From contig JBJEPI010000021.1 in assembly GCA_051881175.1 (NCBI GenBank), positions 1,448 to 65,447 of the forward strand: a DNA stretch of 64,000 bases, given 5' to 3'. The DNA comes from Eubacterium sp. GTDB lineage: Bacteria; Bacillota; Clostridia; Oscillospirales; Acutalibacteraceae. This document shows, piece by piece, positions 1 to 64,000 of the stretch (position 1 is the first letter of the stretch; every line of letters begins with the position of its first letter). Made by a program: the position numbers and the translations under genes. The notes under the pieces were generated by a model, which saw only the letters and a list, made by a program, of their open reading frames with translations, ran no database searches and was not told where the DNA came from.

Positions 1-33
1 AGAAAAAGTCCTTGAGACAACTGAATAAAACAT

Positions 34-64
34 AAAAGGCTTGAATTTGTTTTCAAGCCTTTTA
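34..64 (-). terminator. Rho-independent terminator downstream of the S4-domain gene
   Basis: Inverted repeat AAGGCTTGAA / TTCAAGCCTT (36-45 / 53-62). A T-rich run follows on the minus strand. Confidence 0.6.
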
Positions 65-304
65 CTATACTGTTTCATACATTTTTACAGCGTCATCTTT
101 AAGAGCATGCTCGTTAATTTCCAGCACTCTAAAGCTACGTTCGTTTTGACCGAGGGACACCTTAATAATGTCGCCGACTTTAACATCATAGGATGCACGG
201 GCAGGCTTGCCGTTAACCTCTACCCTGCCGGCATCGCAAGCCTCGTTTGCAACGGTACGGCGCTTTATAATTCGTGACACCTTAAGATATTTATCTAAAC
301 GCAT
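65..304 (-). CDS. S4-domain RNA-binding protein (YabO/RqcP/Hsp15-like)
   Basis: Track ORF 65..319. MRLDKYLKVSRIIKRR is a typical S4 N-terminus. Start moved to the internal ATG at 304, which is preceded by AAAGGAAA. It follows mazG as yabO does in Bacillus. Confidence 0.8.
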   Translation of the reverse strand: MRLDKYLKVSRIIKRRTVANEACDAGRVEVNGKPARASYDVKVGDIIKVSLGQNERSFRVLEINEHALKDDAVKMYETV

Positions 305-319
305 TGTATTTCCTTTCAA

Positions 320-349
320 AAAAAGGGCGTCGTTTTTGACGCCCTTTTA
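320..349 (-). terminator. Rho-independent terminator downstream of hup
   Basis: Stem AAGGGCGTC / GACGCCCTT (323-331 / 338-346). Followed by TTTTTTT on the minus strand. Confidence 0.7.
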
Positions 350-361
350 ATTGGTGCTATA

Positions 362-637
362 TTACTTATTGATAGCGTCCTTAAGTGCCTTACCTGCCTT
401 GAATGCAGGAGCCTTTGATGCAGCAATTTGGATGCTCTCTTTTGTAAGAGGGTTGATACCTGTGCGAGCTGCACGCTCTTTAACGCTGAATGTACCAAAG
501 CCAACAAGTGCTACCTTGTCACCGTCAGCAAGAGCCTCAGCGATAGCATCGAGTGTAGCTGATACAGCTGCTTCTGCTTCCTTCTTTGAGAGTTCTGCCT
601 TTGCAGCTACTGCTGCTACAAGTTCTGTCTTATTCAT
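362..637 (-). CDS. hup: HU family DNA-binding protein
   Basis: 91 aa. MNKTELV...GFGTF.V.ERAAR.G.NP.T is a full-length match to the HU/IHF fold signature. Confidence 0.95.
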
Positions 638-661
638 AATAAAATTCCTCCGTTTTGCTGA

Positions 662-1468
662 TTACTCAGCTTTAATTTTCTTAGCCTCATCCCATAAAGC
701 GTCAAGTTCTTCAACAGTTGCCTCCTTCATATTGATGCTTCGTTCTTTTGCTAACCTTTCAACCTCAGTAAATCTGGACAAAAATTTATCCGTGGCGGCA
801 GTAAGTGCCTCCTCGCTGTCAAGATTTAAAAAGCGTGAAATGTTAACGCAGGAGAACAGAACATCGCCGAATTCGTCCTCTATTTCAGAGCTGTCGTTAT
901 GGGACATTGCTGTTTTTAACTCATTAATCTCCTCATACAGCTTATCAACCGCGCCGTCAACGCTTTGCCAATCAAAGCCAACCTTGGCGGCCTTATGCTG
1001 TATCTTCTGTGCTCTCATCAATGCCGGAAGCTCACGGGGAACGCTAATCATGGATTCGCTTTGAGATTTCATTCCCTTAGATTTAAGCTTGGCAGAGTCC
1101 CAACTATCCAAAGCCTCGGCTGTGTTATTGGCAACAACCTCACCGAAAACATGAGGATGGCGGATAACCAGTTTTTTTACAATATCGTTTGCAACATCGT
1201 TAAAATCAAAATTACCCTTTTCTTTTTCCATTTCGGCGTGGAGGGCTACCTGAAGCAAAATGTCGCCGAGTTCTTCCTTTAGCCCCTCGGTGCTTTGCTT
1301 GTTGATTGCCTCAACAACCTCATAGGTTTCCTCAATGAAATTCTTTTTGATAGACTCGTGGGTTTGCTCTCTGTCCCAAGGGCAACCGTCCGGAGCACGA
1401 AGAGCAGAAACAATGGCAATAAGGTCGTTAATATCGTAATTATCCTTAATTTCAAAATTAACAGCCAT
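662..1468 (-). CDS. mazG: MazG nucleoside triphosphate pyrophosphohydrolase (YabN-like, two MazG domains)
   Basis: 268 aa. CPWDREQTHESIKKNFIEETYEVVEAI and a second EExGDVLF motif are typical of tandem MazG domains. Confidence 0.9.
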   Translation of the reverse strand: MAVNFEIKDNYDINDLIAIVSALRAPDGCPWDREQTHESIKKNFIEETYEVVEAINKQSTEGLKEELGDILLQVALHAEMEKEKGNFDFNDVANDIVKKLVIRHPHVFGEVVANNTAEALDSWDSAKLKSKGMKSQSESMISVPRELPALMRAQKIQHKAAKVGFDWQSVDGAVDKLYEEINELKTAMSHNDSSEIEDEFGDVLFSCVNISRFLNLDSEEALTAATDKFLSRFTEVERLAKERSINMKEATVEELDALWDEAKKIKAE

Positions 1469-1547
1469 ACCTGCTCTACTCTTTCGATTAATATAGCCGA
1501 ATTAGATAATTCGACCATTAAGATAATACTATATTTTTAGGCGTTTT

Positions 1548-3269
1548 TCAAGTATTCAAGGAGCTTTTTTTGCATTTAATAGTATAAAAAAATCCCCTAA
1601 AATTCAGCGTTTTTAACAAAACACACAAGATAATGAACAAAATTCCAAAAATTCCTGCTTTTATCAACAGATTGATTAAAAATCCGTCAGATTCAGGAAT
1701 TTTTGATAAAATTATCTCAAAAACTGCCATTGATAAAGCAAAAATCAGCATTGGTTTTATAATTGAAGCAAATTTTTTAATTTTTACTCCGGTTTTCCTT
1801 TGAAATACTCTTATGTTCATTATAAGCATAACGGCATAGCTTATTCCGTCGGCGGCTATTGCACCTAAAAGCATTAGTGGGGTAAATCTAATAAGAACCA
1901 CATTTAATACTACCCTAATTATGCCGGACACAACATAGGATTTAATCGACAGCTGAGGAAAGCCTATTGCCTGAATGGAAAACACAGCCACTCCTGCAAG
2001 AGAGAGAAACACTACAATAAATCCGCAGGCGATTACAAGATGATTGCAACCGAAAACAATTTCGTTTGAAGATGAATACAAAAGCGAAAGTAAATCTTCA
2101 CTGCAGCATATTAAGAGTCCGCCTCCCAGCAAGGCTAATAAAGAGGTATATCTAAAAATATTATTCACTTGATTTGACAGTTCGTCCTTATCACCTATTT
2201 CAAAGGCGGCACTGATTACGGGAACGGCACAAACACCCAAAGCCATTGTAATTCCGGGCACAAGATTTTTAAAATCCATAGCCGTACTGTAAAGGCCGTA
2301 TGCGTAGGTTGTTAAGTCCTCCTTAGTAATGTCTACGGCATTTGACAAAACATAGGCAGTTCTAAGGGAAGCACTGCTGATTTTCGACAGGGAATGTTGT
2401 ATGGTGGATGTGCCCAAAAACTGAAAAACTCCCTGTACGGCACTGCTGATCATAATGGGCAGTGCCAGTGAAATCAGTTCATCCTTGGCCTGCTTGACAG
2501 ACGGCTTTATGCATTTGATTGTGTTGTCGTTATTAATCAAATGATACACCTGAACATACAAAAGGCTAATAACAGAGCCAAGAGTCACCCCAAGCATTGC
2601 GGAAGCAGATGTAAAGGGATAAATAAAGCTTAACGCTTGGGTACTGTTTTCAAAGCTGTGGCCAAGCACAACACCTGTTGAAGAATACATAGTGAACAAA
2701 TAGGCCATAGAAAGCTTGGCGAACATAAGACCGAAAACAAGCTTAAAAAGTGCCTCAATAAACTGTGATATTGATGTGGGAACCATATTCATATATCCCT
2801 CATAATATGCACGATAGGAAGCCGCCATACAAGAAAACAAAACGCTGGGAGCCAGCACCAGAATTGTATATATGCTTTTGGGTGCAGAGGCTATGTACAT
2901 TGCATAGGGATAGGCACACAGAAGCATTATTCCCATGCCGATAAATCCAACCAGGGAAAACAACCTAAGGGAACCTACTTTTAGGCTTTTCAGCATCAGC
3001 TTATTATCTCCGGCATTATATTTACTGACAAGCTTTGACAAAGCGATGGGAAAGGCGCCCATTGTTATGGAATGAATAGGCATGCACAGATTATATGCCG
3101 CGGCAAAATATCCCCTGCCGACCGCACCGATAAAGGAAGTCAACGGAATTTTATAAACTGCTCCTATTACCTTAACTATAACTGAGGTTAGAACCATCAA
3201 AAAAGCAGAGGATAAATATTTAGATTTAATATTCACAAAACCACCACAATAAAAAATAAAGCAATGCAT
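1548..3269 (-). CDS. MOP-superfamily polysaccharide/lipid II flippase (SpoVB/YabM/MurJ-like)
   Basis: 573 aa polytopic membrane protein in the yabM position upstream of mazG. The true start is uncertain; an internal GTG near 3236 is possible. Confidence 0.75.
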   Translation of the reverse strand: MHCFIFYCGGFVNIKSKYLSSAFLMVLTSVIVKVIGAVYKIPLTSFIGAVGRGYFAAAYNLCMPIHSITMGAFPIALSKLVSKYNAGDNKLMLKSLKVGSLRLFSLVGFIGMGIMLLCAYPYAMYIASAPKSIYTILVLAPSVLFSCMAASYRAYYEGYMNMVPTSISQFIEALFKLVFGLMFAKLSMAYLFTMYSSTGVVLGHSFENSTQALSFIYPFTSASAMLGVTLGSVISLLYVQVYHLINNDNTIKCIKPSVKQAKDELISLALPIMISSAVQGVFQFLGTSTIQHSLSKISSASLRTAYVLSNAVDITKEDLTTYAYGLYSTAMDFKNLVPGITMALGVCAVPVISAAFEIGDKDELSNQVNNIFRYTSLLALLGGGLLICCSEDLLSLLYSSSNEIVFGCNHLVIACGFIVVFLSLAGVAVFSIQAIGFPQLSIKSYVVSGIIRVVLNVVLIRFTPLMLLGAIAADGISYAVMLIMNIRVFQRKTGVKIKKFASIIKPMLIFALSMAVFEIILSKIPESDGFLINLLIKAGIFGILFIILCVLLKTLNFRGFFYTIKCKKSSLNT

Positions 3270-3310
3270 ACAGCACTGCTTTAAATTATATTATTGACTT
3301 AATGGAATTA

Positions 3311-3781
3311 TTACTCAGCGGCATTGATTGTTGTTTCAACTTCGTCAGCCTGTGTACTGTTATTCTTATTGCCATTAGGATTTTTTTCTTCAGGCATATT
3401 TTCAACACTCACTGCGCCTTTATCGTTATGCTTTGGCTCTTTTTTTGAAAGACTTTCAACAAATAGCTTTTTCAGTTCTTCAATTTCCGAATCCAAGATT
3501 TCATTTCTGTTTTTTTGAAGCTGAATTTCATCAATGCAGGCGTCAAGCTCGTCTTGGCTGACATCAAGGCCCTCGTACAAATCATATTGGAGCTTTCCGT
3601 ATTTCTCATAAGCCTTAACAAGCTTGGTTTTGGAATCCAAAAGCTCTATCTTTTTCTTTGAAATTTCAAGCCTTTCTGCACTTTTTTTAGCCGCATCCTC
3701 AGCATAGGCTTTTGTTTTAAGCAAAACATCGTCAAAATTGCCGGTTTTTGCGCTGTTTAAAACATCATCAAAAATTCCCAT
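3311..3781 (-). CDS. Hypothetical coiled-coil protein
   Basis: 156 aa, charged heptad-like sequence with an acidic/Asn-rich tail. No recognisable family. Confidence 0.6.
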   Translation of the reverse strand: MGIFDDVLNSAKTGNFDDVLLKTKAYAEDAAKKSAERLEISKKKIELLDSKTKLVKAYEKYGKLQYDLYEGLDVSQDELDACIDEIQLQKNRNEILDSEIEELKKLFVESLSKKEPKHNDKGAVSVENMPEEKNPNGNKNNSTQADEVETTINAAE

Positions 3782-3871
3782 ATTTATCCCCCTTTAGGAT
3801 TAGTAAAGCTTTATTCAGTACTATTATATTACAAATTGTAGTATTTTGCAATACCAAATTGTATATTTTTA

Positions 3872-5296
3872 TTATTTATTATAAAAATCAATTACACCCT
3901 GTTTTCTTTTAATAACTTCATCGAAATTATTTATATACTCATAAGGATATTTGTAATTATAAATTCTGTCAATATGCTGAGTTACAGGATTTTTAAGCTT
4001 TGTTACGGCTCCTGCCCCTGCAGACAGGACGGTATGGGTTTCGTCCATCATAAAAACATTATAAAGGCAATCGAAGCCATCCCTGCACCAGCCAACATTT
4101 TCAAGATTTCCCAGAGATTTGCTTTGGCGATACATATAGTAGGGATAATAGCCTGCGTCCTTAAGGGCATTATATGAATAATCTATCATATCATAGGCCA
4201 ATGTCTTTTGGGATAAATCATAATATTCATTTTCCGTAACCAAAAACGCCGCGCTTTTAAGTGCAAGGTTATGAACTGTTACGGACTCGGCCCCAAGGTT
4301 TATTGCCTTGTCAATGCTTGATTTAAAGGAATCAAGTGTGTCGGCATTAAGTCCGGCAATAAAGTCCATATTTATGTTTTTAAAGCCGCATTCTCTTGCA
4401 AGCATATAGGCATCTATGGTTTGCTGGGAGGTATGCTTTCTGCCGATTTTTTCAAGCACGAAATCATTAAAGCTTTGAGGGTTAATGCTGATACGTTCAA
4501 CGCCGTGATTAAGCAAGGTGTCAAGCTTAGCCTTGGTAACAGTGTCAGGTCTTCCTGCCTCAACGGTATATTCGCGGAGATTGGATAAATCAAAGGAAGC
4601 TTCAATGGTATTAAAAATTTGATCAAGCTGAGGGGCCGAAAGTGTTGTAGGCGTTCCGCCGCCGAAATAAATTGTTTCAAGCCTTAGCTTAAGCTCATGG
4701 GCAATCTCACCGTTTCTTTTGAGTTCGGTACAAAGCAGTTCCACATAGGGTTCAATTAAATCACCGGCGTTATGAATACTGTGAGACACAAAGCTGCAAT
4801 ATGAGCAACGGCTCGGACAAAAGGGAATGGAAACATAAAGAGAAAAAGAATTATCCGCAGAGAGCTTTATAATTTCATTTTCGCGGTGCATAACCTCAAG
4901 AGCCAGTTCAACCTTTTGAGGCTGAACTCTATCATTCAAAAACTTTTTCTTTGCATTTTCTTCACCGACTGCTTCAACGGTAGCATGCATCAGTCTTGCA
5001 GGGCGAACGCCATACAAAATACCCCAAGGGGGCTTAAATCCGGTAAGGTGACTTAAAGCATCATAAAGCAATAACGATAGCTTGTTGCACGGGTCATCAC
5101 CTAATATTAAAGTATCTTTCTTAGTTAACTGCTTTGAATACATTCGTGCGTTAACTATTATATTATCGTTTTCAATAATTGTTTCAACAACGATTTCGGC
5201 CTCGCCCTCATGCTTAATCTTTTCCAGCGGAAAAAACATTGTGACAATCTTTTCGGTATGATAGCCAAAATCATGATTAATATCTTTTAAAATCAT
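3872..5296 (-). CDS. hemZ: HemZ-like radical SAM protein (oxygen-independent coproporphyrinogen oxidase family)
   Basis: 474 aa. Radical SAM cluster motif CPSRCSYCSF and GGGTPT, with a HemN-like C-terminal region. Confidence 0.8.
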   Translation of the reverse strand: MILKDINHDFGYHTEKIVTMFFPLEKIKHEGEAEIVVETIIENDNIIVNARMYSKQLTKKDTLILGDDPCNKLSLLLYDALSHLTGFKPPWGILYGVRPARLMHATVEAVGEENAKKKFLNDRVQPQKVELALEVMHRENEIIKLSADNSFSLYVSIPFCPSRCSYCSFVSHSIHNAGDLIEPYVELLCTELKRNGEIAHELKLRLETIYFGGGTPTTLSAPQLDQIFNTIEASFDLSNLREYTVEAGRPDTVTKAKLDTLLNHGVERISINPQSFNDFVLEKIGRKHTSQQTIDAYMLARECGFKNINMDFIAGLNADTLDSFKSSIDKAINLGAESVTVHNLALKSAAFLVTENEYYDLSQKTLAYDMIDYSYNALKDAGYYPYYMYRQSKSLGNLENVGWCRDGFDCLYNVFMMDETHTVLSAGAGAVTKLKNPVTQHIDRIYNYKYPYEYINNFDEVIKRKQGVIDFYNK

Positions 5297-5907
5297 AGTG
5301 ACATATACGGGTTATGCTCTTTTTCGTAGCTCAAGGTTGTTGTCTCGTTATGACCGGGATAAACCTTATAATCGCCGTCAATAGAGGCGAGCAGCTTTAG
5401 TGAATTTATCATTTCTTCTACGGATCCGCCCGGAAAATCGGTTCTGCCACAGGACATTTTAAATAGCGTGTCACCTGTAAAAAGGCAATCCTCGGCCAAA
5501 TAACAAACCGAGCCCTTAGTATGCCCCGGGGTGGCAATAGTTTTAATTTTTATACTGCCTAATTCAATAACATCGCCATTGGCAACAATAATATCGGCAT
5601 CCGCATTGTTTTGGGGAGCGTCGCAAAAAACAGCAAGGGACAGCTTTGAAGAATTAAGCATTGGGGCGTCAGGACTTGAAATAACTATACTTGCGCCGTA
5701 CTTTGCTTTTGTATCCCTTGCGCCGCCGATATGGTCAAAATGGCCGTGAGTTAGAAGAATATATTTCAAATCGGTATCGCCGATTAGCTTCTGTGTATCT
5801 TCATTAAATTCGGTGCAATCCACCAAAACCGACTGATTTGTTTTTTCATCAACAATCAAATAGCAATTAGCACCCATCAAATCAAAGGTTGCACTTTTTA
5901 CTATCAT
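5293..5907 (-). CDS. MBL-fold metallo-hydrolase (glyoxalase II-like)
   Basis: 204 aa. THGHFDH metal-binding motif. 4-nt overlap with hemZ. Confidence 0.9.
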   Translation of the reverse strand: MIVKSATFDLMGANCYLIVDEKTNQSVLVDCTEFNEDTQKLIGDTDLKYILLTHGHFDHIGGARDTKAKYGASIVISSPDAPMLNSSKLSLAVFCDAPQNNADADIIVANGDVIELGSIKIKTIATPGHTKGSVCYLAEDCLFTGDTLFKMSCGRTDFPGGSVEEMINSLKLLASIDGDYKVYPGHNETTTLSYEKEHNPYMSL

Positions 5908-6359
5908 TATTTAAGCTCCTTGCTGTCAAGAATTATTGTAACAGGCCCGTCATTAACAAGTTCAACCTGCATATCAGCGCCGAATTCACCTGTTTCAACG
6001 GATTTAACCCCTGACCTTTTTAACTGTTCAACAAAATATTCATAAAGCAAATTTGCTTCATCAGGCGGTGCTGAATTGGTAAAGGACGGTCTTCTGCCAT
6101 GGGAGCAATCGGCACAGAGGGTAAACTGTGATATAACAAGCATTTGTCCCTCAACATCAAGGCAGGACAAATTCATTTTTCCGTTTTCATCCTCGAAAAT
6201 TCTAAGATTGGGAATTTTTTTAACAAGCTTGTCAGCGTCTTCCTTGGTGTCGCCGTTACACACGCCAAGCAAAATCATAAAGCCCTCATTGCACTTACCC
6301 ACTATTTGGTTGTCAATTTTAACATTTGAATATTTAACTCTTTGAATAACTGTTTTCAT
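5907..6359 (-). CDS. dtd: D-aminoacyl-tRNA deacylase
   Basis: 150 aa. MK.VIQRV, SQFTL and NDGPVT signature motifs. It sits downstream of relA, as is usual. Confidence 0.95.
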
Positions 6360-6367
6360 AATTTTCC

Positions 6368-8575
6368 TTACAAATCCGAACGCTCAATTAAGTAAACGCC
6401 CTGAATTCTGTTAAGCATTTTTATAATAGAATCAAGATGCTCCTTACCGTTAACGGAAATAGTCATGGTTGTCAGGCAATTTCCGTCATTAATAGGACGA
6501 GCATTTATTGAGTGAATTTTGATATGTGCGCTTGCCATTGATGTTGTGATATCAAGCACCACACCGTCACGGTCGATAGCGTATACATTAAGAGTGGAAC
6601 GTGCGTCAACCTTAATACTGTCATCCCATTTGGCGTTAACCCAACGTTCAGGCTCCGGTGACGAAGCAATATCAACAGGAACATTTTTGCAATCCCTGCG
6701 GTGAACGGTTAAGCCGTGACCTCTTGTAATAAAGCCGATAATTGACTCTCCAGGTAAGGGATTGCAGCATTTTGCCATATTGATTAGGCAGTTGTCAATG
6801 CCCTCAACGATAACTCCGCCGGAGGATTTGGCTTCACGGTTAACCTGCTTAATTTTATTGACAGGAGGAGCAGCCGGTGCTTCCTCCTTAACACGCCAAT
6901 TTCTGTTATATTCGTCCTTAATTCCGGGCATAAGCCTGCTGATTTGAACACCGCCGTAGCCAATGGCCGCATAAAAATCCTCGGCATTGGAAAAATGCTG
7001 TCTTTCGGCGATTTTAAGCACGAACTCATCAAACTTATCACCCTCAAAACGAAGATAGTTACGTTTGAATTCATGCTCCAAATCTGCCTTGCCCTGAACA
7101 ATATTTTCTTCACGGCGTTCTTTCTTAAACCAGGAACGGATTTTGGAACGTGCCTCGCCTGTTTTAACAATGTTAAGCCAATCTCTCGACGGGCCTTTAC
7201 CCTGTGCGTTAGAGGTTAATACCTCACAAATTTGGCCTGTTTTTACAACCGTATCAAGAGGGACAATTCTGCCGTCCAGCTTTGCTCCCACCATTCTGTT
7301 ACCTACAGCGGAGTGAATAGCATAAGCAAAGTCGATAACGGTTGAACCCTTTGGAAGTGATTTTACATCACCCTTTGGTGTGAAAACATAGATTTCATCA
7401 ATTGACAAATCGCCTTTAATTGACGACACCATATCCTCGGCATTATCGGCACTTTCGCCGCTTTCAAGAACCTGATGAATCCATTGAAGGGAGGCGTCAA
7501 AATTATCCTTTCCGCCCTTGCCCAGCTTGTATTTCCAGTGAGCGGCAATACCGAATTCAGCAGTACGGTGCATATCCCAAGTACGAATTTGAATTTCAAA
7601 TGGCACGCCGTGACTAATCACCGTTGTGTGAAGAGACTGATACATATTTGGTTTAGGGGTTGAGATATAATCCTTAAATCTTCCCGGTAAGGGAGTGAAC
7701 ATATCGTGAACAATGCCTAAGGCATTGTAGCAATCAATCATTGAATCAACAATAATTCTAACTGCGTAAATATCGTAAATTTCTTCAAAGTTCTTGCCCT
7801 TAATATACACCTTGCGGAAAATTCCGTGAACGGATTTCACACGGCTGGTAATTTGGCAATTCTTCATTACGGGGGTCAGCTTTTCGCTGATTTTAGAAGT
7901 AATTTCATTAAGGAAGCGCTCGCCCTCTTCCTTTTTCATGGACAGATTGTTTTCAATCTCCTTGTAAGCAATGGGGTCAAGGTATCGAATTGCTAAATCC
8001 TCAAGCTCCTCCTTGAAGGCACGAATACCTAAGCGGTGTGCAATGGGAGCGTAAATTTCAAGGGTTTCAAGTGATTTTTCCCTTTGCTTATAGGGGGGCA
8101 TATGCTCAAGAGTACGCATATTATGAAGCCTATCCGACAGCTTGATAATAATAACCCTAACATCCTGATTCATGGCAATGAACATTTTACGAATGTTTTC
8201 CGCCTGAACCTCCTCACGGGTAGAAAGAGGAATTTGACCAAGCTTTGTAACGCCATCTACAAGAAGGGCTACATCGTCGCCGAATTCCTTACGAATATAA
8301 TCAATGTCGTACTCCGTATCCTCAACAACATCATGCAAAAGCGCACCTATAATACATTCGTTATCCATACCTATGCCGAACAGGATTTTTGCCACGGCAA
8401 CAGGATGCATAATATATGGCTCGCCGGAACGCCTGCGCTGATTTTTATGGGCATCGCGGGCAAGCTTATAGGCCTTTTCAATTTTCACGCTATCATACTG
8501 TGGATTTTCTTTGATTTCATCGAAAAAATCATAGAAACGGTCGTTATAATCCTCCAGTTTGATTTTGTCAGTCAT
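6368..8575 (-). CDS. relA: Bifunctional (p)ppGpp synthetase/hydrolase RelA/SpoT homologue
   Basis: 735 aa. HD hydrolase motif HDVVEDT, a synthetase domain, and TGS and ACT-like C-terminal regions. ATGA overlap with the recJ stop. Confidence 0.95.
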
Positions 8576-10593
8576 TTTGAAAGTCGCTCCTTTAAAGAAC
8601 TTAGAATTTTTGTTTTTTCCAAATCGACCTTACCCTTTACAGGGTTAAGCATAATTTTTGTATCAAAGGTAATCAGCCCTGCCTGGGCAAAAGCCTTTAA
8701 TGAATAAATTAGCTGAGAGTAGGTTACCTTATCCTGAAGCCGAAAATACAAATTATCAATTCCGTAATTATAACCGTTATTTCGCTTAAGATAGCTGTAA
8801 ACCGCCGCACAGGCCGTTCTGTCAGGATAAAGCCCATCACAAATTCTATTGTTAAGCCTGAAAAGCTCATAATCGTTTTTTTGTGAAAAATACTTATCGT
8901 CATCTGCCGAAGCCAGCTTAACATCAACAGCCTGAACGGATAAATATGTTTTTTCGTTATAAAAATTTTTTGATACTCTAACGGCAATATTAAGGATATC
9001 TCCCACAGAATAAGGAAATCCGGAATAATCCTCGCCGAATTTTACCACCTTTATTTTCTTACCTTTTTTCTCAAGCTCCATTCTAATATGCTTGCCGTCA
9101 CTCATGGGAGAAACCGACAATAAGCGCATATTATAAATACCGAACACGGCTTGAGGATTCCCTGCACCGTAGGGTTCAAGAGATGACAGGCTATCCACCA
9201 AATCAAGACTTAAATAAAACGGAGAAAGCTTGCAATCTATCACAAGCTGCTGCGGCGGCATTAACGGATATTTTTCAAGGGCATACTCATTAATTTTTCT
9301 TCTGAAATCATCAACCCTGTCGGCCGAAAGAGTTATTCCTGCGGCCAAAGGATGACCGCCGAATTGTATTAAATCATCAGCGCAGAAGCTGATTGCCTCA
9401 AAAATATTAAAGCCGTCAACCGATCTTGCAGAGCCCTTGGCAATGCCGTCGTCATCAACGCCGATTATTATTGCGGGCTTACCGTATTTTTCAAGCACAT
9501 GGCTTGCAACTATTCCAATAACGCCGTGGTGATAATCTTCACCGGCTATTACAATAACCCTGCCGCCAACAAGATTGGGGTTTTCGTTTATTTTATTATC
9601 AATATCGTCAAGAATTTTCTTTTCAGTTTCCTGACGGTAGGAATTTTCCAAATTAAGCTGCTCACATTTGAAGGAACAATCCTCCTGATTATCACTGATT
9701 AAAAATTCAACGGCGCGCCGTGCGTCGCCCATTCTTCCCATGGCGTTGAGCCTTGGGCAAAGCTGAAAGGCAATATCATTTGCACTGTATTTTTTTTCGC
9801 CGTTTGACTCGATAAATGCCTTTATTGATGTTCGCGGATTATTGTTAATCTTTTCCAAGCCTGCACGAACAAAGGCTCTGTTTTCATTAATTAGGGGCAT
9901 AACATCTGCAATTGTTCCAATGGCAACAAGGTCCGCATACTCATTAATCAGTTCCTCTATATCGCCCTCGTACATTGCAGAAATCAATTTAAATGCCACG
10001 CCCACACCACAGTAGTCGCAAAATTTTAGATTATTATCAGGCCTGTGTGGATTTACAACAGCCTCCGCCCTGGGCATAGTATCTGCCAGCTGGTGGTGGT
10101 CGGTTATTACCAAGGACATTCCAAGCTCATAAATATGCTCTGCCTCGTTTACGGCGGATATTCCGTTATCAACGGTAACAATCAAATTAACACCCATTTC
10201 AGCGATTTTATCAATTGCAGAATTATTTAAGCCGTAGCCCTCATGCTCACGGCTGGGTATGTAGTAGCAAACATCGGCACCCTCATTTTTCAAAAAATCA
10301 TATAAAAGTGCGGTTGATGTTACGCCGTCACAATCATAGTCGCCGTATATACAGATTTTGTCGCCGTTATCAATTGCATCGCCGATTACAAAGGAGGCCT
10401 CCTCCATATCGGCAAAATCGTAGGGGGAGCAAAGCATATAGCTGTCTGCTAAAAAGCCGGATACAGCCATATCGTCGTCTATTCCCCTGGACACCAGCAA
10501 AAAAGCAATAAACGGATCGATATTAAATTTTTCGCTTAGCGCAGACGCCTTTTCCTTATCGGCATCACGCACCACCCATTTCTTATATGACAT
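8572..10593 (-). CDS. recJ: Single-stranded-DNA-specific exonuclease RecJ
   Basis: 673 aa. DHH family motifs DYDCDG, TVDNG and ITDHH. The start codon overlaps the hisE stop (TAATG). Confidence 0.92.
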   Translation of the reverse strand: MSYKKWVVRDADKEKASALSEKFNIDPFIAFLLVSRGIDDDMAVSGFLADSYMLCSPYDFADMEEASFVIGDAIDNGDKICIYGDYDCDGVTSTALLYDFLKNEGADVCYYIPSREHEGYGLNNSAIDKIAEMGVNLIVTVDNGISAVNEAEHIYELGMSLVITDHHQLADTMPRAEAVVNPHRPDNNLKFCDYCGVGVAFKLISAMYEGDIEELINEYADLVAIGTIADVMPLINENRAFVRAGLEKINNNPRTSIKAFIESNGEKKYSANDIAFQLCPRLNAMGRMGDARRAVEFLISDNQEDCSFKCEQLNLENSYRQETEKKILDDIDNKINENPNLVGGRVIVIAGEDYHHGVIGIVASHVLEKYGKPAIIIGVDDDGIAKGSARSVDGFNIFEAISFCADDLIQFGGHPLAAGITLSADRVDDFRRKINEYALEKYPLMPPQQLVIDCKLSPFYLSLDLVDSLSSLEPYGAGNPQAVFGIYNMRLLSVSPMSDGKHIRMELEKKGKKIKVVKFGEDYSGFPYSVGDILNIAVRVSKNFYNEKTYLSVQAVDVKLASADDDKYFSQKNDYELFRLNNRICDGLYPDRTACAAVYSYLKRNNGYNYGIDNLYFRLQDKVTYSQLIYSLKAFAQAGLITFDTKIMLNPVKGKVDLEKTKILSSLKERLSK

Positions 10594-10916
10594 TATGAAT
10601 TTTTATCTACCTTGTGAAAATTTTTTAAATTGCCTGCTTTTTCGGCACGCTTTTGGAGAACTGCCTCAACATCCTCAATGGTAATGCCCTGATCCACCAT
10701 CATAACAAGTGTATGATATAAAAGGTCGCATATTTCACCGACAGTTTCATCCTTTACGCCGTTTTTTGCGGCAATTACCATTTCGGTTGACTCCTCGCCA
10801 ACCTTTTTTAAAATTTTATCAATTCCCTGCTCAAAAAGATAGCAGGTATATGAACCCTCTTCCTTTGCTTCTTTTCTTGCAAGGATAGTTTCGTAATCAT
10901 TTCTAATATAATCCAT
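10593..10916 (-). CDS. hisE: Phosphoribosyl-ATP pyrophosphatase
   Basis: 107 aa. KK.GEE..E..IA and ADLLYH-like (CDLLYHTLV) HisE motifs. Confidence 0.88.
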   Translation of the reverse strand: MDYIRNDYETILARKEAKEEGSYTCYLFEQGIDKILKKVGEESTEMVIAAKNGVKDETVGEICDLLYHTLVMMVDQGITIEDVEAVLQKRAEKAGNLKNFHKVDKNS

Positions 10917-10918
10917 AG

Positions 10919-11257
10919 CTAGTCCTCTTTATTAAAATCAATATCCTTGAAAAAACAGGAGTGGTTACCTGTGTGACAGGCGGCCCCTGTTTGAATTACT
11001 TTAATCAAAAGGGTATCATCGTCGCAATCGCCCTTAATTTCCACAATTTTTTGAAGATGACCTGAGGTTGCACCCTTATTCCAAAGCTCCTGTCTTGAGC
11101 GTGACCAAAACCAAGTATATCCTGTTTCAAGAGTTTTTTTCAAGGAGTCCTTATTCATATATGCCAGCATTAAAACCTGGCCGGTTGACTCCTCCTGAAC
11201 AATGGCAGGAATTAAATCTGCTTTTACAAAATACTTATCCAAATCTATCATTTGCAC
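10919..11257 (-). CDS. hisI: Phosphoribosyl-AMP cyclohydrolase
   Basis: 112 aa. WSRSR..LW.KG..SG and DCD.D.LL..V...G.ACHTG motifs. Confidence 0.9.
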
Positions 11258-11961
11258 ACCTCAACAGCCTCTCTTAAATCAAGAGTTCCTTTGTAAATTG
11301 ATTTTCCGCATATAGCGCCGTACAGCTGACAGTCTCGCAGAGCAATAATGTCATCAATATTTGTTACTCCGCCGGAGGCTGTGATATCACAGGATACAGC
11401 GTTATTAAGTTCAACAAGCTGTTCAATATTGGGGCCCGAGAGTGTACCGTCCTTTGATATGTCGGTATAAATAATGGTTTTAACGCCCATTTCCTCCATT
11501 TGCCTTGCAAGGTCAACAAAATGAGTATCACTGCCCTCTGTCCAACCCTCGGTGGCAACAAAACCGTTTTTAGCGTCAATTCCAACGGCGATTATATCGC
11601 CGAATTCCTTAACCGCCTCTCTTACAAGCCGGGGATTTTTTAATGCCACAGAGCCTAAAATAACTCGGCTGATATTATTTTGAGCATAAAAATCAATATC
11701 GTTCATTGTGCGAATACCGCCGCCGATTTCAACCTTAAGGGGAGTTTGCTTTGCAACATCTATGAAGGTTTTGGAATTAATCGGCTTTTTTTGAAGAGAG
11801 CCGTCCAAATCCACCATGTGTATCCATTGGGCGCCTGCATCAACAAAGCTGAATGCAGTTTCAAGAGCGTCATCGGCAACCTGCTCGGCTGTGGAAAAAT
11901 CGCCCTTAAAGAGCCTTACCGGCTTTCCGTCTATTATATCAATTGCAGGAAAAATAAGCAT
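11248..11961 (-). CDS. hisA: ProFAR isomerase HisA
   Basis: [17 protein letters not shown]...HMVDLDG is HisA-type, not HisF-type. Start set at the internal ATG (11961), directly after the hisB stop. The track ORF extends to 12018. Confidence 0.88.
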
Positions 11962-11962
11962 A

Positions 11963-12541
11963 TCAAAGAACTCCCTTTGTTGATAGTACAGAGCCGTCGG
12001 CATTCTTTTTAACGGCAATATTTAAAGCGTGCGCAACTGCTTTGAAAATAGCCTCAATCTCGTGATGGGCATTGGCACCGTAGGGAACAATTATGTGGAG
12101 TGTAATGCCTGAATTCATTGCAAATGCACGCCAAAACTCCTCGGTACAGCAATTTTCATAGTCGCCGCATTTTTCCTGCTCAAAGGAAGCCTTGAAAACA
12201 AGAAACGGTCTGTTGGAAATATCAAGTGAAACCTGAGCAAGGCTTTCGTCCATGGGAATAGTGAAATTGCCGTAACGTTCGATGCCACTCATATCTCCCA
12301 AGGCCTGCTTAAAAGCCATACCAAGAGCAATGCCGGTATCCTCAACCGTATGATGAGTATCAACATTTAAGTCTCCGGTAACCTTGATTTTTAAGCCAAA
12401 GCCGCCATGCACGCCAAAGGCGGTAAGCATGTGGTCAAAAAAGCCAACGCCTGTTGAAACATCAACCTGACCGCCGTCAAGGTTAAGTTTAACACTGATT
12501 TGTGTTTCCTTTGTATTTCTTTCAATAACTGCAGTTCTCAT
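11963..12541 (-). CDS. hisB: Imidazoleglycerol-phosphate dehydratase
   Basis: 192 aa. R.T.ET.I...L.LDG, HH..E and HH..EA..KA motifs. Confidence 0.93.
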   Translation of the reverse strand: MRTAVIERNTKETQISVKLNLDGGQVDVSTGVGFFDHMLTAFGVHGGFGLKIKVTGDLNVDTHHTVEDTGIALGMAFKQALGDMSGIERYGNFTIPMDESLAQVSLDISNRPFLVFKASFEQEKCGDYENCCTEEFWRAFAMNSGITLHIIVPYGANAHHEIEAIFKAVAHALNIAVKKNADGSVLSTKGVL

Positions 12542-12572
12542 ATTACCGACAGCCTTTCTAAAATTTGTTTAA

Positions 12573-13859
12573 TTATTCAAATCTAACCTTAATGGAATTT
12601 GCGTGAGCAGTTAATCCCTCAGTATCTGCAAGCTTAATAATATCATCCTTAGCGTCAAAGAGCTCCTGTGCGGTGTAATAAATAAATGATGATTTTTTAA
12701 TAAAGCTGTCAACGCTGAGAGGTGAGAAAAATCTGGCAGTGCCTGAGGTTGGCAAAACATGGTTGGGACCTGCGTAGTAATCACCGAGAGGCTCCGGAGA
12801 CCAATTGCCAAGGAATACCGAACCGGCATTATCAATTTTGCCGATATATTTAAGAGGCTCGGCAACGCAAAGCTCTAAATGCTCCGGCGCAAGCTCGTTA
12901 GCAAATTTTATTGCCTGTTCCAAATCCTCACAAACAATTATTTCGCCGTAATTCTCAAGTGAGTCCTCAATAATAACCTGTCTCTCAAGGGTTTTAATTT
13001 GCTTGTCAATTTCATGCAGGGTTGCCCTTGCAATATCTCCCGATGTAGTAAGCAAAATAGCTGATGCAAGCTTATCGTGTTCGGCTTGAGACATAAGGTC
13101 TGCCGCCAAAAAAGCAGGATTGGCAGTTTTGTCGGCAACAATAAGGATTTCCGACGGACCGGCTACCATATCAATATCAACCACGCCGTATAAAAGCTTT
13201 TTGGCAGTGGCAACAAAAATATTTCCGGGGCCCACAATTTTATCAACCTTTGGAATTTTTTCGGTACCGTAAGCAAGAGCCGCAACTGCCTGAGCGCCGC
13301 CTACAAGAAAAACCCTGTCAACGCCGGCAACTGCTGCCGCCGCCATAATATTTGGATTTGGGTTACCGTCCTTTGCAGGAGGAGTAACCATAATGATTTC
13401 CTTAACACCGGCAATTTTTGCGGGAATTGCATTCATCAATACCGATGACGGATAAGCGGCAGTTCCGCCGGGAACATAAATTCCGACTCTGTGGAGTCCT
13501 CGAATTCTCTGCCCCATGATAACTCCGTTTTCCTGAGTTGTCATCCAAGACTGCTGAGCCTGACGAATATGGAAATTATAAATATTCTCTTTAGCGTTAA
13601 TGATGGCATTTTTAAAATCATCGTCAACCCGGTCAAGATATTCCTGAAGCTCGTCCTTTTCAATAACGGTTTTTTTAGGAACTCCGCCGTCAAAACGAAC
13701 CGTATATTCTCTAACCGCGTCGTCGCCGTTTTCCTTAACCTCGCTTATAATTGTTGAAACAATATCAACAATCTTTTGGTCGGTTTCGCCGCTTCGCTTT
13801 TTTAAATTTTCAATCAAGGCATATTCTGCCTTGCCGTTTGCCTTAGTAATTTTCATCAC
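12573..13859 (-). CDS. hisD: Histidinol dehydrogenase
   Basis: 428 aa. IDM.AGPSE and QAEHD motifs, with a full-length HisD-like layout. Confidence 0.95.
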
Positions 13860-13867
13860 TTTGCCTC

Positions 13868-15481
13868 CTATACTCTGCTTGCAAGCTCCAAATCATTGAG
13901 AAAATCTTCAATTTCATTCTTCCTTAGCTTCATTGAAGCCATATTAACAATAACTCTTGCAGAGATTGGTAATATTTCTTCAACAATCTCCAAGCCGTTT
14001 TCCTTAAGAGTTGAACCTGTTTCAACAATATCAACAATTCCGTCGGCCAGACCAAGCAACGGTGCAAGCTCAACACTGCCCTCTATTTTGATAACAGAAA
14101 CATCCATGCCCTTTGATTCAAAGAATTCCTTTGCAACCTTTGGATATTTTGACGCAACTGTTTTTCTTTTGTAGCCCGAAAAGAAATCCGTACCCTTAGG
14201 ACATGCCAAAGCAAATCTGCACTTGCCGATGTCAAGGTCTATTACCTCATAAAATGATGAGCCATGCTCGACGATTGTATCCTTACCCACAATGCCGATA
14301 TCACAAACTCCGTGCTCAACATAGGTTATAACATCGGGTGCCTTTGAAAGCACGGCCTCATATTTATCCACAGGAAGGATCAATCTTCTGCCTTTATTTT
14401 CAAGCTCGGCAGTATCAAGTCCCATTGTTTTGAAAAGCTTTACAGATGATTTTTCAAGCCTGCCCTTTGTGAGGGCTATTCTAATAGGCCGCTCAACATT
14501 AATCACCTCGCGCATTGCCTCACATACAGCGGACACCTCAACACCAAAACCAATAGCAGGTGCAGGCATACCGAACTCGCCCAGCAGATTATCATATCTT
14601 CCGCCTGATAAAACAGTAAGCCCGGAGCCCTCGGCATAGCCGTGGAAAATAACGCCTGTATAGTAATTAGAACGATTAACAAGCCCTAAATCAAGCATAA
14701 TATAATCCTTTAAGCCAACCTGACAAAGCTTGTTGTAAACGGTTTTAAGATAATCAAGAGCCTCCAAAGCCTTTTTGTCGCTGTATAGTTCCTTAGCTGT
14801 ATCAATTACGTCAATATCGCCGAATAGGCTTGGAAGCTTTTTAATAAGCCTTGTTTCACGATTATCGCCTATTCTGTCAAGCAAATCACCAAGCGCGGCA
14901 TAATTCTTGCCCTCAATCAGCTTGCAAATATCTGCCTTTGTGGTATTTGAAATTTCCATTTTATCAAGAACGCAGTTGAAAAACGCCGCGTTGCCTATTT
15001 CTATTTTAAAGGAATTCAGGTCGCAACGCTTTAAGCTTTCAACCGCCATGGAAATAACCTCAATATCCGCTTGCATTGAGCCGTCGCCGATTAATTCAAC
15101 ACCGCTTTGTGCAATCTCATTAGGACGTCCGTTTAAATCCTTGGAACGCACAAAAACACTTTGATTATAGTAAAGCCTAACCGGAAAATCCTCGGCATTC
15201 AGCCTTGTGGCTACCATACGGGCGATGGGCATTGTATTGTCAGGGCGAAGAACTGTTGTTCTGCCCTTTGAGTCGGAAAGCTTAAACATTTCCTCAGGCT
15301 CTATGCCTGTATTATCGCTTTTGAAAACATCAAAATATTCGATAGCCGGCGTTAAAACCTTTCGATAATCGTTTTCTTTAAATAAATCCGATAGAATATG
15401 CTCAACCTTACGGCGATCGTCACATTCCTCAAACAAAAAATCTCTTGAGCCCTCAGGGGTAACTTTTGAATATCTTTTCAT
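13868..15481 (-). CDS. hisZG: Fused ATP phosphoribosyltransferase: HisZ regulatory domain (aa 1-~325) plus short-form HisG catalytic domain (aa ~330-537)
   Basis: The N-terminal part is HisRS-like without an anticodon domain (HisZ). The C-terminal part starts RIALTKGRLEK and contains DIGIVGKD and IVDIVETGSTL, which are HisG(S) motifs. It is a single uninterrupted ORF. Confidence 0.85.
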   Translation of the reverse strand: MKRYSKVTPEGSRDFLFEECDDRRKVEHILSDLFKENDYRKVLTPAIEYFDVFKSDNTGIEPEEMFKLSDSKGRTTVLRPDNTMPIARMVATRLNAEDFPVRLYYNQSVFVRSKDLNGRPNEIAQSGVELIGDGSMQADIEVISMAVESLKRCDLNSFKIEIGNAAFFNCVLDKMEISNTTKADICKLIEGKNYAALGDLLDRIGDNRETRLIKKLPSLFGDIDVIDTAKELYSDKKALEALDYLKTVYNKLCQVGLKDYIMLDLGLVNRSNYYTGVIFHGYAEGSGLTVLSGGRYDNLLGEFGMPAPAIGFGVEVSAVCEAMREVINVERPIRIALTKGRLEKSSVKLFKTMGLDTAELENKGRRLILPVDKYEAVLSKAPDVITYVEHGVCDIGIVGKDTIVEHGSSFYEVIDLDIGKCRFALACPKGTDFFSGYKRKTVASKYPKVAKEFFESKGMDVSVIKIEGSVELAPLLGLADGIVDIVETGSTLKENGLEIVEEILPISARVIVNMASMKLRKNEIEDFLNDLELASRV

Positions 15482-15515
15482 AGCATTAACCTGTCTTTCG
15501 CTTTAGCGTGCTAAT

Positions 15516-15544
15516 ATGCTAACACAATAAAGTGCTTATGTCAA
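15516..15544 (-). promoter_or_regulatory. Candidate sigma-A promoter for the his-recJ-relA gene string
   Basis: Minus strand reads TTGACA, 17 nt, TAGCAT, in the 87-bp gap between polC and hisZG. The -10 lies in a TTAGCA-TA-TTAGCA direct repeat. Confidence 0.4.
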
Positions 15545-15568
15545 CTATTATTTTTATAATATTAAGAA

Positions 15569-18500
15569 CTAAAATCCAAAGAAGGAAATCTGCCTTGTTT
15601 CCGGCAAATCACCAAGAGCACCTGCCTCACGCAGAGCGTCAACAACCGACTTGCCTACACCCGGCTCGTTTGCCAAATCGTCAGCGGCGGTAAAGCCCTC
15701 GGGATTACGCTTAACGGCATCGGCAATGGCAACAGCCGCGGTTTCGCCTATTCCGTCAATAGCGGAAAAGGGCAAACGGATTTTTCCGTCTTCAATTTTA
15801 TAAACACGGTAGTCCGATTTAATCAAGTCAACCGGTAAAAACTCGTAGCCGCGGGCAAGCATTTCTATTACGATTTGGAGTACAACATACTGGGATTCCT
15901 CCTTGGCTGTTGCATCGTTGCCCTTAAGCTTGATTTCGTTCATTTTCTTTTTAACAGCATCTTTTCCCTGAACTGCGGCAACGGCATCAATAGCGCCGCC
16001 GCGAACAGTGAAGAACGCACTGTAAAACTGAAGCGGATAGTATATTTTATACCAGGCAATACGCAGAGCCGCAATAACATAAGCGGCGGCGTGAGCCTTG
16101 GGGAACATATACTTTATTTTGTAGCAGGAGTCGATATACCACTGTTCAACGCCTATCTCCTTCATTGCTTCCTCATAAGGCGGAAGCTCCTTAGGAGCCT
16201 TGCCCTTACGGGTATATTCCATAATTTTAAAGCAATCCTTTTTAGATAGCGGAGATTTTTTACCGGTTCGTTTTTCATAGTTTTCAGCAACGTGAATAAG
16301 ATGAGTCATAATATCATCACGGCAGCCGATAACATCTGAAATAGTACAGGTTCCGTCTTTAATAAGCTCCTGTGCATTACCAAGCCAAACATCGGTACCA
16401 TGAGATAATCCCGAAATTTGAAGCAAATCGGCAAATGTTTTGGGCTTAGCCTCGGTGAGCATACCCACAACAAAGGGGGTGCCCATTTCGGGAATAGCCA
16501 ATGTACCTGTTGGGTTATCAATATCCTCAGGCTCAACGCCCAGCGGTGCACATGAGGTAATTAATTCATAAAGCTTTGGATCACATAAATCCACATCCAT
16601 AACCGGAATACCTGTTGAATCCTCAAGATACTTATATAGGGTTGGATTATCGTGGCCAAGCTCATCAAGCTTCAGCAATGTATCGTGAAGAGAATTTTTA
16701 AAGTCAAAATGAGTGGTATAAGTACCCTTTTTTTCATCATTTGACGGATACTGAATAGGTGTAAAATCCTCAACAGTGTATTTATCGGGAACAACAACCA
16801 TTCCGCCCGGATGCTGACCGGTTGTACGCTTAATCTTCCCCTTATCAATCAATGCGGCAAGGCGGTCAATTTCCGCTCTTGGAATAATTGACAGCATACT
16901 GTTGCTTTCTGCAAGATTATCCTTTGCCTTTTCAACCCGCTCGCCTGTATTCTTGTCACGCTCACGGTAATAGTTAAGAACATAACCGTAAGCCGTTTTT
17001 TCGGCAATGGTTGCCATGGTACCTGCTTTAAACACATATTCCTTACCGAACAGGGTTTCGGTAAATCTGTGAATTTGTCCCTGAACCTCACCTGAGAAAT
17101 TAAGGTCGATATCAGGCTCCTTGTCTCCGTCAAAGCCAAGGAAGGTTTCAAAGGGGATTTCGTGCCCGTCGCGATTCATGGGAGTACCGCAGTTAGGACA
17201 ATTCTTTGCCGGCAGGTCAAAGCCCGAGCCCACAGAGCCGTCAAGAATAAACTCGCTGTGCTTGCATTTTTTACAGTAGTAGTGAGGTGCTAAAGGATTA
17301 ACCTCGGATATACCGCCGAAATGAGCCGCCAAGGACGAGCCGACAGAGCCTCTTGAACCAACAAGGTATCCTCTTCTTTCGCTTTCCTCAACCAAACGCT
17401 TTGCAATAACATAAAGCACGCCGTATCCGTTAGATATAATTGAGTTAAGCTCTCTTTCAAGACGGGAAGCAACATATTCGGGTACAGGATCGCCGTAAAG
17501 CTCCTTTGCCATTGACCAGCACTTATTTGTTAATTCCTCGTCGGCGCCCTCAATATACGGCTGGAAGGTTCCGGGGGGAATAGGCGGAATATTATCCTGA
17601 ATCATGTCTGCAATTTTATTTGGATTGTCAATAACAAATTCCTTTGCCCTATCCCCTGCCCAAGCAAAATCCTCAAGCATTTCTTCCGTAGTTTTAAAGT
17701 ACAAGGGCGGTTGATTATCGGCATCGTCAAAGCCCTTTGACGCCATTACAATGGCACGAAGCTTGGAGTCCTCGGGCTTAAGGAAATGAACGTCCCCTGT
17801 TGCCACAACCAACTTGCCCAGCTTATCTGCCAGCTCCACAACCTTTTTATTAATATTTGTTAAATCCTCTTGGGTATTAATTTTCCAATAAGGATTATAT
17901 CTTTGCTCTCCCTTTTTGCTGACGGTATATTCCTGATTGCTTTCACGAAGCATAAACTCATTATTGCCGTTTGGCTGAATTTCCAAATAATCATAAAACG
18001 ACGCAATGCGAAGTAGTTCTTCGTCATCTTCGCCGCGAAGAATAGCCTGAATAACCTCGCCAAGCTCGCAGGCAGAGCCAATCAAAAGTCCGTCACGCTT
18101 TTGGGCAAGCATTGATTTTGGGATAAGAGGCCTTGACCTAAAGGTTTTAACATTTGAAGCAGAAATCATTTCGTACAAATTTTTTCTGCCGTACTTACGC
18201 TCCTCCTTTGGAATGCTCTCATCAAGGGAGGTATCCTCCTTAACAAGAAGGATTATATGATGACGGCGAAAATCCTTTAGCTTTGCATTCATATAATCGG
18301 GATAAAGCTCATCATCAACCAAATAACCCTCCATACCTAAAATCAGCTTAATGCCGTTTGCCTTTGCGGCACCGTAAGCCTCAGGCAGGGCCTGTACAAC
18401 ACCGTGGTCGGTAATTGCAACTGCTTTGTGTCCCCATTTAGCGGCACAGGCAACCAGCTGCTTTGCAGGAGTCATTGCGTCCATTTCCGACATGGAGGTA

Positions 18501-19489
18501 TGCATGTGGAGTTCAACACGCTTTTCGGGAGCGTTATCCATTCTCTCGTGCTTTTTAACCCTTTCAATGCTGTTCGGTCTCAGGACAAACTCATTGGAAA
18601 ACTTATCATATTGATAGCCTCCGCTGATAATGAGAGTTCCTGCCTCTTCAACTGCCTTGATAATCGGCTCAACAACACTGTTTCTGTCAAATATTTTAAC
18701 TGATATAGACGATGTATTATCACTTACGCAGAATGAGAAAATCTTTGAGTCTCCGCGCTTTGTGTCCCTAACGTCAACGCCGAAAACGTCGCCCCAAACG
18801 GTTACATAGCCGTCATCGGGCTGAACGTCGATAATCGGCTTTGGCAGTTCACGGATAGCTCGTCCCATAATCACCTTACGGGTATCGGCATAAAGCGGCA
18901 AATCGCCCAACATTTCATGAACTGTATTTTGTTCCTCTTCTTCTTTTTTCTTTTGCTTTTCCTCTTGCTTTACCTTAACCGCCTCGGCAACTGCCTTTTC
19001 GATATCAAAGCTTTCGACCTCTAAAAACGATACTTCAAATTCAAGGGAGAATTGGTCGTAGATAAGCTGAGAAATCGCTTTATGTATATCCTGATTTTCA
19101 AGAAGCTCCCTGCCGCCTTTTTTCAGGCAAAGGGTTAGCTTGTTATCCTTAAGCTCTGCCTCCACGCCGTCAAAAAAGCCGTTAACGGCACTGTGAGTCA
19201 GTCTAATAGGAGATATAATGGTTTCAATATCTTCGGTATCAAACAAATCGGGACTGTATTTAACCTTTAGCACTGCCCTCTTTAACTCAAGTCCGTTGCA
19301 AAGAGAGCTTTGAACTGACTCAATAATTTTATAATTCAGCAAAAAATCACTGATTATGCCCAATTCAAGAGTACGCTCATCTCTGGAAACCTTCATTGAG
19401 GTAATTTCCGCAGAGCCTACATAAACCAAGTCCTGTTCACTTATATATTTTGAAAAATAGGTACATACCTGTTTAAATTCTTTTGACAT
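15569..19489 (-). CDS. polC: DNA polymerase III PolC-type alpha subunit, apparently without the proofreading exonuclease insertion
   Basis: 1306 aa. It has a PolC N-domain, an OB fold, PHP motifs (ELHMHT, AITDHG), the Zn module CKKC..CPNC, GSRGSVGSS, PDIDLNF, and C-terminal KYMFPKAHAAAYV. No DEDD exonuclease motifs lie between LVDDE (aa ~395) and HHIILLV (aa ~410). Confidence 0.93.
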   Translation of the reverse strand: MSKEFKQVCTYFSKYISEQDLVYVGSAEITSMKVSRDERTLELGIISDFLLNYKIIESVQSSLCNGLELKRAVLKVKYSPDLFDTEDIETIISPIRLTHSAVNGFFDGVEAELKDNKLTLCLKKGGRELLENQDIHKAISQLIYDQFSLEFEVSFLEVESFDIEKAVAEAVKVKQEEKQKKKEEEEQNTVHEMLGDLPLYADTRKVIMGRAIRELPKPIIDVQPDDGYVTVWGDVFGVDVRDTKRGDSKIFSFCVSDNTSSISVKIFDRNSVVEPIIKAVEEAGTLIISGGYQYDKFSNEFVLRPNSIERVKKHERMDNAPEKRVELHMHTSMSEMDAMTPAKQLVACAAKWGHKAVAITDHGVVQALPEAYGAAKANGIKLILGMEGYLVDDELYPDYMNAKLKDFRRHHIILLVKEDTSLDESIPKEERKYGRKNLYEMISASNVKTFRSRPLIPKSMLAQKRDGLLIGSACELGEVIQAILRGEDDEELLRIASFYDYLEIQPNGNNEFMLRESNQEYTVSKKGEQRYNPYWKINTQEDLTNINKKVVELADKLGKLVVATGDVHFLKPEDSKLRAIVMASKGFDDADNQPPLYFKTTEEMLEDFAWAGDRAKEFVIDNPNKIADMIQDNIPPIPPGTFQPYIEGADEELTNKCWSMAKELYGDPVPEYVASRLERELNSIISNGYGVLYVIAKRLVEESERRGYLVGSRGSVGSSLAAHFGGISEVNPLAPHYYCKKCKHSEFILDGSVGSGFDLPAKNCPNCGTPMNRDGHEIPFETFLGFDGDKEPDIDLNFSGEVQGQIHRFTETLFGKEYVFKAGTMATIAEKTAYGYVLNYYRERDKNTGERVEKAKDNLAESNSMLSIIPRAEIDRLAALIDKGKIKRTTGQHPGGMVVVPDKYTVEDFTPIQYPSNDEKKGTYTTHFDFKNSLHDTLLKLDELGHDNPTLYKYLEDSTGIPVMDVDLCDPKLYELITSCAPLGVEPEDIDNPTGTLAIPEMGTPFVVGMLTEAKPKTFADLLQISGLSHGTDVWLGNAQELIKDGTCTISDVIGCRDDIMTHLIHVAENYEKRTGKKSPLSKKDCFKIMEYTRKGKAPKELPPYEEAMKEIGVEQWYIDSCYKIKYMFPKAHAAAYVIAALRIAWYKIYYPLQFYSAFFTVRGGAIDAVAAVQGKDAVKKKMNEIKLKGNDATAKEESQYVVLQIVIEMLARGYEFLPVDLIKSDYRVYKIEDGKIRLPFSAIDGIGETAAVAIADAVKRNPEGFTAADDLANEPGVGKSVVDALREAGALGDLPETRQISFFGF

Positions 19490-20535
19490 TATAATTTATC
19501 TATCTCTTTCATCAATTCGTCTAACAATTGGCTTTCCGGCACTTTTCTTAAAATCTCGCCTTTTTTGAATATAAGTCCGCAGCCGTCGCCGCCGGCAACG
19601 CCGATATCTGCCTCCTTAGCTTCACCGGGGCCGTTAACAATGCAACCCATAACTGCAACCTTAATGGGCTTTTTGCAATCGCGAAGTCTTTCTTCAACCT
19701 GCTTTGCCAGGCCAACCAAATCAATTTTTGTTCTGCCGCAGGTGGGGCAGGAAATTAAATACGGACAATCTGTTTTTAATCCAATCGCCTTTAAAATATC
19801 AAAGGCCGCATAAACCTCTTTAACAGGGTTATCTGTTAAGCTAACACGAATGGTGTCACCAATGCCGTGGGTTAATAACGAGCCGATGCCCACTGCAGAC
19901 TTGATAATTCCCATTCGCTCGGTGCCTGCCTCGGTTACGCCCAAATGGAGAGGATAATTACATTTTTCCGCCGCAAGCTCATAGGCTTTAATCATTGTGT
20001 TTACATTTGATGACTTAATGGAAATCACAATATCGTCAAAATCAAATTTTTCCAAAAGCGAGGCGTGGTATAAGGCAGATTCAACCATAGCCTTAGGGGT
20101 AGGTGAGCCGTATTTTGCAAGTATTTCCTTTTCCAAGGAACCTGAATTAACGCCGATTCTAATGGGTAGTCCCTTTTGCCTGCAAATATCGGCAACGGCC
20201 TTAACTCTGTCCTCGGTGCCGATGTTTCCGGGGTTAATTCTGATTTTATCAATACCTCTCTCGGCGGCACCGATAGCAAGCTTATAATCGAAATGAATAT
20301 CGGCAACCAACGGAACGGTTGTTGCGTTTTTGATAGGCTCAATTAAAGCTAAGGCCTCCTCATTGGGTACGGCAAAGCGAATAACCTGACAGCCTGCCTT
20401 TTCAAGCTCCACTGCCTGCTTAACGCTGTTTTCAATATCGTCGGCCGGAATATTCAGCATTGACTGAACTAAAACCGGAGAGTCGCCACCCATATAGGTG
20501 TTACCTATCTTAATTTTTTTAGAATTTCTGTTCAT
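19489..20535 (-). CDS. ispG: 4-hydroxy-3-methylbut-2-enyl diphosphate synthase
   Basis: GcpE family, with C-terminal CPTCGR and a Cys-rich cluster region. Start placed at the ATG at 20535, preceded by AGAGGTAGTT. The track ORF starts at 20562. Confidence 0.92.
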   Translation of the reverse strand: MNRNSKKIKIGNTYMGGDSPVLVQSMLNIPADDIENSVKQAVELEKAGCQVIRFAVPNEEALALIEPIKNATTVPLVADIHFDYKLAIGAAERGIDKIRINPGNIGTEDRVKAVADICRQKGLPIRIGVNSGSLEKEILAKYGSPTPKAMVESALYHASLLEKFDFDDIVISIKSSNVNTMIKAYELAAEKCNYPLHLGVTEAGTERMGIIKSAVGIGSLLTHGIGDTIRVSLTDNPVKEVYAAFDILKAIGLKTDCPYLISCPTCGRTKIDLVGLAKQVEERLRDCKKPIKVAVMGCIVNGPGEAKEADIGVAGGDGCGLIFKKGEILRKVPESQLLDELMKEIDKL

Positions 20536-20554
20536 AACTACCTCTAAACTACCT

Positions 20555-21589
20555 CTAAACAAGCTTTGTAATATCCGAAAAGGTTATTACACACATTAAT
20601 CCAAGTAATAAAACAAGTCCTACGCCGTTAATTGCCCATTCCCATTTGTCGGGCATTTTGCGTTTGAATATTCCCTCAAAAATCAGCAGGAACAAGCGCC
20701 AACCGTCAAGAGCGGGAATTGGGAACAAATTGAATAATCCCACATTTATTGTCAAGAGCGCCATTATTCTAAGCATTGACATTGCACTTGTTTTTACCGC
20801 AGTAGACACAACGCTTACGGCGCCAACAGGGCCGCTCATATCAGTTAATCCGTATCTGCCGACTATAATGTCATGAACGGATAAAAACACCATTCTTGTA
20901 AAGGAAATCCACTGCATGGCGGTTTCCTTAACAACATTGCCAAAGGTTTTCGGAACACCTAAAAGCCAAAAATCCATTGAAATGTAATTTTTACCCTCGT
21001 ATTCCTGCATATCAAATTTAACATCAAGATTAAGGGTTTCGCCGTCACGCTCAACCACCATCTCAAGTGTGTCATCCGGAGAACGTGAAAGCCCTGTTGT
21101 AACATCTGTTGATGTATATACTCGCATGCCGTCAATGGCTTTGATTTCGTCACCCTGCTGTAATACCGAGGAGCTGACAGCCGCGTCATCGAACTTTGCA
21201 ATTTTTGGGGTACCAACCAAATTATTTGATGAAACCATAACTGCGATAATAAGAAATCCCAATAACAAATTCATTAAAGCGCCGGCAATAACAACAAATA
21301 TACGCTGAATAACCCGTTTTTTTGCAAAGGAGTTGGCGTCGTCGCTTTCCTCGCTTTCGCCCTCCATTGCACAATAACCGCCAAAGAGAATTAATCTTAA
21401 GGTGTATTTGGTATCGCCCTTTGTAAACTGAAACAGCTTTGGGCCCATACCTATTGAAAATTCATTGACCTTAATTTTCATCAATCTTGCGGCAATAAAG
21501 TGGCCGCCCTCATGAATTATAATAATTAATTCAAAGAACAAAACTGCAATCAATATTGGGTATACAGTATTCCAAATATTTGCTAACAC
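20555..21589 (-). CDS. rseP: RIP site-2 metalloprotease RseP/RasP
   Basis: 344 aa. HEGGHF zinc motif, a central PDZ-like region and C-terminal LPIPALDG. Confidence 0.9.
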   Translation of the reverse strand: MLANIWNTVYPILIAVLFFELIIIIHEGGHFIAARLMKIKVNEFSIGMGPKLFQFTKGDTKYTLRLILFGGYCAMEGESEESDDANSFAKKRVIQRIFVVIAGALMNLLLGFLIIAVMVSSNNLVGTPKIAKFDDAAVSSSVLQQGDEIKAIDGMRVYTSTDVTTGLSRSPDDTLEMVVERDGETLNLDVKFDMQEYEGKNYISMDFWLLGVPKTFGNVVKETAMQWISFTRMVFLSVHDIIVGRYGLTDMSGPVGAVSVVSTAVKTSAMSMLRIMALLTINVGLFNLFPIPALDGWRLFLLIFEGIFKRKMPDKWEWAINGVGLVLLLGLMCVITFSDITKLV

Positions 21590-22734
21590 TTAACCGTCTC
21601 CAAAACAAAATCTCTTGCAGCACGGTCCGTATCAAGGACATCCTGCAAAGTAAAATCTTTTTTATCGGGGGCATTTTTCATAGCCTCATTATTAAGATAT
21701 GCAATATCGGTAAATTTAATTTTACCGTCTAAGAACAATTTTACGCTTTCCTCGTTTGCACCGTTTGCCGCCGCCGGATGCAAGCCGCCAAGCTCAATTG
21801 CATTTTTACAAACATCAATGCATTTAAAGGTTTCGTAATCCGGTTCAAAGAATGTGAGTTTACCGTAATCAGCCAAGGATAAGGGTTTAACAGGACTTGG
21901 CACTCTTTCGGGATAGGTCAGTGCATACTGAATTGGTATTCTCATATCGGGTACGCCAAGCTGTGCAATCATTGAATTGTCCTGATAAACAATGGCAGAG
22001 TGAACAACGGACTCCCTGTGAACCACAATTTCTATATCCTCATTAGGCATATCAAAAAGCCATTTAGCTTCAATAAACTCAAGGCCCTTATTCATCATTG
22101 TAGCCGAGTCGATGGTGATTTTTGCACCCATATCCCAATTTGGATGCTTAAGGGCATCGGCGGCGGTTACATTTTCAAGGTCAGCCAATTGCCTGCCGAA
22201 AAACGGTCCGCCCGAGGCGGTGAGAACAATTTTCTTTACTGCCTCCTTACAGGGTGAGCCCTGCATTGCCTGGAATATTGCGGAATGCTCACTGTCAACA
22301 GGTAAAATTTGAACGCCGTTTTCCTTTGCCAAATTTGTAACAAGATGACCGCCGGCAACCAAGGTTTCCTTATTAGCCAGGGCAATGGTTTTTTTAGCCT
22401 TAATTGCTTCCAATGTAGGCTGAAGGCCAACCATGCCAACCACCGAATTAAGAACGGTATCTGCACCTGAATATGCGGCACAATCAATAAGTCCCTCCAT
22501 GCCGCAAACGACCTTGGTATCGGTATCAGCCAATCTAACCTTAATGTCAGCGGCTGATTTTTCATTCATTAAGCATACAAGCTCAGGCTTAAATTCTCTT
22601 GCCTGCTGTTCAATTATATCAACTCGTGAGTTTGCTGTCAGGCATTTGATGTTGTAGCCCTGCATACGGCAAACATCGAGAGTCTGGGTTCCTATTGAAC
22701 CGGTTGAACCTAACAGTGAAATATTTTTAGTCAT
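21583..22734 (-). CDS. dxr: 1-deoxy-D-xylulose 5-phosphate reductoisomerase
   Basis: 383 aa. GSTGSIG NADPH motif, with LANKE and PVDSEH motifs. Confidence 0.95.
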   Translation of the reverse strand: MTKNISLLGSTGSIGTQTLDVCRMQGYNIKCLTANSRVDIIEQQAREFKPELVCLMNEKSAADIKVRLADTDTKVVCGMEGLIDCAAYSGADTVLNSVVGMVGLQPTLEAIKAKKTIALANKETLVAGGHLVTNLAKENGVQILPVDSEHSAIFQAMQGSPCKEAVKKIVLTASGGPFFGRQLADLENVTAADALKHPNWDMGAKITIDSATMMNKGLEFIEAKWLFDMPNEDIEIVVHRESVVHSAIVYQDNSMIAQLGVPDMRIPIQYALTYPERVPSPVKPLSLADYGKLTFFEPDYETFKCIDVCKNAIELGGLHPAAANGANEESVKLFLDGKIKFTDIAYLNNEAMKNAPDKKDFTLQDVLDTDRAARDFVLETVKC

Positions 22735-22745
22735 AGCTTTATCCC

Positions 22746-23624
22746 CTATTTCGCAAATGAATTAACAAATGTTGCGATACAGTATGTAAGTGGAATTGTA
22801 AATAATGTTGAGTCAAAGCGGTCCATTACTCCGCCATGGCCCGGAAAGATTTTTCCAAAGTCCTTAATGCCGAAGTTTCTTTTTAATACAGATGCAGTAA
22901 GGTCGCCCATCATACCCATAAATGATACAATTGGAGCAAATCCAAGAAGCACGGCGATATATTCCGCCGGAACAGGCTGTGCGGCAACCTTATTGTAAAT
23001 TGCCATTGCAGAGCCGTTGAGTATAAAACTGAAAATCACACCGCAAACTGCACCCTCAACGGTTTTCTTTGGAGAAATGTTCGGCGACATCTTATGCTTG
23101 CCGAAGGCCATGCCTCCAAGCTGGGCGCCCACATCTGTGCCAAGGGCACAAATAAGGCCGTAGAAAATCAAGTAAATTCCAAGTTGTGTTTCAAAGCCAA
23201 ACATATCGCGGAGAATTCCAAACATTGAAAAAGCATAAGGAACAGCTACGCTTGCCACAGTGGCGATAGCAACGTCTTCAAACTTTGTATTTGCATAATC
23301 CTTAAGCATTGCCAAAAAGAATACAAGGACAATAACGGTAATATCCACCATGTCGGGAATTGCATTAATAACCCTTCCCCAAACATCGGCAGATACCCAA
23401 GGCTCAAGAATACTTGCGCTGGACTCAAAAGGTATTAATCCGGCAACCGCTGTTCCGACACATAGTATGAATTTATTTTTCAGCTTTGCACATTTCATTA
23501 TTTCGTTAGCGGCAACCGCTGACAAAAATGCAATAACAAAAATAAAAGCCGGTGTATATATTTGCCATACAACTATTGCTAAAACGCAAAGCAAAACAAT
23601 GGCAGTAATAACTCTTTGTTTCAT
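22746..23624 (-). CDS. cdsA: Phosphatidate cytidylyltransferase
   Basis: 292 aa membrane protein carrying the CdsA signature SVLKRNFGIKDFGKIFPGHGGVMDRFDS. Confidence 0.9.
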   Translation of the reverse strand: MKQRVITAIVLLCVLAIVVWQIYTPAFIFVIAFLSAVAANEIMKCAKLKNKFILCVGTAVAGLIPFESSASILEPWVSADVWGRVINAIPDMVDITVIVLVFFLAMLKDYANTKFEDVAIATVASVAVPYAFSMFGILRDMFGFETQLGIYLIFYGLICALGTDVGAQLGGMAFGKHKMSPNISPKKTVEGAVCGVIFSFILNGSAMAIYNKVAAQPVPAEYIAVLLGFAPIVSFMGMMGDLTASVLKRNFGIKDFGKIFPGHGGVMDRFDSTLFTIPLTYCIATFVNSFAK

Positions 23625-23639
23625 ATTCTATCCTCTCTG

Positions 23640-24368
23640 CTATGCACCGAAACGGCGATTACGCTTTTCAAATTCACGAAGGGCGGCAATAAGATCATCA
23701 CTTGAAAAATCAGGCCAAAGAACATCGCTGTACCAAAATTCGCTGTATGCCGCCTGCCACAAAAGAAAATTAGAAAGTCTTTGCTCTCCTGACGGCCTTA
23801 TAATCAAGTCGCATTCAGGAGTTGTGTAGAGATTATTTGAAATATCGTTTTCGCTGATTTCGGTTTTACCTTGAGCTATAAGCTTATTGACTGCCGAAAC
23901 AATTTCCTGCCGTCCGCCGTAGTTTACAGCCACATAAACTGTTGTTCCGGTATTATTTGCAGTTTCCTGCTCTGCCTCGTCCATAAGACTTAGCAATTCC
24001 TTTGATATACCATCACGCTGACCGATAAATTTCAGTCTTATGTCGCCGGCCTGTGTAACATCTGCCTTTGCCTCAAGCAGATAGTTTTTGAACAGAAGCA
24101 TTAAGGCATCAACCTCTTCCTTAGGTCTTTTCCAGTTTTCGGTTGAAAAGGCATAAAAGGTTACATATTCAATGCCGAGCCTTGCACATTGCTTGGAAAT
24201 GTTTCTAAACACCTCTGCCCCTGCCTTATGGCCTGCAGTTCTTGGCAGGCCGCGTTTTTTAGCCCATCTGCCGTTGCCGTCCATAATAATTCCCAAATGC
24301 TTTGGCAAAACAGAAAACTGTTCGTTAACCAATTCGGCTTCGGCAGAATTTTTTGAAAATAAAGCCAT
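23640..24368 (-). CDS. uppS: Undecaprenyl diphosphate synthase (isoprenyl transferase)
   Basis: 242 aa. IIMDGNGRWA and RLSNFLLWQ..YSE motifs. Confidence 0.95.
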   Translation of the reverse strand: MALFSKNSAEAELVNEQFSVLPKHLGIIMDGNGRWAKKRGLPRTAGHKAGAEVFRNISKQCARLGIEYVTFYAFSTENWKRPKEEVDALMLLFKNYLLEAKADVTQAGDIRLKFIGQRDGISKELLSLMDEAEQETANNTGTTVYVAVNYGGRQEIVSAVNKLIAQGKTEISENDISNNLYTTPECDLIIRPSGEQRLSNFLLWQAAYSEFWYSDVLWPDFSSDDLIAALREFEKRNRRFGA

Positions 24369-24438
24369 GGCTTTGTCTCCTTAAAAAGCATTTTAGGGCG
24401 AAGCCGGTTGCATCGCCCATAAAGTTAATTTAAAGCTG

Positions 24439-24993
24439 TTAGATAGAAAGAATTTCTGTTTCCTTCTTCTTCTCCATTTCATCAACCTGTTTAATATATT
24501 TGTCAGTGATGTTTTGGAGCTCTTTCTCACCCTGCTTTTGGTCATCCTCGGTAATTTCGTTGTTTTTCTTAAGCTTTTTGATATCATCCATTGAGTCACG
24601 GCGAACGTTTCTGATAGCAACCTTTGCCTCTTCAGCTCGCTTGGAAACATCCTTTACGAGAACCTTTCTGTCCTCCTCGGTAAGCTGTGGGAAATTCAAA
24701 CGAACAACCTTGCCGTCGTTTTGAGGATTAATGCCGATATCAGCAATATTTATTGCTTTTTCAATATCTGCAAGGGTTGAAGCATCCCAAGGCTGAATAA
24801 CAAGCATTCTCGGCTCGGGAACGGAAATTGCCGCCATTTGATTAAGGGGTGTTGGTGTGCCGTAGTAATCAACTACAACATTGTTAAGAACATTTGGATT
24901 TGCTCTGCCTGCTCTGATTGTTGCATAATCCCTGTCAAGGCAGTCGAGACATTTTTCCATTTTCTGTGTTGTTTTACTAAATACCTGTTCCAT
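24439..24993 (-). CDS. frr: Ribosome recycling factor
   Basis: 184 aa. Full-length RRF-like sequence (RAGRANP..L, LTEE.R). Confidence 0.95.
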   Translation of the reverse strand: MEQVFSKTTQKMEKCLDCLDRDYATIRAGRANPNVLNNVVVDYYGTPTPLNQMAAISVPEPRMLVIQPWDASTLADIEKAINIADIGINPQNDGKVVRLNFPQLTEEDRKVLVKDVSKRAEEAKVAIRNVRRDSMDDIKKLKKNNEITEDDQKQGEKELQNITDKYIKQVDEMEKKKETEILSI

Positions 24994-25006
24994 AAATTTA
25001 CCTCTC

Positions 25007-25717
25007 TTATAAATTACTTACGGTGGTTCCTATTTTTTCGCCGTTAACTACACGAACGATATTTTCAGGATCATCAAGGTTAAATACAATTATCGGCATA
25101 TCATTGTCCTTACAAAGGGAGAAAGCGGTTGAATCCATAACCTTAAGGTCACGGGTGATAACCTCCTGGAAGGTTACGTTATCAAACTTAACTGCATCAT
25201 CAAACTTGTTAGGATCTTTGTCATAAACGCCGTCAACATTGGTGGCTTTTAAAAGAGCGTCGGCATTGATTTCAACGCTGCGAAGAGCTGCGGCCGTGTC
25301 TGTTGAGAAAAACGGAGAGCCTGTGCCGCAACCGAATATAACAATTCTGCCCTTTTCAAAATGGCGGATGGCCTTATTACGAATATACGGCTCGGCAATT
25401 TGACGCATCTCGATAGCTGTTTGAACACGAACAACTGCACCAAGCTGCTCAAGAGCGTCACAAAGTGCCAATGAGTTCATTGCAGTTGCAAGCATGCCTA
25501 TATGGTCAGCTCTTGTTCTGTCCATATGCTCGGATGATCTGCCACGCCAGAAGTTGCCGCCGCCAACTACGATTGCAACCTCCACACCTAAATCCGCAAC
25601 TGCCTTAACAGACTTGCAGATGCTGAGAACTGTTTCGTTGTCAATGCCCCTGCCGGCAGGTCCTGCTAAAACCTCGCCGCTGAGCTTGAGTAATATTCTT
25701 TTATAAGCTACGCTCAT
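25007..25717 (-). CDS. pyrH: UMP kinase
   Basis: 236 aa. [16 protein letters not shown] and DGVYD.DP motifs. Confidence 0.95.
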
Positions 25718-25837
25718 TAAAGTATACCTCCAAAATATTCTATTTTATTCTTTAATATAATAATATAAAATATTACTAAAGTAAAGAATTTGAACTAAAA
25801 AATAGTTTACAAATTGGTTAAAAAGCAAACAAAGAAA

Positions 25838-25860
25838 CAGACCGTCGTTAAGACGGTCTG
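25838..25860 (-). terminator. Terminator after the LRR/Cys-repeat surface protein gene
   Basis: Stem CAGACCGTC / GACGGTCTG, followed by a T-rich tract on the minus strand. Confidence 0.6.
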
Positions 25861-25892
25861 TCAAAGAACATATAGCATTTGCTTTTAAATCA

Positions 25893-28586
25893 TCATTCCT
25901 GTTCTTCGGCTGCAATTTCTTCCTTTGTTTTACCGCAGTTTTTGCAGGTATCCTCTTCATCATTTTCGCCGAAATCGTGGCCTGTGGCTGGGATTTGATA
26001 AAGCACATTGGTTTCACCGCAAACAGTACAAACATTGGCAACATATCCGTTCTGGGTGCAGGTTGCTTCAACAGTCTGTTCCTCCAAGGTGTGCTCAGGC
26101 TGTTTTTTTACTGCATTAATGATAATGGCAAAATCCTTGCCGTTAATTACACCGTCGCCGTTTGCGTCAACATAAGAGGTATTATCGGTGCCTGTGCGGT
26201 TAATAACCCTTGAATCTGCAAGAGACGGATTCCATTGTGCATAAACAAAACCGGGATCAACTGTTTCCTGTGTAAAGCAGTAAGTGCATCTGTAATGCAT
26301 TCCTGCACAATCAAGCTCACCGGTATAATTAAAGTTATGTCCGGCGGCAGGCACTGTGTTAATTCTTGTTGTTTTGCATATAGTACAGGTGTCCCTTGTT
26401 GTTCCGCTTAAATTGCAGGTTGGAGAGGTTAATTTTTCGTTGGTATAAAGCCCGTCAATCCATTCGTCATGGCGCATAGTGGCTGTTTGAGTTGTACCGC
26501 AGCGAGAACAGGTTGGCGTTACAAGTGAATGGCCGGGCTTATTCTCGTCGGTTAAGTCAACGGCAACATCCTTGTAATTATGGCCCAATGCAGGAATAGT
26601 AATTTCAAATTCAGAACCGCATACAGTACATACTGATACCGCACTGCCATCTTCAACACATGTTTCCTCGCTTATCACAATGTAATTACTCTCGTCAACA
26701 GTATGACCCAAGGCCGGAAGAGTTGATTGCTTTGTTGCGGTACAGCGTGAGCATTTGTAATAGTCGTATCCGCTTTCGGTACATGTTGGAGCCTTGCCGT
26801 TACCTTCAACAATAACATAGTCATGACCTAATGCGTCAATATTTTCCGACTTTGTCATTGTGCAATTTTGACAGCCGTAATAAATTTTACCGACAGCAGT
26901 ACATGTAGGCTCGGTTTGAGAGGTAACATACCATTCGTGCTGGCCGTTTGCAGGAATTGTTACGGTTCTCGTTTGACCGCAAACATCGCAAACATCCCTT
27001 TCTACACCGTCAATAACACAGTGTGCCTCACTGATAACCGTTGCCGTGTAATTACCCTCAACCCACTGGACATGGGTGGACTGAACAATCTGTTCGCCGC
27101 AGGTACGGCAGATGTACACTGTGTGAGTGTGTCCGTCTTCCTCGGTATTATCTATAACCTCCAAAATATCGGTATCGTCATAGGTATGGCCTAATGCCGG
27201 TATAGATTGGGTTATAGTTTCACCGCAGATAGTACAAACACCCTGTTGCTCACCTGCCTCTGTGCAGGTGGCTTCCTTGGTGACGGTATACTCTTCAACA
27301 TTATGCTTTCCCGAAGAAACCAAATGTGTTTCCGTGCGTGTACATCCTGTTACGGTGCAGGTATATTTTTCATATCCTGCCTTAACGCAGGTAGCGGTAT
27401 TCTCGTATGTATAATATCCGTCAATCCAAATGTAATTAGTGGCACCGTCGGTTAATTGCTGATGAGTTACAATATCTCTGGAGTCGCCGCATCTGGTGCA
27501 GGTTTCGGTTGTGTAAATATGGCCGTCGATAGCAGTATTATCAACAGTTTCCGTGGTTTCGTAGTTGTGGCCAAGGGCATCAATAGTGCTTTCCGAAATA
27601 ACAGCACCGCAATCATCGCAAACCCTTTGGCTTACACCTTCGTTAAGACATGTTGCCTCAACTGTAACAACCGTGCTTTGATTTAAGTGCTCACACTCAT
27701 CAAGAGATACAAAGGCATAACTGTTGGAGGATGCAAATTCTTCGGCTGTTGAGCCCTTATGGCCGTAAACAGTTATAGTTTGCTCAGAGCCGTTACATAC
27801 ATCTCCCGAAAGAGAGGTGTTTGGATTGTTAACAGTGAAGCTTGACAGGAAAACGCAATCGGCAAAGGCACGTGTGCCCACAGATGTAACACTATCCGGC
27901 AGTTCTACGGCGGTCATTTTGCACTTGAAAAATGACCACATGCTGACGGTGGCTACGTTTTCACCCCAATTAATTCTCTTAACACCGGCCTCGTAGAAGG
28001 CGTTTTCACCCGTTTCGGTAATACCTGAGCCGAATGTTACCGTTTCAAGGGCTGTGCATCCGGAAAAGCAACCGTATGAAAGGGTTGTAACGCTGTCCGG
28101 AAAAGTAATGCTTTTTAAAGATGTGCAATCTTTAAATGCACAGTTTTCAATAGTAGTAAGGTTTTCGGGCAGTGTGATTGATTGCAAGGATGTACAATTT
28201 TGGAAGCATCCGTAGCTGGTTGTCATGGTACCTGAACCGTGCAATGCTGTTAAGGTTGAGGGAAGAGAAACACTGACAAGGGCCGTGCAATTATAGAAAT
28301 TATAGTTGCCGATTTCAGTTATTCCCTCCTCAACAACAAGATTGGTAATATCTGATTTATAGCTCTCCCAAGGAGCCTTCGAGAGCATGGCATTATAATT
28401 TTTAGTAGCTCCTGTACCGCTGATTGTTAATGTTGTTGTGGCAGAATCATAGGACCAGGTTGCACTGTCACCGCAGCTTCCGGCGGTAGCGGCAACGACA
28501 GGCGTAACGCCCACCGACAGCATAGTTGTTATAGCGAATGTTAAAGTAAAAATAAAAGACAGAACTTTTGACATTTTTCCTTTCAT
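25893..28586 (-). CDS. Secreted multidomain protein: signal peptide, BspA-type leucine-rich repeats, about 8-9 Cys4 modules, one dockerin-like Ca-binding loop
   Basis: 897 aa. The hydrophobic N-terminus ends in VVAATA. LRR_5-like units include NCTSLQSITLP, DCTSLKSITFP and GCTALETVTF. Repeats follow the pattern TC...G.....C..CG......IPALGH.Y. Also contains DANGDGVINGKDF. Confidence 0.8.
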   Translation of the reverse strand: MKGKMSKVLSFIFTLTFAITTMLSVGVTPVVAATAGSCGDSATWSYDSATTTLTISGTGATKNYNAMLSKAPWESYKSDITNLVVEEGITEIGNYNFYNCTALVSVSLPSTLTALHGSGTMTTSYGCFQNCTSLQSITLPENLTTIENCAFKDCTSLKSITFPDSVTTLSYGCFSGCTALETVTFGSGITETGENAFYEAGVKRINWGENVATVSMWSFFKCKMTAVELPDSVTSVGTRAFADCVFLSSFTVNNPNTSLSGDVCNGSEQTITVYGHKGSTAEEFASSNSYAFVSLDECEHLNQSTVVTVEATCLNEGVSQRVCDDCGAVISESTIDALGHNYETTETVDNTAIDGHIYTTETCTRCGDSRDIVTHQQLTDGATNYIWIDGYYTYENTATCVKAGYEKYTCTVTGCTRTETHLVSSGKHNVEEYTVTKEATCTEAGEQQGVCTICGETITQSIPALGHTYDDTDILEVIDNTEEDGHTHTVYICRTCGEQIVQSTHVQWVEGNYTATVISEAHCVIDGVERDVCDVCGQTRTVTIPANGQHEWYVTSQTEPTCTAVGKIYYGCQNCTMTKSENIDALGHDYVIVEGNGKAPTCTESGYDYYKCSRCTATKQSTLPALGHTVDESNYIVISEETCVEDGSAVSVCTVCGSEFEITIPALGHNYKDVAVDLTDENKPGHSLVTPTCSRCGTTQTATMRHDEWIDGLYTNEKLTSPTCNLSGTTRDTCTICKTTRINTVPAAGHNFNYTGELDCAGMHYRCTYCFTQETVDPGFVYAQWNPSLADSRVINRTGTDNTSYVDANGDGVINGKDFAIIINAVKKQPEHTLEEQTVEATCTQNGYVANVCTVCGETNVLYQIPATGHDFGENDEEDTCKNCGKTKEEIAAEEQE

Positions 28587-28757
28587 AATATCACCCTTAT
28601 AACATAATTATACAAATTAATCATAACACATAAAGCATAAAATTTCAAGCAATAAACTATTTGATAAAAAAACAGTTATATTTTCTGTTTTGAAGTACTA
28701 TAATATAGAGGGGTAGCGAAACATCACAAATGCTGAAAGATGCGAATGTTTCGGCGG

Positions 28758-28806
28758 ATTGAGCACACTTTTTATCACGGTCAAAAAAGTGTGCTCAATT
28801 TTTTTG
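28758..28806 (+). terminator. Plus-strand intrinsic terminator with no plus-strand gene nearby
   Basis: 16-bp stem ATTGAGCACACTTTTT / AAAAAGTGTGCTCAAT, followed by TTTTTT on the plus strand only. Confidence 0.5.
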
Positions 28807-28941
28807 TTACATTTTAGATTTCGGGGTACTTAATATATGAAGAATGTTTTTTATAAAGTTTATGTTTTTGGCAGGCCGCAAAATTACTGAGCATTTTAAG
28901 TAAATTTGAAGTTGCCTGCCGATTCGCATATTACGCAAAGC

Positions 28942-28972
28942 AAAAAACGCTCGGAAAAACCGAGCGTTTTTT
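28942..28972 (-). terminator. Terminator after the GH112 gene (bidirectional shape)
   Basis: Stem AAACGCTCGG / CCGAGCGTTT, flanked by A-runs and T-runs. Confidence 0.65.
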
Positions 28973-28973
28973 G

Positions 28974-31169
28974 TTATATTTGATACCATTTAATTTCGTT
29001 GGCCTCAAGATGTAAATCAAAGCTGCTTCCGTCGCCGACATAAACAGTAGTATCCTGCGGCTCGTAGGTATTGTTAACCACGCAGTACTTACCGTTTTTA
29101 ACATAGGCATGCACCTCAACATTGTAGTTTGATGAGAACCAACGGTGGAGTTCATTCTCTGCCGAAGCGCTCCAAAGCACAGCACGATAAAGCACACGGC
29201 TGTTTTCAAAGGAATAAGGAAGACCGCTGATATAAACGCCCCTGCCCTTTCCAAACTCTTTAACCGCCATTTGAACCTCTGCCTCGTTTCTTACCATAAA
29301 CGGCAAAGGAGTGCAGTTTTGAACAAGCACCTGTGTACCCTCGAGAGCGACAATATTTTTCTTTCCCTCTCCGAAATCAATATTGCCGTTGTCGGTATCC
29401 TTCAGGATAAAGTGATCCCTATGCTCTTCAACATTGTATCTGTCGGTATTTAAAGCAAAGCCGTTTTCTCTTTCAACGCCTAAAACATCATCAAGCTGGA
29501 AAAATTTACCCTGCCATTGATGAGCGGCAGGCTCGCCTACGCCGATAAATCCGCCGCCGTTATACACAAATCTTTTAACGGCTGTTATTATTTCCTCGTC
29601 AATCCAGTATTCACCGCCTGATTGGGCTGTGTCCGCATCGCCCACATTGATAATAACGTCAAAGCTATCCAATAAATTTTTATCGTTTTTAATATCATCA
29701 AAGCTGATAAACGAAACATCAAAGGGGGCACCGCTCAGCGCCTCAATAATTCCAAAATAGGAATAATTTTGCCTATAATAAAGTCCGTGATGGACCATGT
29801 GATTGCCCCAAGAACGCATTTTACCCCAGCAATTAAGCACGGCTACGCGTTTAACACAATAAGGGGTTACGCCCTGAATATTGTCATAAAGGGTACGGAA
29901 TTCATCGCAAACATCTTTAATATAATCAACAAACTCGGGGAATTTCAGTGCAAGCTTTAGGTATCCGCCGTAGCCGATACGCTGAATAGGGCTTCTAAGT
30001 ATTGCCCGCCTTGCCGTTACCCAATTAACCTTTGCTTCTTTAATCGGATCTCCGCCCTCGTGGAATACATCGGGGAAGAAATAGGGCAAAAATCTGCCCT
30101 CGGTGTATTTAACATTTTTAATATCGCTGAAAAGTCTAAGAGTAGCGCCGTTGCCCACACTGCCTACAACAGCGTCAAGGCCGATTGATGCAAACTCATC
30201 CATAAAGGGCTCCATGCCAATCCAATGGTCGCCCATAAACATCATGGCTTCCTTGCCGTATTCGTGAACTATATCAACCATTTCCTTTGCAAGGGCGGCA
30301 ACCTCTCGCCTTTGGAATGCCTGAAAATCCTTAAATTCCTTGGACGGAATACGATAGGTGTTGTTCATATAACCCTGGTCAATAATGTATTCCGGGCGAA
30401 AAGCATAGCCAACCTCTTTTTCAAACTGCTGAAGAACATATGGGCTGACTGAGGCCGAATAGCCGAACCAATCAACATATTTTTCTCTGGCAAGCTCGTC
30501 GAAAACAAGGGTAAACTGATGGAAGAAAGTAGTAAATCTTACAACATCAACATATTGGTGTGTATCAAGAAATTTACGCAATCTTTCTAACGAATGGGCT
30601 CTTGTTTTAGGCTGACGAACATCAAAGGTAATTTGAGGCTCAACGTCCTTCCATTCGTTAACCACTGCATTGTACATGTGAACAGGGTCCCACATAATAT
30701 ATGCCAGAAAGCTTACTGTATACTCGTGAAAGGACTTGGCATTTGATATTGTTACATCTGTGGTCTCTTCGTTATATGCCCACTGACTTACAGGCACAAC
30801 CTCGCCGGTGGTGCGGTCAATAACCTCCCACCATTTTGTAATATCATCACGGCTGTTTACCTTTAGCATGTCGGGATAAAGGTGGTCCATAAGATGAATT
30901 TTAAGAGTATTATCAACCGCTGTGTGGAATGAGGTCATAATATACATCTGCTGAATTTCGTCAGGATTAGCCTTTGCCCAAGCGTTATCCTTTCGGGTTG
31001 TATAGTAGGTTGCATACACCTTTGCGCCGGCGTCCTTTAATTCCTGAGGGAACTCGGTTCCGTCACAATCACGAATTGCGTCTGCACCCCAAACATCCAT
31101 AATTTCCAGTGTTTCCTTTACTACATCCATATCGGTTGGAATAGTAACTCTTCCCTTTGTTTTTGCCAT
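28974..31169 (-). CDS. GH112 beta-galactoside phosphorylase (galacto-N-biose/lacto-N-biose or Gal-Rha phosphorylase family)
   Basis: 731 aa. It is collinear along its length with my recollection of Bifidobacterium LnpA: GADAIR..DGT, WEVIDRTTGEVV, EYTVSFLAYI.WDPV, VVRFTTFF.QFTL.FDE, GKEAMMF.GD.WIG.EP, KYTEGRFLPYFFPD, ARRAILRSPI.R.GYGGYL, GKGRGVYISGLPYS. Confidence 0.88.
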   Translation of the reverse strand: MAKTKGRVTIPTDMDVVKETLEIMDVWGADAIRDCDGTEFPQELKDAGAKVYATYYTTRKDNAWAKANPDEIQQMYIMTSFHTAVDNTLKIHLMDHLYPDMLKVNSRDDITKWWEVIDRTTGEVVPVSQWAYNEETTDVTISNAKSFHEYTVSFLAYIMWDPVHMYNAVVNEWKDVEPQITFDVRQPKTRAHSLERLRKFLDTHQYVDVVRFTTFFHQFTLVFDELAREKYVDWFGYSASVSPYVLQQFEKEVGYAFRPEYIIDQGYMNNTYRIPSKEFKDFQAFQRREVAALAKEMVDIVHEYGKEAMMFMGDHWIGMEPFMDEFASIGLDAVVGSVGNGATLRLFSDIKNVKYTEGRFLPYFFPDVFHEGGDPIKEAKVNWVTARRAILRSPIQRIGYGGYLKLALKFPEFVDYIKDVCDEFRTLYDNIQGVTPYCVKRVAVLNCWGKMRSWGNHMVHHGLYYRQNYSYFGIIEALSGAPFDVSFISFDDIKNDKNLLDSFDVIINVGDADTAQSGGEYWIDEEIITAVKRFVYNGGGFIGVGEPAAHQWQGKFFQLDDVLGVERENGFALNTDRYNVEEHRDHFILKDTDNGNIDFGEGKKNIVALEGTQVLVQNCTPLPFMVRNEAEVQMAVKEFGKGRGVYISGLPYSFENSRVLYRAVLWSASAENELHRWFSSNYNVEVHAYVKNGKYCVVNNTYEPQDTTVYVGDGSSFDLHLEANEIKWYQI

Positions 31170-31187
31170 AAAGCACCTCGCTGAATT

Positions 31188-32477
31188 TTATTTTTCGATT
31201 TTAATAATTTTGTTGTCTTTTAGAGTCATTTTACCGTGATTTCTCTTGCGAACAAACGGAACGCCCTTTCTGACATAGAAGGTATTGTTTGCAACATAAG
31301 CGTCGGGATTACTTGCAGGAGTCATGGTTCCGCTTAAGTCATCGTAGCTTAAATTATCGGTAAAGGTGTTATGAACCGCCTGCTGCATGCAAAACATCAT
31401 ACAACCGCCCTCGTTAAGCCTTGAGTAGTTATATTCATACTTTGTTCCGTCGCCGGAATCGGCATCGTAGGCCATACCGTCTTGATTGAGCTTTGTGTCA
31501 ACCGCTTCATTGTATCTAAGCAAAGCGTTTTTACATTTCCAGGGCCAAATAGCCGCCGCAACCTTGCCCATACGCTTTCCCGGGTAGCGATAAACTCTGT
31601 CATTCATTTCCGTTGCACAGGAATCGGATGTGTTATGTTCAACCAACGGATTTAAGGCATACATTGGTGTAATGGCGTCGCCGCCCACAAATTTTAAGTA
31701 ATTGTTTTTAATAAGAATATTTTCATTGCCGTATTTTTTGAACAGGTCTGCCTCCAATTCCTTAGAAGCAAATTTGTCATGGCAGTAGGTATAGCCTACG
31801 GCAATACCCCAACGGCTTACATTTTTAACGTAGCAACCCTCAACGGTTACGCCGTCATATCTTGCCACGCCGGTTTTTTCTTCGTTTTCGGGGGTAAAGG
31901 ATGTCATATAAATACCACCGTTATTCATGTGCTTGTTATACACGTTTCCGTTAACATCGTGAATATAAAGATTTTCAAGAACAATGCTATGCAGAGTTCC
32001 CCTGTTTTGTGCAACAACGGCAACGCCGGTTCTGTCCATTTTATCAGCGGCGGAATAATCGGTGTCGTTGCTGATATCCTTATTAACAATTTCAATATCA
32101 CGGATAATGATATTTTCAACATCATAAAGCAAAATCGCCGATGAAACATTGCCCCTGTAAACATGGTGGGGGGAATCAAGCTTTTTTCCGTAATCCTGAT
32201 ACCAAACGCCCTGACCGTTTGCAGAAATGCGGGGCATATCCTCACCCTCGCCGTAGGAAGCAATTTCTATTGCTTCGCCGTTAATGTCGCCGCAGGCTTT
32301 AAGGTGTAAAAACTGATTTTCAAAAACAGAGCCTTTTTCAAGCAACACCTTATCGCCGGCATTAAGGGCCGTTGAATTAATTTTATCAAGAGATAAAAAA
32401 GCGGTTTCTCTGCTTAGTCCGTCATTTGAATTATTGCCGTTAAGAGAGCTGACATAATATACTGTTGATTTCGTCAT
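31188..32477 (-). CDS. Right-handed parallel beta-helix repeat protein with no signal peptide
   Basis: 429 aa. YYVSS.NGNNSNDGLS...AF.SL is a typical beta-helix cap. It has repetitive hydrophobic/Asn ladders and no N-terminal hydrophobic segment. Confidence 0.6.
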   Translation of the reverse strand: MTKSTVYYVSSLNGNNSNDGLSRETAFLSLDKINSTALNAGDKVLLEKGSVFENQFLHLKACGDINGEAIEIASYGEGEDMPRISANGQGVWYQDYGKKLDSPHHVYRGNVSSAILLYDVENIIIRDIEIVNKDISNDTDYSAADKMDRTGVAVVAQNRGTLHSIVLENLYIHDVNGNVYNKHMNNGGIYMTSFTPENEEKTGVARYDGVTVEGCYVKNVSRWGIAVGYTYCHDKFASKELEADLFKKYGNENILIKNNYLKFVGGDAITPMYALNPLVEHNTSDSCATEMNDRVYRYPGKRMGKVAAAIWPWKCKNALLRYNEAVDTKLNQDGMAYDADSGDGTKYEYNYSRLNEGGCMMFCMQQAVHNTFTDNLSYDDLSGTMTPASNPDAYVANNTFYVRKGVPFVRKRNHGKMTLKDNKIIKIEK

Positions 32478-32892
32478 CGTATTGTGCCTCCCTTATTTTT
32501 TTATCAATAACCGTTGCAACCTCAAAGTAGAAAAAACGCTCTCCGCCGTAGCGTGTAAACAAATCGCGGTTGTTTTTATAAAAAGCCTTTTTATCCTTTT
32601 TAGTGATTTCCCTGTAGGCGTATTTCTCCTTAATTTCGGGAATTTCACCTGCAAAATCAAGCTTAAATCTTGTCAGCTCGTAGTCCAAATATGTATCAGG
32701 TGAAAAATGAGTAACGCCGTAAACTATTTCGTTATTTTCCAGCTGTTTTTTTCTTTTTTCGTTTTCTGCATTGCATCTTGTGAGCACGGCATCAAGACTG
32801 CTGTCTTCAATAAGTCCTAGCCTTTTTGCAAATTCAAGACAGGCAATGGCATATTTTTTCTCGCTTTCGCTTGAAAAATGTAATTTGTTCAT
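32440..32892 (-). CDS. Hypothetical protein
   Basis: Start set at the ATG at 32892, preceded by AGGAGAAAGCTT. The track ORF starts at 32955. It overlaps the beta-helix gene by 38 nt. No recognisable family. Confidence 0.5.
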   Translation of the reverse strand: MNKLHFSSESEKKYAIACLEFAKRLGLIEDSSLDAVLTRCNAENEKRKKQLENNEIVYGVTHFSPDTYLDYELTRFKLDFAGEIPEIKEKYAYREITKKDKKAFYKNNRDLFTRYGGERFFYFEVATVIDKKIREAQYDDEINSILCQLS

Positions 32893-33047
32893 AAGCTTTC
32901 TCCTAAAATAACTCAAAACTATACTCCACAAATATATAATATTGATTTTTGGCAATTATTGCAAGAGAAATTAATAATTATTTCTAAATGATTTCAATTT
33001 ACTATAATTGCCAATTACCCAAAAACTATTGTTAATCGAAACAACGC

Positions 33048-33082
33048 AAAAAATGAGCAGGTTTTTAACCTGCTCATTTTTA
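33048..33082 (-). terminator. Terminator after the membrane-protein pair
   Basis: Stem AATGAGCAGGTT / AACCTGCTCATT with flanking A/T runs. The left arm resembles the tsf-module terminators (ATGAGCAGGT). Confidence 0.6.
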
Positions 33083-33697
33083 CAGTAACAATTTGTAAAT
33101 TAAAAAATCAATTGCAATAAATCCTATTAAGGGTACAAAATTTGTCAGTGCGGTAACTCCAACTGCTTGCCAAACATTATTAACCTTCGCTGACAGCTTT
33201 TCTTCAAAGCTACCCATAGTAGAAATTGGTAGCAAAACAAACAAGAAAAAAATCAACACCAATATGATAAGAATTATTATCACATAAAGCACAACAGGGA
33301 TAAACAACAGAAACAAGCCTGTTTTTGTACTAAAGGTTCGAACTGCAGTACGCAGGGTGTCTATAAATAGCAAAAAAAGGACACCTCCGCCTATAGCGGG
33401 AATAGGAGCATAACAAATTGCACGAATAATTATGCTAAATATGCAAATTTTATTATTTGCTCTTAAATCCTTAAATACTCTTTCATTGCTAATTGCTATA
33501 ATCACAGCAACAACTAAAAATATAATAACGCCAATATTTAGGAATACTCCTTCGTTAGCTTCAAGCCACGCCTCTGCATTAGCCGCAAAATCAGTCGTTT
33601 TACTTGCAATTTCACCTATTACACTAAACCCAAGCAGTAATAGCACCCCTATTACTATTACTATTGGCCATAGATCAAAAAAGAAAAATACCGTCAT
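33080..33697 (-). CDS. Polytopic membrane protein, unknown family
   Basis: 205 aa with about 5-6 hydrophobic spans. It lies 9 nt downstream of the zinc-ribbon membrane gene. Confidence 0.6.
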   Translation of the reverse strand: MTVFFFFDLWPIVIVIGVLLLLGFSVIGEIASKTTDFAANAEAWLEANEGVFLNIGVIIFLVVAVIIAISNERVFKDLRANNKICIFSIIIRAICYAPIPAIGGGVLFLLFIDTLRTAVRTFSTKTGLFLLFIPVVLYVIIILIILVLIFFLFVLLPISTMGSFEEKLSAKVNNVWQAVGVTALTNFVPLIGFIAIDFLIYKLLL

Positions 33698-33705
33698 AAT
33701 ACTGC

Positions 33706-34227
33706 TTATTCAACATTATTCATATTTGAATAAGTGCTGTTAATATACTCTTGATTCTTTTTAGCTCTGTTATACTGAATAAAGCCTTTAATTGTTCTAA
33801 TAGGAAAGATAATAACACCAACAAAAAAGGAAATAATACCTTTTATGCAAAAATATATTACCCATCCAACAATAGGCAGCCACAAGAAAAAGCTCGGTGT
33901 AATTTTATTTAATGCTTTCCAACCAACAGGCAGACTAATCAAGGCAACAACTACAACAGGGAGAAGAATGCAGCCTGCTAAAAAATCTCCTACGCCTCCA
34001 TGCTGTGTAATAACATAAATTATAGCTAAAATGAATCCACCCACTATGCCGATAATTAGCTCAGCAAGATTTTTTACCGCGTTGTTTTTCAAATTCATAT
34101 TTCTGTTAGTAGCACATTCGGTGCAAAGCGGTATTTCGTAGTTGGAAGCACAGCTTTTACATAAAAATTTACCGCAATCGGTGCATTGGGCAACACTTGG
34201 TTCACTTTGATGATAATAACAATACAT
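33706..34227 (-). CDS. B-box/zinc-ribbon N-terminal domain fused to a four-span membrane domain
   Basis: 173 aa. C.YH......C.DCGK.LC..C......LC.EC is followed by hydrophobic segments. Confidence 0.65.
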   Translation of the reverse strand: MYCYYHQSEPSVAQCTDCGKFLCKSCASNYEIPLCTECATNRNMNLKNNAVKNLAELIIGIVGGFILAIIYVITQHGGVGDFLAGCILLPVVVVALISLPVGWKALNKITPSFFLWLPIVGWVIYFCIKGIISFFVGVIIFPIRTIKGFIQYNRAKKNQEYINSTYSNMNNVE

Positions 34228-34339
34228 AACTTTTGTTCTCCTTTCTCATAATTCCGTTTTGGAATTATATCAATTATAATTCTAAAACGGAATTTTGTCA
34301 ATACTAAATAATAGTATATTTTCATTAAGGAGGTTAGTT

Positions 34340-34588
34340 ATGAAAATACGTAAAAAAGAGTACGGCTCCAGCAATGTTGTCGGAAAGAACATTGAAAGGA
34401 TAAGAAAACAAAAAGGCTATAAGCAAAAAGATTTCATAGCAAAAATCCAATTACATGGTTTAGATATGAATCCTACAAGTTATTCAAAGCTTGAGGGTCA
34501 AATTAGAATTGCAACCGACAAAGAAATATATGTAATATCAAAAATATTAGATGTATCAATTGAAGATTTATTTGATAATGAACAATAA
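34340..34588 (+). CDS. XRE-family helix-turn-helix transcriptional regulator
   Basis: GKNIERIRKQKGYKQKDFIAKI is an HTH_3-type motif. Start set at the ATG at 34340, preceded by AGGAGG. It is divergent from the zinc-ribbon membrane gene. Confidence 0.8.
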   Translation: MKIRKKEYGSSNVVGKNIERIRKQKGYKQKDFIAKIQLHGLDMNPTSYSKLEGQIRIATDKEIYVISKILDVSIEDLFDNEQ

Positions 34589-34624
34589 ATACCGATACCT
34601 CTTTACTTTATAGTTTTACTATTT

Positions 34625-34657
34625 GAAAAAGCGGCTCCCTTCCATAGAGAGCCGCTT
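34625..34657 (-). terminator. Terminator after the GLUG-repeat/Ig-like protein gene
   Basis: Stem AAGCGGCTC / GAGCCGCTT, followed by TTTTTC on the minus strand. Confidence 0.55.
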
Positions 34658-34723
34658 AAACTGTTATCAAATTTACCGTTATAATTATAAAAAGGTTTTA
34701 GAATTTATAATTACTACCAAGTG

Positions 34724-36682
34724 CTATTTTACTATTTTAAACGAAAGAGTTTTGGTGCCGCTGTAATTACCCTTAAATGTAACCTTTACATTATAGGTGC
34801 CGACCTTCCTTCTTCCGCTTGAATAGGTAACTGTGTAGTCGGTGTTTTTAACTAAGGTTTTACCCGAGCTGTCCTTTACTATAACTGCAGGAGTTTTTAC
34901 CTTGTTGTTATACTTGTATTTTGTTGCAGATAGCTTTACTGTGCTAACCTTCTTTATTGTTGTTACGGTTTTTTTGCCGCAGTACTTGCAAACCTTGGTT
35001 ATGCTTCCGTCGGCACTTGTGGTTGCTTTCTTTGTGGTTGCAGTGTAGCTATGGTTTGCCGAAACAGAAACCACAGGCACTGCAGAATCATAGAATTTCC
35101 AAGCACATGGATAAATGCCTAAATTAGTGGAGCAATATGATTGATTGTATAACTCATACTCGTTTGCATAGTAGTTATTTGAGTAAGTCGGCGAATAATC
35201 ATAAGTATAACCTACAGCACTCTTTCCGTAATTGGTGTAAATATTATTTGAAAATGTTGTTGTAGGTGCGGCGTAAGTATCATCATATTTTGTATTATAT
35301 AACTTGCCAACAATATATCCCGAGTATTCGCTAGCATAGGGTGAAGATACATTTGCTGTTTTGGTAATAGTAACTGTACTTGAGCTATTGTAAAGTTCTC
35401 CGACAATTCCGCCGCTGTTGCCTTCAGTTGCAGAAATTGAAGCTTTGCTTATGCTGTTTGAAATAATAACTTTTCCGATTTTGTAACAACTGATTTCACC
35501 AACAAGGCCTCCGATACATGTAGCGCCAACAACCGAACCTGTACCTGAATTACAGTTTTTAATTGTTGTACTTCCTGCGTTGTTAACATATACACGGCCT
35601 ACCAAACCTCCCGCTTTATATTGAGAATTAACGGTTGATGAATTTGTGGTAGTGCACTGATTAATTAACAAAGATGTTGCATAAGAATCTGTTGAGCCAA
35701 TTAATCCGCCTGCGTTATATTCAGCCTTAACAGCTGCTGAATTATACGACTTAGAAAGGGTTGTTGGTGTTCCTGATGATAAATAGCCGATAACTCCGCC
35801 TGCATTGCTTTCCGTTGCTGTAACAGAGCCCTTGTTGGAAAGTGCATAAACAGTGTATGAAGAACTGCCTGATGTCGGCTTTGATGTTGACATATATCCA
35901 CAAACGCCGCCTATACCCCATTCACCTGAAATGGCACCGCTGTTTGTGTTTGAATAGTATTTTGAACCGCGTACCGATGCATCACCTGTAATTCCGCCAA
36001 CATAGTCTTGACCGGTAACCTTGGCACTGTTAGAGCACTTGTAAACGCTTACATAGGAGCTTGATATACCAATAACTCCGCCTGTATAATTTGTACCCTT
36101 TACAACAGATGAGCTGACGGAGCAATTGCTGACATAAACCTTGGCGTCACTGCCACCGTAAATGTAGCCGACAACAGCTCCGGTATAATTATTTTTACCG
36201 TTGATATAGCTGTTTTTTATTTTAAGATTAGTAATACTGCCGCCGCAATAGCCAAACAAGCCTGCGTAACCATCGGAACTGTTTACATACAAGCCTGAAA
36301 TTGTATATCCGTTGCCGTTAAAATTCCCGTAGAACACATTACTATTACCGATAGGCACCCACCGACGAGCCGGTGCGGAGCTACCCCACGAACTGTAATT
36401 TGATGAATTACTGTTCAAAATAATATCAGCTCCAAGCTTATAATAAGCGTGCCTGTAGCTATAATAATCGTAATTGCTTGAATTAACGAGATTTCTCATT
36501 CTTGCAAGTTGTTCGCCTGTTTTGATAATATACGGACTGCTTTTTGAGCCGTTTCCGCCGGCAAATGAGGAAGCGGCCTTACCGCTCCACACAGCGGCAG
36601 AGGCTGTAATTTGCATACCGCTAAACATTGTTACAAGCATTAAAGCCGATAGCAATAAGCTTAAAAACTTTTTCTTTCTCAT
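34724..36682 (-). CDS. Secreted protein with GLUG-like beta-helical repeats, a CxxC module and a C-terminal Ig-like domain
   Basis: 652 aa. The signal peptide ends in ITASAA. Repeated (Y/N/A)xGG(V/L/I)(I/V/T)G motifs occur every 25-30 aa. CKYCGK is followed by KNTDYTVTYSSGRRKVGTYNVKVTFKGNYSGTKTL. Confidence 0.75.
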   Translation of the reverse strand: MRKKKFLSLLLSALMLVTMFSGMQITASAAVWSGKAASSFAGGNGSKSSPYIIKTGEQLARMRNLVNSSNYDYYSYRHAYYKLGADIILNSNSSNYSSWGSSAPARRWVPIGNSNVFYGNFNGNGYTISGLYVNSSDGYAGLFGYCGGSITNLKIKNSYINGKNNYTGAVVGYIYGGSDAKVYVSNCSVSSSVVKGTNYTGGVIGISSSYVSVYKCSNSAKVTGQDYVGGITGDASVRGSKYYSNTNSGAISGEWGIGGVCGYMSTSKPTSGSSSYTVYALSNKGSVTATESNAGGVIGYLSSGTPTTLSKSYNSAAVKAEYNAGGLIGSTDSYATSLLINQCTTTNSSTVNSQYKAGGLVGRVYVNNAGSTTIKNCNSGTGSVVGATCIGGLVGEISCYKIGKVIISNSISKASISATEGNSGGIVGELYNSSSTVTITKTANVSSPYASEYSGYIVGKLYNTKYDDTYAAPTTTFSNNIYTNYGKSAVGYTYDYSPTYSNNYYANEYELYNQSYCSTNLGIYPCAWKFYDSAVPVVSVSANHSYTATTKKATTSADGSITKVCKYCGKKTVTTIKKVSTVKLSATKYKYNNKVKTPAVIVKDSSGKTLVKNTDYTVTYSSGRRKVGTYNVKVTFKGNYSGTKTLSFKIVK

Positions 36683-36902
36683 ATGAATCTCCTCTTTTGT
36701 TGATTATTTACTGTAATATATTACCACATTAATTTTTTGTTTGCAAGCAAAGATATTCATCAAATTACAAAAGCCAAAGCCGTAGGCATAACATAGAAAA
36801 CCGAAAGGCATTAATTAGTATAATCAGAGCTACTGATTTCATAAAGGTAAACAGTCCGCTGAAAAGCTAACTGTTAAACACTTATATTTGATTTGAATAG
36901 CT

Positions 36903-37214
36903 TTATTTTTCTTCAGTATGCCACCTGTATTTTTTTAAGTCGACAAGGCCGTCAACAACCTCAACACCCTCTGACAGCAATAATTCCGTTTGAGCAGTAA
37001 TTCCCCCAAAGGCAAAATTATCAGATAAAGCGCCGTTTTTGTTTACAACGCGATAGCAAGGAATTTCATTGGGATTTGGATTGTTATGAAGTGCATTTCC
37101 AACCGCACGAGCATAGTGGATATTACCGCACATCACTGCAATTTGGCCGTATGTAGCTACTTTTCCGTAAGGAATCTGCCTAACAGTGGTGTATATCTTA
37201 TCATATAAAGTCAT
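36903..37214 (-). CDS. Short MGMT-family (alkyltransferase DNA-binding domain) protein with a PCYR site
   Basis: 103 aa. IPYGKV.TYG.IA and NPNEIPCYRVV. The canonical motif is PCHR. Confidence 0.75.
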   Translation of the reverse strand: MTLYDKIYTTVRQIPYGKVATYGQIAVMCGNIHYARAVGNALHNNPNPNEIPCYRVVNKNGALSDNFAFGGITAQTELLLSEGVEVVDGLVDLKKYRWHTEEK

Positions 37215-37374
37215 TTTATCACCAAAGAGATTTTAACATATAGCTAACTGCAGTTCAACAAAAAAAAGTACCTCGTTGGAGATACTCTTTCTATTGTGTA
37301 ATATACTGTTAAGGTTATAAAGCGAAGCATTTGCAGATTTGGGCAAATGATATCCGCTACCTACGCATCAATAT

Positions 37375-38493
37375 TTATGCCTTTGTTGTAACCGCCTTAT
37401 ACTTTGACCAGCCTGAATAGTACTTAGTTCCGTTTACAACCTTGTAGGTGCGAACCCTTACATAATACTTTTTCTTAGCACTGAGGCCTGAAACAGACTT
37501 TGATGTGGTGCTGTTTTTTGTAATTGCAACGGTTTTAGCATTGCTGAAGCTACTGCTTGTTGAATACTGAACTTGATAGCCTGTTGTTTGGGTGGCCTGC
37601 TTGTTCCACTTAACAGTGAATTGCTTTGAGCCTGACGTCAGTGATGAAATACTTGTTCCCTTTGGTTTAATGTAGAAATACAAGGTCTTGGTTCCGCTGT
37701 AATTGCCCTTAAAGGTAATCTTAACGGCATATTTGCCGACATACTTTCTGCCGCTTGAGTATGAAACAGTGTAGTCAGTATTCTTAACAAGTGTTTTGCC
37801 TGTTCTGTCCTTAACTGTTACGGCAGGGGAATATACCTTGCCGCTGTATGTATAGCTTGTGCCCGAAAGCTTAATGCTTGACACTCTTGGAATTACTGTT
37901 AAAGAAAGTGTTTTATTACATACGCCGCAGACATCAGCTATCTTACCGTCGGCACTTGTTGTTGCTTTTGTGGTTTTAACCTCTCCGCATCTATGGGTGC
38001 AATTAATAACACCGTCAGAGCAATTGATTGTAGCATTCTTTAAGCAATCATTTCCTGTTTCGGCAATTTCGATTTTATTCCATTGGCTGATTGTATCTCT
38101 ATAAATCACATCACACAAATAATTGCAGGAATAAAATGCATCACTGCCTATATTTGTTACAGCCTTTGACATATAAACAACTACCAAGCTTTTACAATTG
38201 TAAAACGCACCGTTTCCAATAACAGTTACAGTGTCAGGTATAGTTAAATACACTAAACTGTTGCATTCTCTGAAAGATGAAACGCCTATACTTGATACAG
38301 TATATCCGTCAATGTCAGACGGAATAGTCAAATCGGTGGCTGAGCCTGTATATTCTTCTATTTCCACTGTATTGTCATCAAGCAGTACATATTCAAAATC
38401 ACCGCTTGATATTGCATAGGCTGATAAATCAATACCTGCGGTAATGCTTAACAGCATCGCAAACGATAATAATAAGCTCAATGTTTTTTTCAT
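37375..38493 (-). CDS. Secreted protein: BspA-type LRRs, CxxC module, Ig-like domain, fibronectin type III-like domain
   Basis: Start set at the ATG at 38493, preceded by AGGAGGG. Signal peptide MKKTLSLLLSFAMLLS. LRR units include ECNSLVYLTIPDTV and NCKSLVVVYM. The C-terminus is paralogous to 34724..36682, and KWNKQATQTTGYQVQYSTSS is FN3-like. Confidence 0.75.
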   Translation of the reverse strand: MKKTLSLLLSFAMLLSITAGIDLSAYAISSGDFEYVLLDDNTVEIEEYTGSATDLTIPSDIDGYTVSSIGVSSFRECNSLVYLTIPDTVTVIGNGAFYNCKSLVVVYMSKAVTNIGSDAFYSCNYLCDVIYRDTISQWNKIEIAETGNDCLKNATINCSDGVINCTHRCGEVKTTKATTSADGKIADVCGVCNKTLSLTVIPRVSSIKLSGTSYTYSGKVYSPAVTVKDRTGKTLVKNTDYTVSYSSGRKYVGKYAVKITFKGNYSGTKTLYFYIKPKGTSISSLTSGSKQFTVKWNKQATQTTGYQVQYSTSSSFSNAKTVAITKNSTTSKSVSGLSAKKKYYVRVRTYKVVNGTKYYSGWSKYKAVTTKA

Positions 38494-38562
38494 ATTATTC
38501 CCTCCTTGAAAATATGCAATTATTATTGCTGATAATATTTTAGCATATATCGTAGAATAACA

Positions 38563-38667
38563 CAAGAAAAATGAGCAGGTCGGTGACCTGCTCTTAAATG
38601 TTAGCTGTTGATTGCTTTGCTAAGTTTTTGCCGAACTTGGAATAAATAAAGGGTTTGAGATGTTTTT
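38563..38667 (-). repeat. tsf-3'-end-like module copy A (degenerate tsf end, terminator hairpin, -35 box)
   Basis: Minus strand reads CTTAGCAAAGCAATCAACAGCTAA CATTTAA GAGCAGGTC-ACC-GACCTGCTC ATTTTTCTTG. The distal part aligns loosely with the 42.78-42.83 kb module. Confidence 0.7.
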
Positions 38668-38668
38668 C

Positions 38669-39985
38669 TTATTCACTAATGTAAATATGTTTTGGATATG
38701 AATCTTTTATATTTTTCCATTCATTAATGTTGTCAAATGGATAATTACGTATATCCCTCATTTCTTTATCTGTCATAGATTTACAGTTTTCAAACATTGC
38801 GTTTGTAGATGTTAAACCGTACGAACCATTTTCTAAATATGCACAATTACTAATTAACAGACCTTGGGTTTTATCGCTTCCTACTATTGCTCCAACCTTT
38901 TTGTTAGTTCCGTTAGCGTCTATTTCTCCGGCATTATAGCAATTATGGACATTCAGGGTTTCATACTCATAATTCATTCCTACAATACCGCCAAAATATG
39001 CCATACATTGAATTGAATCCTCGGTAACATTTCCGGATATTTTTCCTGTATTTGCACAATTTTCTATTGTAACACTACCTAAACCATCTCCAAAAATTCC
39101 TCCAACATAACCTTTTGCAAAATAACCTTCGGGTAATGAATAACTACACTCGATCATTCCGCTATTTGTACTACTGTAAATCTTTATTTCTTCACTACGA
39201 CTATATCCAAACACTCCGCCAACTGTAGCATTTTCCGCACTGATTTTTCCTAAAAACTCACAGTTTTCTACTAATGTAATATCGTCGAAAGTAGAAGGGC
39301 AGCCTCCACATATACCACCTATGTTACAACCGAAATCACCCATTATTGGTTGAGCAGGTTGCGTGATTTCCATACTACTTTTACAATTTTTTATTATACC
39401 GATTGAGGTAGCACCGATTAATCCTCCGATATGCCAATATCCATCACTGTCAGTGAATTTAATTTTTCCTGAACTTGAACAATTTTCAATTTCTTTTGCA
39501 AAATCAGCTAAAGCGCCTAAATACTTGTCTCTATTAATATCGCAATCTGCTATATTCAAATATATATCAACATTTTCAACATTAAAATTGCAAATAATGT
39601 TAGCGGTTGAAAACAATCCGCTTTCTGTTGATTTCAAATTTGAGACGGTATAATTATTTCCGTCAAAGGTAGAATTGTTGCTAATACCCTCCCAATTGTC
39701 TATTGAACTTAAATCAATATCATTCATTAATATGTAATTTGCATCAACATTAAATGCAGCGTTTTTTAAATCATCTACAGTATAAATTCCTATATATCCG
39801 TTTGGTACCTCTGATAAATGTTCTATTTGACTTTCCGTGGTCTCTTCTGTTTCAGAAGTATTATCAACATGTGAACTGCTGTCTTCGTCAGTATTGTCTG
39901 CATTATTATAGCAGCCGTTTAATGACAAAAGTGCAAGTGCCGCTAAAGTTAAGCATAAAATAGATTTAACTTGTTTTCTTTTCAT
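38669..39985 (-). CDS. Lipoprotein with GLUG-like repeats
   Basis: Start set at the ATG at 39985, preceded by AGGAG. Lipobox LSLNGC, then an acidic/Ser-rich linker. Repeats include HIGGLIGAT, NIGGICGG, TVGGVFGYS, YVGGIFGDG and YFGGIVGMN. Confidence 0.75.
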   Translation of the reverse strand: MKRKQVKSILCLTLAALALLSLNGCYNNADNTDEDSSSHVDNTSETEETTESQIEHLSEVPNGYIGIYTVDDLKNAAFNVDANYILMNDIDLSSIDNWEGISNNSTFDGNNYTVSNLKSTESGLFSTANIICNFNVENVDIYLNIADCDINRDKYLGALADFAKEIENCSSSGKIKFTDSDGYWHIGGLIGATSIGIIKNCKSSMEITQPAQPIMGDFGCNIGGICGGCPSTFDDITLVENCEFLGKISAENATVGGVFGYSRSEEIKIYSSTNSGMIECSYSLPEGYFAKGYVGGIFGDGLGSVTIENCANTGKISGNVTEDSIQCMAYFGGIVGMNYEYETLNVHNCYNAGEIDANGTNKKVGAIVGSDKTQGLLISNCAYLENGSYGLTSTNAMFENCKSMTDKEMRDIRNYPFDNINEWKNIKDSYPKHIYISE

Positions 39986-40008
39986 TTTTTTACTCCTTAA
40001 ATTAAAAA

Positions 40009-40040
40009 ATGCGTACAGCCGAAGCCATACGCATAAAAAA
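40009..40040 (-). terminator. Intrinsic terminator inside the 5' leader of the GLUG lipoprotein gene (candidate attenuator)
   Basis: Minus strand reads ATGCGTATGGC-TTCG-GCTGTACGCAT followed by TTTTTAATTT. It ends about 15 nt before the AGGAG RBS. Confidence 0.55.
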
Positions 40041-40057
40041 CACATAGCTCAACTGTC

Positions 40058-40171
40058 GCCAAACAAAACCAATATGACATCAAAGAAGCATACTGAAATA
40101 GAGCATGTATTTTTATCAAGTGATAAAAATATTATGCTTCCGTAATGTCAAAGTATTCGGTTTTGTTTGGC
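40058..40171 (-). promoter_or_regulatory. 114-nt imperfect palindrome at the predicted 5' end of the lipoprotein mRNA
   Basis: Four nested helices: GCCAAACAAAACC/GGTTTTGTTTGGC, TGACAT/ATGTCA, GAAGCATA/TATGCTTC and ATTTTTATCA/TGATAAAAAT. Confidence 0.5.
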
Positions 40172-40202
40172 ATTTTCAGTTTAGCATATAATGTAAAAAA
40201 AT

Positions 40203-40268
40203 GCAAGAAAAATGAGCAGGTCGGTGACCTGCTCTTAAATGTTAGCCGTTGATTTGCTATGAAGAGTT
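40203..40268 (-). repeat. tsf-3'-end-like module copy B (plus promoter TTGCAT-17-TAAACT at 40178-40206)
   Basis: Minus strand reads AACTCTTCATAGCAAATCAACGGCTAA CATTTAA GAGCAGGTC-ACC-GACCTGCTC ATTTTTCTTGC. Confidence 0.75.
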
Positions 40269-40269
40269 T

Positions 40270-40605
40270 TTATATCAACTTTTTTATTGATTCAACAAAA
40301 TCGTTCATTTCATCAAAGATTACTTCAACGATAATTGACCAATTTATGCCCTCATAATCGTGGACAAGTCTGTGCCTTAAGCCGGCAACAACGCTCCATA
40401 TAATCTCAGGGTGTTCTTTTTTCATTTCATCGCTGATTTTATATACCTGTTCACCGATATTATACAAAGGTGTTGTAACTGCCCACTGTGAAAACTCGTC
40501 ATTCAAAAGCTGTTCCTTTGTAATTGAATGTTCTTTAATCTGTTTTTGCAAGGCTTCCCAAGTGGAAACAATCTTTTTAATTCTTTCGGTATCTGACTTT
40601 TTCAT
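40270..40605 (-). CDS. hepT: HepT-like (DUF86) RNase toxin of a type VII toxin-antitoxin pair
   Basis: 111 aa with the R....H.Y motif as GLRHRLVHDY. 4-nt overlap with the upstream nucleotidyltransferase gene. Confidence 0.8.
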   Translation of the reverse strand: MKKSDTERIKKIVSTWEALQKQIKEHSITKEQLLNDEFSQWAVTTPLYNIGEQVYKISDEMKKEHPEIIWSVVAGLRHRLVHDYEGINWSIIVEVIFDEMNDFVESIKKLI

Positions 40606-40892
40606 GCTATTTTAATTCCTTCTTCTATAACACTATCATAAAACGGTGTTGAACGGTCAACCTCGCATATTTCAAAAGCGTCAACACTTTTTCCCGTCAT
40701 TTGTCTTAACTCTTCTGCAAAGGCAAAGATATTTGACTTTTTAAAATTTTCACCACCGAAAACCAAAACATCTATGTCTGATTCTTCCGTTTCCTCTCCC
40801 CTTGCATACGAACCGAAAAGGAGTGCATATTCAGCATTGTAACGAACAAGCAGTTCTTTTATTGATTTTTCAACATCTGTTCTTGTTGGCAT
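40602..40892 (-). CDS. mntA: MNT-type minimal nucleotidyltransferase antitoxin
   Basis: GSYARGEETEESDIDVLV is the G[ST]x(n)DxD nucleotidyltransferase motif. The start is uncertain (40892 to 40934). Confidence 0.8.
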   Translation of the reverse strand: MPTRTDVEKSIKELLVRYNAEYALLFGSYARGEETEESDIDVLVFGGENFKKSNIFAFAEELRQMTGKSVDAFEICEVDRSTPFYDSVIEEGIKIA

Positions 40893-40963
40893 AAGCATTA
40901 CCCCTTTCATAGTTTCCATATTTATTATACACATAAACCAAAATTAAATCAACACATATTCTT

Positions 40964-41581
40964 TCAGGTAAGAACATCTAAAACATCACCGATTGTTTCA
41001 ACGGTATAGTCCGGCTGTTCTTCAATATTTTTTACGCTTTGATATTTTGCAAAGCCTTGACGAACCCAAATGGTTTTCATACCAAGCTGTTTAGCAGGGA
41101 CAATATCGTTATCAAGTCTGTCCCCTATCATAAATGCTTCGTTTGATTTACAGCCTGCCTGCTCAAGTGCAAGGTTAAATATTTTTAAATCAGGTTTAGC
41201 ACATCCTGCCTCTGCTGAAGCAACAACCACATAAAAGTATTTACCGATATCCCAATTATCAAGGCGTTGCTTTGTGCCCAAAGACTGATTAGCAATGATG
41301 CCGAGTTTATATTTCTTCGACAATATTTCTAACACCTGATTAGTATCTGAATACAGTTTTTCTAAACTTTTATCCCATTCGGGCAATTTAATATTATAAA
41401 AAGCACATGCCGTTTTTATTGCAGTTGCGCTGGTTTTGGCTGATTCATAAACCTTTGACAAAAATTCATCACGGTTTAATTCTTTTGAATTAACTGCAAA
41501 ATCTATCCTGCTGTTATAACATTCAGTTTCATCTACTAAGGTTGAACCTAAATCAAAAAACAGCCATTGAATATTTTCCAT
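40964..41581 (-). CDS. HAD-superfamily hydrolase, copy 1
   Basis: 205 aa. Motif I FFDLGSTLVD, motif III K at CAKPD, motif IV MIGDRLDNDI. Confidence 0.8.
   Translation of the reverse strand: MENIQWLFFDLGSTLVDETECYNSRIDFAVNSKELNRDEFLSKVYESAKTSATAIKTACAFYNIKLPEWDKSLEKLYSDTNQVLEILSKKYKLGIIANQSLGTKQRLDNWDIGKYFYVVVASAEAGCAKPDLKIFNLALEQAGCKSNEAFMIGDRLDNDIVPAKQLGMKTIWVRQGFAKYQSVKNIEEQPDYTVETIGDVLDVLT
41072..41581 (-). repeat. 510-bp near-identical duplication, copy 1 (partner 43948..44457)
   Basis: Constant offset of 2876 bp. I saw only two mismatches, at the L/I codon. Identity decays toward the 3' ends of the genes. Confidence 0.85.
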
Positions 41582-41596
41582 AAATTATCTCCAAAC

Positions 41597-42643
41597 TTAA
41601 GTTCTTATTTGCTCAAATGAATACATCGTTTGTGGGTTATCATCAAGGGTATTTATTGTAGTTAATGTGCAAGATGGATAAATAAAATCATCTCGTCCTG
41701 CACTGTATCCGCTGACGGAGCTTAACTGATAATATCTTCCGTTATAGAATGAACACATATTGTTGCTATGCTGATGACCGCAGGAAATAAGCGTAATATA
41801 TTCGTTATCTTTAATTACATTGTCAAACACATCATCATTTTTAATTTCATCATAAGGATATGTATTATACATATCAAAGCCGGCATATGCCTCTCCATTG
41901 TCATACGCAGTTTGGAAAGCGTTAGTCGGCATATGGAAAAATACGCTTGTTTTGACCTTACGGGCATTAACCTCATCATTAAGCCAATTTGCTTGATTTT
42001 CACTAATTGGCTGATATGAGCCTATTGCCTTTGGCTTTCTTGCACCGGAGTCCATAATTGCAACACTATGCACAAGCTTTTCATTGTAGTAAACATCTAT
42101 GACAAACTGCATTGAGCCGTCAATATTGTTTGAATTACCGTAAATAAAATGCTCATATTGCATCATAAATGCAATAATATCCTCATTGCTGCCGTCAATT
42201 TCGAAATCGTTATTTCCCGGTGCAAAGGTCCATGGAGTATCGTATTCCTCGATAAGATTTGCAAACAAATCAATAGCTCCGAATTTATCATAATTGCTCT
42301 TCAAATTGAAGCCGTCAACTAAATCTCCGTTTACAACAATAAGGTCACAGGGTGTTTTGTCTAAAATTACCCTTAAATCCTCAAGAGTATGCTTATCATC
42401 CTCGCACACACCGTCAAAGAAATGAGTATCATTAATCTTTAAGACTTTGAAAATGCCGTTGTCATCGGTTGATAATTTAACTTGGTCTGCACTGTAAACA
42501 GTATCGTAGCTGTTAGTTGCATTTGACTTATCGCAGTTAAATCTGTAAAGCAAATATCCGCCGAAAGAGCCGACTGCAATTAGTACAATTGCCAAAATTA
42601 TTGCTATTACTTTTACAATTAGTTTCTTTTTGCTTTTTTGCAT
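41597..42643 (-). CDS. Membrane-anchored calcineurin-like metallophosphoesterase
   Basis: 348 aa. N-terminal transmembrane helix, with DTH, GDLVDG, GNNDFE and GHQH motifs. Confidence 0.8.
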   Translation of the reverse strand: MQKSKKKLIVKVIAIILAIVLIAVGSFGGYLLYRFNCDKSNATNSYDTVYSADQVKLSTDDNGIFKVLKINDTHFFDGVCEDDKHTLEDLRVILDKTPCDLIVVNGDLVDGFNLKSNYDKFGAIDLFANLIEEYDTPWTFAPGNNDFEIDGSNEDIIAFMMQYEHFIYGNSNNIDGSMQFVIDVYYNEKLVHSVAIMDSGARKPKAIGSYQPISENQANWLNDEVNARKVKTSVFFHMPTNAFQTAYDNGEAYAGFDMYNTYPYDEIKNDDVFDNVIKDNEYITLISCGHQHSNNMCSFYNGRYYQLSSVSGYSAGRDDFIYPSCTLTTINTLDDNPQTMYSFEQIRT

Positions 42644-42717
42644 AGTAATCCTCCTAAAAAAATTAAATTATCAAAAACATTTCTTTATTATTAGATTAAC
42701 ACAACAATAATTCTATA

Positions 42718-42878
42718 GCAAGAAAAAAGAGCATCTCGTTTGAGATGCTCTTGAATGTTAGCCGTTGATTTGCTTTGCGAAGTTTTTTGCTGAAAGCACG
42801 GTATATCAATGGTTTCGAGCATTTTTGAATTTTCATTTACGCAACTTTTACGCAAGATTTAAGAACTTTTTACGCAAC
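42718..42878 (-). repeat. tsf-3'-end-like module copy C (terminator, -35 box, tsf end, and distal module with three TTTACGCA boxes)
   Basis: Minus strand reads AACTTCGCAAAGCAAATCAACGGCTAA CATTCAA GAGCATCTC-AAAC-GAGATGCTC TTTTTTCTTGC. Upstream of this lies TGCGTAAA x3. Confidence 0.8.
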
Positions 42879-42898
42879 CGATATTTTAGAAAACCACA

Positions 42899-43699
42899 TC
42901 ATATACTATTTGATTCCGGTAATTTATAATCAAATGATTTTCTTTTATTAAGATTTTTACCGTTTCTGTTATTAACCGAATTATCGTGCCATGTAGTTAT
43001 GTTTGTTAAACAGGATTTTATAAATACTTCTTTATATATCTCTATACACTCCTGTGTTCCGTTAAAATTATAACCATGTATCACAGGCTCTTTACCGTCA
43101 AGAAAAAGTTTTCGTAGTTCAAAAGCATTAAGCGCATTATTATCAAAATCGGTAAAATATGTATTAAAAGACGGATCAAATATTACCCATTTATCCTTGT
43201 CGCTTAAATAAGCATGAACCACTAAATGACATCCAAAACCTTCATAATTTTTATCACCTATAAGAGCAACAGGATATGCCTTTATTCCACAAGCAAGCAA
43301 AATGTCTGCAAAAGCAATTGCTTTATATCTGCAATTTATGGCGTTCTTGAAAGGCTTTTTATAAGCATATTCAAGAATATCAAGCGTATTATCTGATATA
43401 AGCTTATACTGCATACCGAAATAATAAGTTGAGTCCGTAAGCCACTGCATTAATGAAAGTGCTTTTTCAAAATCGGCTTGTCCTTTTGTATAATTATCAA
43501 GACAATATTTTTCTTTAATAATCTTATAATCATCTATGTAAGAAAATAAATTATTATAATCTGTTTCTTTAAGGTCTTTTATATCGCCTACTGAAAGTGG
43601 AGGAAATTTTGTAGTATCGGTGTTCTTAATTACTTCAATATATTTGTCAACACTTTGATACTTTTTGAATTTAATCGGATAAAATATTTCTCTAAACAA
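42899..43699 (-). CDS. Transglutaminase-like (papain-fold) domain protein
   Basis: 266 aa. A Cys...His...Asp arrangement: NCRYKAIAFADILLACGIKAYPV, GCHLVVHAY, WVIFDPS. It has an apparent TTG start, and its RBS abuts module copy D directly. Confidence 0.6.
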   Translation of the reverse strand: MFREIFYPIKFKKYQSVDKYIEVIKNTDTTKFPPLSVGDIKDLKETDYNNLFSYIDDYKIIKEKYCLDNYTKGQADFEKALSLMQWLTDSTYYFGMQYKLISDNTLDILEYAYKKPFKNAINCRYKAIAFADILLACGIKAYPVALIGDKNYEGFGCHLVVHAYLSDKDKWVIFDPSFNTYFTDFDNNALNAFELRKLFLDGKEPVIHGYNFNGTQECIEIYKEVFIKSCLTNITTWHDNSVNNRNGKNLNKRKSFDYKLPESNSI

Positions 43700-43717
43700 A
43701 ATAATTCTTACTCCTTA

Positions 43718-43828
43718 ATTTGCTTTGCGAAGTTTTTTGATAAAAGCACGGTATATCAAGGGTTTCGAGCGTTTTTGAATTTTCATTTACGCAACTTTTA
43801 CGCAATTTGTTTTAATAATTTACGCAGC
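43718..43828 (-). repeat. Partial module copy D (distal module only, three TTTACGCA boxes, truncated within the tsf-like core)
   Basis: 43718-43806 aligns with 42768-42856 with few mismatches. The tsf-like part stops at CTTCGCAAAGCAAAT and runs into TAAGGAG. Confidence 0.8.
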
Positions 43829-43842
43829 ACTTTCATAAATAG

Positions 43843-44457
43843 TCAAAATAAATTTACGATTTTGTCAATTGTTTCAATAGTGTAATCAGGTTGTTCATCA
43901 TTACCTTTAACACTTTGGTATTTTGCAAAGCCTTGGCGTACCCAGACGGTTTTCATACCAAGCTGTTTAGCAGGGACAATATCGTTATCAAGTCTGTCCC
44001 CTATCATAAATGCTTCGTTTGATTTACAGCCTGCCTGCTCAAGTGCAAGGTTAAATATTTTTAAATCAGGTTTAGCACATCCTGCCTCTGCTGAAGCAAC
44101 AACCACATAAAAGTATTTACCGATATCCCAATTATCAAGGCGTTGCTTTGTGCCCAAAGACTGATTAGCAATGATGCCGAGTTTATATTTCTTCGACAAT
44201 ATTTCTAACACCTGATTAGTATCTGAATACAGTTTTTCTAAACTTTTATCCCATTCGGGCAATTTAATATTATAAAAAGCACATGCCGTTTTTATTGCAG
44301 TTGCGCTGGTTTTGGCTGATTCATAAACCTTTGACAAAAATTCATCACGGTTTAATTCTTTTGAATTAACTGCAAAATCTATCCTGCTGTTATAACATTC
44401 AGTTTCATCTACTAAGGTTGAACCTATGTCAAAAAACAGCCATTGAATATTTTCCAT
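43843..44457 (-). CDS. HAD-superfamily hydrolase, copy 2
   Basis: 204 aa. Identical to copy 1 over about 170 aa except L11I. The last ~30 aa diverge. Confidence 0.8.
   Translation of the reverse strand: MENIQWLFFDIGSTLVDETECYNSRIDFAVNSKELNRDEFLSKVYESAKTSATAIKTACAFYNIKLPEWDKSLEKLYSDTNQVLEILSKKYKLGIIANQSLGTKQRLDNWDIGKYFYVVVASAEAGCAKPDLKIFNLALEQAGCKSNEAFMIGDRLDNDIVPAKQLGMKTVWVRQGFAKYQSVKGNDEQPDYTIETIDKIVNLF
43948..44457 (-). repeat. 510-bp near-identical duplication, copy 2 (partner 41072..41581)
   Basis: See copy 1. Confidence 0.85.
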
Positions 44458-44521
44458 ATATGTACCTCCGATTTAGCTTTGAACAATCATGGACTGTCCC
44501 CGATTGTACAAACATGACCTA

Positions 44522-44977
44522 TTATAAAATTTTTTTAATCCATTCTCCGTTTTCCTGCTTCCACTGAAATTCCTGTAAATCATCGCTTTGAAAAATCTCA
44601 AACATTTCTTCAAAATCACTTGCTAGTTTATAATTTTTCAGTTCTTCCGGTTTTATCCAAAAAACCTTACCCTCAGCTGAAGATTTCAGTTCACCGCTAA
44701 ATTCATTCGTTTTATAAAAGAACACAATATAGCGAATCTTTTTATTTATCTGCCACTGTTTTACACCGCATATTTTAGGCTTTTTAATATCAAGTCCCGT
44801 TTCCTCTTTTATCTCCCGTATTACAGATTCAACGATGCTTTCCTCTTTTTCAATATGTCCGCCGGGAAATGTTACGCCGCCCCACAATTTACTAACTCTG
44901 TCCTGAACTAAAATATTACCGTCATCATCATATATCATACACATATTTGTAAGCTCGGTTTTCTCATAATTACGCAT
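44522..44977 (-). CDS. NUDIX hydrolase
   Basis: 151 aa. Nudix box GGHIEKEESIVESVIREIKEETGL. Confidence 0.85.
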   Translation of the reverse strand: MRNYEKTELTNMCMIYDDDGNILVQDRVSKLWGGVTFPGGHIEKEESIVESVIREIKEETGLDIKKPKICGVKQWQINKKIRYIVFFYKTNEFSGELKSSAEGKVFWIKPEELKNYKLASDFEEMFEIFQSDDLQEFQWKQENGEWIKKIL

Positions 44978-45042
44978 ATATTCTCCTCTTTTTTCATTAA
45001 TATTCCTGTCATTATCAGTTTATCATACAAGTCGGGGAATGG

Positions 45043-45125
45043 CAAGAAAAAAGAGCAGGTTGCTGACCTGCTCTTGATTGTTATAAAATTAGCCGTTGAT
45101 TTGCTTTGCGATTTCCTCTGCGAAG
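45043..45125 (-). repeat. Native tsf 3' end, terminator and promoter (reference copy E of the module)
   Basis: Minus strand reads AACTTCGCAGAGGAAATCGCAAAGCAAATCAACGGCTAA, then the stem AGAGCAGGT/ACCTGCTCT, then TTTTTCTTGCC. The promoter is TTGCCA-17-TAAACT. Confidence 0.85.
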
Positions 45126-46027
45126 TTCTCTTCACGCTTTTCAAGGCCGTCGCCCTTCATCATACGGATGAAGCCGTTTGCCTTAATCTCTGTGCCGAGC
45201 TCCTTAGCAACTGAATCGATATAGCCCTTAACTGAGCCTTGGAAAAGGTCTGAACGAACAAACTCTTGTTCAACAAGGCAGTTTTCCTTGTAATACTTGC
45301 CCATTTTACCAGCGGCAATTTTAACAAGAACAGCCTCAGGCTTATTAGCCATTTTAGGATCTTCCTTCATTTGAGCGGCAAGAATACCTTGCTCGTGCTC
45401 AATAACATCTGCAGGAACAGAAGCTTGGTCAAGATAAGCAGGGCTCATAGCAGCAATTTGCATTGCAACATTCTTACCCATAGCCTCGAACTCTGCTGTA
45501 TCAGCCTTTGACTCGTCGGCAACATCAAAGCCAACCATAACGCCAACTGCGCCGCCTGCGTGGATATATGTTGAAACAACACCCTCCATTCTCTCAAAAC
45601 GGCGAACCTTCATATTCTCGCCGATTGCAAGAACAAGGTCGTTAAGAGTTTCGGTAACAGTTCTGTCTGTACCGTTGAACTTTTCTTCCTTAAGAGCTTC
45701 AACATCGGCAGGATCTGTTGCAAGGATAGTTTTAGCTACACCCTCAACAAAAGCCATAAACTTTTCATTTTTAGCAACGAAATCGGTTTCTGAGTTAACC
45801 TCAAGAACAACACCCTTTTTAGTTGCCTTATCATAATATGGAAGAACTACACCCTCTGCGGCAATTCTTGTTGCCTTCTTTTGAGCTGCGGCAAGACCTC
45901 TTTCACGAAGGAAGTCAATAGCCTTGTCCATATCGCCGTCAGCCTCAACGAGAGCCTTTTTGCACTCCATCATACCAACGCCTGTCTTCTCACGAAGAGC
46001 CTTTACATCTTGTGCTGTAAATGCCAT
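45089..46027 (-). CDS. tsf: Translation elongation factor Ts
   Basis: 312 aa. The N-terminal UBA-like sequence VK.LRE.TG.GMM.CKKAL is typical of EF-Ts. Confidence 0.95.
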   Translation of the reverse strand: MAFTAQDVKALREKTGVGMMECKKALVEADGDMDKAIDFLRERGLAAAQKKATRIAAEGVVLPYYDKATKKGVVLEVNSETDFVAKNEKFMAFVEGVAKTILATDPADVEALKEEKFNGTDRTVTETLNDLVLAIGENMKVRRFERMEGVVSTYIHAGGAVGVMVGFDVADESKADTAEFEAMGKNVAMQIAAMSPAYLDQASVPADVIEHEQGILAAQMKEDPKMANKPEAVLVKIAAGKMGKYYKENCLVEQEFVRSDLFQGSVKGYIDSVAKELGTEIKANGFIRMMKGDGLEKREENFAEEIAKQING

Positions 46028-46090
46028 AATGATTTACCTCCTATAAAACATAAGTTAACGAAACGAAAAAATCATTTCACAATAATACTA

Positions 46091-46834
46091 TTATTCAGCA
46101 GCGGCTTCCTGGGCAGGAACTTCCTCTTCAGCACTCTCTACTGCGTCTACACCGTCTCTGCCCTCGATAACAGCGTCAGCCATTGCGCCTGCAATAAGCT
46201 TTACTGCACGGATAGCGTCATCGTTACCCGGGATAACATAATCAATCTCGTCAGGATCGCAGTTTGTATCAACGATAGCTACGATTGGAAGACCGAGCTT
46301 TGTTGCCTCTGATACAGCGATTCTCTCCTTGCGAGGATCAACGATGAACATAGCCTGAGGAATCTTCTTCATTTCTGTGATACCGCCAAGGTACTTTTCA
46401 AGCTTTTCGATTTCAAGCTCTAAGCCTGCAACCTCTTTCTTTGGAAGAAGATCAAATGTGCCGTCCTCCTGCATAGCCTTAAGCTGAGCAAGACGGGCAA
46501 CTCTGCCTCTGATTGTTTTGAAGTTTGTAAGCATACCGCCAAGCCATCTTGCGTTAACATAAGGCATATTGCAACGAATAGCCTCTTCCTTAACTGAATC
46601 CTGCGCTTGCTTTTTTGTGCCTACAAAAATGATTTCGCCGCCGTCAGCAGCAAGGTCACGAACGAACATATAAGCCTCATCAAGCTTCTTAACTGTTTTT
46701 TGAAGGTCGATGATGTAAATGCCGTTACGCTCTGTGAAGATGTATTCAGCCATTTTAGGGTTCCATCTTCTTGTTTGGTGTCCAAAATGAACACCTGCTT
46801 CTAAAAGCTGTTTCATTGAAACTACATTTGCCAT
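46091..46834 (-). CDS. rpsB: 30S ribosomal protein S2
   Basis: 247 aa. [19 protein letters not shown] is the S2 signature. Confidence 0.95.
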
Positions 46835-46990
46835 TATAATTTCCTCCTTTAAGGTTTATCCTCCACAATTCGCATGGCACAGCCCAAATTTACAACCTAA
46901 GGCTTAACGAATTGTGTGCGTTCTTGGCAATTGGGCGCAATTCACCCTTTGCCAATGCTGGAATATGATACCACAACGGATATGAAAAAT
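46835..46990 (-). promoter_or_regulatory. rpsB 5' leader with a hairpin abutting the Shine-Dalgarno sequence
   Basis: The 9-bp inverted repeat CACAATTCG/CGAATTGTG (46864-46872 / 46908-46916) encloses about 35 nt. On the mRNA the 3' arm runs directly into GGAGGA. Confidence 0.3.
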
Positions 46991-47000
46991 CAAGTACTTT

Positions 47001-47702
47001 TTAAGTAAATCTTTTAATTAAAGAATTATGGCATTGATTTTCGTAAAAATCGTCAAGGCTTTTTAATTCGTGTTTTAGCGCACGGCTTAAAATCTCATCG
47101 GCAAAGCGGGGGTTTTTAGGTAACAAAGGGCCATGAAGATATGTTCCAAAGGTGTTTTTATACTCAACTCCCTCGGTTAAATCCTTGCCGTTGTTTCCAA
47201 AGCCGGACACCACCCTGCCAAGAGGCGTTAGGGCTTTATCAAGATAGGTTTTGCCGCAGTGGTTTTCAAATCCAACCAGCTTTCCGTAGGGGGTGTCGGT
47301 TACCACATTTCCAATCATTCGCTTAGGTGCGGAAAGTGTATAAAAGGGCAAAGCCCCTGTAAGGCTGATTTCGCTTTGGTCTGCCGCTTTATAGTACTGC
47401 CCCAACAGCTGATAACCGCCGCATATTGCCAGAATAACCCTACCCTGTTCAACGCAATAGCAAAGCATTTCCGCCTTATGCTTCAGGTCACGGGAAATTA
47501 TTTTCATTTCCCTGTCCTGACCGCCGCCGATGAACAAAATGTCAAAGCATCCAAGTCTGTCCCCTATACCCACGGGAACAATTTCGACCTTATAGCCGCG
47601 CCAAGCCAAGCGATTGTAAAGACACATAACATTGCCCACATCTCCGTAAAGATTAAGTTCATTTGGATAGAGATGCGCAATAACTATTTTTTCTATTGCC
47701 AA
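47001..47702 (-). CDS. gatD: Lipid II isoglutaminyl synthase, glutaminase subunit GatD
   Basis: 233 aa CobQ-type GATase. HLYP..LNLYGD, ICGGYQLLG, and His near the C-terminus (YLHGP). Confidence 0.88.
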   Translation of the reverse strand: MAIEKIVIAHLYPNELNLYGDVGNVMCLYNRLAWRGYKVEIVPVGIGDRLGCFDILFIGGGQDREMKIISRDLKHKAEMLCYCVEQGRVILAICGGYQLLGQYYKAADQSEISLTGALPFYTLSAPKRMIGNVVTDTPYGKLVGFENHCGKTYLDKALTPLGRVVSGFGNNGKDLTEGVEYKNTFGTYLHGPLLPKNPRFADEILSRALKHELKSLDDFYENQCHNSLIKRFT

Positions 47703-49039
47703 AACTCCTTTCCGCCAAATTGCTCCACGAGGGAGTGGCGCATATTCATCATGGAGGTGTAGGTTGACAGCACCACAAAATCCCTGTCCGTTGACCTTAT
47801 CAAATCAATCAGCCGGTAATAATCCTCGCCGTCAATTACATTTTCAACAGGTATTTCTGCATATTTCAGTCTTAAAGCCATATCATAGGCGCGCTTGCCG
47901 ATTGTATAGGCTTTCAGGCTTTTTGAGGTCAGGGGTGTAAAATCGGCGTCCCAAATCCAGCTTACATCTCTTCCGTCTGCCTCGTTATCGTTCAAAGCGA
48001 TGGCAAAATCAAAGGGCATGGTCATTTTTGATGAATATTTAATGCAGTTTGACAGACCTACGGGATTTTTAACAAGCATCAGCGTTAAGGTGTGATTGCC
48101 GTTTTTAAACCGTTCCAAACGGCCAAAGGCGCCGTTAAAATCACCGATTGACTTAAAGGTATTGATGTTCAGTGCTGATAATCCGGCAACGGCGCACACA
48201 TAGTTATACACATTATAAATCCCTCCAAGGGATATACTGACAAGCTCTTCATTCATTACAAAGGAGGAGCCGTCACCTGTGATCTCAATAATACTGCTAA
48301 CCGAAAAATCGGGGGCAGTATGCTTATATCCGCATTTTGGACAAAAGAAGTTACCTAATTGTGCAAACACCCTTGACTTATATTCAAGAAGACTGTTACA
48401 TTTTGGGCAAAAGCGATTGTCCGACAATGCAGAGTCATTAAAATCGGCATCTACACCAAAGGTAACAACCTTTCCGCCGCAGTAATCCTTTAACGAATAG
48501 GTAAGAGGACAATCGGCATTTAAAACCACTGTTGCATCGGGCATATTTTCAATGCTCTGTTTTATTTTGTCATAGGTTGTGCTGACCTCGCCGTATCTGT
48601 CAAGCTGGTCGCGGAAAAAATTAGTAACCACCAAAACATCAGCATCAATGTATCTTGAAATCAGCGGCAGGCTGTTTTCGTCGCACTCCAAAACTGCATA
48701 TTCCTTTTTACATTTTCCAAATAGGCTTGAATTTGCAATAAATGCAGTGGCAACACCTGAAAGCATATTTGCTCCGCCCTTATTGATAAAATAACTCTTT
48801 TCGGCTTCCGTAAGGCCTTGCTCAATCAATGCGCAGGTGGTTGTTTTTCCGTTTGTTCCGGTGACGCATATTATTTTTACGCCCTTTGACAGGGTGCTTA
48901 AAATGTTATACTTTAAATCAAGTGCAATTTTTCCGGGCAGGGTTGTTGCTCCCCTGCCCAGCTTGCGAAGGATAAAAAGCACGAGCTTTGCAATAATAAT
49001 AGAAAATATCATAATTAATTTATATTGAAAAAATTTCAA
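47693..49039 (-). CDS. murT: Lipid II isoglutaminyl synthase, Mur-ligase subunit MurT
   Basis: 448 aa. GTNGKTTT P-loop, Cys4 ribbon CPKC...CPKC, and a DUF1727-like C-terminus. It overlaps gatD. Confidence 0.88.
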   Translation of the reverse strand: MKFFQYKLIMIFSIIIAKLVLFILRKLGRGATTLPGKIALDLKYNILSTLSKGVKIICVTGTNGKTTTCALIEQGLTEAEKSYFINKGGANMLSGVATAFIANSSLFGKCKKEYAVLECDENSLPLISRYIDADVLVVTNFFRDQLDRYGEVSTTYDKIKQSIENMPDATVVLNADCPLTYSLKDYCGGKVVTFGVDADFNDSALSDNRFCPKCNSLLEYKSRVFAQLGNFFCPKCGYKHTAPDFSVSSIIEITGDGSSFVMNEELVSISLGGIYNVYNYVCAVAGLSALNINTFKSIGDFNGAFGRLERFKNGNHTLTLMLVKNPVGLSNCIKYSSKMTMPFDFAIALNDNEADGRDVSWIWDADFTPLTSKSLKAYTIGKRAYDMALRLKYAEIPVENVIDGEDYYRLIDLIRSTDRDFVVLSTYTSMMNMRHSLVEQFGGKEFWQ

Positions 49040-49074
49040 TATATGATAAAATTAAATAAATTCATCAGGGAGGC

Positions 49075-49845
49075 ATGGCTATGCTGAATAAAATTGTTGA
49101 CGCCGTTAAAAAAGCAGGCGAAATATACAAAAGCGCCGGAAAGGATTTGGGAATTACCGAAAAAAGCTCAAGTGTTGATTTAGTTACAAAATACGATAAA
49201 GAAATACAGGAATTTTTGATAAGCGAGCTGTCAAAAATAATTCCAGATGCAGGCTTTTTAGGTGAAGAGGGCGAAGATAACAAAACACTTACCGACGGTT
49301 ATTGCTTCATTATAGACCCTATTGACGGAACAACTAATTTCATTAAAGGCTTCCAACACAGCGCCATAAGCGTTGGCCTTGCAGAGGATAGAGAGTTAAT
49401 TATAGGAGTTGTTATGGACCCTGATTTAGACAATATCTTTTACGCGGAAAAAGGAAAGGGTGCATTTTTAAACGGCAAGCCCATTCACGTAAGCAAATGC
49501 AATATGGCGGAAAGTCTTGTTCTTTTCGGCACATGCCCTTATGAACACCATTTGGCACACAAAACCTTTGAACTGACAGAAAAGGTATTCTGTAAGGCAT
49601 TGGAGGTTAGACGAGGAGGCTCGGCGGCATTGGATATTTGCTATGTTGCATCGGGCAAGGCCGATTTGTATTACGAGCTTATTTTACGTCCGTGGGATTG
49701 GGCAGGTGCTACACTGATTTTAAGGGAAGCAGGAGGAATTGCAGCAACAATGGACGGCGAGGATTTAAACGCAAACGAAATTAAATCATACCTTTGCGGA
49801 AATTCTAAAAACATTGAGGAATTTTATGGAATATACAACGCTTAA
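49075..49845 (+). CDS. Inositol monophosphatase family protein (SuhB-like)
   Basis: 256 aa. FLGEE, IIDPIDGTTNF and WDWAGA motifs. Confidence 0.88.
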   Translation: MAMLNKIVDAVKKAGEIYKSAGKDLGITEKSSSVDLVTKYDKEIQEFLISELSKIIPDAGFLGEEGEDNKTLTDGYCFIIDPIDGTTNFIKGFQHSAISVGLAEDRELIIGVVMDPDLDNIFYAEKGKGAFLNGKPIHVSKCNMAESLVLFGTCPYEHHLAHKTFELTEKVFCKALEVRRGGSAALDICYVASGKADLYYELILRPWDWAGATLILREAGGIAATMDGEDLNANEIKSYLCGNSKNIEEFYGIYNA

Positions 49846-50698
49846 CGCATACCTAAAAGAGCGTTTTGGATGTAAGGTGTATAAGCTGGCTCTTGACGGC
49901 GGATTTACCTGCCCCAACCGTGACGGAGCCTTGGACACAAGAGGCTGTATTTTTTGTTCAAGGGGCGGTAGCGGGGATTTTGCCGAAAGCAGAGATTTAA
50001 GCATTACACGACAAATTGAAAATGCAAAGGCAAGAGTGTCAAAAAAGATAACCGACGGAAAGTACATTGCCTATTTTCAGGCCTTTACCAACACCTACGC
50101 TCCTGTGGAAAAGCTTGAAAAAATATACAGGGAGGCAATTAGCCACAGGGACATAGTGGCAATTTCCATCGGCACAAGGCCTGATTGTCTTGGTGATGAT
50201 GTTATTGATTTGTTGGAAAGGCTTAATAAAATCAAGCCTGTTTTCGTTGAGCTTGGGCTTCAAACAATCCATGAGAATACAGCAAGGTACATTCGCAGGG
50301 GGTATGATTTAACCGTATATGACAATGGGGTGGAAAGGCTTCATTCAATTGGAATCAATGTTGTTACTCACTTAATTATCGGCTTGCCCGGTGAAAGCAA
50401 GGAGGATATTTTAAAATCAGTTGAATATGCTTGCAGGGTAACTGACGGAATAAAGCTTCAGCTATTACATATTTTAGAGGGCACAGACCTTGCCGAGGAA
50501 TACAGACAGGGTAAAATTGATGTACTATCATTGGAGGAATACACCGACATAATAAAAGCCTGCGTTGAAATAATACCCAAAAATGTTGTAATACACCGAT
50601 TAACAGGTGACGGAGCAAAAAATGATTTAATTGCTCCCCTATGGTCGGCGGATAAAAAAAGAGTGCTTAACGCTATAAACAAGACTTTGAATAATTAG
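49826..50698 (+). CDS. TIGR01212-family radical SAM protein (YtqA-like)
   Basis: GGFTCPNRDG....GCIFC cluster motif. Start set at the ATG at 49826, preceded by GAGGA. The track ORF begins at a TTG at 49814. Confidence 0.85.
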   Translation: MEYTTLNAYLKERFGCKVYKLALDGGFTCPNRDGALDTRGCIFCSRGGSGDFAESRDLSITRQIENAKARVSKKITDGKYIAYFQAFTNTYAPVEKLEKIYREAISHRDIVAISIGTRPDCLGDDVIDLLERLNKIKPVFVELGLQTIHENTARYIRRGYDLTVYDNGVERLHSIGINVVTHLIIGLPGESKEDILKSVEYACRVTDGIKLQLLHILEGTDLAEEYRQGKIDVLSLEEYTDIIKACVEIIPKNVVIHRLTGDGAKNDLIAPLWSADKKRVLNAINKTLNN

Positions 50699-50713
50699 AG
50701 CTTTACATAACAA

Positions 50714-50736
50714 AAACGGATTGCATTGCAATCCGT
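50714..50736. repeat. Palindromic hairpin AACGGATTGCA-T-TGCAATCCGTT (left copy; likely terminator of the radical SAM gene)
   Basis: Perfect 11-bp arms. It is the exact reverse complement of the copy at 51014-51036. Confidence 0.8.
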
Positions 50737-50866
50737 TTCAGCGTGTAGAAAAAGTCAAATTACAGATTTCTACACGCTGGGAGACTTCGAGAAATGGAGA
50801 TGAATTTCGTATTTTGCGAAGGAAGATGTACAAGGGTACCTCGACTGAGCAAAGACGGAAAACGCC

Positions 50867-50901
50867 AAAACAGCCTTGGATTCGATGTCCAAGGCTGTTT
50901 T
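50867..50901. terminator. Strong hairpin inside the intergenic element
   Basis: 14-bp stem AAAACAGCCTTGGA / TCCAAGGCTGTTTT. Its shape suggests a bidirectional terminator. Confidence 0.45.
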
Positions 50902-51013
50902 AAAATCCCTCTGTCAAAGTTAAAGCTTTGCCACCTCCCTTTACACAAGGGATGCGAAAATAGGTATATTTTTTTGTCGGCGTGGTTCAGCCCACTTTAT
51001 CGACAGTCTGAAA

Positions 51014-51036
51014 AACGGATTGCAATGCAATCCGTT
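51014..51036. repeat. Palindromic hairpin AACGGATTGCA-A-TGCAATCCGTT (right copy; likely terminator of the ABC ATPase gene)
   Basis: Same arms as 50714-50736, flanked by A and T runs. Confidence 0.8.
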
Positions 51037-51045
51037 TTTTGTTAA

Positions 51046-51789
51046 TTATAACACCTTTGAAAGAAAATCCTTTAATCTCGGGTCCTGGGGGTTGTTGAAA
51101 ATTTTCTCCGGAGTGCCTTCTTCTAAAATCACACCGGCATCCATAAACACAACTCGAGTTGCAACCTCACGGGCAAATCCCATTTCGTGTGTTACCGTTA
51201 CCATTGTCATACCTTGACTTGCTAAATCTTTCATAACCTGAAGAACCTCGCCAACCATTTCTGGGTCAAGGGCAGAGGTTGGCTCATCAAAAAGCATTAC
51301 ATCAGGTTCCATACACAACGCTCTTACGATAGCAACACGTTGTTTTTGACCGCCTGAAAGCTGACTGGGATATGCATCGGCTCTGTCATCAAGGCCAACT
51401 GTTTTTAATAATCTGTGCGCCTTAGCCTCTGCGTCCTCCTTGCTTTCTCCAAGAAGCTTCATAGGGGCAATTGTGAGGTTTTTTAGCACTGTCATATTTT
51501 GGAACAGATTAAAATGCTGAAAAACCATTCCCATTTTTTGCCTATGCTTATTAATATCAAGCTTTGGATTTGTAATATCGCAACCTTCAAAAATTATCTT
51601 TCCCTCGGTAGGTAGCTCAAGAAGGTTAAGTGAACGGAGAAGGGTTGACTTTCCGGAACCGGAGGGGCCGATAATAACAACAACCTCGCCCTTTTCAATT
51701 TCAATATTTATGCCGTCAAGGGCTCTAACATCTCCACCGGCATAGTGTTTCTTGACACCTTGAACGCTGATAAGTGCGTTATCGTTCAT
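51046..51789 (-). CDS. Polar amino acid ABC transporter ATP-binding protein
   Basis: Walker [10 protein letters not shown], signature LSGGQKQR, Walker [12 protein letters not shown]. Start set at the ATG at 51789, preceded by AGGAGG. The track ORF starts at 51822. Confidence 0.9.
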
Positions 51790-52534
51790 TCTTGCGCAAC
51801 CTCCTTTCGATATTGCCGACAATCTTTGTTAACAACATAACCATAATTAGATAAACAGTGGCAACTGTTAGTAGTGGCATATAGTAAATATAGGTTGTAC
51901 CTGAAATGCTGTTGCCGGCTTTTGTCAAATCTGTTACGGCAACATATCCCGCTACAGAGGTTTCCTTTAATAAAGCAATAAACTCGTTTAGCATAGTAGG
52001 TAATGCGGCCTTAAACATTTGTGGGATAACGATATATCTCATAGTTTGGAAATAATTGAAGCCAATAGAACGGCCGGCCTCAAACTGACCGTTATCAACG
52101 GCCATAATACCGCCACGAAAGATTTCAGCAACATAAGCACCTGAATTAACGCCAAATGCTATTATACCTACAAGAACACCATTAGAGCATGACTTTAACA
52201 AGATAAAGTACCAAATCAAAAGCTGAACTACTACAGGGGTACCTCTAAAGATAGTAAGATAAACCTTACAAAGTCCATTAAAGAATTTCAGCAAAAGATA
52301 GCCAAAACCACCTTTAAATTTTAGATTTTCCTCGTTTTTATCATATGAAGATCGTACCGATGCAACAACAACGCCAATTACAACACCAATGACGCATGCA
52401 CACATTGTCATTATCAAGGTGTTTTCAAGACCTGTTAACATAAGCTTCCATCTATCTTTTTGTATAAAGCAGATGTCAAACTGCGTTTTGAGGTTCTCAA
52501 TAATAGTACTTAAATCAGCAGTAATCAAATACAT
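51779..52534 (-). CDS. Polar amino acid ABC transporter permease (HisMQ family)
   Basis: 251 aa membrane protein with an EAA-like loop ([21 protein letters not shown]). Confidence 0.88.
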
Positions 52535-52594
52535 TTATATTCTCCTAAAAACAAAGGGGTGGTAAAATTCCACCCCAAATAACTTTTTATTGTA

Positions 52595-53353
52595 TTATTC
52601 AGCAGTGATGTACTTGTCTAAAATCTTTTGAACTGTACCATCAGCAATCAATTCTTCAAGAGCATCATTTACCTTTTCCTTGAGCTCTGTGTTATCCTTT
52701 GCAAAGCAAATTGCATATTCTTCTTCAACATAAGCTGTTTCAAGAATCTTTAAGCCTTCGTTTGCAGCAACAAATGACTTTGCAGGCTCGTTGTCTATAA
52801 TAACACAATCAACCTTATCATTCTTTAAAGCCTCGACAGCTGCACCGCCATTTTGGAACTCAGAAACAGCATCCATACCATAATCGTCCTCAGCGTAAAT
52901 ACAACCTGTTGTACCAACCTGAACACCAATTTTTGTGTTTTCTGATAAATCATCAACCGACTTAATAGAACTGTCTTCCTTAACGATGATAACCTGAACG
53001 CCCTTAGCGTATGAATTTGAAAAATCAACGCTCTGCTTTCTTTCATCGGTAACTGTCATACCTGCCATACCGATTGTATATTTGCCGCCTTGAACACCCG
53101 GAATAATAGAATCAAATTCCGTGTCAACAATCTCAAGTTCCATACCTAACTTTTTGGCAATAGCTTCTGCAATTTCAACATCAATACCAACGATATCTTC
53201 ACCTTCCTTATATTCGTATGGAGGGAATGTAGCGTTTGTAGCCATGATTAATTTTTCTTGGCCTGAGTCTTTTGACTTTGAGCATGCCGCAAAGCAAGCA
53301 CATACAGTTACGATTGCAAGAACAACGCAAAGTAATTTCTTTAATGTTTTCAT
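52595..53353 (-). CDS. Amino acid ABC transporter substrate-binding lipoprotein
   Basis: 252 aa. Lipobox CFAAC, with family-3 SBP motifs (PPYEY, GIDVE.A..IA). Confidence 0.88.
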   Translation of the reverse strand: MKTLKKLLCVVLAIVTVCACFAACSKSKDSGQEKLIMATNATFPPYEYKEGEDIVGIDVEIAEAIAKKLGMELEIVDTEFDSIIPGVQGGKYTIGMAGMTVTDERKQSVDFSNSYAKGVQVIIVKEDSSIKSVDDLSENTKIGVQVGTTGCIYAEDDYGMDAVSEFQNGGAAVEALKNDKVDCVIIDNEPAKSFVAANEGLKILETAYVEEEYAICFAKDNTELKEKVNDALEELIADGTVQKILDKYITAE

Positions 53354-53467
53354 TTTTCTTCTCCTTAAATTTTATTTTTATACATTTAAGTATGCAAATA
53401 AAATAGCACAAACCAAATTATTTGTCAATAAACTTGTTATATTTATTACGAAATTGAATAAATATGC

Positions 53468-53496
53468 AAAAAAGCACACCTTTTGGTGTGCTTTTA
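53468..53496 (-). terminator. Terminator after the coiled-coil protein gene
   Basis: Stem AAAGCACACC / GGTGTGCTTT, with a T-run on the minus strand. Confidence 0.65.
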
Positions 53497-53515
53497 ACAG
53501 GTAAAATAGTACTAA

Positions 53516-54079
53516 TTACTCAGCAGACCTATTTTGTGCGTTTGAGATACCCTGACGAATACGACGAACATCTGTAAGTGCCTTATAGAGAGAGTCATCA
53601 ATTGAAAGGAGAGTATCGTCTGCATAGTTATTAACTGCATTAAGCATTTCTCTTGACTTATTTTGTGCAGTTGTAACCATTTCGTTAGCCTGTGCAGTAG
53701 CGTTGCCGAGAATTTCAGAAGCCTGGTTTTGAGCCTCTGTTACCATAGCGGTGCCCTGCTCGTTAGCCTTTGCAATAATTTCCGTTGCCTCAGCCTGAGC
53801 GGTTTTTGTAATCTCGTCACGGGCAACAAGCTCCCTTGCCTCGGCCTGGGCCTTCTTAATAATCTCAGCGGCTTCCTTCTTTGCTTCGTCAAGAATAGTA
53901 TTTCTTGAGTCAACAATAGCCTTAGCCTGCTTTGTCTCCTGCGGTGTGTTTAATCTGATATCCTCAATGATAGTCTTGATTTTTTCAATATCAACTGCGT
54001 ACTTTTTAGAAAGAGGAATTGCAGTAGCGTCATCAAGCACATCTTCAAGATCTTCAAGTAAAATATCGGTATTAGTCAT
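53516..54079 (-). CDS. Hypothetical Ala/Gln/Glu-rich coiled-coil protein
   Basis: Start set at the ATG at 54079, preceded by AGGAGATAATAAAA. It overlaps the end of coaD. Repetitive A-Q-A-E heptads resemble ATP synthase b / phasin-like helices. Confidence 0.6.
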   Translation of the reverse strand: MTNTDILLEDLEDVLDDATAIPLSKKYAVDIEKIKTIIEDIRLNTPQETKQAKAIVDSRNTILDEAKKEAAEIIKKAQAEARELVARDEITKTAQAEATEIIAKANEQGTAMVTEAQNQASEILGNATAQANEMVTTAQNKSREMLNAVNNYADDTLLSIDDSLYKALTDVRRIRQGISNAQNRSAE

Positions 54080-54566
54080 TTTTATTATCTCCTTTACATC
54101 TTTTATAAATATCATCTGCTATTGAGCTTGGCACAAACGAGCTGATGTCGCCGCCCAAGCTGCAAACTTCCTTAACCATACTGCTTGACAAAAACATATT
54201 TTCGCCCCTTGCGGTTAAAAAAACAGTTTCAACATCAGGATTAAGTGATTTATTGGTTAAGGATTGCTGAAATTCCCAATCAAAATCGGAAACAGCACGC
54301 AAGCCCTTAACTATTGCAACGGCGCCCTTGTTTTTAGCATACTCAACAAGCAGGCCGTTGTATGTATCAATTTTCACATTTGACTTTTTAATACACCTTT
54401 CAAGTAGTGATATTCTTTCGTCAATTGAGAAAAGAGAAGTCTTTTTTGAACCGTTGCTCATTACAAGAACAATTACCTCGTCAAATATATCGGCGGCACG
54501 TTCAATAATATCTAAATGTCCTAACGTAACCGGATCGAAGCTACCCGGACAAATTGCGATTTTCAT
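54072..54566 (-). CDS. coaD: Phosphopantetheine adenylyltransferase
   Basis: 164 aa. PGSFDP.T.GH.DII nucleotidyltransferase motif. Confidence 0.95.
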   Translation of the reverse strand: MKIAICPGSFDPVTLGHLDIIERAADIFDEVIVLVMSNGSKKTSLFSIDERISLLERCIKKSNVKIDTYNGLLVEYAKNKGAVAIVKGLRAVSDFDWEFQQSLTNKSLNPDVETVFLTARGENMFLSSSMVKEVCSLGGDISSFVPSSIADDIYKRCKGDNKND

Positions 54567-55109
54567 TTAAGCATTATCCTTTCGATAATAGGTTAGCTTT
54601 GATTTGCCGTAAGGCTTAATTTTTTTTACAATCCAGGCGTTAACCCTATCGGGCAACTCCTCGGTCTTAGCCGTTTCGCAGATAATTACTCCGTCATCAG
54701 CCATATTGGCAGTCAGTTTTTCAAGACAGGCTGTAACTAATTCCTTGTTGTAAGGCGGATCAAGCAGGGCAATATCGTACTCACCCCTACGGCTTAAAAA
54801 AGACACCGCATCCGAAAACACAAGCTGAGATTGCTCTCCCATTTTGCAATTGTTGATGTTTTCTTCAACAATTTTATATGCTTGCCTGTTGTTTTCAACA
54901 AAGGTACAAAAAGCGGCACCCCTTGAAAGGGCTTCAATACCAAGCTGACCTGAGCCGGCAAACAAATCAAGAACTCTTTTCCCCTCAAGTTCAAACTGAA
55001 TTGAACTGAATAAAGCCTCTTTAGTAGCTTGGGTTGTAGGTCTTGTAACATCATCGCCGGGCAGTGTTTTCAAATTTCTGCCTCTGGCGGAGCCGGTAAT
55101 AACTCTCAT
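54567..55109 (-). CDS. rsmD: 16S rRNA (guanine966-N2)-methyltransferase RsmD
   Basis: 180 aa. DLFAGSG.LGIEALSRGA and LDPPY motifs. Confidence 0.92.
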   Translation of the reverse strand: MRVITGSARGRNLKTLPGDDVTRPTTQATKEALFSSIQFELEGKRVLDLFAGSGQLGIEALSRGAAFCTFVENNRQAYKIVEENINNCKMGEQSQLVFSDAVSFLSRRGEYDIALLDPPYNKELVTACLEKLTANMADDGVIICETAKTEELPDRVNAWIVKKIKPYGKSKLTYYRKDNA

Positions 55110-55203
55110 ACGCTTGTCCTTGAGATGATAGGCAAATGCCTAATTTTTTACTCTTAATATTATACCTGTATAACAAACTTTAGTCAAGTTTAAAATACGA
55201 TTT

Positions 55204-57042
55204 TTACAAATTAGAATAATACTCCACAATATCTTGTGCATTCTTTTTTGTGATACTCTTTACCTGCGATAATTCCTCGGCAGTAGCATTTTTAATTGCG
55301 GAAATTGTTTTAAATTCCTTAAGCAATGCCTTTGCTTTTTTATCGCCGATACCCTCTATTTTTGTAAGGCTTGACGAGAATGAACTTTTTTGGTGTTTTT
55401 TGTGATGATAGGTTATGGCAAAACGGTGAACCTCCTCCTGAATTGAGGATACCAAGGTGAATGCCGAGCGGTGGGAATTTATTTCTATCTCTCCCCCGTC
55501 AAAGGCAATGGCACGGGTTCTGTGCTTATTATTCTTAACCATGCCGAAAACCGGCACATCTATTTTCATTTGCTTAATCACAGGCAAAACGGCATTAACC
55601 TGAGGCTGACCGCCGTCAAGTAAAATCAAATCCGGCAAAATCTTAAAAGTGCTGTTTTCGTCATCCTCATAGTAATGAGTAAATCGGCGTTCCAACACCT
55701 CACTCATTGAGCCAACATCGTTTTGGCCGTCAAAGCCCTTAACGGAAAAACGTTTATATGCACTTTTCATGGGCCTTCCGTTGTGATAAACCACCATGCC
55801 GGCAACATTGTCCGCACCGAAGGTATGGGATATATCATAGCTTTCAATGTATTCCGGCGGCTTGGGCAAGCCCAATAATCTGCCCAATTCCTCCAAGGCG
55901 GCCATTTCTTTTCCAAGTCTGCCCTGATTTTGAGCCAAATGCTCGTTGGCATTTTTTATGCACATATTTACAATAGCAAGATGCTCGCCCTTTTGGGGAT
56001 GAATTATTTCAACCTTTTTTTCACGCTGAGCCTCCAGCCACTGACGAAGCAAGGACTCGTCGGTAATTTCGCCATCTACGGCAATGCGAGACGGAATACC
56101 GCCGCGCATTGAATAATATCTTTCAATCAACTCAAAGCGTGCGTCTTGCACGTTATCCACGCTGTCAATCAGCCAGCTTTCGCTGTCAACAAGTCTGCCG
56201 TTTTTAAAGCGTATGGCTTCAAAGCAGGCTTTTTTGTTTGAATTAACAAGGGCAAAAACATCTTCCTCGGGCACATTGATTGATACAACCTTTTGCTTTT
56301 CATCAAGGTTTTTGATTGCCTTAATTCTGTCACGCATAGCCGCCGCCTTTTCAAATTCCAAATCATTGGAATACTGCTCCATTTTTGCAGTCATTTCCTT
56401 TAGGGCATTTGCGCTTCCGCCCTTAAGAAAAGAAACGGCATCCTTAACGGCAATATTGTAATCCTCTTTTGAAATTCTGCCGTTACAGGGTGCAGAGCAA
56501 AGCCCCATAAATCCGTTTAGGCATGGGCGGCTTTTATTGTAATCCTTTGGAAAGCTTTTATTACAACGGGGCAGCTTGAAGATTTTTAATGTTTCTTCTA
56601 CTGTATTTTTTACCGAAAAGCTTGAAACATAGGGGCCTAAATAGGTAGCGTTATCATCGAGAATTTGCTTGCATTCGCTGATACGCGGAAATTCGCCTTT
56701 TGTAATTTTTATATAGTTATAACCCTTATCGTCCTTTAAAAGAATATTGTATTTTGGCTGATGCTGTTTAATCAGAGAGCACTCCAGCACCAAGGCTTCA
56801 AACTCGGTGTCGCAGAGTATATAATCAAAGTCATCTACATTTTCAACCATTTTGATAACCTTCAAGGAATGGTTTGAATGACTGCCGAAATAGGAGGACA
56901 CACGGTTTTTAAGTGCTTTCGCCTTGCCGATATAGATTATTTTCTTATCCTTGTTTTTCATAATGTAAACGCCCGGTGTAAGCGGAAGCGCCATTGCCTT
57001 GCGGCGTAATTCCTTTTCGGTCAAATCCATACCCCCTTTCAA
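55204..57042 (-). CDS. uvrC: Excinuclease ABC subunit C
   Basis: 612 aa. GIY-YIG motif (PGVYIMKN..IIYIGKAK.L..RV.SYF), a UVR domain, an endonuclease V-like domain and a C-terminal HhH2. The exact start is uncertain (TTG 57042, ATG 57030 or TTG 57024). Confidence 0.93.
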   Translation of the reverse strand: MKGGMDLTEKELRRKAMALPLTPGVYIMKNKDKKIIYIGKAKALKNRVSSYFGSHSNHSLKVIKMVENVDDFDYILCDTEFEALVLECSLIKQHQPKYNILLKDDKGYNYIKITKGEFPRISECKQILDDNATYLGPYVSSFSVKNTVEETLKIFKLPRCNKSFPKDYNKSRPCLNGFMGLCSAPCNGRISKEDYNIAVKDAVSFLKGGSANALKEMTAKMEQYSNDLEFEKAAAMRDRIKAIKNLDEKQKVVSINVPEEDVFALVNSNKKACFEAIRFKNGRLVDSESWLIDSVDNVQDARFELIERYYSMRGGIPSRIAVDGEITDESLLRQWLEAQREKKVEIIHPQKGEHLAIVNMCIKNANEHLAQNQGRLGKEMAALEELGRLLGLPKPPEYIESYDISHTFGADNVAGMVVYHNGRPMKSAYKRFSVKGFDGQNDVGSMSEVLERRFTHYYEDDENSTFKILPDLILLDGGQPQVNAVLPVIKQMKIDVPVFGMVKNNKHRTRAIAFDGGEIEINSHRSAFTLVSSIQEEVHRFAITYHHKKHQKSSFSSSLTKIEGIGDKKAKALLKEFKTISAIKNATAEELSQVKSITKKNAQDIVEYYSNL

Positions 57043-57100
57043 AGCTATTGTATGTTAAAAAGTAAATAAAGGCTGCCAAATTAAGACAGCCGTTTAATAA

Positions 57101-57598
57101 TTATTTTTTAGTTTCGGTTTCGTGATTAACAGTTGTTTGAGTTGTTTGCTGAACAGTTTTTGTTTTAAGCTTTGTGTAGCCTGATTTACTGTCATTCACA
57201 TCGTTTTGCTTTAATACTGTTTTTAAATCCTTACTTACAAAATAAATACCCTTAATATCAAAATTATAGGTTTTATCGCCGTTTTCATTCGGATTTGGAT
57301 TTTCAACAAGAATCTGATAATGAGCCTCGATGAAATCGCCGTCATAGCCTTCAATTGTAACAGGGTCAGGGCAGGTGTATACCCGACAGGATTTATACTC
57401 CTTTTCTGTCAGTCCAAGCTCCTTGGCGGAATATTCCTTCATCAAAGCGCGGACATCAACACAGGCCTCATCCTCGGTAACGGCCTGGGTAACGGTGGAG
57501 TCGGTTGACGGGTTTTCGTCTTTGCTTTCCTTAGAGCAAGCGGCAAACACACACATTATCATAGATAAGCATAATAAAGCAACAATAACTTTTTTCAT
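57101..57598 (-). CDS. Hypothetical lipoprotein
   Basis: Start set at the ATG at 57598, preceded by GAGGT. Lipobox VFAACS. Confidence 0.6.
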   Translation of the reverse strand: MKKVIVALLCLSMIMCVFAACSKESKDENPSTDSTVTQAVTEDEACVDVRALMKEYSAKELGLTEKEYKSCRVYTCPDPVTIEGYDGDFIEAHYQILVENPNPNENGDKTYNFDIKGIYFVSKDLKTVLKQNDVNDSKSGYTKLKTKTVQQTTQTTVNHETETKK

Positions 57599-57662
57599 AA
57601 AACAATACCTCAAAAATTTATATCATTATTATAGAATAACCCGCGGGTAAAGTCAATCGGTA

Positions 57663-58118
57663 TTAATCCCCAAAATAATACAAATCTATTAATTTTTTAA
57701 CCTGTGATTCACCAAAGACCTGTATTTCGTTTTTACTCAGCAAATCAGCAGTAATGCCGTTTCCGTCACAAAGATTGCCGCTAAAGCTTCCGTCATAAAT
57801 TTTACCGAAGCCGCAGGAGGGCGAGCGTTCCTTTAAAACCGCACAGGGAGCGTTAGTCTCTTTAGCAATATACAAGGCTTGCTCGGCGCCCTTTTCAAAG
57901 GCCTTTGTAACATCCTTTCCCGATTTTGAAAGCACCCTGTCGCCGACAATCTCACTGGGCTCACGAGGAATGGGCAATTCGCCGAAGCATTCGGGACAAA
58001 TCGGTATAATTTGAAAATATTTTTCCAGCGAGCATACCAAATCATTCTTATTATTTGAGCCGTTATATTTACAATTTTCTCCCAACAGGCAGGCACTGAC
58101 TAAAATTTTTGTTTTCAT
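57663..58118 (-). CDS. DUF523 (TudS/YbbK-like) Cys-rich protein
   Basis: ILVSACLLGENCKYNG, PICPE and SPSCG are the three conserved Cys regions of DUF523. Start set at the ATG at 58118, preceded by GAGG. Confidence 0.8.
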   Translation of the reverse strand: MKTKILVSACLLGENCKYNGSNNKNDLVCSLEKYFQIIPICPECFGELPIPREPSEIVGDRVLSKSGKDVTKAFEKGAEQALYIAKETNAPCAVLKERSPSCGFGKIYDGSFSGNLCDGNGITADLLSKNEIQVFGESQVKKLIDLYYFGD

Positions 58119-58126
58119 ATTCAACC

Positions 58127-61100
58127 TCAGTATGTATAAGAACTAACATTGCTGTAATATGTGTAGGTCTTAACTCCGTTAGTGTATTTTATATACAGTC
58201 TTGCACTTACAACTCCTGTTGAATCACTGGAGCCGTAGGTTACAGACTTAATATTAGAGTTAGGCTCAAAGGTGATTTGCCTCAAAGCAAAGCCACTGCT
58301 GCCCTTTTGTCCTGCGTTTTCAAGAATCATAAAATCCTCGTCCTGATTTTTACCGTATAAAAATCCGCATTCCGTTACTGTATATTCAGTACCGAGATTT
58401 ACATGGGCATAGAAATCACGCTTATTACTTGCCGACTCATTTTGCTCATTATAAATATCGGTTACAACAGGATTGCCTTGATTGGTGTATTTAGTATCAA
58501 TATTAAGGGATTCGCCCTGAACATAACCGTAATCCAAAAGAGACTCGTCATCAAAGCGATTGTAATGGGCATAGCCGAAATCCTTGCCGTTAACAATTCC
58601 GTCCTTTATAAAGTCGCCGTATTTAATAACAAGCTCTCCTTTAAGGTTGGTTTTGTTCGGTGCAATTGTTGTGGTTGCAATAACGCTTCCATGCTTTTTA
58701 ACTAACACATTATAGCTTAGACAGCACTTAATTTCATCGGCAACAAATTTGCCGTATTTATTTGTTACGGCACAAAGCTCTCCGTTAATATAAACCTCTG
58801 CGTCGGCAATGGGTTTTCCCTTTGTGCTTTTAACGGTTGCCTTTACAAAGTGCCCCTTTGTTTGGGCAGAAAGATAATTTGAATAAACAGTCTCGTTACA
58901 ATCAACACAATTATAATTAACCGTAACATCATAACAGCAATTAGGCAAGGTGCTATCCTCTGTATATCCTCTTGAATGGCCACAACCAAGGGACACAAAG
59001 CCACAGCTTTTGTCGCTGATATAATCCTTGGTGGTGGAATCGTTATAGCAATAAACCACCGGAACATTTACATTTTCAACAGAATTACAAAGCAATGCTT
59101 TTGTTGCAAATACCGTTTGCTTTGAATAATTTGTAATGCTGATAAGATTAACACAATCGTAAAATGCATATCTGCCTACGGACTCGCAATCATTTAGAGT
59201 AACTGATTTAATCCCCTTGCATCCCCTAAATGCCGAGTCGCCGATATATTTAACATCTGACGACAGGTTAAGGCTTTGCAGTGACTCACTGCTGATGTAC
59301 CAAGGGGTATAGGTGTACAGCTGGTGATTTGAACCTGTATTGTAACCCGGCATGGTGCCGCTTCCCTGAGTAAGGGTAATGGTTTCAAACGACGAACAGC
59401 CATACCACACAGATTGGTTAACCGGCACGGACATAGAAAGGGGCATTGTCAGCTCCTTTGCCGATTTGGCATTGTAAAATGCATATTGTGAAAGCCAAGT
59501 TGCATTATCATCAATAACAATATTTTGGATTTCAGCCATATAGTCATACCAAGGAACAGAATCAGCGGTAGAATATGAATACATTTCTCCGCTGCCGGAG
59601 ATTGACAGGGTTTTTGTGTCATAATCATAATGCCAGCTTAAATCTTCGCCGCAATTACCGGTATTTAAGGAATTCGCTTCAAAGCCGTTATCAACTGCAT
59701 ACTGATAGGCTTCGGCGTCTGCATCGCCGTAATAGATTAAATCATTTTTAACAATGCCGTTATCGTTATAGCCGTAGCCAATGGAATAATCGGCAAAGGT
59801 TGAGCCTGATGAATAAACTCTCACTGCATTTGGATACTGTGTAAGTAAAAATGCATAGGGCTGAACATTAATTGCACTGTCTATTGTTAAGCTTGGTGAC
59901 TTATAGCTTGGAAGTGCCATAACAATATTTCCCACCGAGTCGTATAGTATTGAAGAACTAACAGTGAATTTATCGTTTGAAACAATTGTTAATGACGAAG
60001 CGTTCAGGAAAGCGGTTGCTTCAAGATTTTCAAGGCTATCAGGCATAACAAATTCACCCGATGTGGTTAAGGCTGAGCAAACAAGAGTTTTTCCGTCGGC
60101 GGAATAAAGGCTTCTGTTGATCACCTGATAATTATCACCTGTGTAAGAATAACTGTAAATTCTATTGCAGCCGTAAAATGCAAAGGGAGAAATATATGTT
60201 ATACCCTCGCCTAAGGATACTGTTCTGATACTGTCCTTATAGCTTGACCAAGGTGCAGAAATGTTCATATAGTCATACATTGCTCCTGTACCGTCAATGG
60301 ATAGCACGCCCAAATTATTCAAGCTAAAGGACAGGTTATCACCGCATATGCCGCTGATAACTATTGCGGGGCTGATATATTCGCCGTTATAAGAATAGCC
60401 GCAAACAGAACAGGTATACTTTGTATATCCGCTGTCGTCACCGCTTGGAGCAAACAGCTCCGTTAAAAAATCGTGATTGCAACCAAGGGAATTAAAGCTT
60501 ATACCCTCGGCATTACAATATGTTTCGGCACAGGTATTACTGTATCCGGTAATTTCAAAGCCTTCACTGATATTTCCAAAGGCACCGTTTCCTATATATT
60601 TGACATTTTGGTCAAACGCAATACCGTCTAAGCCACTGCAACCGTAAAAGGCATAATCTCCAACAGAAATGAAATTGGAGCTAATATCAAAAACGGCGTT
60701 GCTCATATCATAAAATGAATATGAGCCGATAGAGTTAACAGAGCTGTCAACGGTAACATTTAGTATTTTGTTTGAATATAACGACCAAGGCTGACCGCCT
60801 GTGGAATAATCAATTGTGTTGTAAACGGTCAAATCACCTTGCGGCAGTGATAAACTGTAATCGTCGTTTTGATATGTAATATTGCCGATATTGGGCATAC
60901 CGTAGCCATAATATGAATCAAGTCCGCTGTCGCCGTAATCAATGGCAAAATCGGTCATAATTTCATAAACCTGAGCCTTGGTTAAATCGGTATTCATGCT
61001 TTTTATATTGGCGCATACTGCGGCAACATAAGGCGCCGAAAACGAGGTTCCGCTGTATGAGGCGTAGCCTGAACTGCCGTCGGTATTTGGTATTGCAGAG

Positions 61101-62107
61101 TTAACACTTGAACCCGGTGCACAGAAATCCACCTCGGCACCGTAATTTGAGTAGCTGGCAATACCTGTTAGATTTGAATTAAGGGCAGAGACCGTAATAA
61201 CCCCGGGTGTCATAGCCGGATATGAATTGGTTAAAAGACTGCCCTTATTTCCTGCGCTGGCGCATACGCAAACTCCGTTATCAACCGCATAGTCAACTGC
61301 TTTTTGGTAGGAGGCTTCACCAAGCGAAGAGGTAAAGGAAGCGTTAATTACATCAACCCCCATATCCGTTGCGGCATAAATTGCAGAAATACAGGCCGAC
61401 AGGGTTTCAACATTTGTTCCAAAGGGAACCACCTTAAAGGGGATTATTTTAACATTATCCATGGTGTTATTGGCTATAATTCCGGATACAAAGGTTCCGT
61501 GAAAATAAACGCTTTCGCAGGACTTGTCATATTCGGCGTTTTCATTACCGTCGGCAGAATAATCATAGCCGTCATTATAAAACCTGCCGCTTAAATCATC
61601 GTGATTAAGCATAACGCCCGTATCCAGCACTGCCACAAGAACATCGTCGGCAGTAATATTAAAGCTTGGAATGAACGAGGAAATACCCAGTGCATCACTG
61701 CCGGTGGGGTTCATTTGGCATTTTTCATAGGAATTTAAGGTTGCCGCATAATCAGGGTCAACTATATAGCCGTCATTTATCATTCGGTCATAAGCGTTAG
61801 AGGCGTCCAAGCAGGTATCATACTGAAGCAAGGCAAGGCTGTGCTTTGTATCCTCAACAACATCAACGGCGCCGTAATTCTTTCCGTCATAGTTTGAAAC
61901 AATCAAGCGCTTTAACGCAAAGGGATTGGTTGTATCTACGGTTGAAAGAGCGGGATCGTATTTTTGATAGAGAGAAACCATTTCAGCTTGAAATTTAGAA
62001 TTATCACTATTCTCTGCATAATTAAAATATGAAACGCCTAAAAAAACAGCTGATATTATTACGCAAAGGGATACAGCGCACGCAACAGCGCTTTTAATTT
62101 TTGCCAT
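58127..62107 (-). CDS. Large secreted S8 (subtilisin-like) serine peptidase fused to BspA-type LRRs, Cys modules and a C-terminal beta-rich region
   Basis: 1326 aa. N-terminal signal/anchor. Catalytic triad contexts VAVLDTGV, HGTFVSGII and SGTSFSAPYVAAV. Multiple LRR_5-like units, CSVCG and CVDCN modules, and KDGIVNGKDF. Confidence 0.85.
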   Translation of the reverse strand: MAKIKSAVACAVSLCVIISAVFLGVSYFNYAENSDNSKFQAEMVSLYQKYDPALSTVDTTNPFALKRLIVSNYDGKNYGAVDVVEDTKHSLALLQYDTCLDASNAYDRMINDGYIVDPDYAATLNSYEKCQMNPTGSDALGISSFIPSFNITADDVLVAVLDTGVMLNHDDLSGRFYNDGYDYSADGNENAEYDKSCESVYFHGTFVSGIIANNTMDNVKIIPFKVVPFGTNVETLSACISAIYAATDMGVDVINASFTSSLGEASYQKAVDYAVDNGVCVCASAGNKGSLLTNSYPAMTPGVITVSALNSNLTGIASYSNYGAEVDFCAPGSSVNSAIPNTDGSSGYASYSGTSFSAPYVAAVCANIKSMNTDLTKAQVYEIMTDFAIDYGDSGLDSYYGYGMPNIGNITYQNDDYSLSLPQGDLTVYNTIDYSTGGQPWSLYSNKILNVTVDSSVNSIGSYSFYDMSNAVFDISSNFISVGDYAFYGCSGLDGIAFDQNVKYIGNGAFGNISEGFEITGYSNTCAETYCNAEGISFNSLGCNHDFLTELFAPSGDDSGYTKYTCSVCGYSYNGEYISPAIVISGICGDNLSFSLNNLGVLSIDGTGAMYDYMNISAPWSSYKDSIRTVSLGEGITYISPFAFYGCNRIYSYSYTGDNYQVINRSLYSADGKTLVCSALTTSGEFVMPDSLENLEATAFLNASSLTIVSNDKFTVSSSILYDSVGNIVMALPSYKSPSLTIDSAINVQPYAFLLTQYPNAVRVYSSGSTFADYSIGYGYNDNGIVKNDLIYYGDADAEAYQYAVDNGFEANSLNTGNCGEDLSWHYDYDTKTLSISGSGEMYSYSTADSVPWYDYMAEIQNIVIDDNATWLSQYAFYNAKSAKELTMPLSMSVPVNQSVWYGCSSFETITLTQGSGTMPGYNTGSNHQLYTYTPWYISSESLQSLNLSSDVKYIGDSAFRGCKGIKSVTLNDCESVGRYAFYDCVNLISITNYSKQTVFATKALLCNSVENVNVPVVYCYNDSTTKDYISDKSCGFVSLGCGHSRGYTEDSTLPNCCYDVTVNYNCVDCNETVYSNYLSAQTKGHFVKATVKSTKGKPIADAEVYINGELCAVTNKYGKFVADEIKCCLSYNVLVKKHGSVIATTTIAPNKTNLKGELVIKYGDFIKDGIVNGKDFGYAHYNRFDDESLLDYGYVQGESLNIDTKYTNQGNPVVTDIYNEQNESASNKRDFYAHVNLGTEYTVTECGFLYGKNQDEDFMILENAGQKGSSGFALRQITFEPNSNIKSVTYGSSDSTGVVSARLYIKYTNGVKTYTYYSNVSSYTY

Positions 62108-62264
62108 AATATCACCTCGTTTCCAAAAAATATAACAATTATATGAATATTATATCACAATAAATTGACTTATGCCATAAAAATGTGTTATTTTAATTAT
62201 ATAGCACATACAGGTCGTTTTGACTTGCGGGGTTTTTCCCCTATTGCTTAGAGAGGAGTTAATT

Positions 62265-63740
62265 ATGGAAGAAAAAAAATATGTTCCTAAAAACGAATGG
62301 CTTGCCTACGGCATAGGTGCTTTAGGTCAAGGTATGGTTTACGGAATTATGAGCTCGTACATTTCCGACTTTTACATAAGTGTATTAAAGGTTGGCCCGG
62401 TGTTTGTTTTATTCCTAATGCTGCTTGCCAGAGTTTGGGACGCTATCAACGACCCCATTATGGGTTATATAGTTGACCACGCAAATCCTAAGCACGGAAA
62501 GCTCAAAACATATTTGATTTACACACCGATACCTGTTGCATTGCTGACATTCTTTCTGTTTTTCGCTCCAAACCTAAGCGATACACAAAAAATGATTTAT
62601 GCCGGCATTACCTATGTTGCCTGGGGCATGATTTACACCGCCTCAGATGTTCCGTTTTGGAGTTTACCGAATGCGTTAACACCTAATGCGGACGAACGCG
62701 GTTCGATTATTTCAAAGGCACGAACCCTAAACGGCATTGGTTCGGCAGTACCCATGGCTATGTTTATGTTGCTTGGCTTTATTTTGCCAAAGCTTAATCT
62801 TTCCGGTCTTGCACTTGAAAAGACAAAATACACAGCTATGGCGCTGATTTGTTCAATAATAGGAAACATTCTGTTTGTTAGGGTTTATTTTAAAACCAAG
62901 GAAAGAGTTAATATTCCCGTTCCGCCGAAAAAGGATAAAAATCAGCCGAGCTCATTAAAGCTGATATTCACCTGCAAGCCGCTGATGATTACCGCGGCTA
63001 TGGGCGTTTTGTCCGCCGCAAGATATATGTTTCAGGCAGGTGCTGTGCATGTTGCAAGATATTCCTTCTACATTGGCAAGGATTTGGAAGGTCTTTCAAA
63101 GCAGGAGGTTGAAGCGGCACTGCAATCAAACATTTCCACGGTTTCCATGGTGCTTGCAGTTGCCAGCGCAGTTGGTATGTTCGGCGCTATGCTGGCAGTA
63201 ACACCTTTAATTAAAAGGTTTAGCTATAAGCAAATCATTATTGTTTCATCCCTGCTGGGTGCCGCAAGCTCCCTGGCAATGTGGTTTATCGGCTACGAGC
63301 ATTTTTGGGCTTGCGTGCCGTTATTGTTAATATCCACAATCCCCTGCGGTACAATTAATGTTTGCGCCTTTGCAATGGTTGGAGACTGTCTTGACTATAT
63401 GGAGCTTCACACCGGCGTAAGGCTTACAGGTATGGGCTCCGCTATTCAAAGCTTTGTAACAAAATTCGGTAATGCTATTGCCACATCCGCAATTATTCTA
63501 ATGTATATTATTGTTGACCTTGATTTTTCAAAAATCGGAACAGCATACACTGCCAATGTTAACGAACTGACTTCATTCCAAAGGCAGGGAATGTTCAGCA
63601 TTATTTCGTTAATACCGGCAATTTCATTATTGCTTTGTATAATACCGATGTTCTTCTATAATATCACCGGAGAATACAGAGAGGAAATGGAAAAGCAATT
63701 GGCCGAGCAACGTGCCGCAAAGGGCATTGAAATTGAATAG
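62265..63740 (+). CDS. GPH-family (glycoside-pentoside-hexuronide:cation) MFS symporter
   Basis: RVWDAINDPIMGYIVD is the GPH signature, with 12 predicted spans. Start set at the ATG at 62265, preceded by GAGAGGAG. Confidence 0.85.
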   Translation: MEEKKYVPKNEWLAYGIGALGQGMVYGIMSSYISDFYISVLKVGPVFVLFLMLLARVWDAINDPIMGYIVDHANPKHGKLKTYLIYTPIPVALLTFFLFFAPNLSDTQKMIYAGITYVAWGMIYTASDVPFWSLPNALTPNADERGSIISKARTLNGIGSAVPMAMFMLLGFILPKLNLSGLALEKTKYTAMALICSIIGNILFVRVYFKTKERVNIPVPPKKDKNQPSSLKLIFTCKPLMITAAMGVLSAARYMFQAGAVHVARYSFYIGKDLEGLSKQEVEAALQSNISTVSMVLAVASAVGMFGAMLAVTPLIKRFSYKQIIIVSSLLGAASSLAMWFIGYEHFWACVPLLLISTIPCGTINVCAFAMVGDCLDYMELHTGVRLTGMGSAIQSFVTKFGNAIATSAIILMYIIVDLDFSKIGTAYTANVNELTSFQRQGMFSIISLIPAISLLLCIIPMFFYNITGEYREEMEKQLAEQRAAKGIEIE

Positions 63741-63773
63741 AAACACACAAAAAACAGGTTGATAGAATTTCTG

Positions 63774-64000
63774 TCAACCTATTTTTATTAATCCGTATTT
63801 ACTGTTAATTCTGTTTATTTTGGTAATAAACGGCTCGCCGAATATAAACAAAAACACTGCTGTTGCCGCACCGAATACAGCGCTGAAGGGCGCTCCCGAA
63901 AGGTATACCGACGCAAAGGCACCGAGGCTTAAATTATTACCGTACATTACCAAAACAGTTGATAAATCAACCACCAAGCCGTAAACGGCAAAGGCAAGAA
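63774..64000 (-). CDS. C-terminal part of a membrane protein (5' end outside the window)
   Basis: The hydrophobic reading frame stays open to the window edge (..LAFAVYGLVVDLST..). The family is not recognisable. Confidence 0.4.
   Translation of the reverse strand, partial: LAFAVYGLVVDLSTVLVMYGNNLSLGAFASVYLSGAPFSAVFGAATAVFLFIFGEPFITKINRINSKYGLIKIG

Follow-up and report, generated by a model that had tools for sequence, protein, structure and literature searches.

An exonuclease-less PolC with a conserved PHP metal site in the Eubacterium coprostanoligenes group

Firmicutes depend on PolC as their essential replicase, which is also a drug target, and the DnaQ exonuclease built into the enzyme is generally regarded as one of its defining features. 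A stretch of 64,000 nucleotides from Eubacterium sp. (GCA_051881175.1 JBJEPI010000021.1:1448-65447; hereafter the window) carries a polC gene for which an original prediction, made from the sequence alone, had proposed the clean loss of exactly this domain from an otherwise intact protein. The locus thus raises the question of whether the exonuclease is really gone, whether its loss is genuine, and how such a polymerase would be proofread. The host belongs to the Eubacterium coprostanoligenes group (gut anaerobes of the Oscillospiraceae/Acutalibacteraceae type within the Clostridia). The gene and its parts are located as follows, with positions counted from the first letter of the window:

15569..19489, minus strand: polC, encoding an exo-less PolC-type DNA polymerase III alpha subunit (Pfam, NCBIfam, and PDB alignments)
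18890..19489, minus strand: N-terminal domain, aa 1–200 (weak Pfam match to DNA_pol3_a_NI, E = 0.004)
18560..18820, minus strand: segment with a weak Pfam OB match, aligning to Geobacillus PolC residues from 15 on
18314..18523, minus strand: first part of the PHP domain, aa 323–392, with ligands H328, H330, D361, H362, and E387
18260..18313, minus strand: linker DELYPDYMNAKLKDFRRH, aa 393–410, 18 residues, which replaces a DnaQ-like insert of ~200 aa
18194..18259, minus strand: H411 strand (HIILLVK) and clade-specific loop EDTSLDESIPKEERK, aa 411–432 (clade alignment)
17570..18193, minus strand: second part of the PHP domain, aa 433–640, with ligands C474, D566, and H568
16163..17536, minus strand: polymerase core with palm, thumb, and fingers, aa 652–1109 (Pfam and clade conservation)
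15590..15850, minus strand: tandem helix-hairpin-helix (HhH), aa 1214–1300 (Pfam HHH_6, E = 3.9e-11)
15578..15592, minus strand: C-terminal beta-clamp binding motif QISFF, aa 1300–1304 (clade consensus)

The ORF codes for a PolC of 1306 aa in an uninterrupted reading frame. Both NCBIfam PolC equivalogs were matched above their cut-offs (NF001688, 1352.8 bits vs. 873; TIGR01405, 1206.5 bits vs. 1043.45), and Pfam placed PHP at aa 326–499, DNA_pol3_alpha at aa 652–945, the finger domain at aa 958–1109, and HHH_6 at aa 1214–1300, together with weak matches for the N-terminal domain and the OB fold. The order of domains is that of PolC, i.e., N-terminal domain (NTD), OB fold N-terminal to PHP, polymerase core, HhH, and C-terminal clamp motif. 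We scanned relatives using one genome per GTDB species, which yielded 80 loci at 60–91% identity. Across 81 clade sequences, the catalytic motifs PDIDLNF (792) and LDELGHD (941) are invariant, and the cysteines of the zinc module (two CxxC pairs at 739–768, CKKC...CPNC in this PolC) are conserved as well. The polymerase core shows a mean identity of 0.91 to the column consensus (81 species); the N-terminal domain is poorly conserved, with a clade mean conservation of 0.57. The clamp motif QISFF follows the clade consensus Q-I-S-L/F-F, which fits the quoted consensus QL[S/D]LF (PMC3919608). Equivalog scores, catalytic motifs, zinc cysteines, and clamp motif thus bear out the expectation that the remainder of the protein is intact.

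The absence of a DnaQ/DEDD exonuclease domain from this PolC was confirmed by profile searches and alignments. RNase_T (PF00929) was not found in the protein by Pfam, even at E ≤ 1. In addition, we built an exonuclease HMM from 101 PolC exonuclease inserts, which retrieves 108 representatives and was run with filters off. Against this PolC, it gave −1.4 bits and no DEDD domain; in the six frames of the 64-kb window, it gave nothing convincing, the top match (11.8 bits) lying inside a RelA/SpoT ORF. A hidden diverged exonuclease, be it in the protein or in another frame, was ruled out by the permissive Pfam search and the purpose-built HMM. The alignments locate the missing part. The NCBIfam PolC equivalog match is split in two, its second piece joining residues 432–1304 of the query to profile positions 624–1444, and the full-length PolC 9QPC aligns its residues 212–440 to query residues 165–402 and its residues 649–1472 to query residues 432–1305. 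The split between query residues 402 and 432 therefore leaves ~208 chain residues opposite 29 query residues. The exo-deleted Geobacillus kaustophilus crystal construct (3F2B) is colinear with this PolC.

Positions 18230..18330, to which the loss had been assigned, span residues 387–420 of the protein (EGYLVDDELYPDYMNAKLKDFRRHHIILLVKEDT). Between the VDD motif and the invariant His411 there are 18 residues (about 15 in the original estimate), vs. 192–232 in most exo-containing representatives. Regarding the exonuclease motifs that were said to be missing, FD.ETTG and H.A..D were indeed not found in the 1306-aa protein; N..FD, also listed as missing, is present once, at residue 103 and far from the PHP domain. 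Nor do we take the linker for a leftover from the end of the canonical insert, as the likeness is vague, is confined to one representative, P0125 ('DYMSANADPLKLPMY'), and is not robust.

A deletion of this kind could arise during sequencing or assembly, or mark a decaying gene, and both can be judged from the related loci. The neighbours of polC in the window are as follows:

19489..20562, minus strand: ispG (GcpE), directly upstream of polC
20555..21589: rseP, which forms the conserved polC neighbourhood with ispG and dxr
21583..22734: dxr, which forms the conserved polC neighbourhood with ispG and rseP
13868..15481, minus strand: hisZ-hisG fusion gene, directly downstream of polC

All 80 related species-level genomes of the E. 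coprostanoligenes group have the same exo-less junction, and the lengths of their matches fit a PolC without the insert. Among them are Eubacterium coprostanoligenes ATCC 51222 (NZ_FUWW01; 78%), Eubacterium sp. CAG:251, and Firmicutes bacterium CAG:341, the top match being a Hadza-gut MAG (CAKTGF01) with 91% PolC identity. The best 120 protein clusters (71–91% identity, 1170–1312 aa) lack PF00929 throughout. Furthermore, synteny is retained: ispG lies directly upstream of polC in 71 of 71 related loci with room for it, and the hisZ-hisG fusion lies directly downstream in 71 of 74. No Rfam families were found in the window. A junction common to 80 independent assemblies and to 120 protein clusters, together with synteny and invariant catalytic motifs, therefore excludes an assembly or sequencing deletion, which the original prediction had named among the findings that could overturn it. 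A pseudogene is likewise excluded, the ORF being uninterrupted and its scores exceeding the equivalog cut-offs. These data show that the exo-less state is clade-wide and under purifying selection.

With the exonuclease absent, attention turns to the domain that once harboured it. The nine PHP metal ligands of this PolC (H328, H330, D361, H362, E387, H411, C474, D566, and H568) read HHDHEHCDH; a 2026 survey used HHDHEH[C/H]DH as the signature for calling a PHP proofreader 'active' (PMC12926913). Eight of the ligands are kept in 81/81 clade sequences, and D566 is kept in 80/81, the remaining one being an ambiguous X. In Geobacillus PolC, one PHP ligand is changed and PHP exonuclease activity is lacking (PMC5636811). 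The D566 position reads GDVH in this PolC vs. GNVH in the Geobacillus crystal construct, which suggests that the changed ligand is the Asn at this position. By the same comparison, GDVH provides the consensus Asp, and this PolC thus possesses all nine consensus ligands.

An AlphaFold model of aa 318–650 (pLDDT 85.3, pTM 0.86) has a well-ordered linker, and the PHP region is predicted with confidence to be a closed PHP domain. Using Foldseek, the model matched PolC and DnaE PHP domains at E ≤ 1e-13. It superposes without a gap on the exo-deleted Geobacillus PolC construct (338 aligned columns), and comparisons with full-length PolC extend over 478–511 columns with the exonuclease domain showing as a gap. 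For DnaE PHP domains, the TM-score was about 0.65–0.67, normalised to the query. The predicted closed fold, the gapless superposition, and the conserved locus agree with the proposed clean domain loss. Within the linker, Y396, P397, K403, and R409 are conserved at 96–100% in the clade; the region of the loop at aa 419–432 is missing, 13 aa long, or 24 aa long in relatives. The insertion point of DnaQ in PolC corresponds to a loop lining the PHP active-site groove in M. tuberculosis (Mtb) DnaE1, and this groove loop has 29 residues in Mtb and 18 in Taq (PMC5636811).

The wider diversity of PolC was surveyed by an exhaustive HMMER search with aa 107–1306 as query against 1.84 billion cluster representatives, of which the best 150 were taken. 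These 150 comprised 129 full-length proteins, i.e., 23 exo-less proteins with linkers of 6–59 aa and 106 proteins with the insert. An intact PHP signature was present in 22 of the 23 exo-less vs. 67 of the 106 exo-containing proteins (Fisher p = 0.002, phylogeny ignored). The gene of the lone exo-less protein with a degenerate PHP site, P0240, directly follows that of a canonical PolC (1400 aa, with an RNase_T domain; locus L081), which makes P0240 a tandem second copy.

PolC genes thus do occur in tandem with the second copy exo-less, and 2xPolC is a listed category (PMC3919608), so the gene studied here might itself be an accessory second PolC, or else an assembly or sequencing deletion, with a canonical exo-containing PolC elsewhere. 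We regard this as very improbable. The same junction recurs in the 80 independent assemblies and the 120 best protein clusters, the dxr-rseP-ispG-polC locus is the one occupied in relatives (ispG in 71/71 loci), and the second copy in L081 is degenerate at its PHP site, whereas that of the query is intact. Moreover, Acidaminococcus genomes have an exo-less PolC as their only PolC (PC+E1; PMC3919608).

Parsimony on neighbour-joining trees of the 129 representatives with 25 bootstrap replicates gave 12–17 changes of exonuclease state, a rough count from crude trees, and the linkers differ in both length and sequence between exo-less lineages. Taken together, these observations point to repeated independent deletions. 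In the neighbour-joining analysis, the closest company of the query consists of three exo-less representatives and an exo-containing protein annotated as coming from an Oscillospiraceae bacterium; Ethanoligenens harbinense, also of the Oscillospiraceae, has a canonical PolC and DnaE1. It may be that clostridial PolC generally carries DnaQ and PHP as redundant proofreaders, that DnaQ was repeatedly dropped with PHP left intact each time, and that the query is a PHP-only case; we see the chances for and against this general scheme as evenly balanced.

For the polymerase itself, proofreading would have to come from trans or from the PHP domain, as already noted in the original prediction, and we favour the PHP domain because its nine metal ligands are strictly conserved. 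The explanation that best fits the data, and that we hold to be fairly probable, is a functional resident PolC replicase whose exonuclease was deleted in the ancestor of the clade and whose PHP domain proofreads in cis. The ancestor would have precisely deleted the DnaQ-like (DEDD) exonuclease from the PHP loop, leaving an 18-residue connector. The OB fold, the full PHP domain, the zinc module, the polymerase core, the HhH, and the clamp motif are all retained, so the protein should still act as a clamp-bound replicative polymerase. The PHP domain, through its trinuclear metal site, would then remove misincorporated nucleotides in cis and in the 3'-5' direction. Such a trinuclear PHP site is used for proofreading by Mtb DnaE1 and Thermus PolIII-alpha (PMC5636811), and, judging by its ligands, the PHP site of this PolC is probably catalytically active as a proofreader, too. 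Most canonical clostridial PolCs have an intact PHP site as well, both in our survey and in published data (PMC12926913). Conserved ligands are thus no hallmark of exo-less proteins, and their retention could stem from a structural or some other function.

The logic of the original prediction equally permits a partner in trans, namely a DnaQ/epsilon-like DEDD exonuclease with a gene of its own that would bind to PolC in the way epsilon docks on E. coli DnaE. No epsilon-binding surface is known for PolC. Stand-alone DnaQ homologues are common, with >3 per bacterial proteome on average (PMC12926913). However, the exonuclease HMM detected no DEDD domain in the six frames of the window (64 kb) or in the 1.59 Mb flanking polC in the 80 relatives, and a partner of this kind would leave the strict retention of PHP ligands in exo-less PolCs unexplained. 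We therefore consider proofreading by a docked exonuclease unlikely.

A different division of labour is also conceivable, in which DnaE1, with an intact PHP site and possibly epsilon, replicates most of the genome or proofreads for PolC, making the DnaQ insert dispensable; Timinskas et al. put this idea forward for PolC+DnaE1 organisms (PMC3919608). Every exo-less PolC comes from an organism with PolC and DnaE1, and clostridial DnaE1 has all features of a self-sufficient replicase (PMC3919608). Furthermore, the PolC exonuclease of B. subtilis can proofread for DnaE3 in trans (PMC12926913), which sets a precedent for trans proofreading between two polymerases. The PolC core, however, keeps its mean identity of 0.91 to the consensus across 81 species, and this PolC retains its clamp motif and canonical locus. 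Moreover, 53 of the 56 ORFs in the window lie on one strand and purine asymmetry is strong, both of which are associated with PolC-driven replication, and neither the 64-kb window nor the ±10 kb around polC in the 80 relatives contains a DnaE gene. The very high conservation of PolC, together with strand bias and purine asymmetry, speaks for PolC having remained a working replicase. We infer that bulk synthesis is carried out by this PolC rather than by DnaE1, and a leading role of DnaE1, or its proofreading for PolC, appears to us as improbable as a docked exonuclease. PHP-domain proofreading in cis thus remains our preferred explanation.

The exo-less architecture was already described in 2013–14, and the present locus does not represent a new kind of system. 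Timinskas et al. 2014 found exo-less PolC to make up 6% of PolC sequences, occurring in Clostridia and Negativicutes with one Thermotogae exception (PMC3919608). In that survey, the Acidaminococcus PolCs (1191 and 1210 aa) are given as NTD+OB+PHP+Pol3+HhH with the PHP pattern HHDHEHCDH, and the exo-less PolC is the sole PolC of these genomes (PC+E1). The E. coprostanoligenes clade is not mentioned in the survey's table entries alphabetically before Ruminococcus, nor does it have an entry in the supplementary tables of the 2026 survey (PMC12926913). In a literature search, we found no experimental demonstration or test of PHP exonuclease or proofreading activity in any PolC. What is new here is a well-sampled clade, along with statistics on repeated loss and on strict PHP-site retention.

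Bacteria of the E. coprostanoligenes group abound in the gut, and every examined member has an exo-less PolC, which makes the clade a natural test case for PHP proofreading in PolC. It also bears on the respective shares of PolC and DnaE1 in the fidelity of PolC+DnaE1 replication. If the PHP-only reading is true, the PolC of this clade would represent a return to PHP proofreading as the ancestral mode and would provide a ready-made system for a first demonstration of PHP exonuclease activity in PolC.

Among named systems, the exo-less PolCs of Timinskas (e.g., Acidaminococcus fermentans YP_003399045, 1191 aa) have the same domain architecture as the query (NTD+OB+PHP+Pol3+HhH), the same intact HHDHEHCDH pattern, the same type of C-terminal clamp motif, and a Clostridia-type host. 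The query differs from them in its lineage, the E. coprostanoligenes group, and the nearest exo-containing relative of this lineage is annotated as Oscillospiraceae bacterium. Its linker is also unlike those of other exo-less lineages (6–33 aa) in length and sequence, which suggests that the deletion arose independently. Canonical PolC (Geobacillus kaustophilus 3F2B/3F2C; 9QPC; B. subtilis) is 40% identical to the query over the PHP region and matches the whole protein at E = 1.8e-287, sharing the OB-PHP-Pol3-HhH order, the zinc module, and the catalytic residues; however, the query is missing the DnaQ insert of ~200 aa and has several clade-specific loops. The PHP-proofreading DnaE1 enzymes (Mycobacterium tuberculosis 5LEW/7PU7; Thermus aquaticus 2HPI/3E0D) resemble the query in their nine-ligand trinuclear PHP site. 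The query belongs to the PolC and not to the DnaE branch, with 19–26% identity to these DnaE1s over the PHP region, and PHP exonuclease activity is known for the Mtb and Thermus enzymes, whereas for the query it is predicted. At the position that holds DnaQ in PolC, the loop of the query comprises 18 aa, the same length as in Taq, vs. 29 aa in Mtb.

Next to the PHP site of the 1306-aa PolC encoded in the window, which lacks a DnaQ-like exonuclease insert, we identified a loop that differs between subgroups of the Eubacterium coprostanoligenes group.

Window 18194..18238, PolC aa 418-432: clade-specific PolC loop

The loop directly follows the strand bearing the PHP metal ligand H411. It comprises 13 aa in the window PolC (EDTSLDESIPKEERKY); members of the E. 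coprostanoligenes subgroup have a 24-aa version, and the most divergent subgroup (loci L056, L059-L062, L064, and L066) has no such loop. As a neighbour of the PHP site, it could affect substrate access.

A further exonuclease-less PolC, P0240, belongs to a tandem pair on another contig.

L081 (ENA metagenome contig k141_497749) 3702..11537: tandem polC pair

The first copy is canonical (1400 aa) and carries an RNase_T domain. In P0240 (1178 aa), which immediately follows it, the exonuclease insert is missing and the PHP site is degenerate (HRDLE-SDQ). P0240 seems to be devoid of any proofreader. Cas12f1-like TNB (TnpB-type) genes were also found near the pair.

Regarding the neighborhood of polC, HisZ and HisG, ordinarily separate subunits of ATP phosphoribosyltransferase, are encoded as one protein, and two further his genes form their own ORFs:

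Window 13868..15481, minus strand: HisZ-HisG fusion, single ORF of 537 aa
Window 10919..11257: hisI, own ORF
Window 10593..10916: hisE, own ORF

The fusion combines a HisZ-like domain (tRNA-synt_His, aa 11-319) with a short-form HisG (aa 380-532) and adjoins polC in 71 of the 74 related loci. It is followed by the remaining his operon genes hisD, hisB, and hisA/F.

Several other features of the window caught our interest:

Window 38000..45000: low-GC island (GC 0.32-0.35 versus about 0.41 elsewhere)
Window 25893..28586, 37375..38565, and 58127..62107, minus strand: three large predicted surface proteins with BspA-type LRR_5 repeats

The island comprises two HAD-hydrolase genes (40964..41581 and 43843..44457) that are 94% identical to each other, an MNT/HEPN-type pair (nucleotidyltransferase, 40602..40934; HepT-like RNase, 40270..40605), and genes for a metallophosphoesterase, a transglutaminase-like protein, and a NUDIX hydrolase. 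The island appears to have been acquired or duplicated recently. Each LRR_5 protein carries one additional domain, i.e., a type I dockerin, fn3, or, in the 1326-aa protein, a subtilase S8 domain, which points to cellulosome- or amylosome-like surface biology. Pfam searches returned no match for a 652-aa ORF (34724..36682, minus strand; E ≤ 1e-3) or for two overlapping ORFs of 429 and 171 aa (31188..32955, minus strand; E ≤ 1e-5), and an Rfam search of the full 64 kb revealed no RNA families at gathering thresholds.

Strongly strand-biased gene distribution and purine asymmetry are the usual companions of PolC-type replication. In the window, 53 of 56 ORFs lie on the minus strand (56.0 kb versus 3.2 kb), and the plus strand shows overall GC and AT skews of −0.08 and −0.03, respectively. 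The PolC-type strand bias and purine asymmetry are retained despite the loss of the DnaQ domain from PolC.

Follow-up and report, generated by a model that had tools for sequence, protein, structure and literature searches.

Tandem integrase-free cassettes delimited by tsf-end copies lie between tsf and pyrH in an Acutalibacteraceae genome

The interval between tsf and pyrH

The window analysed here, a stretch of 64 kb, comes from the Oscillospirales (Acutalibacteraceae, [Eubacterium] coprostanoligenes group). It carries the flanking string of core genes, in which the identities of uppS, dxr, rseP, ispG and polC were verified and that of cdsA is the Pfam annotation of the sister lineage L084. 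The genes that border the interval are as follows.

46091–46834, minus strand: rpsB
45089–46027, minus strand: tsf, EF-Ts, 312 aa, short form (PF00889, 6.8e-61)
25007–25717, minus strand: pyrH (AA_kinase)
24439–24993: frr (TIGR00496)

From the tsf stop (45089) to the pyrH start (25717) there are 19.4 kb with 19 unrelated genes, and none of these, neither the 18 minus-strand ORFs nor the one plus-strand gene for an 82-aa HTH protein, has a translation-related function, in agreement with the first-pass annotation, which saw tsf and pyrH split by some 19 kb of accessory DNA. The interval falls into two composition classes. The GC content of 38614–45088 is 0.335, compared with 0.415 outside the interval and a lowest value of 0.393 among 127 flank windows of 6.5 kb each, such that the earlier impression of 38.6–44.5 kb as richer in AT than its flanks is borne out. 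In this part, which contains the cassettes described below, the GC3 of the genes is 0.21–0.37 vs 0.37–0.45 in core genes. In composition, the tsf-proximal part is foreign; the GC of the cassettes (0.29–0.36) is similar to that of the L012, L007 and L006 loci (0.35–0.37). The half at 25.9–37.2 kb is host-like in GC, and a second AT-rich patch lies at 33.0–34.7 kb.

The pyrH side

The features of this half, read from pyrH towards tsf, are the following.

25007–25835, minus strand: pyrH with a 118-nt AT-rich leader
25836–28586, minus strand: BspA-type LRR protein with dockerin (gene 25893–28586, terminator 25836–25862)
28974–31169, minus strand: GH112 lacto-N-biose phosphorylase (TIGR02336, 947 bits, cut-off 560)
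31188–32477, minus strand: GH136 LnbX-like lacto-N-biosidase domain (NF047897, 2.7e-95)
32440–32892, minus strand: LnbY-like chaperone (NF047894, 1.4e-9)
33049–34723: strain-specific AT-rich module of ~1.65 kb, inside the inherited block
33080–33697: 205-aa protein of the module, divergent from the Xre-type HTH gene
33706–34227: 173-aa zinc-ribbon protein of the module, likewise divergent
34340–34588, plus strand: Xre-type HTH gene of the module
34724–36682, minus strand: 652-aa secreted protein of no known family
36903–37214, minus strand: MGMT-family 103-aa protein

The LRR/dockerin gene, the terminator of which folds at −18.3 kcal/mol, adjoins pyrH in nine genomes (L007, L016, L023, L024, L025, L036, L065, L075 and the window), and the border at pyrH is therefore ancestral, rather than decayed, which the first-pass annotation had offered as one option. 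The pyrH leader is kept in relatives regardless of the upstream gene, with blastn alignments over it reaching 25785–25824 in L005, L007, L020, L024, L036 and L048. No tsf-like repeat was found at this border, as first reported, but copies of the tsf end that the first-pass annotation overlooked recur inside the interval. Among 37 related species whose sequence continues for 9.3 kb or more past tsf, the two genes are adjacent in one (L048, 137 nt apart), separated by 2.2–9.8 kb in 10, and without a pyrH within ~10 kb of tsf in 26. In other words, the break is old in the clade, rather than a splitting of the conserved string by this genome, and a fast-evolving LRR/dockerin surface-protein gene with a strong terminator stands upstream of pyrH.

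The sister lineage L084 holds the 25.9–37.2 kb half at 88–94% nucleotide identity (88% over 34724–37214 and 93.8% over 28974–32892), equal to that of the flanking core genes, an equality that fits vertical inheritance of the MGMT-like, 652-aa and GH136/LnbY/GH112 genes within the species group. The 652-aa protein has 58% amino acid identity in L034. The strain-specific module, with a consensus promoter, a palindrome (34247–34297) and a terminator (33049–33081), is missing from L084. The suspicion that the distal half had a different origin was thus well placed: the pyrH half has host-like GC and core-like identity to L084, and the tsf half consists of cassettes.

The tsf side: copies of the tsf end and five cassettes

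The last 23 nt of tsf (45089–45111, copy O0), which we term the attachment core, are repeated inside the interval at 42758–42780, 40242–40264 and 38601–38623, with a degenerate copy at 43708–43730. The 16-mer GCAAATCAACGGCTAA occurs exactly three times in the 64 kb, and the terminator hairpin pattern is observed four times against 0.02 expected; the unit of tsf end and terminator recurs four to five times, always within the interval. To the left of every internal copy, the sequence is of a cassette type, GCAAAAA(A)CTT, unlike the real tsf sequence. These copies, each with a terminator and promoter-like tail behind it (O1′ being without a terminator and O5 a remnant), bound five cassettes of 0.9–2.5 kb with one to four genes each and no integrase. 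All features below are on the minus strand.

45019–45088: O0 right side, terminator A hairpin 45053–45073 (fold −15.2 kcal/mol, z −4.0) and promoter-like tail TTGC..N17..TATGATAAACT
43731–45088: cassette 1, including the O0 right side (body 43731–45018)
44522–44977: NUDIX hydrolase (Pfam/NCBIfam)
43843–44457: HAD hydrolase HAD2 (Pfam/NCBIfam)
43731–43826: 96-nt element with TTGCGTAAA repeats (20-mer at 43786–43805)
43708–43730: O1′, degenerate tsf-end copy CGCAAAGCAAATTAAGGAGTAA without terminator
42781–43707: cassette 2
42899–43699: transglutaminase-like protein (PF01841)
42781–42876: 96-nt TTGCGTAAA element
42715–42780: O2, exact 23-nt copy 42758–42780, terminator B 42727–42752 and tail (fold −17.0 kcal/mol)
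40265–42757: cassette 3, including the O2 terminator and tail (body 40265–42714)
41597–42643: membrane-anchored metallophosphoesterase
40964–41581: HAD1, a duplicate of HAD2 (96% nucleotide identity)
40602–40934: MntA-like nucleotidyltransferase antitoxin
40270–40605: HepT-like RNase toxin
40180–40264: O3, tsf-end copy 40242–40264, terminator A 40214–40234 and promoter-like tail
38624–40241: cassette 4, including the O3 terminator and tail (body 38624–40179)
38669–40045: GLUG-motif lipoprotein (PF07581), likely start 39985, N-terminus signal/lipobox-like
38539–38623: O4, tsf-end copy 38601–38623 (one deletion, one to two substitutions), terminator A 38573–38593 and tail
37289–38600: cassette 5, including the O4 terminator and tail (body 37289–38538)
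37375–38565: secreted BspA-LRR and fn3 protein, likely start 38493
37227–37288: O5 remnant, terminator-B-like hairpin 37267–37288 and tail TTGTTGAACTGCAGTTAGCTATATGTTAAAATCTC (fold −14.1 kcal/mol)

O1′ now provides the AAGGAG ribosome-binding site of the next gene, that of cassette 2. The O5 remnant lies directly upstream of the MGMT-like gene and is homologous to positions 34–146 of L084; it is what originally lay downstream of tsf. In L084 a tsf-end copy lies 40 nt ahead of the MGMT-like gene and the LRR-fn3 gene of cassette 5 is missing, and in L009 and L008 tsf is followed by an MGMT-like gene. In the ancestor, the MGMT-like gene came immediately after the tsf terminator.

The first option of the earlier reading, a single acquired island of ~19 kb with a decayed pyrH-side border, has in its favour one co-oriented block of accessory genes between two core genes, and nothing further. 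It is contradicted by the two composition classes, by the 11.6 kb on the pyrH side that the sister lineage shares at core-gene divergence, part of which is also common to L034 with its order kept, by the LRR/dockerin gene that adjoins pyrH across the clade, and by the internal tsf-end repeats, which cut the remainder into five units of differing distribution. We regard it as hardly credible and have rejected it: the interval is a three-layer composite, and its acquired part is five small cassettes bounded by tsf-end copies.

Cassettes in other genomes and metagenomes

Similar arrays occur in L012 (three extra copies), L013, L016, L034, L084, L115 and L125. The transglutaminase-like cassette of the window (43676→42777) is identical to that of L012 in 889 of 900 aligned columns, and blastn over 42719–43716 gives 97.2%, vs 83.7% for rpsB-tsf between the same genomes. 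The match does not extend past the stop codon of the tsf-end copy; after that codon, both genomes continue into a terminator of a type native to tsf. That of L012 is identical to the terminator of its own tsf (A), and that of the window belongs to type B, which follows tsf in L034, L007 and L065, type A now standing behind tsf in the window itself. Similarly, the HepT/MNT pair has 91.1% nucleotide identity to L003, vs 83.5% for rpsB-tsf, and in L003 it likewise ends in core and terminator B. Both stretches read as recently exchanged, with limits set by the repeats. Joints made exactly at the repeats are also seen in contigs of other metagenomes: in X4, 42756|45088, giving tsf then terminator B and cassette 3; in X2 and X4, 45111|40270; and in X1, 43805|45043. 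Each run holds only 15–21% of the 31-mers of 38.5–45.2 kb, and no circular or excised cassette form was seen in the runs, as assembled contigs rather than reads.

It could be argued that the assembler chained the cassettes of co-resident species through the 70–120-nt repeats, given that cassette GC is like that of other species and that same-sample Logan contigs end at the repeats. We judge this to be very improbable. An independent same-sample contig spanning O0 (L081) ties the exact tsf allele to NUDIX-HAD2 at 100%; another, spanning O1′ (L083), ties the 96-nt element to the transglutaminase gene; a contig spanning O2 (L174) carries the link on into terminator B, the phosphoesterase and the first part of HAD1; and MAGs of other, unrelated studies (L012, L016, L115, L125) contain comparable arrays. 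What the same-sample Logan contigs confirm is limited to 37377→24257 and the junctions at O0, O1′ and O2; the cassette order across the HAD1/HAD2 duplicate and the 96-nt repeats is that of the window assembly.

Integrase elements at tsf in relatives

In L015 a 300-aa tyrosine recombinase (11181–12083; PF00589, 6e-42) is encoded, which is XerC/XerD-like with scores under the cut-offs and has no arm-binding domain. In 22 metagenome loci the integrase stop codon lies 243–244 nt from a core ...CAAATCAACGGCTAA, which in 18 of them is the real tsf end, in three tsf backgrounds (89–91% short form, 64% long form and 81%). The element sequence begins right past the tsf stop codon and has its own terminator. 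On this comparative evidence, the tsf end is a docking point of Xer-like integrase islands in related gut Clostridia.

The 20-mer TTGCGTAAAAGTTGCGTAAA is limited to the arms of tsf-type elements (23 integrase loci, together with L015, L027 and L038) and to the 96-nt elements of cassettes (43786–43805 and 42836–42855 in the window, the L012 copy, and same-sample L082 and L083). Integrases 90–96% identical to the tsf-type one are located at the 3′ ends of tRNA-Pro and tmRNA, and their arms are unrelated; for this reason the TTGCGTAAA repeats may not be integrase sites. No integrase of the human-gut type was found in four pig-gut/digester runs that contain the cassettes.

Relation to known systems

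The closest likeness is to cis-mobilizable elements (CIMEs; definition and three-step model in PMC5704250) and to tandem accretion at protein-gene 3′ ends, as with the ICESt1/ICESt3-related elements at fda in Streptococcus thermophilus. Like these, the cassettes have no integrase or transfer genes, keep att repeats, form tandem stacks at a housekeeping gene's 3′ end, which recurs at each junction, and have related integrase-bearing elements at the same site. They differ in their target, tsf, which no paper found in our literature search names as an att site; in their far smaller units (0.9–2.5 kb, one to four genes); in a repeat that includes terminator and promoter-like tail; in the associated 300-aa Xer-like enzyme; and in that no conjugation or mobilisation genes were seen here.

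The ssrA-specific islands of Dehalococcoides are of ~12 kb or more, 16 of 31 with an integration module (PMC3146451). They too are many different islands that share one site, the 3′ end of a single-copy gene, with discordant histories of integration module and cargo, and a major source of strain-level diversity; the window units, however, lack an integration module, and what they target is a protein gene. SCC and pseudo-SCC composite islands of staphylococci lie at the 3′ end of rlmH (orfX), also as tandem elements bounded by direct repeats with the last bases of a conserved gene, some without recombinase genes and dependent on recombinases in trans, but these are elements of 10–60 kb moved by large serine recombinases (Ccr), and a motif scan of the relatives' intervals found no serine recombinase.

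Integron cassettes are likewise small and co-oriented, most of them with one or two genes and each ending in a recombination site, arrayed beside a fixed docking site, common to several species and served by a recombinase of the Xer/IntI branch. Here, a copy of the target-gene end stands as the repeat in place of a folded attC site, terminator and promoter come after each unit whereas a single Pc promoter drives an integron array, the recombinase reaches 99 bits where the integron-integrase cut-off is 265, and no recombinase gene lies beside the array. Tycheposons of Prochlorococcus form tandem hotspot arrays bounded by partial target-gene copies, cargo-only satellites included, but are larger and target tRNA genes. 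The pdif modules of Acinetobacter plasmids are small, with Xer-type site boundaries, TA pairs and accessory genes, but their XerC/D sites are inverted, on plasmids, and use the host's XerCD.

Accretion at the tsf end

Homologous recombination alone might account for the array, the tsf end, terminator and promoter acting as a portable homology patch through which RecA-dependent crossing-over loops cassettes out and in after DNA uptake from related species, with no site-specific recombinase at work. The repeats are long enough (in L012, 69 nt with 100% identity shared by O0 and one internal copy; in the window, 75–119 nt), the window is without an integrase, and the X1 joint falls at a repeat-unit edge outside the core. 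This route nevertheless leaves the first duplication of the tsf end without explanation. Moreover, the elements with an integrase lie flush against the stop codon and have unrelated downstream sequence, such that at least those insertions are site-specific; two cassettes of the window carry the integrase-element 20-mer; and the left edge of homology, in cassettes independent of one another, lies repeatedly between −15 and −24 relative to the stop codon. We therefore consider homologous recombination alone to be unlikely.

What probably occurs, we infer, is a CIME-like accretion of cassettes at a tsf attachment site with the integrase acting in trans. The last ~15–23 nt of tsf would be the attachment site, at which the five cassettes without integrase would have been added successively. 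They would most likely loop out and re-insert via recombination between cores, catalysed putatively by a Xer-like tyrosine integrase from a larger island of the type found at the tsf site in relatives; RecA-dependent recombination between the 70–120-nt repeats may add to this. Weighing against this reading are the negative search for an integrase in the 64 kb and for the human-gut type in the pig-gut/digester runs, the missing arm-binding domain, the unrelated arms of near-identical integrases at tRNA-Pro and tmRNA, and a repeat length that would permit exchange by RecA only. Every addition would leave a tsf-end copy, then terminator and promoter-like tail, such that the cassettes would be insulated from tsf, each with its own start signal. 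With the integrase supplied in trans, the cassettes would behave as cis-mobilizable elements.

Gene content of the interrupted string

The genes from polC to murT all lie on the minus strand, and Pfam/NCBIfam matches place the genes on either side of the interruption as follows.

45089-46027, minus strand, tsf
46091-46834, minus strand, rpsB
25007-25717, minus strand, pyrH
24439-24993, minus strand, frr

The identities of uppS, dxr, rseP, ispG and polC were also verified in the window, and that of cdsA comes from the Pfam annotation of a near-identical contig. The first-pass annotation had described rpsB-tsf and pyrH-frr as separated by about 19 kb of accessory genes, and this is indeed the case: 19,371 bases lie between the tsf stop (45089) and the pyrH start (25717), and they hold 18 minus-strand ORFs and one plus-strand gene for an 82-amino acid HTH protein. 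Read from pyrH towards tsf, the interval encodes a BspA-type LRR protein with a dockerin, a GH112 lacto-N-biose phosphorylase, a GH136 LnbX-like catalytic domain with an overlapping LnbY-like gene, proteins of 205 and 173 amino acids with a divergent Xre-type regulator, a 652-amino acid secreted protein of no family and a 103-amino acid MGMT-family protein, followed by a secreted LRR-fn3 protein, a GLUG-motif lipoprotein, a HepT/MntA-like pair, a HAD hydrolase, a membrane-anchored metallophosphoesterase and, nearest tsf, a transglutaminase-like protein, a second HAD hydrolase and a NUDIX hydrolase.

Family annotation of all of these genes returned no recombinase, transposase, phage or conjugation gene, and Pfam, NCBIfam and PADLOC searches of the same set returned no structural, conjugation or relaxase gene, such that the features of a prophage, ICE or IME are absent from the interval. 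Nor does the window DNA match anything in phage or plasmid collections, and an origin of that kind was rejected. A tRNA or tmRNA gene as the integration site is likewise ruled out, since a search across the 64 kb found no such gene, nor any Rfam family or tandem repeat. A defence-island reading was set aside, PADLOC giving only candidate-level matches to the NUDIX (PDC-S07) and MNT (PDC-S09) proteins; exact-protein look-ups of the GLUG protein, HepT and MNT returned no record. The HepT/MntA-like genes, a candidate type VII toxin-antitoxin pair, are adjacent with a 4-nt overlap (PF01934, 6.4e-18; PF18765, 3.9e-14), and their NCBIfam equivalog scores of 39.5 and 49.5 fall under the cut-off of 60.

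On the pyrH side, the GH112 protein scores 947 bits against an equivalog cut-off of 560, the LnbX-like protein spans the catalytic part only (320 bits against a cut-off of 2500) and the LnbY match is weak (1.4e-9). Taken at the level of family matches, the GH136/LnbY/GH112 locus (28974-32892) suggests that this pig-gut Oscillospirales bacterium uses lacto-N-biose/mucin or milk glycans. The 429-amino acid GH136 protein of this locus has no obvious signal peptide, and there is no transporter gene within the interval. The 652-amino acid and LRR-fn3 genes share a 188-nt segment (34749-34936 and 37685-37872, 73% identity) near their C-termini, which suggests a common C-terminal, perhaps anchoring, domain. 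In the stand-alone 103-amino acid MGMT-family protein (36903-37214), PCYR replaces the canonical PCHR active-site motif; homologues in three relatives (L008, L009 and the sister lineage, L084) occupy the first or second position downstream of tsf or of a tsf-end copy.

Age of the break and origin of the pyrH-side half

A scan with the tsf protein, one genome per species, gave 80 loci from uncultured Oscillospirales labelled Eubacterium sp. CAG:251, Firmicutes CAG:341, E. coprostanoligenes or Acutalibacteraceae, onto which the window proteins were mapped, and the 37 loci with at least 9.3 kb beyond tsf were counted. The two genes tsf and pyrH are adjacent (137 nt) in only one of the 37, L048, and are 2.2-9.8 kb apart in 10; in the other 26, including all of the more distant family members, pyrH is absent within about 10 kb of tsf. 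Moreover, an LRR/dockerin gene (668-913 amino acids) precedes pyrH wherever the pyrH side is visible (L007, L016, L023, L024, L025, L036, L065, L075 and near-conspecific contigs). From these gap counts and this recurrent gene it is evident that the break in the string is ancestral and widespread, and that the pyrH border is not the decayed end of an island, as had been offered as one explanation of the missing repeat there.

The tsf-pyrH intervals are highly variable, 242 ORFs falling into 180 clusters, and 102 interval ORFs of relatives, pooled for Pfam and PHROGs scans, matched very diverse families, most of them metabolic, with one integrase among them. Small genes of recurring kinds adjoin tsf in shuffled order across the relatives, namely HAD, NUDIX, HIT-like, SGNH-like, nucleoside-phosphorylase-like, MNT/HepT, transglutaminase-like, MGMT and GNAT genes (the names HIT-like, SGNH-like, nucleoside-phosphorylase-like and zinc-ribbon/TM2 were given by eye from the sequences, not by family search).

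The pyrH-side half was compared with Logan contigs from other samples that bear an identical pyrH protein. Nucleotide identity to the window is 92.4% across pyrH-frr-uppS-cdsA and the LRR gene, 93.8% across GH112-LnbX-LnbY and 88% across the 652-amino acid and MGMT-like genes; in other words, this half diverges from these contigs as much as the core genes do. In L034, the relative closest by its flanks (80% nucleotide identity over tsf to murT), the order is LRR-fn3, 652-amino acid gene, LnbY. The LRR/dockerin, GH112 and LnbX genes have a host-like GC content of 0.42-0.45. The suspicion that the distal half (25.9-37.4 kb) has a different origin is upheld by this host-like GC and by its core-level divergence from the sister lineage and, judging from these comparisons, the pyrH-side half is inherited.

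The sister lineage L084 lacks the AT-rich HTH/173-amino acid/205-amino acid module of the window, and has directly upstream of its MGMT-like gene a DUF2442 gene and then a tsf-end copy and terminator, 94% identical to window 45113-45043. The module (33049-34723, GC about 0.33) has three genes, with an Xre-type HTH gene (34340-34588, plus strand) divergent from those of the 173-amino acid zinc-ribbon and 205-amino acid proteins; the space between the divergent genes contains a perfect TTGACA-17-TATAAT promoter (34301-34273) together with a palindrome of 23 nt (34247-34297). The three genes may form a small module of the toxin/defence type. As to an insertion scar around the module, there is no target duplication, and about 100 nt of intergenic DNA have been replaced.

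A strong terminator (25836-25862, -18.3 kcal/mol) closes off the LRR gene, and the 118-nt AT-rich pyrH leader is conserved in relatives regardless of upstream content, forming in L048 the entire tsf-pyrH spacer. The terminator and the retention of the leader whatever lies upstream favour a pyrH that would have a promoter of its own. Two metatranscriptome runs gave scattered frr/pyrH contigs only, none of them spanning 25644-26580.

Copies of the tsf end within the interval

The AT-richness of 38.6-44.5 kb, which had been judged by eye, is borne out by windowed GC: 38614-45088 has a GC content of 0.335, against 0.415 outside the interval and a minimum of 0.393 among 127 flank windows of 6.5 kb. 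The GC3 of genes in 38614-45088 is 0.21-0.37 versus 0.37-0.45 in core genes. A repeat search with alignment reveals that the tsf end recurs inside the interval, in copies missed by the first-pass annotation. The repeat unit consists of CGCAAAGCAAATCAACGGCTAA, then a terminator hairpin (of form A or B), then a tail of about 40 nt, and the internal copies, labelled O1' to O5, are these.

43708-43730, minus strand, O1' core, degenerate, with the terminator lost and a mutated end that reads AAGGAG before the next gene
42758-42780, minus strand, O2 core, exact over 23 nt
40242-40264, minus strand, O3 core, tsf-end copy
38601-38623, minus strand, O4 core, tsf-end copy
37227-37288, minus strand, O5, terminator and tail lacking a recognisable core, immediately before the MGMT-like gene and homologous to the L084 junction

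In the 64 kb there are three instances of a 16-mer and four of the hairpin pattern, all within the interval, the chance expectation for the hairpin being 0.02; all of the hairpins fold at -14 to -18 kcal/mol (z -4 to -5.7). Each tail reads TTGnnn-N17-T(A/G)TGnTAA(A/T)(A/C)T, which we infer to be a promoter with an extended -10 box. The internal copies all share the left flank GCAAAAA(A)CTT, which differs from the real tsf sequence, GAGGAAATCGCAAAG, and they are therefore junctions that run from a cassette end through the core into tsf-downstream sequence.

The repeats split 37.3-45.1 kb into five units of 0.9-2.5 kb (from tsf: NUDIX and HAD; transglutaminase-like; metallophosphoesterase, HAD and MntA/HepT; GLUG lipoprotein; LRR-fn3). 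Two of the five also end in a 96-nt element with three TTGCGTAAA repeats, the two copies of the element being 86% identical; this 9-mer is present six times in the window against 1.3 expected, and five of the six lie within these two elements. Direct repeats that duplicate the 3' end of a target gene, a feature of tyrosine-integrase islands, are thus present as copies of the last 15-23 nt of tsf. All five units are bounded by cores and hold cargo only, as in a cis-mobilizable element (CIME), where att repeats are kept and integration and transfer genes are absent.

The two HAD genes (40964-41581 and 43843-44457) lie in different cassettes and are 96% identical over 602 nt (94% in amino acids), the divergence being confined to the 3' ends. 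They are either a recent duplication or two versions of a single cassette gene, and are likely to form a break point for assemblers.

An array of this kind might be an assembly chimera. This is unlikely, given that same-sample contigs span the real tsf end, O1' and O2 and cover 37377->24257, confirming the order independently over these parts; the order across the HAD duplicate is that of the window assembly only.

The units in other genomes

The transglutaminase cassette recurs in the relative L012 with 889 of 900 aligned columns identical (43676->42777; blastn, 97.2% over 1,006 nt), against 83.7% for rpsB-tsf of the same pair. This identity stops at the stop codon of the tsf-end copy. Past that codon comes terminator B in the window, the form native to tsf in L034, L007 and L065, and terminator A in L012, 100% identical to that genome's own tsf end over -22..+46. 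Similarly, the HepT/MNT pair is 91% identical in nucleotides to L003, where it stands directly after tsf and ends in a core and terminator B. Additional tsf-end copies bound cassettes in L012 (three copies), L013, L016, L034, L084, L115 and L125. Alternative junctions of window positions were also found: 42756|45088 in a metagenome run from another sample, X4, which reads tsf, core, terminator B, cassette 3; 43805|45043, from which the NUDIX-HAD unit is absent; and, in metagenome contigs, 45111|40270. The island feature of foreign GC with presence/absence break points at the repeats is accordingly seen in the X4 joint and in the limits of L012 identity at the cores. The units move independently. 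Public pig-gut and digester metagenomes each contain just 15-21% of the 31-mers of 38.5-45.2 kb.

The proposal that the interval is an acquired island therefore stands in part: the tsf-side units are foreign in GC, but the break itself is ancestral and the pyrH-side half is shared with the sister lineage at core divergence. It was also suspected that tsf had been imported with the cassettes, since its protein shares 91% identity with the CAG:341 group and about 67% with L034. This was ruled out by nucleotide identities across tsf of 80-84% to L034 and 84% to L007, the protein gap being mostly a 59-amino acid indel. There are two forms of tsf in the clade, of 312 amino acids (window, CAG:341 group) and 371 amino acids (E. 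coprostanoligenes-like genomes), which differ by this internal indel (about 45289-45426; compared with L034, L037, L048 and L065), L034 having the long form.

An integrase at the tsf end of relatives

The sole PHROGs integrase-family match among the relatives' interval ORFs is L015:11181-12083, and motif scans of the relatives' intervals found no serine recombinase and only this tyrosine enzyme. It is a 300-amino acid tyrosine recombinase (PF00589, 6e-42), XerC/XerD/XerA-like but under each family cut-off, without an arm-binding domain, with XerA as its closest solved structure and less than 50% identical to anything in phage/plasmid collections. The window has no homologue of it by tblastn and no recombinase domain in any interval ORF, so that an integrase next to the att site is seen only in relatives: L015, L038 and 22 metagenome loci.

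In L015 the integrase gene is convergent with tsf. In both L015 and L038, which represent two tsf lineages, the element begins exactly past the tsf stop codon and carries its own terminator, and the downstream sequences are near-identical (91% over a 561-nt blastn HSP that includes the tsf 3' end; roughly 12 mismatches, counted by eye, over about 360 nt past the stop codon). A metagenome scan with the L015 protein gave 80 loci. In 22 of these (at least 91% amino acid identity) the integrase stop lies 243-244 nt from the core ...CAAATCAACGGCTAA, which is the real tsf end in 18 of the 22. These loci represent three tsf backgrounds (short form, 89-91%; long form, 64%, with rpsB 96-99%; and 81%), and what is conserved among them is the integrase gene, about 200 nt upstream and the arm only, the cargo differing in every locus. 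There is no second core copy within 10 kb inside the integrase-bearing islands, so their far ends are not seen. In L115 a 2.26-kb cassette (HAD, cupin, RelE/Phd-like pair) sits between tsf and the integrase element, and in L125 there are two non-tsf cores. The arms of tsf-type elements and the 96-nt elements of the cassettes in the window and L012 are the only places where the 20-mer TTGCGTAAAAGTTGCGTAAA occurs, a distribution that ties the window cassettes to the tsf-type integrase element family. Matches to the human-gut integrase in pig-gut runs are conserved fragments of related enzymes only.

In one human-gut contig (L102, 105-5540) the tsf-site integrase is accompanied by an RHS/YD-repeat toxin, an extra RHS core-domain fragment and small ORFs downstream, which together look like polymorphic-toxin cargo. 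In L027 (Eubacterium sp. CAG:251) and L022 a TTGCGTAAA arm lies right after tsf (136-175 nt) with no intact integrase ORF found, L027 having short minus-strand ORFs only at this site; these arms look like decayed integrase elements.

Xer-like integrases also occur at tmRNA-like 3' ends (L101, L107, L113, L141) and at tRNA-Pro (L112, L117, L140, L121). Their amino acid identity is 89-96% between target classes and 90-100% within the tsf class (L094-L124), just 3-4 residues being diagnostic of class, and sequence does not separate the integrases of the three targets. The arms are fully different by class, with TTGCGTAAA repeats for tsf versus TACCCC repeats for tRNA-Pro/tmRNA.

How the units may move

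The cassettes would be remnants or satellites of tsf-type integrase elements, and new units would enter beside tsf. Were this so, the LRR-fn3 unit, which has the most host-like GC3 (0.36), would be the oldest. The near-identical cassette in a species with 16% divergent core genes and the tandem cassette and integrase-element junctions of L115 and L125 lend indirect support to a CIME-like mobilisation, in which a cognate integrase or ICE would act in trans or in cis. Whether the cassettes leave and re-enter through recombination of one core with another, by an integrase provided in trans, we consider evenly balanced. For the shuffling, exchange by RecA between repeats of 70-120 nt is a viable alternative, but it leaves the first tsf-end duplication unexplained.

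A bolder extension of integrase-driven movement, which we think improbable, would make the tsf 3' end the docking site of an integron-like gene-capture platform in gut Clostridia, in which 1-2.5-kb cassettes, each ending in a tsf-end copy, are excised and re-inserted by the 300-amino acid Xer-like recombinase in trans, every insertion supplying a terminator and a promoter. Under such a platform target choice would be set by the element DNA (core identity, arm repeats) and not by the protein, since recombinases of 90-96% amino acid identity are found at tRNA-Pro and tmRNA ends with unrelated arms.

The array is not an integron, in that its repeat is not attC and its recombinase is not IntI. There is no IntI-type integrase with attI in the window, and the relatives' integrase scores 99 bits against TIGR02249, for which the cut-off is 265. 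Palindromes with the R''/R' boxes of attC are absent too: by eye, the repeat is a tsf end with an ordinary terminator hairpin and no GTTRRRY partner downstream. SCC composites at rlmH and tycheposons are similar cases. The closest concept is that of the CIME with tandem accretion at a gene 3' end (PMC5704250), and the ssrA islands of Dehalococcoides (PMC3146451) are again similar. No paper was found that names tsf as a target. What appears to be new is tsf as the target, the very small units, the terminator and promoter in each repeat and the Xer-like enzyme.

Significance

The last 15-23 nt of tsf are identified here as an attachment site that has apparently not been described before, together with a family of Xer-like integrases that use the site in human-gut bacteria, and with very small integrase-less cassettes that form a pool moving from species to species within pig and human gut communities. 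The cargo of these cassettes comprises surface proteins, a putative toxin-antitoxin pair and enzymes of nucleotide house-cleaning. Being short and well defined, the cassettes and cores make a tractable system for the movement of recombinase-less genes among uncultured gut anaerobes, and the tsf-site system may help to explain how near-identical integrases serve three unrelated target genes. Beyond this, a gene string that textbooks treat as conserved in Firmicutes fails to hold in a large branch of the Oscillospirales, where the tsf-pyrH junction is instead a hotspot of gene turnover.
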